The position numbers were made by a program, and so were the translations under genes. From NCBI GenBank assembly GCA_043778225.1, contig JAYWGM010000046.1:1-25070 (forward strand): 25,070 nt of DNA, read 5' to 3'. Below are positions 1 to 25,070 of this stretch, piece by piece. Positions within the stretch are counted from its first letter, which is position 1; each line of letters starts with the position of its first letter. Source of the stretch: Deinococcales bacterium. Its GTDB lineage: Bacteria > Deinococcota > Deinococci > Deinococcales > JAAFIG01. Below the pieces are notes generated by a model, which saw only the letters and a list, made by a program, of their open reading frames with translations, searched no databases and was not told the DNA's origin.

Positions 1-25
1 TCCCGACTAAAAGGAGTATCAACAA

Positions 26-97
26 ATACCGTCTTTGACAGGTACGAAGCAATCCGCGTTTTTTGCGGATTGCATAGTATCTAAATAAAGACGGTAT
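26..97. promoter_or_regulatory. Nested inverted repeats upstream of the ter operon (candidate operator/promoter region)
   Basis: ATACCGTCTTT (26-36) is the perfect reverse complement of AAAGACGGTAT (87-97). Inside, GCAATCCGC (49-57) pairs with GCGGATTGC (65-73). TTGACA lies at 35-40 and a TANNNT -10-like TAAAAT at 97-102. Function is inferred. Confidence 0.5.
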
Positions 98-105
98 AAA
101 ATGGC

Positions 106-249
106 GACCATGCCCTAAGCACGAACAGCCTAATAGGTGCTGTCTTGTGAGCAAGAAGGTGCGTGTATATGGTCAAGAGAGGGTTATTCAGTTTGTTCTG
201 TTCTAAACCCTCTCTTTTCGAGGGGGTCAGCGCTCCGCGCTGGGGGGAG
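106..249 (+). ncRNA. Candidate structured 5' leader (riboswitch/attenuator-like) of the ter operon; family not recognised
   Basis: Hand-folded stems: 106-111/169-174, 119-122/159-162, 125-129/139-143, 144-147/152-155, then 175-185/206-216 competing with 207-214/220-227, and 228-233/237-242 next to the SD GGGGGGAG (242-249). Confidence 0.4.
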
Positions 250-252
250 TTC

Positions 253-1377
253 GTGACAGCAAATCATCATCTTCACTTACCTTCGGGTTGCCTTTGCCTA
301 AATTTACTCGAGGCGCAAAAACCGCTTCTTGAGGCATTGCTGCACATCGGTCTGCGCCAAAACCCCAAGCGTGGATTTTTACTCATCAGCCGCATTCTCG
401 GTAAGCATTTGCCTGTGCAGCCACGACAAATGCTCGAGTCGTACCGACTATTGGCAAGCCAACTCTCCAACGCCACCACGACTTTTATTGGTATGGCAGA
501 AACCGCCACCGCCCTTGGACAAGGCGTTTTTGAAGCCTATGCCGAGCGCCAGCCAAGCGACGTAAGGTACATCAGCACAACCCGCTATCCTTTGGATTTT
601 CCAACCCTGACTTTTGAGGAAACCCATTCACACGCGCCAAGTCATTACCTTCATTTGACCCCAGAAAACAAAGCGTTTTTCTTAAAGACCACCCGCTTGG
701 TTTTGGTGGACGATGAAATTTCGACTGGTCAGACTTTACTGCGCTTGGCTCGAGTCTTTAGCCAGTTTGCACCCAAACTCGAGCAGATTGACTTGGTTTC
801 TTTAACCGATTTCTTGGGGACACAACGCCAAGCTGTCTTGGCACAGTTTCCAGTCCCGACCCATTCGGTGGCACTTCTTAAAGCTGGACTCGAGTTTGTG
901 CCAGACCCAAAATGGCGTGTCTGTCTGCCCTCGAGTCAGCCTCCGTTGCCCCACACCGCGCCGCATGGTTTGGCTCGAGTTGGCTGTGCGCCGCAAGGGT
1001 TTGTTTTGCCACACATCAACGCCCTTGCCAACAAAATCGCGGCTCGAGAAAAAGCAGTTCAGGTCTTAGGCACAGGCGAATTTCAATTTGAACCTTTTTT
1101 ATTGGCATTGGCGCTTGAGCAACTGGGCATAGAAGTCTATTTTCGTGCCACAACCCGCTCACCCATTCTCGAGCATGGCGTGATTCAGCAACGGCTCGAG
1201 TTTCTGGATAATTATGAACAAGGGCTGACAAATTATTTGTATAACCATTTGATGCTGGCGCATATGCCGACCATTGTCTGCACAGAGACACCAAATTTCG
1301 GTTTCTTGCCGCCTGAAATTGGCATGGTCTATTATTGCGATTTTACAAAACTCCCCTTAAAACTGGTTGAGGCATGA
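253..1377 (+). CDS. Ter-cluster phosphoribosyltransferase-like protein with C-terminal TRSP domain
   Basis: ORF 163..1377; GTG at 253 chosen because it follows GGGGGGAG. Motifs RQNPKRGFLLISRILGKH, FIGMAETATALG, FEETHSHA, LVLVDDEISTGQT (PRTase loop), LGTGEF and TTRSPI are typical of ter-associated PRTase_2/TRSP proteins. Confidence 0.85.
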   Translation: MTANHHLHLPSGCLCLNLLEAQKPLLEALLHIGLRQNPKRGFLLISRILGKHLPVQPRQMLESYRLLASQLSNATTTFIGMAETATALGQGVFEAYAERQPSDVRYISTTRYPLDFPTLTFEETHSHAPSHYLHLTPENKAFFLKTTRLVLVDDEISTGQTLLRLARVFSQFAPKLEQIDLVSLTDFLGTQRQAVLAQFPVPTHSVALLKAGLEFVPDPKWRVCLPSSQPPLPHTAPHGLARVGCAPQGFVLPHINALANKIAAREKAVQVLGTGEFQFEPFLLALALEQLGIEVYFRATTRSPILEHGVIQQRLEFLDNYEQGLTNYLYNHLMLAHMPTIVCTETPNFGFLPPEIGMVYYCDFTKLPLKLVEA

Positions 1378-2120
1378 AACGCTTTGTCTTTAGCGACTTA
1401 GACAACACCATCGTGCGTCATTTATCTCGAGTCGGTCAAGAAACCTTTGAAGTCGTTGGCACAGACGAAACTGGGCAAGCCAACACGGTCATGACCACCA
1501 GCGATCTCGAGTTTTACCAAGAAATCAGCCGTTTTGGCAGGCTGATTCCAACTACAGGTCGGTCTATGGCAGCCTATGGGCGGCTTTTTGGCTTACAATT
1601 TGAATCTTGGGTGATCCTCAATCATGGCGCAACGATTTTGACCCCAGACTCGAGCGTGGATACGGTTTGGCTCGAGCGCACCACAAAAATCATGTCCGGT
1701 TTAACGACCGATTTACGGCGGCTTTATCAACATTTGCAGCCCCTCAGTCACCTGTTACTCGAGGATTGCCAATACAGCAACACGATTAAACTGCATTTGG
1801 AACACAATTTGCCTTTGTATATTTCGGTTCGGGCTTCACGCACCATGCCCCAAGCCCACCTCGAGATGCTGCGCCAAAAAATTCTTGAGGTGCTTGGACT
1901 CGAGCCAGACTTTGAGTTGCTGCACACAGGTCGGATTACTTCGGTGATTCCGTGCTTACTTAACAAAAAAGATGCGGTTCTCGAGGTCATGGCGCGTCTT
2001 GGACCAACCGAGACCCTAGGCGTTGGGGATGCCTTAACAGATTTACCATTTATGCGGCTTTGCGATTTTCAACGCGCCCCCGAAAACTCGGAAATTCAAA
2101 GCGCTCAGTGGCGCATATGA
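1374..2120 (+). CDS. HAD-superfamily hydrolase/phosphatase (ter-cluster associated)
   Basis: Motif I FSDLDNT, motif II PTTGRS, motif III/IV K...GVGDALTDLPF; ATGA overlap with the upstream gene. Confidence 0.85.
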   Translation: MKRFVFSDLDNTIVRHLSRVGQETFEVVGTDETGQANTVMTTSDLEFYQEISRFGRLIPTTGRSMAAYGRLFGLQFESWVILNHGATILTPDSSVDTVWLERTTKIMSGLTTDLRRLYQHLQPLSHLLLEDCQYSNTIKLHLEHNLPLYISVRASRTMPQAHLEMLRQKILEVLGLEPDFELLHTGRITSVIPCLLNKKDAVLEVMARLGPTETLGVGDALTDLPFMRLCDFQRAPENSEIQSAQWRI

Positions 2121-3157
2121 GTGGTTTCTCGGGTTCGTATGACCCAAACGATGTGCAGTTTTTACTGCAACCGCAGGTGATGCAAACCGTGAGCATTAGC
2201 GAAAAAGAACGTTTAATTGCCTCTGGACAGCATTATGGGACATTGCTTGGCAGCGAAAATCCACCGAGTCAACTGTACCAAGATTTATTTTGGGCAACCC
2301 TCAAGCGCAATAAAGCCCAAGTTGCCAAAGACGTGCTGGCGCTGGCGCTGTATTTACAAAACCAGCAAAAAACCGTGCTGGTTTCCTTGGCTCGAGGCGG
2401 CACACCCATCGGGATTTTATTAAAACGCACCTTGGCGTTGCTGGGCGTTAAAAGCACCCATTACTCGGTTTCGATTATCCGCGACCACGGAATTGATTTT
2501 GCAGCGCTCGAGTTTATCCTAAAGCGCCACCCCGACTTTAGCCTTGCTTTTATTGATGGTTGGACAGGCAAAGGTGTGATTGCCCGTGAACTCGAGCAGA
2601 GCCTTGGAGTTTTTAATGCCACCCACAACTGCCAAATCTCGAGCCATTTGCACGTTCTGTCAGACCCAAGTGGCTTTGCCGCTACGGCTGCCACGCGGCT
2701 TGATTATCTTTTGCCCAACGCGATGCTCAATGCCACCATTTCGGGCTTGGTGTCGCGCAGTTTTTTAAGTCCACACGGCTTTCATGGGGTGATGGAACTT
2801 TCAGAGTTAGCCCAGTTTGATGTCTCCAAGCCGTACCTCGAAAATATCATGTCTACCATCGCAAGTCTCGAGCAACCAACCCAAGTGATTCATGCTGATT
2901 TGGCGCAGCAAAAAGAAAGTACGGCGCTGCTTTTAGGTATCGCGGCGCAGCACAATGTTGGTCTTGGTTTGGTCAAGCCCGGCGTTGGCGAAGCAACCCG
3001 AGTGCTGTTGCGCCGTCAGCCGAAACTTTTACTGCTCAAAGCTCGTATTCCTGATACGCTACACCTCGAGAACTTAGCGACTCATCTTTGTCCGATTATC
3101 GAAATGGATATACCGTATGCCGCCATCGCCGTGATTCAAAAAGGAGAAACACCATGA
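2117..3157 (+). CDS. StiP-family 'cysteine protease'/PRTase-like protein with C-terminal PELOTA-like RNA-binding domain
   Basis: Start at ATG 2117 (ATGA overlap). Motifs FSGSYDPNDVQFLL, LVSLARGGTPIG, HYSVSIIRDHGID, FIDGWTGKG, LNATISGLVSRS and VKPGVGEATRVLLRR match this ter-linked family. Confidence 0.85.
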   Translation: MSGFSGSYDPNDVQFLLQPQVMQTVSISEKERLIASGQHYGTLLGSENPPSQLYQDLFWATLKRNKAQVAKDVLALALYLQNQQKTVLVSLARGGTPIGILLKRTLALLGVKSTHYSVSIIRDHGIDFAALEFILKRHPDFSLAFIDGWTGKGVIARELEQSLGVFNATHNCQISSHLHVLSDPSGFAATAATRLDYLLPNAMLNATISGLVSRSFLSPHGFHGVMELSELAQFDVSKPYLENIMSTIASLEQPTQVIHADLAQQKESTALLLGIAAQHNVGLGLVKPGVGEATRVLLRRQPKLLLLKARIPDTLHLENLATHLCPIIEMDIPYAAIAVIQKGETP

Positions 3158-3609
3158 GTTTTTGGAATCAATTAAAAGAACAAGCTGGTTCGTTGGCAAA
3201 AAACCTGACCACCGAAGTTGCCAAATTCAAAAACAATGATTTTGCGTCTGCGTCAATGGCGGTCTGTGCCTTGATTGCTGCTGCCGACGGGAGCATTGAC
3301 CCAAGCGAAAAACAAAAAACCACAGCTTTAATCATGAGTAATTCGGTGCTGAGTATTTTTACGCCATCGGACTTAAAAGTCAAATTCGATTTTTTTTGCG
3401 ATAAACTCAATGCCGATTTTGATTTTGGCAAAGTCGAAGTGATTCAAGCCATCGCTAAACTTAAATCCAAGCCCGACCAAGCCAGAGCGATTATTCAAAT
3501 TGGGATTATCATTGGTTCAGCTGACGGTAACTTTGACGTGTCCGAGAAAAAAGCCTTAAAAGAGGCTTGCTTAGCGGTTGGTATCAGCCCAACCGAGTAC
3601 GACCTATAA
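3154..3609 (+). CDS. terB: Tellurite resistance protein TerB
   Basis: ATG 3154 after AAGGAG; ALIAAADGSIDPSEK and IIGSADGNFDVSEK duplicated motifs; ter context. Confidence 0.92.
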   Translation: MSFWNQLKEQAGSLAKNLTTEVAKFKNNDFASASMAVCALIAAADGSIDPSEKQKTTALIMSNSVLSIFTPSDLKVKFDFFCDKLNADFDFGKVEVIQAIAKLKSKPDQARAIIQIGIIIGSADGNFDVSEKKALKEACLAVGISPTEYDL

Positions 3610-3613
3610 GCCT

Positions 3614-4531
3614 ATGCTGCTCAAAACCGTACATCCGTTAGAACTTGGTGCGAGTTTGTATGTTCCCGCGACTCGAGCCGATTTGCTGGCAATCGGCTTG
3701 GGAAAGCAAATCCCGAATCTTCGCAGTCTGATTTATTGCTGCGAAGATTCGATAGAAGAAAATGACCTACCATTGGCAATCAGCAATTTGAGAGCGGTCT
3801 TGCCATTTTTGGATCATCCAATGCTGCGTTTTGCTCGTCCACGCAACCCGCACAACCTCGAGACGATGCTGGAAATGCCGTCTATCGAAAAGCTGCATGG
3901 TTTTGTGCTGCCAAAAGTGACCGCTAATAACCTCGCTGATTACTTAAAAGTGATTCGCCACTCGAGCCGTGGCTTTACCTTTCAGTACATGGTTACGGTC
4001 GAGACCAAAGAAACTTTTTCGGTGCAGCAAATGGAGCATTTGCGCGATTTATTGCTGGCTTCAGAATTGCCGGTGCTTTCAATCCGAATTGGCGGCAACG
4101 ACCTGCTTAATTTACTGGCGCTGCGGCGGCAACGCGGATTGGTGGCTTATAAAACACCCTTGGGTTTGGTGATTCAGCAATTGGTTGGGGTTTTTAAGCC
4201 GTATGGTTTTAGCGTGGCTGCACCGGTTTATGACTTTACCGACGACCCCCAAACCTTGATTTCCGAAGCCTTACTCGATGTGCAGCATGGTTTGGTTGGT
4301 AAAACCGCGATTCATCCGCGCCAGATTGCTTTAATCCAAGCCGCCTATCAAGTTCGAGCCGAAGATGTGATGGCTGCTACAGCAATCCTTGCGCCAAACG
4401 CCCCAGCCGTTTTTCGGATTGGCGACCAGATGTGCGAACCCGCTACCCACCATCAGTGGGCAAAAAGCATTTTGCGTCAAGCCCAGATTTATGGTGAATT
4501 GCCAGCCCGTCTCGAGGAACAGTATGCCTGA
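3614..4531 (+). CDS. HpcH/HpaI aldolase/citrate-lyase-like TIM-barrel C-C lyase (ter-cluster associated)
   Basis: LGASLYVPATR, CCEDSI, GFVLPK, IRIGGNDL, GLVGKTAIHPRQI and MCEPATHHQWA motifs; ATG 3614 chosen within ORF 3578..4531. Confidence 0.85.
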   Translation: MLLKTVHPLELGASLYVPATRADLLAIGLGKQIPNLRSLIYCCEDSIEENDLPLAISNLRAVLPFLDHPMLRFARPRNPHNLETMLEMPSIEKLHGFVLPKVTANNLADYLKVIRHSSRGFTFQYMVTVETKETFSVQQMEHLRDLLLASELPVLSIRIGGNDLLNLLALRRQRGLVAYKTPLGLVIQQLVGVFKPYGFSVAAPVYDFTDDPQTLISEALLDVQHGLVGKTAIHPRQIALIQAAYQVRAEDVMAATAILAPNAPAVFRIGDQMCEPATHHQWAKSILRQAQIYGELPARLEEQYA

Positions 4532-5303
4532 ATTGATAAGCCCAGCCATGAAAGTTGTCGAAACAAAAGTGATTGGTGGCACAACCATCGAAATCATCGA
4601 ATACACCGAATTGCGCGGCGCGGGTTCGCCAGCCGAGATTTACTACCGCGAAAAACTTGGGATTCGCTTAAAAACCATTTGCATCACCCTCAAAAACAGT
4701 TCTTTTACTTCCGAGCCGGGAGCGCTGCATTACCTGCGAGGCAAAGTCGAAATGAAATCCGAAGGTGGCGGCGGGGTTGGTGGCTTTTTGAACCGTGCAA
4801 TTCAGAGCATGGCAACTGGCGAAACGATGTACAAGACCGAATACAAAGGCACGGGTTTAATTTATCTCGAGCCAACCTATAACCATTACATGATGCTCGA
4901 GATAGACAACGACGAGATTGTGACCGATAAGGGCGCATTTGTGGCGGCGGCTGGCAATTTTTCGTATCTGGTCAAAAAACCCGATTCGGTGGTTTCGGGT
5001 TTACTGGGTGGTGAAGGTATTTTTCAGCCGATGGTGCGTGGCAGTGGAATTGTTATTTTGCAGACCCCAGTCCCACAAGCCGAATTGCAAACCGTGGTTC
5101 TCGAGAACGACCAATTGGTGGTGGATGGTAATTTTGCAGTGGCGCGGACTGGGCAAATCAGTATGTCGGTGCAAAAATCCCAGAAGTCTTTGTTGGGTTC
5201 AGCCCGTGGTGGCGATGGCATGGTCACGGTTTTTAAGGGCAGTGGTGTGGTTTGGTTAGCCCCGACGGCAAGATTGTACCAACCGAGTATACTGTCACTC
5301 TAA
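4524..5303 (+). CDS. AIM24-family protein
   Basis: ATG 4524 after GAGGA; EPGALHYLRG, ATGE..YKTEYKGTG.IYLEP, GGEGIFQ, VDGNFAVAR and GDGMVTVFKGSG.VWLAP repeats. AIM24 is a known ter-cluster companion. Confidence 0.85.
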   Translation: MPELISPAMKVVETKVIGGTTIEIIEYTELRGAGSPAEIYYREKLGIRLKTICITLKNSSFTSEPGALHYLRGKVEMKSEGGGGVGGFLNRAIQSMATGETMYKTEYKGTGLIYLEPTYNHYMMLEIDNDEIVTDKGAFVAAAGNFSYLVKKPDSVVSGLLGGEGIFQPMVRGSGIVILQTPVPQAELQTVVLENDQLVVDGNFAVARTGQISMSVQKSQKSLLGSARGGDGMVTVFKGSGVVWLAPTARLYQPSILSL

Positions 5304-5315
5304 AAGGAGGTTTGT

Positions 5316-6530
5316 ATGCAGTTACAACGCGGTCAACGAAGCAAACTGGCAGATTTAGGCTTGGCTCAGCAGTTTTTGGTGGCACTCGAGGTTGCGGGTG
5401 GCGGTCTGAGTTTTGACACCGCTTGTTTTGGCTTGGATGCCCAAGAGCGCTTATCCAACGATGCCTATATGATTTTTTATAATCAAGTTGCTTCGCCCGA
5501 CCATGCGATTATTTACAGCCAAACTCGAGAACACCTCTACACCATTAACTTGGCGGTTTTAAGCAGCAGCATTCAAAAATTGGTATTTACGATCACCGCC
5601 CCAGAACCTCACAGCCTAACCATTGTCAGCCAAGGCAGCATTGTGATTCGCCACTTGCATGGCGCAGAGGTGGCTCGTTATGCCTTTACGGGTAAGGATT
5701 TTACAGCCGAAAAAGCCGTCATGGGACTCGAGATGTACTTAAAAGACGGCGTATGGCGTTTACACGCTTGTGGGCAGGGCTTCGCGGGTGGTTTAGATGC
5801 CCTTGTGACCCATTTTGGTGGCGAAGTGGCTGCTCCCGCCCCGACTCCCGTACCCGTCAATGTTCCACCGCCCATCCAAGTGCCAGTAGCTGTACCGCCG
5901 CCGCCACCGCCTTCACCACCCAAGCCCAATGTTTTGCTGACCAAAGTGACGCTCGAGAAACGCGGTGAGGTGGCTAAAATTTCACTGCGTAAAGAAGGCT
6001 CGAATGCGATTCATATTAACCTCAATTGGAATCAGCAAGCCAAACGCGGTTTTTTAGGCATGACCACGCCGGCTGCCGACCTCGATTTGGGCTGTATGTT
6101 TGAAATGCTCGACGGCAACAAAGGCGTGTTGCAAGCGCTGGGCGATAAAATGGGGCGCAAGGGCGAATATCCATTTATTTATGTCGATAAGGACGACCGT
6201 AGTGGCGCTTCGGCAAACGGCGAGAACCTCTTTATCGAACGCCCAGATTTAATCAAACGGGTGATGGTGTTTGCCTATATTTATGAAGGCGCAAAAGCTG
6301 GTTTTCAGGGCGTGGAAGGTCGGATGAGCATGACCGACCCAGCTGGCAACGAAATAAAACTAGCCCTCAATAACCCAGATGCGCGTTTGACTTTTTGCTG
6401 TGTGGCATTGGTACAACAAGTCGGTGGCGAAGTTTCGATTCGCAAGGATGAAAACTATTTTCAACACCACGGACAAGCCGATGAGCATTATGGCTTTGGC
6501 TTCAAATGGAGCGCTGGCAGCAAAGATTAA
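5316..6530 (+). CDS. terA: TerA-like tellurium resistance protein (TerD-like N domain, Pro-rich linker, TerA-type C domain)
   Basis: SD AAGGAGG. N domain YMIFYNQ...[14 protein letters not shown], linker APAPTPVP...PPPPPPSPPKP, C domain INLNWNQ, DLDLGCMFE, LQALG, DKDDRSG...GENL, YGFGFKWSAGSKD. Confidence 0.85.
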   Translation: MQLQRGQRSKLADLGLAQQFLVALEVAGGGLSFDTACFGLDAQERLSNDAYMIFYNQVASPDHAIIYSQTREHLYTINLAVLSSSIQKLVFTITAPEPHSLTIVSQGSIVIRHLHGAEVARYAFTGKDFTAEKAVMGLEMYLKDGVWRLHACGQGFAGGLDALVTHFGGEVAAPAPTPVPVNVPPPIQVPVAVPPPPPPSPPKPNVLLTKVTLEKRGEVAKISLRKEGSNAIHINLNWNQQAKRGFLGMTTPAADLDLGCMFEMLDGNKGVLQALGDKMGRKGEYPFIYVDKDDRSGASANGENLFIERPDLIKRVMVFAYIYEGAKAGFQGVEGRMSMTDPAGNEIKLALNNPDARLTFCCVALVQQVGGEVSIRKDENYFQHHGQADEHYGFGFKWSAGSKD

Positions 6531-6561
6531 GAAAAGGTCTCTTGACTTTGAAGATATACCC

Positions 6562-6610
6562 GACAGGCATGGTCGCCTGTCACTACTGTAGGCGAACCCC
6601 CATGTTCGCC
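6562..6610. repeat. Two back-to-back GTAG-type REP-like palindromes
   Basis: Minus strand GTAGTGACAGGCGACCATGCCTGTC (6586-6562; stem 6562-6568/6575-6581) and plus strand GTAGGCGAACCCCCATGTTCGCC (6588-6610; stem 6591-6597/6604-6610). Confidence 0.55.
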
Positions 6611-6687
6611 CTGTGACAAACCATGATTTTATGACTTTATTAACACGTTCTAAGCCCTCTCGAGCAAGACCTATTTAGGGAGTTACC

Positions 6688-7263
6688 ATGGCAATTACAC
6701 TCAGCAAAGGCGGCAATATCTCGCTCTCCAAAACCGATCCAACCCTGACCAAACTGATTATTGGCTTAGGCTGGGACACTCGAGCCACCGATGGACAAGA
6801 TTTTGATTTGGATGCCAGTGCATTTTTAACCAACGCCAGTGGCAAGACTCGCGGCGACAACGACTTTATTTTTTATAATAACCTGACCACCCCAGATGGC
6901 GTGACCCACACCGGCGATAACCGCACTGGGGCTGGCGACGGCGACGACGAACAAATTAAAATTGACCTGACCAAACTGCCTGCCGATGTGGCTTCGGTTT
7001 TTATTACGGTCACAATTCACGATGGAGAAACGCGCCGTCAGAACTTTGGGCAAGTCCGCAACGCTTTTGCTCGAGTCGTCAATGAAGCCACCAATGCCGA
7101 AGTTGCCCGCTACGATTTGGGCGAGGATTTCTCGACCGAAACCGCCGTTATTTTCTGTGAAGTCTACCGCAATGCCGCCGAATGGAAATTCCGAGCCGTC
7201 GGGCAGGGCTTCGCGGGTGGCTTAAACGCGCTGGTGCGTCATTATGGCTTAAATGCGGGTTAA
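6688..7263 (+). CDS. terD: TerD/TerE-family stress protein
   Basis: [56 protein letters not shown] and [22 protein letters not shown]. TerD versus TerE cannot be resolved by eye. Confidence 0.93.
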
Positions 7264-7271
7264 AGTGAGCT

Positions 7272-7289
7272 TTGAGTCTCGAGACTCAA
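7272..7289. repeat. Perfect 18-bp palindrome between terD and terC
   Basis: TTGAGTCTCGAGACTCAA is its own reverse complement and is centred on CTCGAG. Confidence 0.8.
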
Positions 7290-7328
7290 GAAATAAATAA
7301 GGTAAATCTCTCAAAGGTTGGCATACAT

Positions 7329-8378
7329 ATGATGGTACGTGAATTTGGTTTTTCGATTGGTTTAACAGTAATCTGTTTGGTTTTGGCAACCGTTTATGGA
7401 TTTAATGCAGGTGGTGCAGCCACGGCGTTTTCGTATTTTACGATTGCGGTTATTTTGGGCGTGATGGAACTTTCGTTATCATTTGATAACGCTGTGGTCA
7501 ACGCTTCGGTGCTTAAAAACATGAGTCCTGTTTGGCAACAGCGCTTTCTAACTTGGGGCATTCTGATTGCGGTTTTTGGAATGCGTTTTGTCTTCCCAAT
7601 TGTGATTGTGGCGGTGGTGGCTAACCTTGGCTTTCTCGAGGTACTGAACATGGCATTTACCGATTCAGCCCGCTATGCTAAAGAACTGACCTCTGCCGAA
7701 GTGCCAATCAGTGCTTTTGGTGGAACATTCTTAATGCTGGTATTTTTGAAATACCTGATGGACCCCGAGAAAGACACCCACTGGATTGTTGGACTCGAGA
7801 AACGCCTCGCCAGCATCGGGCGGCTTGATACGATTCAAGTCTTTATCACGGGTGTCTTGTTGCTGCTTTGCGTGCAGTTTTTAGTGCCGGGCGAAGAACG
7901 CTTGTCTGCCTTAACGTCGGGCATGGTCGGCATTTTGGTTTATGTTTTTGTGGATGCACTCGGTGGGCTTTTTGATTCGGATAACATGGCAGCCAACGCT
8001 GGCAAAGCTGGTCTGGCGAGCTTTATTTATCTCGAGGTGCTGGATGCTTCGTTTTCCTTGGATGGGGTGATTGGGGCATTTGCAATTACTAGAGATGTGG
8101 TTGTGATTGCGGCTGGTTTGTGTATTGGCGCGGCTTTTGTGCGTTCGATTACACTCTTGTTGGTCAAAAGCGATACCCTAAAAGCCTATCGTTACCTCGA
8201 GCATGGGGCGCACTACGGCATTGGTGCGTTAGCTACAATCATGCTTTTATCCATGAGTCACGATATTCATATTCCCGAACTAATCACTGGTTTAATTGGT
8301 GTGGCATTTATTGTCGTCTCGATTTATTCTTCGATGCAGTACAACAAGCGTAACCCTGAAGCCCTAAAAAACGATTAG
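7329..8378 (+). CDS. terC: DUF475-family TerC-like integral membrane protein
   Basis: LGVMELSLSFDNAVVNA, FLTWGILIAVFGMR, FIYLEVLDASFSLDGVIGAFAIT and YLEHGAHY motifs with many hydrophobic segments. Start uncertain (TTG 7272 versus ATG 7329/7332). Confidence 0.88.
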   Translation: MMVREFGFSIGLTVICLVLATVYGFNAGGAATAFSYFTIAVILGVMELSLSFDNAVVNASVLKNMSPVWQQRFLTWGILIAVFGMRFVFPIVIVAVVANLGFLEVLNMAFTDSARYAKELTSAEVPISAFGGTFLMLVFLKYLMDPEKDTHWIVGLEKRLASIGRLDTIQVFITGVLLLLCVQFLVPGEERLSALTSGMVGILVYVFVDALGGLFDSDNMAANAGKAGLASFIYLEVLDASFSLDGVIGAFAITRDVVVIAAGLCIGAAFVRSITLLLVKSDTLKAYRYLEHGAHYGIGALATIMLLSMSHDIHIPELITGLIGVAFIVVSIYSSMQYNKRNPEALKND

Positions 8379-8385
8379 GAAATCC

Positions 8386-9567
8386 ATGCAGCAACTCAAC
8401 CGTGGGCAACGCCTAAAACTCAGCCAAGTTGGACTTGGACAGCAATTGACTGTTCAAGTCGCGGTCAACGGTGCGGCAATCACCCCAACTGTGATTGCCG
8501 CCATCACCGATGCTAACCAACGTATCGAAAGCGCCCAGCAAATTGTCAGTCAAAAACAGAGCCATGCCGCGATTCAGGTCAGTTCGCAAACCAGCAGTGT
8601 CACCACGTATTTACTTGACCTCGAGAAGCTCAATCCTGACCAGCAAATCGTGCTTTTTTTATCGTTCCCAACACGCCATAATAAATTATTCTCGGGAATT
8701 TTAGTCACCATTGGAAACACCCTCGAGTTTACGCTGCCCCACGCTGAGTATGCACAAGAGCAAAGCCTGATTCTTGGGGTTTTTTACCACAAAGAAAACG
8801 AACATCGGTTTCATGCTTACGGCAATGGTTATTTTGACAGCACCGAAGGTTTGACCACCCATTTTAAGTTTGATATTCGCAGTTTGCTCGAGCCAAAAGC
8901 CGTTGTAAACTCGAGTCTACCAAGCCCAAGTCTAGCCCAGCACCAGTTGCCAATTCGGTTGCCGAGCGCATGGGCGGGACGGCAGCACGTAACTGTTCCT
9001 AGCGGATTAGTACCATCCATTCAGTTTATCGAAGTGACCCAAACCGATGGTCAAAAATCAAGCGGCAGTGGCTTTGCCATTGGTCCGGGCGGCTACCTTA
9101 TCACTTGTCATCATGTGATTGAAGATGCAAGCAGCATCAGCATTATTACCGAACAAAGCACCGAGTCTCGAGCAGCAATGGTGGTTGCGACCGATGAACA
9201 CCACGATTTAGCGCTGCTGTATGTCACCGATAACCAAGGTTTTAGCGATTGGTTATTGCTGGATTTAGACCGCGAACCACAACTTGGCGACGAACTTGGC
9301 TTACTTGCCTATCCGCTTGGCACAACTTTTGGGCGCAATGTGACCTACTCCAAAGGGATTATTAACGGCATTCGCCAACAAGATGGCACACCTTTTTTGC
9401 AAATAGATACAGGCGCAGCCCCCGGCTCGAGTGGTGGAGCGATTTTCTCGAGCCAAATGGGAAAAGTGGTTGGCGTACTGCATGGCGGTTTACCGCTTGG
9501 ACACGGCATGATTATCAACTTGGGTGTGGATATTCGTAACCTCAAGCAGCTCGGTTGGGTCAAATAG
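8386..9567 (+). CDS. Fusion of a divergent TerD-like N domain and a trypsin-like (S1) serine protease
   Basis: N terminus MQQLNRGQRLKLSQVGL...RFHAYGNGY...LTTHF parallels the TerA N domain in this window. The C domain has SGSGF, ITCHHVI (His), HDLALL (Asp) and APGSSGG (Ser). No signal peptide or PDZ domain seen. Confidence 0.8.
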   Translation: MQQLNRGQRLKLSQVGLGQQLTVQVAVNGAAITPTVIAAITDANQRIESAQQIVSQKQSHAAIQVSSQTSSVTTYLLDLEKLNPDQQIVLFLSFPTRHNKLFSGILVTIGNTLEFTLPHAEYAQEQSLILGVFYHKENEHRFHAYGNGYFDSTEGLTTHFKFDIRSLLEPKAVVNSSLPSPSLAQHQLPIRLPSAWAGRQHVTVPSGLVPSIQFIEVTQTDGQKSSGSGFAIGPGGYLITCHHVIEDASSISIITEQSTESRAAMVVATDEHHDLALLYVTDNQGFSDWLLLDLDREPQLGDELGLLAYPLGTTFGRNVTYSKGIINGIRQQDGTPFLQIDTGAAPGSSGGAIFSSQMGKVVGVLHGGLPLGHGMIINLGVDIRNLKQLGWVK

Positions 9568-9630
9568 TGTTTAGCAGTTAGACCGAAAATTATTTTAATC
9601 GGGCTATGCGGCACACACTTCACCTTGGTG

Positions 9631-10995
9631 TCAAAGCATCAACAGATTATTCAACGATTCGCTGATGGTTGGATGGGCAAAAATCATTTCGCGGATGGTG
9701 CTGGCAGTCACATTGCCCAGCATTGCCATTTGTAGCACACTCATGACCTCGCCGCCTTCAACCCCAAGAATAGCTGCGCCTAGAATCAAATCGGTTTTGG
9801 CATCCACCACGACTTTCATCAAGCCAAAAGTTTCATCGGTTTCGATGGCTCGAGCCACACTGGTCATGGGTAATTTGTAAACTTTTACCTCGAGACCTTG
9901 TTCTTCGGCTTGGGTTTGGGTCATTCCAACCCGTGCAAGTTGTGGGTCGGTAAAAACCGTGTATGGTATGACTCGAGTTTTATAACTTCGTTTTGTGTTG
10001 TGCAGCAAAGCATCTCGGACAATTCGGTAATCGTCGTAGGCAATATGGGTGAATGCCGCGCCACCTTTGACATCACCAAGGGCATACGTATTTGGTACAT
10101 TCGTCTGGAGGTTATCGTCCACAACGACATAGCCTTTGGTATCAGTGGTGATTCCAGCCAGCATTAAGTTGAGCCTTTCGGTGTTCGGCACGCGACCAGT
10201 GGCAAGCAGCAAATGCGAGCCAGTAAATAAGCCAGACGCTAGCTCGAGTTGAATTTCTTGATTTGCAAGGCGTGAAACACTTTGAATCTGAACACCCAAG
10301 CGTAAGTCTATGCCACTGTCGATTAAAAGTTGCTGCATTGCTTGGGCAACATCGGGGTCTTCGTGCGGTAAAATTCGTGTGGCTTGCTCGAGTATCGTCA
10401 CTCGAGCACCAAAGCGTGCAAACATCTGTCCAAACTCGAGCGCAATATAGCCCGCACCAATAATCATCAGGTGTTCTGGGATTTTGTCTAGCTCGAGTAG
10501 CGATGTCGAGTCGAGGGCGTGAACATCGGCTAAGCCAGTTATTTTGGGTTGGGCTGGGCGTGTCCCAGTATTGATAAAAATATGTTGTGCTTCTAGGCTT
10601 TGGGTGCTGCCGTCCAAAAAACGAAGCTCGAGTTGCTTGGCGCTGGTAAAACTGGCTGTTGCGTAGATCAGTTCGAGGTTCTGGGTTTCTTCGAGACTGG
10701 TTTGGGTACTGTCACGAAAGGCATGAACAACTTTATTTTTGTGTTGCTGTACCTGCTCGAGATTGATGCGTCCTGCACTGGTCTGCACACCGAAATCGGC
10801 GGCTCGAGCCACCAAATGCGCCACCCTAGCACTGGCAATCATGGTTTTGGTAGGCGTACAACCGTCGTTAATGCACGTACCACCAACGGCTCGCTGTTCG
10901 ATTAGGGCAACGCGCCAGCCTGCTTTGGCGAGGGCTTTGGCAAGGGGGCTGCCAGCCTGTCCAGCCCCAATAATTATTGCGTCAAATTTTTTCAT
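9631..10995 (-). CDS. Class I pyridine nucleotide-disulfide oxidoreductase (RclA/mercuric-reductase-like)
   Basis: ATG 10995 (ATGA overlap); IIGAGQAG, redox GGTCINDGCTPTK, IIGAGYIALE, YALGDVKG and C-terminal HPTISE. Lacks the C-terminal Cys-Cys pair of true MerA. Confidence 0.88.
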   Translation of the reverse strand: MKKFDAIIIGAGQAGSPLAKALAKAGWRVALIEQRAVGGTCINDGCTPTKTMIASARVAHLVARAADFGVQTSAGRINLEQVQQHKNKVVHAFRDSTQTSLEETQNLELIYATASFTSAKQLELRFLDGSTQSLEAQHIFINTGTRPAQPKITGLADVHALDSTSLLELDKIPEHLMIIGAGYIALEFGQMFARFGARVTILEQATRILPHEDPDVAQAMQQLLIDSGIDLRLGVQIQSVSRLANQEIQLELASGLFTGSHLLLATGRVPNTERLNLMLAGITTDTKGYVVVDDNLQTNVPNTYALGDVKGGAAFTHIAYDDYRIVRDALLHNTKRSYKTRVIPYTVFTDPQLARVGMTQTQAEEQGLEVKVYKLPMTSVARAIETDETFGLMKVVVDAKTDLILGAAILGVEGGEVMSVLQMAMLGNVTASTIREMIFAHPTISESLNNLLML

Positions 10996-11780
10996 ACTTT
11001 TCCTTTTGGGCGTAATAACTCGAGCAATCCCGAGACAATGCCAACACCAGCCAAGGCTAACCATAGAACAAACGGCGTAAACAGCGCGGTCACGGCGGCA
11101 CTAGCAAAAATAATCAGTTGTAACCAGCGCCAAAATTTGGTGGGAAAGGGTGTTCCGTTGTCGCTGCTCGAGCTTGGCAGTGGTTTCCAATAACCGATAA
11201 TTGCCAGTATCAACAGCAGCAATGCCATCAGTACCGAAAGTGTTGGGAAAAATATCGAAACTGTAAAAGAGAACCACACCAAACTAAGTGCGGGTACAAT
11301 AAAACTCCAAAATGGGGCGCGGCGCAGTAACAAAACCAGCAGACTCGAGATGCTTAAAAAACCAAGCTCCTGACCTGTAAAAAAAGCTGCGAGGGTTGGC
11401 GCAAGGGCGACCAAAAACACATCCCCGATTTTTAAGTCACGCCCAGTGCAGCCCGAACCGGCTCGAGCCAGCATCATCAGTGTTCCAGTGGCGCAGAGTG
11501 CCGAAAATGCCCAAGCTCGAGCCTCGGTGTTTAAGCCAAGCAGTAGCAGCACGCCAGCGCTCGCAATGGCGGCAGTCAGAGGCTTATCGGGGTCAAGTTC
11601 GCGCCCAAGCGCCCATGTCAAGAAAACCCAAGCAGCACTAGAAATAATTAGCGACACCGAAGCACCTAAGAAACCCATCAGTACCCCAGCCGCAATGGTG
11701 ATTAGAAGCGCGTACCAATTTGAGCCATAGCGCAAATCTATGGCTCGGTCTAAACTGGTAAAACGTTGTAAAAAATTCAT
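10992..11780 (-). CDS. Hypothetical multi-pass membrane protein
   Basis: 262-aa hydrophobic ORF with FLTWALGRELDPD motif, coupled to neighbours by ATGA overlaps at both ends. Confidence 0.75.
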   Translation of the reverse strand: MNFLQRFTSLDRAIDLRYGSNWYALLITIAAGVLMGFLGASVSLIISSAAWVFLTWALGRELDPDKPLTAAIASAGVLLLLGLNTEARAWAFSALCATGTLMMLARAGSGCTGRDLKIGDVFLVALAPTLAAFFTGQELGFLSISSLLVLLLRRAPFWSFIVPALSLVWFSFTVSIFFPTLSVLMALLLLILAIIGYWKPLPSSSSDNGTPFPTKFWRWLQLIIFASAAVTALFTPFVLWLALAGVGIVSGLLELLRPKGKV

Positions 11781-12535
11781 GATGGTACATCCTTTTTTGG
11801 TGTTAGCTCCTCGAGTTTTGCTTTCGCCACAGAATTCTCAGGGGCAATTTTGATTTCTGGACTCGAGCCAATTTTTAGGGCTTCGGAGTCGCCACGGCTC
11901 AGGGCTTCGAGATCGCCACGGCTCAGGGCTTGGGCTACCAACAACTGCATTCTGGTCAGGGATTGCCGCGCAAATCGTTTTTGTAAACGCCGTCCAAATA
12001 ACCAAAATCCAACCCGATAAAAAACGTTTTCTATCAAACCAGTTTTTGAGAAGGCATCAATCCGAAATTGGACTGTGCCAGTTTGCAGATTTTTAGCAAT
12101 CAAAAATTCGATTTGTCCACGTTCAAAATGCCCTTCTAAGGTTGCATAGCGGTAGCCCCAAAGGCGCTCTTGACCATTGCCGACCTGTCGCAATTCGTTG
12201 GTCACACCACAGACTTTAACCCCGAAAAAAAACTGTAAACCTAAAAAATTTGCCCTCAGCAGCATCACCCGTTGCTCGAGTGGTTGGTCGGGCAAAAAAA
12301 TGCCAGTAATCAAATCTGGTGGTGGAAAACGGTATTCGCGCAGCACCGCTTGGGCAGCCTTAAACGAACCATTCGAGCATGGTTCGCCAGTCGCTTCTGG
12401 TGGCAAATCGGCTTCATACTGGTCTAAATTCCAGCCATTAGCGGTGGTAAAATCCTCACGGCGTTCTAAGTCAAGGTTGAGTTTAAGATTTGCCAGACGT
12501 TCTAATCGGGCTTTGTACAGTTCAAAGTTGGTCAT
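11777..12535 (-). CDS. DUF1990-like protein
   Basis: WGYRYATLEGHFERGQIEF and FRIDAFSK resemble the DUF1990 TL.GH.E.G motif. Confidence 0.7.
   Translation of the reverse strand: MTNFELYKARLERLANLKLNLDLERREDFTTANGWNLDQYEADLPPEATGEPCSNGSFKAAQAVLREYRFPPPDLITGIFLPDQPLEQRVMLLRANFLGLQFFFGVKVCGVTNELRQVGNGQERLWGYRYATLEGHFERGQIEFLIAKNLQTGTVQFRIDAFSKTGLIENVFYRVGFWLFGRRLQKRFARQSLTRMQLLVAQALSRGDLEALSRGDSEALKIGSSPEIKIAPENSVAKAKLEELTPKKDVPS
11877..11931. repeat. 24-bp tandem duplication inside a CDS
   Basis: AGGGCTT starts at 11877, 11901 and 11925; the repeat encodes ALSRGDLE-ALSRGDSE-AL on the minus strand. Confidence 0.85.
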
Positions 12536-13200
12536 GCTTGTTCCTGTTCGCTGACCACAATCTGACCAATCATCTGACCATGCCCAAGTTCAACCACCCG
12601 CTCGAGAAAAGTACGCCACGTGGTGGTTTGTAAGCCTTTGGCAAGCCCAAGTTTATCGTAAGTTAAATCCACAATTTGGTCTCGAGAACGCGCCCATGAG
12701 GTAATCCCAAAACGCAGAATTCCAGAACGGGTTGTGGTCGCAGCAAAACGAATTTTTCCAGCTTCAGGATGCCCTTGGAGCGTCACAAAACTAAAAGCGG
12801 TCTCGGTGACTTCAATCACCCGAACTTTACCATTCCAAGGACCAAAAATCGTGATTTCAAATTCGTCACCTAACCTTAAAACCCAACTCGAGCCTCGAGA
12901 TTTTTCAAAAGCAGCCAGTTCTTCGGGGCTAAGTTGCTCGAGATGAGAAAAAACTTGGCGCATCAGTTCGGACGGCGACAGTTGAGTTCTAAAAACCACT
13001 TCGTAAGACCTCCCAAGTAATTTGCCAAAACCGTCTCCCTCAAGCTGAAGCTGGTCATCTATCAAGTGGCTTGGAATTTCAGGCGAGGCTGGTAAAGGTT
13101 TTCGGCGCGGACGGGCTGGGTTAAATACTTGTTTTATGATGCCACGAAAACGCGCCAGCCAACCTTCTCGAGCCGTTCTGGGGGTGGTGTTCTGGCGCAT
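12532..13200 (-). CDS. DUF1990-like protein (second paralog)
   Basis: GPWNGKVRV, FSFVTLQGHPEAG.I.F and ITSWARS motifs; start ATG 13200 or TTG 13218. Confidence 0.7.
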   Translation of the reverse strand: MRQNTTPRTAREGWLARFRGIIKQVFNPARPRRKPLPASPEIPSHLIDDQLQLEGDGFGKLLGRSYEVVFRTQLSPSELMRQVFSHLEQLSPEELAAFEKSRGSSWVLRLGDEFEITIFGPWNGKVRVIEVTETAFSFVTLQGHPEAGKIRFAATTTRSGILRFGITSWARSRDQIVDLTYDKLGLAKGLQTTTWRTFLERVVELGHGQMIGQIVVSEQEQA

Positions 13201-13262
13201 GACATTCAGTCTAGCCAAGCCATTCAGGCAAGGCTGAGCTTAGGCTGAACACAACCTGAACT

Positions 13263-14180
13263 TTATTCGACTGCTCTGAGCAATGCCAGATGCACCACGC
13301 TCTGAACAGCTGCCACCAAAGCAATCAGTGGCGGGGCAGGAACTTGGGCGGTGCTAAACACAAAGCTGGTATCGCCATCGTGTGGCGTGTGCGAAGGGCG
13401 TGTGCCTCGAGCCAAACCCATCTGAGCAGCCTGTGCCAGAACACTGCACTCGAGCTTGGTCAAGCTCGCATTTGTACCAATGGCAATTAAAGTCGTGTTG
13501 GTGTGTTGTAAAAATTTATTTTGCCCAAGCGCTAAAATCTCGAGCCGTTCTGGGTCGGTCAGGCGTGTGCCATCGGGTTTGCGTGTGCCAGCCACAACCA
13601 TGCCACTCGAGTCCACAATATCGCCCGTTGGGTTAGCAACCACCAGCGCGGTAACGTAACTCAAGCCAACGGTTAAAAGCGCACTGCCAATACCACCCGC
13701 TTGGGCATGAGCAAAACCCAGCAGTTTACCCGTCATTGCTCCAGCGCCAACCCCGATTTGTCCATTTTGCACAGGGTCACTCGAGGCAGTTTGGCAAGCC
13801 GTTAAGCCATTTTCGGCACTTGGGCGGATACTTGAATCGCCGACCGCCAAATCAAAAATGACCGCACTCGGCACAATCGGCACACGCCCACCGGGGGTTA
13901 GCACACCTTCGCCATGTTGCTCGAGAAACTGCATCACCCCAGTTGCGGCGGCTAAACCATAAGCACTACCGCCGGTCAGCAGTAAACCATGAACTTTTTC
14001 GACCGCTTTATCTGGCGCTAAAAGCGGTGTTTCTCGAGTTCCGGGCGCACCGCCACGCACTTCGGCGCTCATCACCACCCCGCCAGACGGAAATAAGACC
14101 ACGGTGCAACCGGTTCGCGCCGTCGGGTCTGTCCAATGCCCGACCCGAACTCCAGCCAGTGCCGTCAAAGATTGATTCAT
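13263..14180 (-). CDS. P1-family peptidase (DmpA/peptidase S58-like)
   Basis: GVRVGHWT, TGCTVV, VRGGAPGTRET, LLTGGSAYGL, VPIVPSAVIFDL, NTTL (autoprocessing site) and PSHTPHDGDT. Confidence 0.9.
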   Translation of the reverse strand: MNQSLTALAGVRVGHWTDPTARTGCTVVLFPSGGVVMSAEVRGGAPGTRETPLLAPDKAVEKVHGLLLTGGSAYGLAAATGVMQFLEQHGEGVLTPGGRVPIVPSAVIFDLAVGDSSIRPSAENGLTACQTASSDPVQNGQIGVGAGAMTGKLLGFAHAQAGGIGSALLTVGLSYVTALVVANPTGDIVDSSGMVVAGTRKPDGTRLTDPERLEILALGQNKFLQHTNTTLIAIGTNASLTKLECSVLAQAAQMGLARGTRPSHTPHDGDTSFVFSTAQVPAPPLIALVAAVQSVVHLALLRAVE

Positions 14181-14182
14181 GC

Positions 14183-14192
14183 TGCTATTCTA
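14183..14192. promoter_or_regulatory. Overlapping bidirectional -10 elements for two divergent leaderless genes
   Basis: Plus strand TGcTATTCT (14183-14191) is 6 nt before GTG 14198. Minus strand TAGAAT (14192-14187) is 6 nt before ATG 14180. Confidence 0.7.
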
Positions 14193-14197
14193 AACAA

Positions 14198-14836
14198 GTG
14201 CTGCTGTCTGTGGATTGGGATTTTTTTTCTGGGTGTCTCGAGCATACTTTTGATGCGCCAATTTGGGGGACTCGAGACACCGATTTCGACCGCATAGAAG
14301 CATGGCAACTCCGCGCCGCAAAACGCAATGGCAATTTAAGTACCGATTTTCCGTTGCTCGAGGATTGGCACTGGCTGCTGCAATTTCAGGGGATTCCGAC
14401 CTTGGCTACTGTCAGTCATGCCGATGCTTACGGCTTACTCGAGCAGCTTTCAAGTAAAAGTGTAACTAACCTAGATTCGCACCACGATTTATACAGTAAA
14501 AGCGGCGACCCGACTCGAGTTCGGGCTGGGAATTGGGCTGGGTTAGCCCTAGAGCATGGTTTAATCCAGTCTTATACTTGTGTTTACCCGCCTTGGCACG
14601 AGCATATTCGAGTGGCAGAAGGGTACGACCTTGAGCGCACACGGTCTGAACTTGGCTTGAGATTTTTAGAGACTCGGCTGGAGCGCACAGCCCTAGCCGA
14701 CCTCGAGCTTGGTGGCATCAGCCATATTTTGTTGGTGCAGTCGCCAGCTTGGACCAACCCAGAACACGACCCGTTTTTCCTCGAGTTATGCGCTGGGCTG
14801 CGGGCAGATTTTCTTGAGGTGCCGCTAAGACGCTGA
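14198..14836 (+). CDS. Arginase/UPF0489-like metallohydrolase-fold protein
   Basis: Start re-called at GTG 14198 (VLLSVDWDFF); SHAD, NLDSHHDLY, GNWAG and QSPAWT metal-ligand-like motifs. The upstream part of ORF 13943 overlaps the P1 peptidase and is not credible. Confidence 0.65.
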   Translation: MLLSVDWDFFSGCLEHTFDAPIWGTRDTDFDRIEAWQLRAAKRNGNLSTDFPLLEDWHWLLQFQGIPTLATVSHADAYGLLEQLSSKSVTNLDSHHDLYSKSGDPTRVRAGNWAGLALEHGLIQSYTCVYPPWHEHIRVAEGYDLERTRSELGLRFLETRLERTALADLELGGISHILLVQSPAWTNPEHDPFFLELCAGLRADFLEVPLRR

Positions 14837-15478
14837 CCCAAGCGCCTCGAGTTGCCGTACCCACGCATCAAAATGCAGGCACTTTTGACGCATAACAGCC
14901 AAGGTTATCTGCTCGGCAATGTCTAAACCGTGCAGCACTTTTTGGTATTGATGATAAAGAACCAAGAGCCGTTTAGAAGGCGCAGTTTGTAAACCACCAT
15001 TGATGTGTTCTGGTGTTTCAAACTGTGAAACAATTTTCTCGAGTTCAGAAAGCCGAGACGACTGATTTTTAAGTGCCTTACAAACCTCTTGATCTAAAAT
15101 ACTTGGCGCACTAAACAACAACGCTTCAAATTCGTAGGCTTGAATGTAGGGAATAAATCGCCAATCAGCAATGAAATCTTTTAAGGCATTCTCGAGATGT
15201 TGCAACCTAGACTCGAGTTGCTGGGGCTGCGAATCAAAACCAGGAAACGATTTATGTAATCCAAACAAATCAAACATGGTCGAGACATACCCGTGATGCA
15301 ACTCAAGACGAATACTCTTTTCGACCCGAACAAACGAGGTCACACCACCACTTTGCTGTTTTGAAGTGGGTACTTTAATCGCTTTAGCGAACACACCAAA
15401 TTGTCTAAGGTGAGGTCTGAGAATACGCTTTACAAACTGTTCTTCACAGTCTCCCTCGGCAATAATCGTTAAATTCAA
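14825..15478 (-). CDS. DUF4276-family protein (TOPRIM-like)
   Basis: IIAEGDCEEQFV, STMFDLFG, FIPYIQAYEFEALLFS, PEHING...APSKRL and CLHFDAW; TTGA overlap with the upstream ATPase. Confidence 0.8.
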   Translation of the reverse strand: MNLTIIAEGDCEEQFVKRILRPHLRQFGVFAKAIKVPTSKQQSGGVTSFVRVEKSIRLELHHGYVSTMFDLFGLHKSFPGFDSQPQQLESRLQHLENALKDFIADWRFIPYIQAYEFEALLFSAPSILDQEVCKALKNQSSRLSELEKIVSQFETPEHINGGLQTAPSKRLLVLYHQYQKVLHGLDIAEQITLAVMRQKCLHFDAWVRQLEALGSAS

Positions 15479-16629
15479 GGCTTACCACCCAAGACATTCT
15501 TGAGCCATAAATCACCAACACTGTAATCCTCGAGCCAGCCCTCGAGTTCGGTTGCATCCAAGCGTTTGACCAATGTTTCTTCGGAATCTTCCTCGCGTTC
15601 GACAACCAAAATTTGATGCGGCTCGAATTGATTCAAAAAATCGACGCTTTGGGTTGCCACAATAATTTGGCTTTCAAACGAAGCCTGACGAATTAAATCG
15701 GCAATGAGTTGCAATGCTGTTGGGTGCAAACCAAGTTCTGGTTCATCAATAATAATTAAGGGTGGAGGATTAAACAGCAGTAACACTGCTAATGCAATAA
15801 ATCGCAATGACCCATCCGATAAATGGGCGGCTGAGAGCAATAAATCCTGCCCCAAATTGCGATACTCGAGCCGAATCTGATTTTCATTAAAGGGGTCTGG
15901 ACGAAGAACAAAGCAATCAAAACGAGGAACAACACGACGAACAAGACTTTGAAAAAAGCTAAATTGCTTGGGTTGTTTTATAGAAAATAAGTAAATCCAA
16001 GCTGATAAATTTTCTCCCATACCCCGCAAATTTACATTGTCATTGATAAGCGATGGCTGTCTAATGGGAGACATAGGAGATGTGTCACAGAATTTATAAA
16101 TTCCCAAATTCCCAAATAACTCTGAGATTTTTTTGCTATGCTCTACTAAAATGTTTACTGTTGCTGTATCTCTTACAGGTGAGTAAATTTCTTGTTTTTG
16201 ATCGTCAAAATTAAAGAGGGTTAGTTTTTGTCCAGACTTTGACTCGGCGTTAGAAATTTGAGAAATCTCAACTTGACCACCAGAAATATAATCTATTTGG
16301 GTGGCGTGAGTTAGCTTCTTCTTATCTGCTAGTGTAATTTTGATTTTGATTTTTGAATTTAGCTTGACTCCTCCATAAAAAAGTGAATCATTACCGCCTA
16401 GACCATTAAAAAATTGTCTAAAAGATGAATGGTTTCGTTCAGACAAAAGGTATACCGAAAGTAGGATATTACTTTTGCCTGCGCCATTCGCTCCAATTAA
16501 AACGTTAATATCACGCAGTTCGATTTTGGCGTGCTTAATCCCTCGAAATCCTGTAATCTCGAGGGTATCTATCTTGATGCGCTCAGGCAGATTCTCGAGC
16601 GTTTTTGCTTGGATTGCAGGGCTGCTCAT
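15475..16629 (-). CDS. Soluble ABC-type/AAA_21 ATPase (COG4637-like)
   Basis: ITGFRGI, Walker A GANGAGKSN, signature LSDGSLRF, Walker B/D-loop IIIDEPELGLHP, ATQS and C-terminal YSVGDLWLKNVLGG. ATG 16629 is preceded by TACAAT (16642-16637). Confidence 0.88.
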   Translation of the reverse strand: MSSPAIQAKTLENLPERIKIDTLEITGFRGIKHAKIELRDINVLIGANGAGKSNILLSVYLLSERNHSSFRQFFNGLGGNDSLFYGGVKLNSKIKIKITLADKKKLTHATQIDYISGGQVEISQISNAESKSGQKLTLFNFDDQKQEIYSPVRDTATVNILVEHSKKISELFGNLGIYKFCDTSPMSPIRQPSLINDNVNLRGMGENLSAWIYLFSIKQPKQFSFFQSLVRRVVPRFDCFVLRPDPFNENQIRLEYRNLGQDLLLSAAHLSDGSLRFIALAVLLLFNPPPLIIIDEPELGLHPTALQLIADLIRQASFESQIIVATQSVDFLNQFEPHQILVVEREEDSEETLVKRLDATELEGWLEDYSVGDLWLKNVLGGKP

Positions 16630-16670
16630 GGTTGTTATTGTAGTTGAATTTAATCTCAACACCAAACTGT

Positions 16671-17387
16671 TTAGGTCTCTCGAGTTTGGGTGCTGAGTGC
16701 GTTCAGGATAAACCCGCTATAAATCACCATATCTTGCAAAAAGTGAATTGACCATGCCCAAAATATGCCATGGGTCTCGAGAACGGATTTTGCCAGCAAC
16801 CAGCCCAAAACCCCAGCCATGACTGCACCAATAATCCCGTTGGGCATCCCGCGCAGGTGCGGTGCGCCAAAGGCAATGGCAGAAAAAAGCATGATGTACT
16901 GTGGCTCGAGGCTGCCAAAAAGTGGCACAATCACACCGATTCGATAAATGATTTCTTCGCCAAAAGAATTGCTTAAAGAAAACAACACTATATAAGGCAC
17001 AAACCCAATAAGCTGCTTGATATTTTTAGCCGATGTACGAAATTGCAAATAGATAAACGTCGCTGTCAAAAGCGTAATAAACAGCCCTAAGCTCGAGCCA
17101 AGGGTCAGCCAAGACTGACCATCGGCAATGCCAAACAGCGCCACTCCCGAAGCCGATAAACTTGGGTTGCCAAAACTCAAAAAAGTGTTGAAATTTGTCG
17201 GGCTTACCGCGTATATTATTGCCAACACCGCTATCGCAACAAGCATCAAGAGTGTTTGGTACTTACTTTGGGTATTGATGTACTCGAGGTGGTGAATAGA
17301 GAATGGATTTTTCTTGGCATACCGACTCAAGCCTAAAATAATCGCGGTGGCGCTGAACACAAGAACAACAGTCAACATAATTTGCAT
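16671..17387 (-). CDS. CPBP-family (Abi/Rce1-like) intramembrane glutamic/metallo protease
   Basis: GEEIIYR, AFGAPH and SIHFLQD motifs in a hydrophobic protein; SD AAGGA upstream. Confidence 0.85.
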   Translation of the reverse strand: MQIMLTVVLVFSATAIILGLSRYAKKNPFSIHHLEYINTQSKYQTLLMLVAIAVLAIIYAVSPTNFNTFLSFGNPSLSASGVALFGIADGQSWLTLGSSLGLFITLLTATFIYLQFRTSAKNIKQLIGFVPYIVLFSLSNSFGEEIIYRIGVIVPLFGSLEPQYIMLFSAIAFGAPHLRGMPNGIIGAVMAGVLGWLLAKSVLETHGIFWAWSIHFLQDMVIYSGFILNALSTQTRET

Positions 17388-17404
17388 CAGATTTTCCTTT
17401 TTGA

Positions 17405-17424
17405 TACGTGCATGATTGTATGTA
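17405..17424. promoter_or_regulatory. Degenerate second copy of the TetR operator, upstream of the CPBP gene
   Basis: TACGTGCATGATTGTATGTA matches 18055-18074 at 15/20 positions; both are followed by AAA(A/TA)GTCAA (TTGACT on the minus strand). Confidence 0.6.
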
Positions 17425-17438
17425 AAATAGTCAAAAAA

Positions 17439-18047
17439 TTAGGCTCGAATTCCAGCCATCATCACCTCCGCCAAAGCATCGGCGCTTTGCTCGAGGTTAA
17501 AGCCATCGGGGTGGGTACTCCAAAGATGAAATAAACCAATCTGTAAGGATAAAAACATTTGGGCAAGCTCGAGTGGCTGCAAGGTTGGGCGGACAACACC
17601 AAGTCGGATACCATCTTCAAACGAGCGCTTGAGTAACTCGAGCGAGGCTTGACGACCAGCCCCCAATTGTTGTTTTGCTGCCTCAAGTTCGGGGTTTGAC
17701 TCGAGCTTAAACATCACCAACTCGATTGTGGCGCGGTAGGTCAAATCGGTTTCTACCGCGATAATTTGCTCAACAAAAACCCGATGCAGAATCTCGAGAA
17801 ACGTTCCGCCTTGGCTTAGGGCTTGTTCGACAATCTGCTGTGGTTGATCAATCGCTTGTGCTAAAAGTGTGTTGAACATTTCGGCTTTACCAGCAAAATG
17901 ATGGTACAACGCACCTCGAGTTACCTTGGCAGTATTGGCGATTTCTTCGAGCGTACTGGCGGTGTAGCCTTTGCTGCTAAAAACCATCAGGGCTGCTTGT
18001 AAAAGCGCTTGGCGGGTTTGGTCTGCATCTTCTTTACGGCGCTTCAT
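17439..18047 (-). CDS. TetR/AcrR-family transcriptional regulator
   Basis: MKRRKEDADQTRQALLQAAL.VF..KGY...TLEEIA..AKVTRGALYHHF, an AcrR-like HTH; ATG 18047. Confidence 0.92.
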   Translation of the reverse strand: MKRRKEDADQTRQALLQAALMVFSSKGYTASTLEEIANTAKVTRGALYHHFAGKAEMFNTLLAQAIDQPQQIVEQALSQGGTFLEILHRVFVEQIIAVETDLTYRATIELVMFKLESNPELEAAKQQLGAGRQASLELLKRSFEDGIRLGVVRPTLQPLELAQMFLSLQIGLFHLWSTHPDGFNLEQSADALAEVMMAGIRA

Positions 18048-18054
18048 GGTAATA

Positions 18055-18074
18055 TACAAACATAAATGTATGTA
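18055..18074. promoter_or_regulatory. Palindromic TetR operator (likely autoregulatory)
   Basis: TACAAACAT-AA-ATGTATGTA, 9-bp arms with one mismatch, ending 7 nt upstream of the tetR ATG. Confidence 0.7.
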
Positions 18075-18092
18075 AAAAGTCAACACCACCTC

Positions 18093-18121
18093 TTGACAGT
18101 TGGCGTATCGAGGGCTAGGCT
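18093..18121 (+). promoter_or_regulatory. Sigma70-type promoter of the acyl-CoA operon
   Basis: TTGACA (18093-18098), 17-nt spacer, TAGGCT (18116-18121). Confidence 0.75.
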
Positions 18122-18124
18122 AAA

Positions 18125-18146
18125 ACCAACCAAATACTTGTTTGGT
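18125..18146. promoter_or_regulatory. Palindromic operator overlapping the predicted transcription start (KstR2-like)
   Basis: ACCAACCAAATACTTGTTTGGT is 18/22 self-complementary. Its core ACCAAATACTTGTT is one mismatch from the actinobacterial KstR2 motif AnCAAGnnCTTGnT. Confidence 0.65.
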
Positions 18147-18171
18147 CTGACTCGAGCAGACTAGGAATTTT

Positions 18172-18792
18172 ATGAGTGAACCCACACCGCGTATAGCGGA
18201 GATACCCATATCGCGCCGTCATGACTTAATCGCTATCGCCGCCACCGAATTTGCGCGGCGTGGCTACCGTGCCACCACGATGCGCCATATTGCCGATGCG
18301 GCTGGTATTCTAGCGGGCAGTTTGTACCACCACTTTAAGTCCAAAGAAGAAATTCTGCGCGAAGTGATGCTTGAAAGTACAACCCAGTATGTGATTGAAC
18401 TTGAGGCGATTGCTACAAGTCAAAGCTCGAGTTTAGAGAAAATCGAAGCTGCTATTATTCATCGGCTCGAGTTGTACCAACAACAAGGAATGTCTTTGGG
18501 CGTGGTTTTACAAACCGATAAAACCACTTTGCAAGAACCGATGTTCCTCGAGATGCGCCAGCTTGGTCGGCGCATAGATACAGCTTGGGACAGCATTCTC
18601 GAAGAAGGTAAACAAAACAGCAGTCTGCCCGCCGACCTCGAGACACGAGCGATTACTTATGCCATTGTCGGGATGCTCAATTGGGCGCATCGCTGGTACA
18701 ACCCCGATGGGCGACTCGAGCCAAAAGCCTTGGCTCGAGTGTGGGCAAATATGGTGCTAAACGGGATACTTTCCCCAAAAGGTCAATCATGA
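18172..18792 (+). CDS. TetR-family regulator, KstR2-like
   Basis: FARRGYRATTMRHIADAAGILAGSLYHHFKSKEEIL HTH and GMLNWAHRWYNPDG C-terminal motif. Confidence 0.9.
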   Translation: MSEPTPRIAEIPISRRHDLIAIAATEFARRGYRATTMRHIADAAGILAGSLYHHFKSKEEILREVMLESTTQYVIELEAIATSQSSSLEKIEAAIIHRLELYQQQGMSLGVVLQTDKTTLQEPMFLEMRQLGRRIDTAWDSILEEGKQNSSLPADLETRAITYAIVGMLNWAHRWYNPDGRLEPKALARVWANMVLNGILSPKGQS

Positions 18793-19775
18793 GCATTGGG
18801 ATTTTGGCTACCGGTATTTATCTGCCCGAGCAGCGCATGACGGCTTTGCAGATTGCTGATGCTTCTGGGTTGCCGCTCGAAGTGGTGCGGCACAAACTGG
18901 GGATTACCCAAAAACCAATTCCAAGTGCCACCGACCACAGCAACGCGATGGGTATTGCGGCAGCAAAAATCGCGCTTGAGAAAGCCAAGCTCGACCCCCA
19001 AGAACTGGATTTAATCATTTGTATCACCGAAGAACACAAGGAATTTCCAGTCTGGACTGCTGGTATTGATTTGGCGCACGCCATTGGTGCAACGCGGGCT
19101 TGGGCATTTGATGCCGCGCAAAAATGTGGTTCGTTTGTGCTGGCAGCTAAACTTGCCAAAAGCCTGATGCTCGAGGACAACAGCCTAAAAACCGTGCTGA
19201 TTGCAGGTGGCTACCGAAATTCGGACTTAATTGAGTACACCGACCCCAATGTGCGTTTTATGTACAACCTTGGCGCAGGTGGTGGGGCTGCGATTTTACA
19301 ACGTGGTGCGCCACATTTGCTGCTTGGCTCAAGCTTTATCACCGATGGCGAATTCTCGCGGGATGTGATTGTGCCAGTTGGTGGCACGTGTGCGCCACTG
19401 ACCCCCGAAAATCTGCACCAATACCGTCTGCAAGTGCCAGACCCAAAAGGCATGAAAGCGCGGCTTGAAGCAAAAAGTTTGGACAATTTTGTGCGGGTGG
19501 TGCAAGAAGCGGCGCAGCGCAGTGGCTTTGAAGCCATCGACTACCTTGGTATTCTGCACATGAAACCGAGCGCCCACAAAATCATTCTCGAGCGACTTGG
19601 GTTAGGCAGCCAACAAGCCATTTATTTATCCGATTATGGACATATCGGGCAAATAGACCAGTTGCTTTCGCTCGAGTTAGCCTTGGAGCGCGGTTTAGTA
19701 CAGATTGGCTCGAGGATTATTTTAGCTTCGGCTGGGGTTGGTTATGTTTGGAATGCAGTTGGGGTGCAGTGGTGA
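18789..19775 (+). CDS. 3-oxoacyl-ACP synthase III (FabH)-like thiolase-fold enzyme
   Basis: ATG 18789 (ATGA overlap); GIYLPE, AFDAAQKCGS (Cys), GAGGGAAIL, ILHMK, YGHIGQ and SAGVGYVW. Confidence 0.85.
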   Translation: MSIGILATGIYLPEQRMTALQIADASGLPLEVVRHKLGITQKPIPSATDHSNAMGIAAAKIALEKAKLDPQELDLIICITEEHKEFPVWTAGIDLAHAIGATRAWAFDAAQKCGSFVLAAKLAKSLMLEDNSLKTVLIAGGYRNSDLIEYTDPNVRFMYNLGAGGGAAILQRGAPHLLLGSSFITDGEFSRDVIVPVGGTCAPLTPENLHQYRLQVPDPKGMKARLEAKSLDNFVRVVQEAAQRSGFEAIDYLGILHMKPSAHKIILERLGLGSQQAIYLSDYGHIGQIDQLLSLELALERGLVQIGSRIILASAGVGYVWNAVGVQW

Positions 19776-21886
19776 TTTTCTGGCGTGGAGCTTGGATTAA
19801 CCGAGATGCCTTTGAAGCACGAATCTCAAAGCTGAGTGCTTTTTTGCAATCTGTTGGCGTGGTAACTGGTGAGCGGGTGGCAATACTGGCGCAAAATCAT
19901 CCGATTCATCTCGAGGGTATCGAGGCAGCGCGGCGTTTTGGCTGGATTCATGCACCACTCAATTATCGTTTGCCGCCGCTCGAGCTTGCGCCGTTGGTGG
20001 CGTATATCGCGCCAAAAGTGCTGATTTATGGCGCAGAATTTGAAGCTCAGGCACTTGAAGCAAAACGCCAGAGCCAAGAAGTACAACTTTTTAGGCTCGA
20101 GGACATCGAAAGGCTTGATGGTCTTGAGTCGCCATCGCAGCAACCAAGTCGCCCTGAAGATACAATTATGCTGCTTTTTACGGGTGGTACAACTGGCACA
20201 CCCAAAGCTGCCCAGATTACTCGAGCCATGTTTGAAACAAATATTGCCGATACGATTGCAGCTTGGCAACTGAGCCGCCAAGATTGCACTGTGGTTGCTA
20301 CCCCAATGTTTCACGCTGGGGTCAATGCGCTGGCTACGCCTTTGCTCGAGCTTGGTGGGCGGGTGGCGATTCTCGAGAAATTTACGCCAGAAGGCTATTT
20401 AGAAATGGTTCGGGATTCTGAGGCGACGCTTTTATTTGCTGTGCCGACGATGTTTCAGATGTTGATTGAATCGGCGGCGTTTACCAATTTTGACTTCTCG
20501 AGCATTAAATACGCGATTACTGGCGGTAGTCCATGCCCCAGTCGGGTGCGAAATGCTTTTGCGGCTAAGGGCGTGCAATTCAAATTGGGCTACGGCATGA
20601 CCGAAGCGGGGGTCAATTGCTTTACCCAAAATCTCGAGCTTGCCCAATTAAAACCAAACAGTGTTGGGTTTCCAATGCCAAACCTCAAAGCAAGATTGCA
20701 CAACGAAAACGGTGCAGAAGCCAACTCAGGCGAACTGATGCTGTCGGGCAAGCAAATTATGGCTGGTTATTGGCAAAAACCACTCGAGACTGCCCAAGTC
20801 TTGCGCCTGATTGATGGCGAAATGTGGTTGCTGACCGGCGACCTCGCTACCCGCGACGCAGATGGTGATTACAGCATTATTGGACGCAGCAAAGAAATGA
20901 TTATTTCGGGCGGCGAGAACATTTATCCGCTCGAAATCGAACGCGCCATAGACGAACACCCTAGCGTCCTTGAGTGCGCTGTTTTGGGTGTACCCGATGC
21001 CCAGTGGGGCGAAGTGGCACTGGCGGTGGTGGTGACTCGAGTAGCAATTTCGCTCGAAAATCTACGCGAGTTTTTGCGGCAGCGTTTGGCAAACTATAAA
21101 ATTCCAAAGCATTATGTCTTTATGGCAGAACTTCCCAAAAGTGCGGCTGGCAAAATCTTAAAAAGTGTCTTGAGAAAAGATTTTATCAAAGCTCGAGAAC
21201 TGGTTTTGCTGCATGGCAATTATGCCTCGGGGCGTTGGTGGCAGGATTTTTTTGGTTATTTTGCGCCAACCTTGCCCGGCTTTGCAGCTACCCCAGCCCT
21301 CGAGCAAACATCCATTGCGACCCTCTGCGATTGGCTCGAGCAAAAAATGGCGCATCTTAAAAAGCCCGTGCTGCTGGGGCATAGCCTTGGTGGAGTCTTG
21401 GCGCTCGAGTTAGCAGCTCGCCACCCGCAAAAATATGCTGCTTTGATTTTGGTCTCGAGTCCGAGCCTGACGGGTTTTGTCCACAATCCAGCCGGTGACG
21501 CAATCAGGGCGCAATTGCCACACAACCGTGCGTTGCTCGAGCAAATTTTTAAGCTGCAAAGCCCAAGTTTGCGCGAGCATTCTGGCGAACGCTGGGAAGG
21601 AATTCTTGATGATGCCCAAAGTTTGCCATTTGAAATTGGCAATGGTTTAGCCATTGAACTTGGACGTTGGAATCGGCTCGAGTCAGCCGATGTGTTGGCA
21701 CAGCTTCCGACCCTGATTCTTGGCGGACAAGCCGATATGCTGGTCACACCAGACATCACCCAAAGGCTGGCGGCACAACTGCCACAGGCTCACCTCGAGT
21801 TACGTGAAGGTGTTGGGCATTGGTTGCCACTCGAGCAGCCCGAGTGGTTTCAGGCTCGAGTACAAGCATTTTTGGAGGCTCTATGA
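19772..21886 (+). CDS. Acyl-CoA synthetase (AMP-binding) fused to a C-terminal alpha/beta hydrolase
   Basis: GTGA overlap at 19772. Ligase motifs FTGGTTGTPK, PMFHAG, GYGMTE, TGDLA, GRSKEMIISGGENIYP and LPKSAAGKILK continue in frame into LVLLHGN, GHSLGG, GQAD and GVGHW. Confidence 0.88.
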   Translation: MIFWRGAWINRDAFEARISKLSAFLQSVGVVTGERVAILAQNHPIHLEGIEAARRFGWIHAPLNYRLPPLELAPLVAYIAPKVLIYGAEFEAQALEAKRQSQEVQLFRLEDIERLDGLESPSQQPSRPEDTIMLLFTGGTTGTPKAAQITRAMFETNIADTIAAWQLSRQDCTVVATPMFHAGVNALATPLLELGGRVAILEKFTPEGYLEMVRDSEATLLFAVPTMFQMLIESAAFTNFDFSSIKYAITGGSPCPSRVRNAFAAKGVQFKLGYGMTEAGVNCFTQNLELAQLKPNSVGFPMPNLKARLHNENGAEANSGELMLSGKQIMAGYWQKPLETAQVLRLIDGEMWLLTGDLATRDADGDYSIIGRSKEMIISGGENIYPLEIERAIDEHPSVLECAVLGVPDAQWGEVALAVVVTRVAISLENLREFLRQRLANYKIPKHYVFMAELPKSAAGKILKSVLRKDFIKARELVLLHGNYASGRWWQDFFGYFAPTLPGFAATPALEQTSIATLCDWLEQKMAHLKKPVLLGHSLGGVLALELAARHPQKYAALILVSSPSLTGFVHNPAGDAIRAQLPHNRALLEQIFKLQSPSLREHSGERWEGILDDAQSLPFEIGNGLAIELGRWNRLESADVLAQLPTLILGGQADMLVTPDITQRLAAQLPQAHLELREGVGHWLPLEQPEWFQARVQAFLEAL

Positions 21887-22281
21887 ATTGGACAGTTGGC
21901 GACTCGAGAACCTTAGTCAAAACCATTTCGGATGCCGATGTGGTTTTGTTTTCCCAAGTTTCTGGCGACTTGAACCCGATTCACTTGGATGATACCTATG
22001 CCGCCACAACTCGCTTTGGCAAACGAATTGCTCACGGTGCATTACTGGCTTCCTATATCTCAAACATCATCGGCAACCAAATTCCCGGACAAGGCAGTAT
22101 TTACCTCTCCTCGAGCCTTAAATTTCGCGCCCCGACTTTTATTGGCGATACCGTTAGTACCATCGCCACAATTGTCACTATCCGCCCCGACAAACCGATT
22201 TTTAGTCTCGAGTGTGTCTGCAAAAATCAACACGAGGAGGTGCTGTGCCACGGAGAAGCCGTTGTTTTGTACGAGCCGTAA
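21883..22281 (+). CDS. MaoC-family (R)-specific enoyl-CoA hydratase (PhaJ-like)
   Basis: ATG 21883 after GGAGG; SGDLNPIHLD...TRFGKRIAHG hydratase motif, PGQGSIYL and FRAPTFIGDTV. Confidence 0.9.
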   Translation: MNWTVGDSRTLVKTISDADVVLFSQVSGDLNPIHLDDTYAATTRFGKRIAHGALLASYISNIIGNQIPGQGSIYLSSSLKFRAPTFIGDTVSTIATIVTIRPDKPIFSLECVCKNQHEEVLCHGEAVVLYEP

Positions 22282-22327
22282 CTTCTGCCCTTTTCCCCCT
22301 TTCACCCTTAGTCTTTTGGAGGTTTTT

Positions 22328-23530
22328 ATGAATTGGAAAGCCATTATCGCCCTGAGTTCAAGCGCTGCGCTGCTTTTGGGTCTCTCGAGCGCCCAACAAA
22401 CCAACGCCGTTAAAGTTGGTAGTATTTTGCCACTCACGGGTGCTTCAAGTGTTTCGGGCAAAGCCGCCGAGACTGGGTATCAATTGGCGCTCTCGGAAAT
22501 CAATGCGACTGGTGGGGTGTTGGGCAAACCCTTGCAATTTACGCTCGAGGACGATGCCAGCACTCCAGCCACAGCCATCCAGACTTTTACCAAACTCTAT
22601 ACCGTAGATAAAGTTGACTTTTTTGCGGGTGGCTTTGGCAGTGGTAATGTGATTGCAATTTCAGGGGCAGCCAAGCAATTTGGCGCGTTTATGTACACCC
22701 TTGGTGCGGCAGCCATTCCAGTCGAAGATGCCTATGCGACCTATCCGCATTTTTTCCATATTCATCCGTGGGCGTATTACAACAACCAAGCCGTGGTGGA
22801 CTTCTTTAAGTTTTTACAGCGCTCTAAAAAAGCCAAAAATATCGCCGTGGCTTATGAGGATGGTGTTTTTGGTTCGGGCGCACCAATTTTTGCCGAACAA
22901 ATCAAAAAAGAAGGCTTTAATGTGGTACTGCTCGAGAAATTCAAAACTGGCACAGGTCAGTTTGCACCAATTATTTCTAAAGCCAAAGGTTTAGATGTGG
23001 ATATTTTCTACTGGATTGGTTACGACGCAGATGCACTGCCGATTGCCCAGCAAAGTAAAGAACTGAACTTTAACCCTGGCATTATTTATGGTGTCCCAGC
23101 CAGTTGGCCTGTTGGTTTTGAAAAAAATAAACTCAGCCAAGGGGTCAGTGGTTTGAGCCTGTGGTTGCCAACCAGCCCACTCAAAGCCAGTAAAGAATTT
23201 GTGACGGCATACACCAAAAAATTTGGCACAATTACCCAAGAATACATTGCGCCACTTGCCTATGTGCAACTTAAAACCTTAGCTGCTGCGATTAACCGCG
23301 CTGGCAGCACCGACAAGGACAAAGTCGCCACCGAACTTGCCAAAACCGATATTTCGACTCCATTTGGCAGACTGACTTTCTCGAGCAGCCTAAAAATTAA
23401 AAATCAAGGCTTTAAGACTGGTGAATGGCTGAATTTCCAGTTCCGCAACGGTAAGCGCGTGCCAGTCTTCCCTATTCCAGTTGCCAGCGCCCCAATCATT
23501 TATCCTGTGCCAGATTGGAACTCGAGGTAA
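22328..23530 (+). CDS. ABC transporter substrate-binding protein (LivJ/K-type, periplasmic binding protein type 1)
   Basis: ATG 22328 after GGAGG; signal peptide ending LSSA-QQ; VKVGSILPLTG, EINATGGVLGKPL, EDDAS and AAINRAGSTD. Confidence 0.88.
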   Translation: MNWKAIIALSSSAALLLGLSSAQQTNAVKVGSILPLTGASSVSGKAAETGYQLALSEINATGGVLGKPLQFTLEDDASTPATAIQTFTKLYTVDKVDFFAGGFGSGNVIAISGAAKQFGAFMYTLGAAAIPVEDAYATYPHFFHIHPWAYYNNQAVVDFFKFLQRSKKAKNIAVAYEDGVFGSGAPIFAEQIKKEGFNVVLLEKFKTGTGQFAPIISKAKGLDVDIFYWIGYDADALPIAQQSKELNFNPGIIYGVPASWPVGFEKNKLSQGVSGLSLWLPTSPLKASKEFVTAYTKKFGTITQEYIAPLAYVQLKTLAAAINRAGSTDKDKVATELAKTDISTPFGRLTFSSSLKIKNQGFKTGEWLNFQFRNGKRVPVFPIPVASAPIIYPVPDWNSR

Positions 23531-23532
23531 AT

Positions 23533-24540
23533 ATGCCAAAGCTCAAAACAAGTCGTTTGGAAACCCATTTTTTACAAACTGGCTCGAGTGGGCAACGCTT
23601 GGTCTTGCTGCATGGCAATGTCTCGAGCAGCGCTTTTTTTGCGCCGTTGCTCGAGAGCCTGCCAAGCGATTGGGCAGTGCTTGCTCCAGATTTACGCGGT
23701 TATGGTCTTTCGGAAAATTTGCCAATAGATGCAACCCGAGGCTTATCCGATTGGGCAGATGACCTTTGGGCGTTGCTCGAGGCGAAGGGTTGGACAGACA
23801 ATGTTCATCTTTTGGGCTGGAGCATGGGGGCGGGTGTGGCGATTCAGGCTTGCCTTGACCACCCCAAAGCCTTCAAAAGCCTGACGCTGGTTGCGCCCAT
23901 CTCACCATTTGGTTTTGGTGGCACACACGGCACAGACGGCACATCAAACAGCCCTGATTATGCTGGTTCGGGCGGCGGCACGGTCAATGCCGATTTTGTT
24001 AAAGCGATACAAAACCGCGACTCGAGCGAGACCCAAGGCAGCCCACGTTGGGTTCTTAACAACTTTTATTTTAAGGCTGGATTTCGGGTTGTTCCAGACC
24101 TCGAGGAAACCCTACTGCAAAGTATGTTCAGCACCGTCTGCGGAACAGACAATTACCCTGGCGATTTTGTATCTAGCCCAAATTATCCGATGGTTGCGCC
24201 TGGAACTCGAGGGGTTGCCAATGCTTTTAGCCCCAAATACCAAAATTTAAGTGGTTTTGCCGAGCTTTCACACATTCCAGTCCTTTGGCTTCGCGGCGCA
24301 CATGACCAAATTGTTTCGGACACCTCGAGTTTTGACATGGCATTTTTAGGCAGTCTTGGGGTTATACCGGGCTATCCCGGTGTAGAAATCTGCCCACCGC
24401 AAGCCATGAACAGCCAAACTCGAGCCATGCTTGTCAGCCACGGCAATTTTAGCGAAGTGGTTTTTCAAAATAGTGGTCACACACCATTTCTTGAAGAGCC
24501 AGCCCTGTTTCTCGAGGAGTTAAAGAAATTCATAACCTAA
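23533..24540 (+). CDS. Alpha/beta hydrolase (esterase/PhaZ-like)
   Basis: LVLLHGNVSS, APDLRGYG, nucleophile GWSMG, GAHDQIV and SGHTPFLE. Confidence 0.88.
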   Translation: MPKLKTSRLETHFLQTGSSGQRLVLLHGNVSSSAFFAPLLESLPSDWAVLAPDLRGYGLSENLPIDATRGLSDWADDLWALLEAKGWTDNVHLLGWSMGAGVAIQACLDHPKAFKSLTLVAPISPFGFGGTHGTDGTSNSPDYAGSGGGTVNADFVKAIQNRDSSETQGSPRWVLNNFYFKAGFRVVPDLEETLLQSMFSTVCGTDNYPGDFVSSPNYPMVAPGTRGVANAFSPKYQNLSGFAELSHIPVLWLRGAHDQIVSDTSSFDMAFLGSLGVIPGYPGVEICPPQAMNSQTRAMLVSHGNFSEVVFQNSGHTPFLEEPALFLEELKKFIT

Positions 24541-24567
24541 ATTTCCCACCAATAAAAGCAGCCGAGG

Positions 24568-24576
24568 TGCTACCCT
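24568..24576 (+). promoter_or_regulatory. Extended -10 of a leaderless ftsH transcript
   Basis: TGcTACCCT lies 6 nt before ATG 24583, with no SD in between. Confidence 0.6.
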
Positions 24577-24582
24577 AGCAAG

Positions 24583-25070
24583 ATGTTACTGCGCCTACTG
24601 ATTACGATTCTTCTAAGTCTGGGCTGGTCGTTGGCGGCAACGCCTTCGGTCAGCACTTTTTTGAGTGAATTGCGCTCGGGTGGAGTTGCCAAAGTCGAAA
24701 TCTCGCCCAATGGCAGCGCTCGAGTGATTCCCAATAAAGGTCGTAGCGTTTTTAGTACCGAGTATCGCGTCCAATTGATTGTTGATAAAAGTTTATTTGA
24801 TGCACTCGAGTCGGCTCGAGCCAAATTTGATACCAATTACAGTGTTGTGCGGGCTTCACCAACGGGCGATTACATCATGATTGGTATTCAGGTGGCTGGC
24901 TTGGGCATTTTGGTGGTGATGCTGGTTTTACTGATTCGCTCGCGTTCGGGCGGTGGCGGTGATAACGCGGGTGGAGCAATGAGCTTTGGGAAATCTCGAG
25001 CTAAACAAATCGAGAAACCAAGCACCCAATTCAAAGATGTAGCTGGTTGCGACGAAGCCAAAGAAGAACT
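24583..25070 (+). CDS. ftsH: ATP-dependent zinc metalloprotease FtsH, 5' part (runs off the window; absent from the ORF track)
   Basis: Hand translation: MLLRLLITILLSLGWSLA...second hydrophobic segment...GGAMSFGKSRAKQIEKPSTQFKDVAGCDEAKEE, the hallmark entry into the FtsH AAA domain. Confidence 0.9.
   Translation, partial: MLLRLLITILLSLGWSLAATPSVSTFLSELRSGGVAKVEISPNGSARVIPNKGRSVFSTEYRVQLIVDKSLFDALESARAKFDTNYSVVRASPTGDYIMIGIQVAGLGILVVMLVLLIRSRSGGGGDNAGGAMSFGKSRAKQIEKPSTQFKDVAGCDEAKEE

Follow-up and report, generated by a model that had tools for sequence, protein, structure and literature searches.

A densely iterated CTCGAG palindrome in an uncultured bacterial family related to Deinococcus

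Iterated DNA words and their likeness to CTCGAG

HIP1 (GCGATCGC) is the highly iterated palindrome of cyanobacteria, which also carry alternate palindromes of this type (PMC4390886; PMC5861425). Elhai 2015 tabulates 300–2,700 HIP copies per Mb and gives a methyltransferase predicted for the word in each HIP-bearing genome (PMC4390886). Xu, Lawrence and Durand 2018 describe HIP1 conservation and a periodicity of 10–90 kb, and argue for selection on chromosome structure (PMC5861425). Recent work links HIP1 to transformation (bioRxiv 10.1101/2024.09.10.611283; PMC13756078), and the first of these sources also raises an analogy to Chi. CTCGAG, which saturates the DNA of an uncultured family of relatives of Deinococcus, resembles HIP1 but belongs to a different phylum and is denser. 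Both are short palindromes that are over-represented tens of times, occur in all reading frames and between genes, are conserved among related genomes, and extend across a lineage. CTCGAG differs in the word itself (6 bp, 67% GC), in its abundance (about 6,200 copies per Mb compared to the 300–2,700 of PMC4390886), in the lack of a methyltransferase common to the six word-bearing genomes compared, and in its presence in phage contigs and CRISPR spacers. A literature search that combined HIP1 and cyanophage turned up nothing on HIP1 in phage DNA or spacers, and no published report of CTCGAG over-abundance in these bacteria was found.

The uptake sequences of Pasteurellaceae (USS) and Neisseriaceae (DUS) are 9–12 nt long, lack palindromic symmetry, and have a density of roughly one per kb. 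Findlay and Redfield 2009 report that the frequencies of their encoded peptides are roughly doubled, and that they are absent from imported genes and from genes without homologues in relatives and rarer in well-conserved sequence (PMC2817400). CTCGAG is likewise family-specific, present in thousands of copies, lacking in imports and rarer in conserved sequence; its encoded peptide is raised and comEC is present. However, it is a 6-bp palindrome without a flank signature, about six times denser, and phage DNA carries it at host level.

Chi is an over-represented, oriented and non-palindromic word that marks self DNA and is read by RecBCD or AddAB, which favors DNA with Chi. CTCGAG may similarly be a self-mark read by an intracellular DNA-processing machine. 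Chi is far rarer, though, and RecC is found in none of the 31 genomes searched, which excludes a RecBCD-type Chi reader. Very-short-patch repair by Dcm and Vsr in E. coli raises CCWGG and lowers CTWGG; the likeness lies in a repair bias that enriches the palindromic target of a methyltransferase. Here, in contrast, Vsr was found in 0 of 19 family genomes, the deamination neighbors CTTGAG and TTCGAG show an excess of about 2-fold instead of a depletion, and the effect exceeds that of Dcm and Vsr by orders of magnitude.

Abundance of CTCGAG at the DNA level

The window, the whole stretch of 25,070 bases that was analysed, contains 162 copies of CTCGAG, or one per 155 bp (6.5/kb). In 100 dinucleotide-preserving shuffles the count averages 3.04 (sd 1.92) with a maximum of 10, so that 162 is never reached. 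The excess is 53-fold over these shuffles and 27-fold over the uniform expectation of 1/4096, from which the original prediction had derived about 6 expected copies against some 160 counted by hand. The whole genome holds 24,877 copies in 4,029,277 bases (one per 162 bp), about 30–75 times the Markov expectations of 870, 315, 339, and 396 (orders 0–3, sites masked). CTCGAG is the commonest hexamer and occurs 4.7 times as often as the top hexamer that does not overlap it. It is not limited to one contig but present on 107 of 107 (3.99–10.6 sites/kb), and 8-kb windows range from 4.4 to 7.9 sites/kb between the 5th and 95th percentiles. Logan contigs of two public runs, built independently, reproduce positions 1269–20000 of the window letter for letter. 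Since the window itself may come from the samples behind these runs, the agreement excludes an artefact of the assembler but not one of the library.

That codon usage, amino-acid composition, base composition, or an assembly artefact produces the excess can practically be dismissed. CTC and GAG codon preference alone does yield 1–3 sites/kb in GC-rich relatives, and a maximal-order Markov model gives an observed/expected ratio near 1 (1.16), which is uninformative because its pentamers themselves consist of CTCGAG. Against a by-product stand the synonymous shuffles, made within genes with amino-acid sequence and codon usage preserved. They leave 15.4 sites (sd 3.6, maximum 25, 200 shuffles) of 153 in the window's open reading frames and 2,386 (sd 29, 10 shuffles) of 22,402 coding sites genome-wide. 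Together with equal densities in coding DNA (6.18/kb) and each non-coding class (6.07–6.21/kb), these shuffles reject the codon and composition account, and the enrichment behaves as the HIP1-like, DNA-level property of the lineage that had been proposed. Genome counts in frames 0, 1, and 2 are 13,183, 4,498, and 4,653, and of the positions that could hold CTCGAG synonymously in these frames, 69%, 56%, and 42% do. Leu-Glu pairs are spelled CTCGAG in 69% of cases compared to 7% predicted from CTC and GAG codon use, while GAGCTC, which these codons also make, has 24 copies. The flanks show no base preference.

The word also reaches into the proteins. Leu-Glu is observed at 2.13–2.32 times expectation in three family genomes versus 1.30–1.44 in two outgroups, whereas Glu-Leu stays at 0.92–1.07 in all five. 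Aligned ortholog columns agree, with 368 Leu-Glu in G000 versus 229 in G147 and 144 versus 106 in G021; the corresponding Glu-Leu counts are 139 versus 159 and 47 versus 71. One-letter neighbors of CTCGAG are not depleted, as outer-position and transition variants are enriched 1.5–2.5 times, which decay from a large site pool fits as well as any conversion model.

Distribution across the family, the chromosome, and phage DNA

All 19 family genomes, from five genera and separate assemblies, carry 4.3–6.8 sites/kb at GC contents of 44% to 59%, compared to 0.01–3.4 sites/kb in 132 other sampled genomes of the order. A real, lineage-wide force at the DNA level is almost certainly behind this trait. 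CTCGAG sites are still being created. G000 and G006 share 47% identity at third codon positions; 41–54% of their CTCGAG lie at the same place versus 16–17% for other hexamers. Shared Leu-Glu pairs not written CTCGAG in G000 are still CTCGAG in G006 in 54% of cases, and pairs private to either genome are CTCGAG in 63–67%.

Placement is Poisson-like (coefficient of variation of the gaps 1.00; Fano factor 1.0 at 1 kb), and occupancy along genes is uniform (0.68–0.70 in each decile). Close pairs are avoided inside genes only (spacing 8–20 bp, g = 0.24–0.51 in coding and 0.63–1.07 in non-coding DNA), which argues against a protein footprint. Spacing 7 is the sole spacing below 21 bp without depletion genome-wide, and spacing 6 is absent. 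The word is missing from low-GC islands, with 19 stretches of at least 1.5 kb site-free, all at 31–47% GC, and it is depleted in RNA genes: tRNAs contain 6 sites where 32.5 are expected, and the 23S rRNA of G013 has 1 site in 2,933 nt compared to 18 in its 3-kb flanks. The contig with ribosomal-protein genes has 4.0 sites/kb. A role as recombination or deletion site, also suggested earlier, gains no support, since indel edges associate weakly with the word (12.7% versus a background of 10.3%, p = 0.066).

The genome's CRISPR array contains CTCGAG in 10 of 43 spacers; a density equal to the host's predicts 7.3, and a frequency of 1/4096 predicts 0.29 (Poisson P about 9e-13 for the latter). No spacer matched the remainder of the assembly; the result comes from one array, whose repeat had no match in the other 18 genomes of the family, and the spacers could derive from related bacterial chromosomes or plasmids instead of phages. 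A contig from IMG/VR that encodes a large terminase (phrog_2, E 1.6e-23) carries 55 sites in 6,102 bp (9.0/kb), and a second, whose terminase is 71% identical, carries 45 in 7,264 bp (6.2/kb). Both lack GAGCTC, have 47–49% GC, and appear to infect the CTCGAG-rich family, although contigs this short (6–7 kb) could be resident prophage remnants ameliorated along with the chromosome. The median across 57 other terminase relatives is 0.08 sites/kb (165 sites in 758 kb). Synonymous shuffles leave 4.7 and 5.2 of 45 and 42 sites in the two contigs, and their terminase contains replacements that create sites, e.g., Leu-Glu at a place that is Arg-Glu in 9 of 10 relatives.

We tentatively favor a host system inside the cell that prefers CTCGAG-bearing DNA, so that the word would watermark the DNA of this lineage. 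The six letters as such would be the target of a force that fixes them wherever sequence constraint permits, in any DNA, chromosomal or phage, that persists in these hosts. A host protein system would read CTCGAG during DNA processing: recombination or mismatch repair may settle differences toward the word, or the word may check a nuclease or recombination machine in a Chi-like manner. Alleles that gain sites by ordinary point mutation would be retained more often than site-losing alleles, and the density would equilibrate near 6 sites/kb. It would be lower only under strong purifying selection, as in rRNA, tRNA, and ribosomal-protein genes, or where two sites form a hairpin inside an open reading frame or a pair creates the avoided GAGCTC. 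Imports from distant donors would initially lack the word. The bias could be neutral biased repair or a selected self-mark. As no reader protein was identified, we infer both the reader, the central step of this model, and its manner of producing the bias. A pure mutational or repair bias predicts a higher density in non-coding DNA, which is less constrained, than in coding DNA, and the equal densities count against the intracellular reader.

Preferential uptake, in which the competence machinery would import or integrate CTCGAG-bearing DNA by preference and conspecific alleles with the word would displace others, is an improbable alternative. Much of the anatomy fits this part of the original prediction: Leu-Glu stands at some 1.6 times its level in outgroups, as with the raised peptides of uptake sequences, the low-GC site-free stretches resemble imported genes without the word, sites are fewer in well-conserved sequence, ComEC is found in 18 of 19 family genomes, and HIP1 has its reported link to transformation (bioRxiv 10.1101/2024.09.10.611283; PMC13756078). 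But 12 of 12 outgroup genomes have ComEC as well, so that it does not discriminate, the word is short, palindromic, and without flank signature, and phage contigs and spacers at or above host density weaken the case. Even less probable is a model in which an abundant nucleoid protein, or one that organises the chromosome, binds CTCGAG and selection on chromosome structure maintains the sites. Equal coding and non-coding densities, little variation between 8-kb windows, and site positions conserved above other hexamers would suit it, as would the conservation and periodicity of HIP1 (PMC5861425); irregular, Poisson-like spacing, exclusion in genes only, and the word's presence in phage DNA and spacers speak against this earlier suggestion.

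A HIP1-type model, with an orphan methyltransferase that methylates CTCGAG or the TCGA within it and a methylation-dependent repair system that creates and maintains sites, is unlikely to about the same degree as preferential uptake. It draws on the methyltransferases that Elhai finds throughout HIP genomes (PMC4390886), phage DNA would be methylated too, and G000 has many methyltransferase hits: 8 PF07669, 6 PF00145, 6 PF01555 (several of these weak or stop-interrupted), and 4 PF02086, one with a TaqI-like specificity domain. Nevertheless, across six representative family genomes (five of them incomplete MAGs, and specificity not being readable from sequence) no ortholog group of five Pfam families spans more than three genomes at ≥35% identity. 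PF00145, PF01555, PF07669, and PF02086 were clustered at this threshold; a loose 25% with PF02384 added gives superfamily-level clusters only, spanning at most five of six. The TaqI_C enzyme occurs in 3 of 31 genomes and a 501-aa gamma-class enzyme in 2 of 31. G013, a single contig, has no PF01555 hit and a sole C5 enzyme at most 36% identical to any of G000, and G010 (91% complete) has no C5 hit. Beside an XhoI-family nuclease, outgroup G021 encodes a methyltransferase to which G000 has no close relative (at best about 27% full-length). The enriched neighbors CTTGAG and TTCGAG and the failure to find Vsr or an XhoI-family nuclease in the 19 family genomes further disfavor the methylation-directed repair once proposed. 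No responsible gene had been visible in the window, and none was found here either.

Sites and features of the window

Frames 0, 1, and 2 of the window's open reading frame set contain 91, 35, and 26 sites, with 100 in plus-strand and 52 in minus-strand genes. The remaining ten are not covered by this set; seven of these fall at 14181–14824, where an alternative reading frame was omitted. The five example sites of the original prediction have the frames and intergenic placement it gave them (Table 1).

Table 1. Coordinates of CTCGAG sites and related features in the window
Feature	Position	Strand	Remark
CTCGAG field, 162 sites	307..25000	both gene strands	window count
Frame-0 site, CTC GAG = Leu-Glu	307..312	+	PRTase_2/TRSP gene (163-1377)
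Frame-1 site, GCT CGA GTC = Ala-Arg-Val	749..754	+	PRTase_2/TRSP gene (163-1377)
Frame-2 site, CCC TCG AGT = Pro-Ser-Ser	930..935	+	PRTase_2/TRSP gene (163-1377)
Intergenic site	6659..6664	.	TerD-domain genes 5316-6530 and 6688-7263 on either side
Doublet CTCGAG-N-CTCGAG, spacing 7	12887..12899	.	
Lower-GC stretch with HEC-01A/B pair	14825..16665	-	16001-18000 bin = 43% GC
Intergenic site	18151..18156	.	divergent TetR genes 17439-18089 (-) and 18172-18792 (+) on either side

The lower-GC stretch retains sites, e.g., at 15038, 15191, 15212, 15529, 15541, 15865, 16558, and 16594, and is thus not a site-free recent island.

CTCGAG as a DNA word in the genome

The hexamer CTCGAG occurs 162 times in the 25,070 bases of the window, for which 100 dinucleotide-preserving shuffles give a mean of 3.04 copies and a maximum of 10. 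The enrichment is not limited to this contig. The assembly to which it belongs (G000; 4,029,277 bases in 107 contigs, 48.7% GC) contains 24,877 copies, that is, one per 162 bp or 6,174 per Mb, and all 107 contigs carry the word at densities of 3.99 to 10.6 sites/kb. In the hexamer ranking of G000, CTCGAG comes first by far and the next ranks are all held by hexamers that overlap it; the commonest unrelated hexamer, CAAAAA, has 5,347 copies. Markov models of order 0, 1, 2, and 3, estimated after masking of the sites, predict 870, 315, 339, and 396 copies, which the observed count exceeds 29–79 times. The maximal-order Markov null (observed/expected 1.16) was set aside as uninformative because its pentamer counts consist of CTCGAG itself. 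The genome-wide counts bear out the original prediction, which had proposed from the window that a palindrome resembling the cyanobacterial highly iterated palindrome HIP1 saturates this DNA. Around the sites of G000 no flank preference is found, every neighboring position being at or below 0.31 for any base, and with CTCGAG masked, no other word proves to be hyper-abundant. Window positions 1269–20000 are matched letter for letter by Logan contigs from two public runs, possibly the source samples, and these contigs show no variants on the window; run X3 provides only short, unlike pieces. Multi-copy sequence inside G000 amounts to 13 kb in all, which is too little to read recent substitutions.

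In a crude set of 3,531 ORFs of at least 100 aa that covers 90% of G000, frames 0, 1, and 2 contain 13,183, 4,498, and 4,653 sites, and 2,543 sites lie outside the ORFs, so that the word is spread over all frames and between genes, as had been noticed in the window. Coding DNA has a density of 6.18/kb and each length class of non-coding DNA one of 6.07–6.21/kb. A synonymous shuffle within genes that keeps protein and codon usage leaves 2,386 sites (sd 29, 10 shuffles) of the 22,402 observed coding sites, and 15.4 of 153 when applied to the ORFs of the window; the enrichment was expected to persist when measured against such a shuffle, and chance under these constraints does not account for it. 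Leu-Glu pairs in G000 are spelled CTCGAG in 69% of cases (13,221/19,147) versus the 7% predicted from CTC and GAG codon use, and tripeptides that permit the word are filled to 56% in frame 1 and 42% in frame 2. GAGCTC, composed of the same two codons, has only 24 copies. The CTCGAG excess is a property of the DNA word, and neither codons nor proteins explain it.

The turnover of the sites was followed between G000 and G006, a genome of the same genus, in codon alignments of 176 reciprocal best pairs that total about 200 kb and whose third codon positions are only 47% identical. Conservation in orthologs, which had been proposed as a check, is seen: 41–54% of the G000 sites are kept as CTCGAG at the aligned place in G006, compared to 16–17% for all other hexamers. 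Among shared Leu-Glu pairs, CTCGAG is the spelling in G006 for 78% of those that are also spelled this way in G000 and for 54% of the rest (odds ratio 3.0), and Leu-Glu pairs unique to one genome are spelled CTCGAG in 67% (G000) and 63% (G006). Most of the agreement therefore stems from a stationary occupancy that is high and that each lineage builds up anew on its own. Judged from these alignments, the force that creates the word is still active. The site density per gene correlates between the orthologs (rho 0.60), and its relation to protein conservation is weak (rho -0.14, p = 0.06). Indel edges were considered as recombination scars, with 74 of 582 edges near a site (12.7%) against a background of 10.3% (p = 0.066), which is not convincing.

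The encoded proteins are affected as well. Leu-Glu has observed/expected ratios of 2.32, 2.21, and 2.13 in G000, G006, and G013, all members of the uncultured family of G000, and of 1.30 and 1.44 in the outgroup genomes G147 and G021; Glu-Leu takes values of 0.92–1.07 across the five genomes. As the outgroup baseline for Leu-Glu is itself above 1, the family excess is about 1.6-fold and not 2.3-fold. In aligned ortholog columns, G000 has 368 Leu-Glu versus 229 and 139 Glu-Leu versus 159 in G147 (64 pairs), and 144 versus 106 and 47 versus 71, respectively, in G021 (21 pairs). Opposite the CTCGAG-coded Leu-Glu of G000, the outgroups mostly have conservative neighbors, e.g., Val-Glu, Leu-Asp, Leu-Gln, Leu-Arg, and Leu-Lys. 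Proteins of the family were changed to carry CTCGAG.

Locally, the sites of G000 are spaced in a Poisson-like manner. The gap coefficient of variation is 1.00, by which regular spacing is rejected, and the Fano factor rises from 0.88 at 500 bp to 1.0 at 1 kb and 1.5 at 5 kb; the occupancy of Leu-Glu by CTCGAG is flat from gene start to gene end. The pair correlation g, which is 1.0 for uniform placement, is 0 at a spacing of 6 bp, because such a pair would form GAGCTC, about 0.8–0.95 at 7 bp (the upper value with pair counts normalized by mod-3 classes), 0.2–0.6 at 8–20 bp, and 1.0 at 60 bp and above. With the protein held fixed, the share of Leu-Glu spelled CTCGAG is 0.78 when the nearest other site is 100–250 bp away, 0.30 at 8–11 bp, and 0/111 at 6 bp. 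At 8–20 bp, g is 0.24–0.51 in coding DNA versus 0.63–1.07 in non-coding DNA, where the exclusion is weak or absent, which makes a protein footprint an unlikely cause. The deficit, limited to coding DNA and still present when the protein is held constant, is read as avoidance of hairpins with 6-bp stems inside ORFs. The fit to hairpin energy is imperfect, as spacings of 8–9 are the most depleted yet do not give the most stable predicted hairpin.

Strong constraint lowers the density of the word. The 68 predicted tRNAs of G000 contain 6 sites versus 32.5 expected, and its ribosomal-protein contig has 4.0 sites/kb. The 23S rRNA, taken from the single-contig genome G013 as the G000 assembly is without one, contains one site in 2,933 nt, located inside a lineage-specific insertion, with 18 sites in 3 kb of flanking DNA. 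Site-free stretches of at least 1.5 kb number 19 in G000; all have 31–47% GC, and several harbor restriction-modification genes. Depletion in rRNA and in recently acquired DNA had been anticipated, and both are observed.

Among the 2,536 G000 ORFs of at least 600 nt, 43 are without any CTCGAG (Poisson expectation 10.8) and are candidate recent imports. The number of 68 predicted tRNAs is high for a genome of this size, and a cluster that holds four of the six tRNA sites may represent a mobile-derived tRNA array. In the 23S rRNA of the outgroup genome G147 (L350; family f2), two CTCGAG copies lie 17 nt apart at alignment columns 418 and 435, where the other four lineages differ, and may form the two strands of one helix.

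Distribution, candidate genes, and mobile DNA

All 19 genomes of the family have 4.3–6.8 sites/kb (genome sizes rounded). They are MAGs of 57–94% completeness from 5 genera, and GC ranges from 44% to 59% among the three sampled for it. The other sampled genomes of the order (n = 132) show 0.01–3.4 sites/kb, distributed over the families f2 (37 genomes, 0.29–2.6), f3 (36 genomes, 0.01–0.27, depleted), f4 (23 genomes, 0.7–2.9), and f5 (36 genomes, 0.6–3.4). In GC-rich members outside the family, much of the count is due to a preference for CTC and GAG codons. The trait may reach past the family in a weaker or extended form, judged from two small samples: CTCGAG is the top hexamer in the f2 genome G126 (2.5/kb at 47% GC, 59 kb read), and GCTCGAGC is the top octamer in G059 (20 kb read). 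GAGCTC is almost missing in the family, with 0–25 copies in 15 of the 19 genomes, including G000. The closest relatives of one protein from the window are found in Deinococcales and Trueperaceae MAGs.

The original prediction had named methylation-directed repair as one of several possibilities and an orphan methyltransferase as a gene to look for, and this part of it finds no support within the five Pfam families searched. G000 has 8 matches to PF07669, 6 to PF00145, 6 to PF01555 (several weak or broken by stops), 4 to PF02086, and 8 to PF02384, with some overlap. Such a wealth of enzymes agrees with the extreme scarcity of many other 6-bp palindromes. The methyltransferases were compared among G000, G006, G010, G011, G012, and the single-contig G013, the five genomes beside G000 representing one genus each; five of the six are incomplete MAGs. 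Clusters of PF00145, PF01555, PF07669, and PF02086 span at most three of the six genomes at 35% identity or above, and the addition of PF02384 at 25% identity gives only superfamily-level clusters in at most five of six. G013 has no PF01555 match, and the identity between its one C5 enzyme and those of G000 does not exceed 36%; G010 has no C5 match. Two individual candidates were rejected, a 650-aa enzyme with a TaqI-like specificity domain (TaqI_C) that is present in only 3 of 31 genomes (19 family, 12 outgroup) and a 501-aa gamma-class enzyme present in only 2 of 31. As specificity is not readable from sequence and the MAGs are incomplete, a hidden or non-orthologous CTCGAG methyltransferase may exist in the family.

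About 25 other 6-bp palindromes are almost missing from the 4 Mb of G000, along with the presence of many restriction-modification genes; besides GAGCTC (24 copies), examples are GGCGCC (3), AGGCCT (1), GACGTC (1), GGGCCC (1), GTGCAC (9), and CTTAAG (8).

Other enzymes that could act on the word were searched for as well. The XhoI-family nuclease (PF04555) is found in 0/19 family genomes and in 1/12 outgroups, G021, unlike what is expected for an XhoI/PaeR7I-type target. The partner methyltransferase of the G021 nuclease has no close relative in G000 and was rejected as a candidate. In G021 itself CTCGAG is not avoided (1.8/kb), and it spells 46% of Leu-Glu versus 25% from codon use. The pattern also differs from Vsr-type very-short-patch repair: Vsr (PF03852) is found in 0/19 family genomes, and T:G-derived neighbors in G000 are enriched instead of depleted (observed/expected 2.06 for CTTGAG/CTCAAG and 1.89 for TTCGAG/CTCGAA). 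One-letter neighbors in general are not depleted, with transitions and outer-position variants enriched 1.5–2.5 times and inner transversions at 0.6–1.1. RecC is found in 0/31 genomes. The competence gene ComEC is present in 18/19 family genomes and also in 12/12 outgroups; it is necessary for uptake and does not discriminate.

Mobile DNA carries the word, too. In the single CRISPR array of G000, 10 of the 43 spacers (1,399 nt, 48% GC) hold CTCGAG, where host density would give 7.3 such spacers and a frequency of 1/4096 would give 0.29 (Poisson P about 9e-13). The spacers have no match in the rest of the assembly (longest 22 nt), and no protospacers were found for the array in GenBank phages or plasmids or for one spacer part in IMG/VR or metagenome contigs; they could stem from plasmids or related chromosomes. 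The repeat was not found in the other 18 family genomes and no further arrays occur in the other DNA examined, so that these numbers come from one array only.

A first scan of IMG/VR for triple sites yielded, among the matches listed, mostly GC-rich phages or tandem repeats; one ambiguous 36.9-kb record, among the five with whole-record counts, has 100 CTCGAG and 1 GAGCTC at about 66% GC. When IMG/VR was scanned for clusters of three nearby sites, with GC-rich DNA disfavored, the contig L434 emerged. It codes for a large terminase (phrog_2, E 1.6e-23); its matches to small terminase, portal, and head-morphogenesis proteins are weak. The densities in contigs that code for relatives of this terminase are listed below.

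CTCGAG in the 60 IMG/VR contigs that code for relatives of the L434 terminase
Contig	Terminase (L434 = 100%)	Length	CTCGAG sites	GC	GAGCTC
L508 (= L434)	100%	6,102 bp	55 (9.0/kb)	49.4%	0
L509	71%	7,264 bp	45 (6.2/kb)	46.6%	0
L517	62%	21,221 bp	52 (2.45/kb)	62%	5
57 others	46–60%	758 kb total	165 (median 0.08/kb, maximum 1.12)	44–70%	0–14 each

An order-1 model expects 0.6–0.7 sites in L508 and L509, and the synonymous shuffle leaves 4.7 of 45 and 5.2 of 42 coding sites, respectively. Leu-Glu is spelled CTCGAG in 18/25 cases in L508 and 20/34 in L509. All six sites in the L509 terminase are common to L508. At one of them, both contigs encode Leu-Glu where 9 of 10 relatives have Arg-Glu; at another, the relatives have Lys-, Asp-, Gln-, Arg-, or Ala-Glu. 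Therefore, only two members of one phage lineage carry CTCGAG at host level or above, with proteins altered for the word. The two contigs are short, possibly remnants of prophages.

Known signals and possible mechanisms

To our knowledge, highly iterated palindromes (HIPs) have puzzled researchers for three decades, and essentially all known cases come from a single phylum. HIP1 and the alternate HIPs are the closest known system to CTCGAG, which falls within their 15- to 300-fold excess and their range of hundreds to thousands of copies per Mb. Like HIPs, it occupies all coding frames and non-coding DNA, is not explained by codon use, and is conserved in relatives above other words, much of which reflects high stationary occupancy. 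The differences are the lineage, which is Deinococcales and not cyanobacterial, and the lack of a shared methyltransferase within the five Pfam families searched. The leading HIP1 models rest on a shared cognate methyltransferase. Elhai 2015 (PMC4390886) describes a word-specific methyltransferase in every genome with a HIP; CTCGAG is not among the words listed, and the term is nowhere in that article. HIP1 methyltransferases are reported to have failed the correlation test of PMC13756078. In full-text searches of the literature, hyper-abundance of CTCGAG turned up neither in Deinococcota nor in any other group; one preprint names the word solely among methylated motifs of other phyla.

To account for these data, a lasting force encoded by the lineage is needed whose target is CTCGAG itself. 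It re-creates the sites independently in each lineage, regardless of where they lie in a gene or whether the DNA is coding, and gives way where purifying selection is strong. Phage and spacer data suggest a process inside the cell and not at its surface and, together with the Poisson-like placement, speak against a role in chromosome architecture, a nucleoid-binding site being very improbable; for HIP1, a periodic distribution at 10–90 kb is described by Xu et al. 2018 (PMC5861425). A compositional by-product or an artefact has a negligible probability next to the shuffled and masked counts and the presence of the word in every contig. A methylation-linked mechanism of the HIP1 type is unlikely in view of the methyltransferase comparison. 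A drive by DNA uptake is likewise given little probability. It would suit the raised Leu-Glu content, the absence of the word from imported islands, and the presence of ComEC, all of which are paralleled in uptake signal sequences (USS/DUS), where comparable proteome effects are described in PMC2817400; HIP1 itself has been linked to natural transformation as a possible uptake watermark (bioRxiv 10.1101/2024.09.10.611283; PMC13756078). Unlike in USS/DUS systems, however, mobile DNA is not without the word, as the spacers and two phage contigs indicate.

The explanation preferred here, at somewhat less than even confidence, is a host system that would read CTCGAG during recombination, repair, or DNA degradation and by which DNA bearing the word would be favored. 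Such a system may work as a neutral biased-repair drive, with which the random-like positions of the sites and their very large number agree, or the word may be a selected self-mark, as suggested by equal coding and non-coding densities and by a phage density at or above that of the host. A self/non-self license that depends on how dense the word is, instead of on a chemical modification, and in which a host processing or defense machine spares or recombines only CTCGAG-rich DNA, appears doubtful. Under such a license, chromosome and phages alike would have been forced to adopt the password at the cost of changed codons and even changed amino acids, and phages would "ameliorate" to the host word much as restriction is otherwise evaded. 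If it is true that CTCGAG marks self DNA, this would be a new principle of bacterial self-recognition. Apart from the mechanism, CTCGAG represents a second, independent, and much denser case of an iterated palindrome (about 6 sites/kb), with a different word and in Deinococcota. The phage carriage and the lack of a detected shared cognate methyltransferase narrow the mechanisms for such signals towards intracellular reading of the word. In practice, its density flags imported DNA in genomes of the family and ties uncultured phages to family hosts.

Other features of the window and its relatives

At the beginning of the window lies what resembles a short dispersed repeat (MITE- or REP-like) at which the assembly breaks. 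The window also contains a stress cluster and a candidate defense system; coordinates are collected below.

Features located in the window, in other G000 contigs, and in G021
Location	Strand	Feature	Observation
Window 1-260		Repeat region	First ~100 bases recur at 96–100% identity at many contig ends and internal places of G000 (C84, C21, C85, C61, C69, C24, C20, C64, C28, C23, and others) and in genus relatives; contig depth 47–212 vs 13–30 elsewhere
Window 104-182 and 203-260		Two more small repeat families	
Window 163-9567		Tellurite-resistance-like stress cluster	PRTase_2/TRSP, HAD hydrolase, StiP with PELOTA domain, C-C bond lyase, three TerD-domain proteins (one fused to a trypsin-like peptidase), TerC/DUF475 membrane protein
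Window 6895-7833		Mapped pieces	Several, of low identity
Window 6957-7033		Form skipping 75 bases in the TerD gene 6688-7263	In contigs of both public runs, depth above local
Window 14825-16665	-	HEC-01 pair	PADLOC candidate defense system; lowest-GC part of the window
Within HEC-01 pair		HEC-01A	AAA_21/OLD-like ATPase, E 2.6e-100
Within HEC-01 pair		HEC-01B	DUF4276, E 1e-70
C80:17-2691		CRISPR array of G000	44 repeats of 29 nt, repeats without CTCGAG
C19:9937-12769		tRNA cluster of G000	Ser, Cys, Glu, and Met among them
L138 (= G021:C1:69000-81000), 5897-7794		XhoI-family nuclease and PF01555 methyltransferase	Convergent

The form that skips 75 bases and the pieces of low identity probably derive from paralogues or related organisms.
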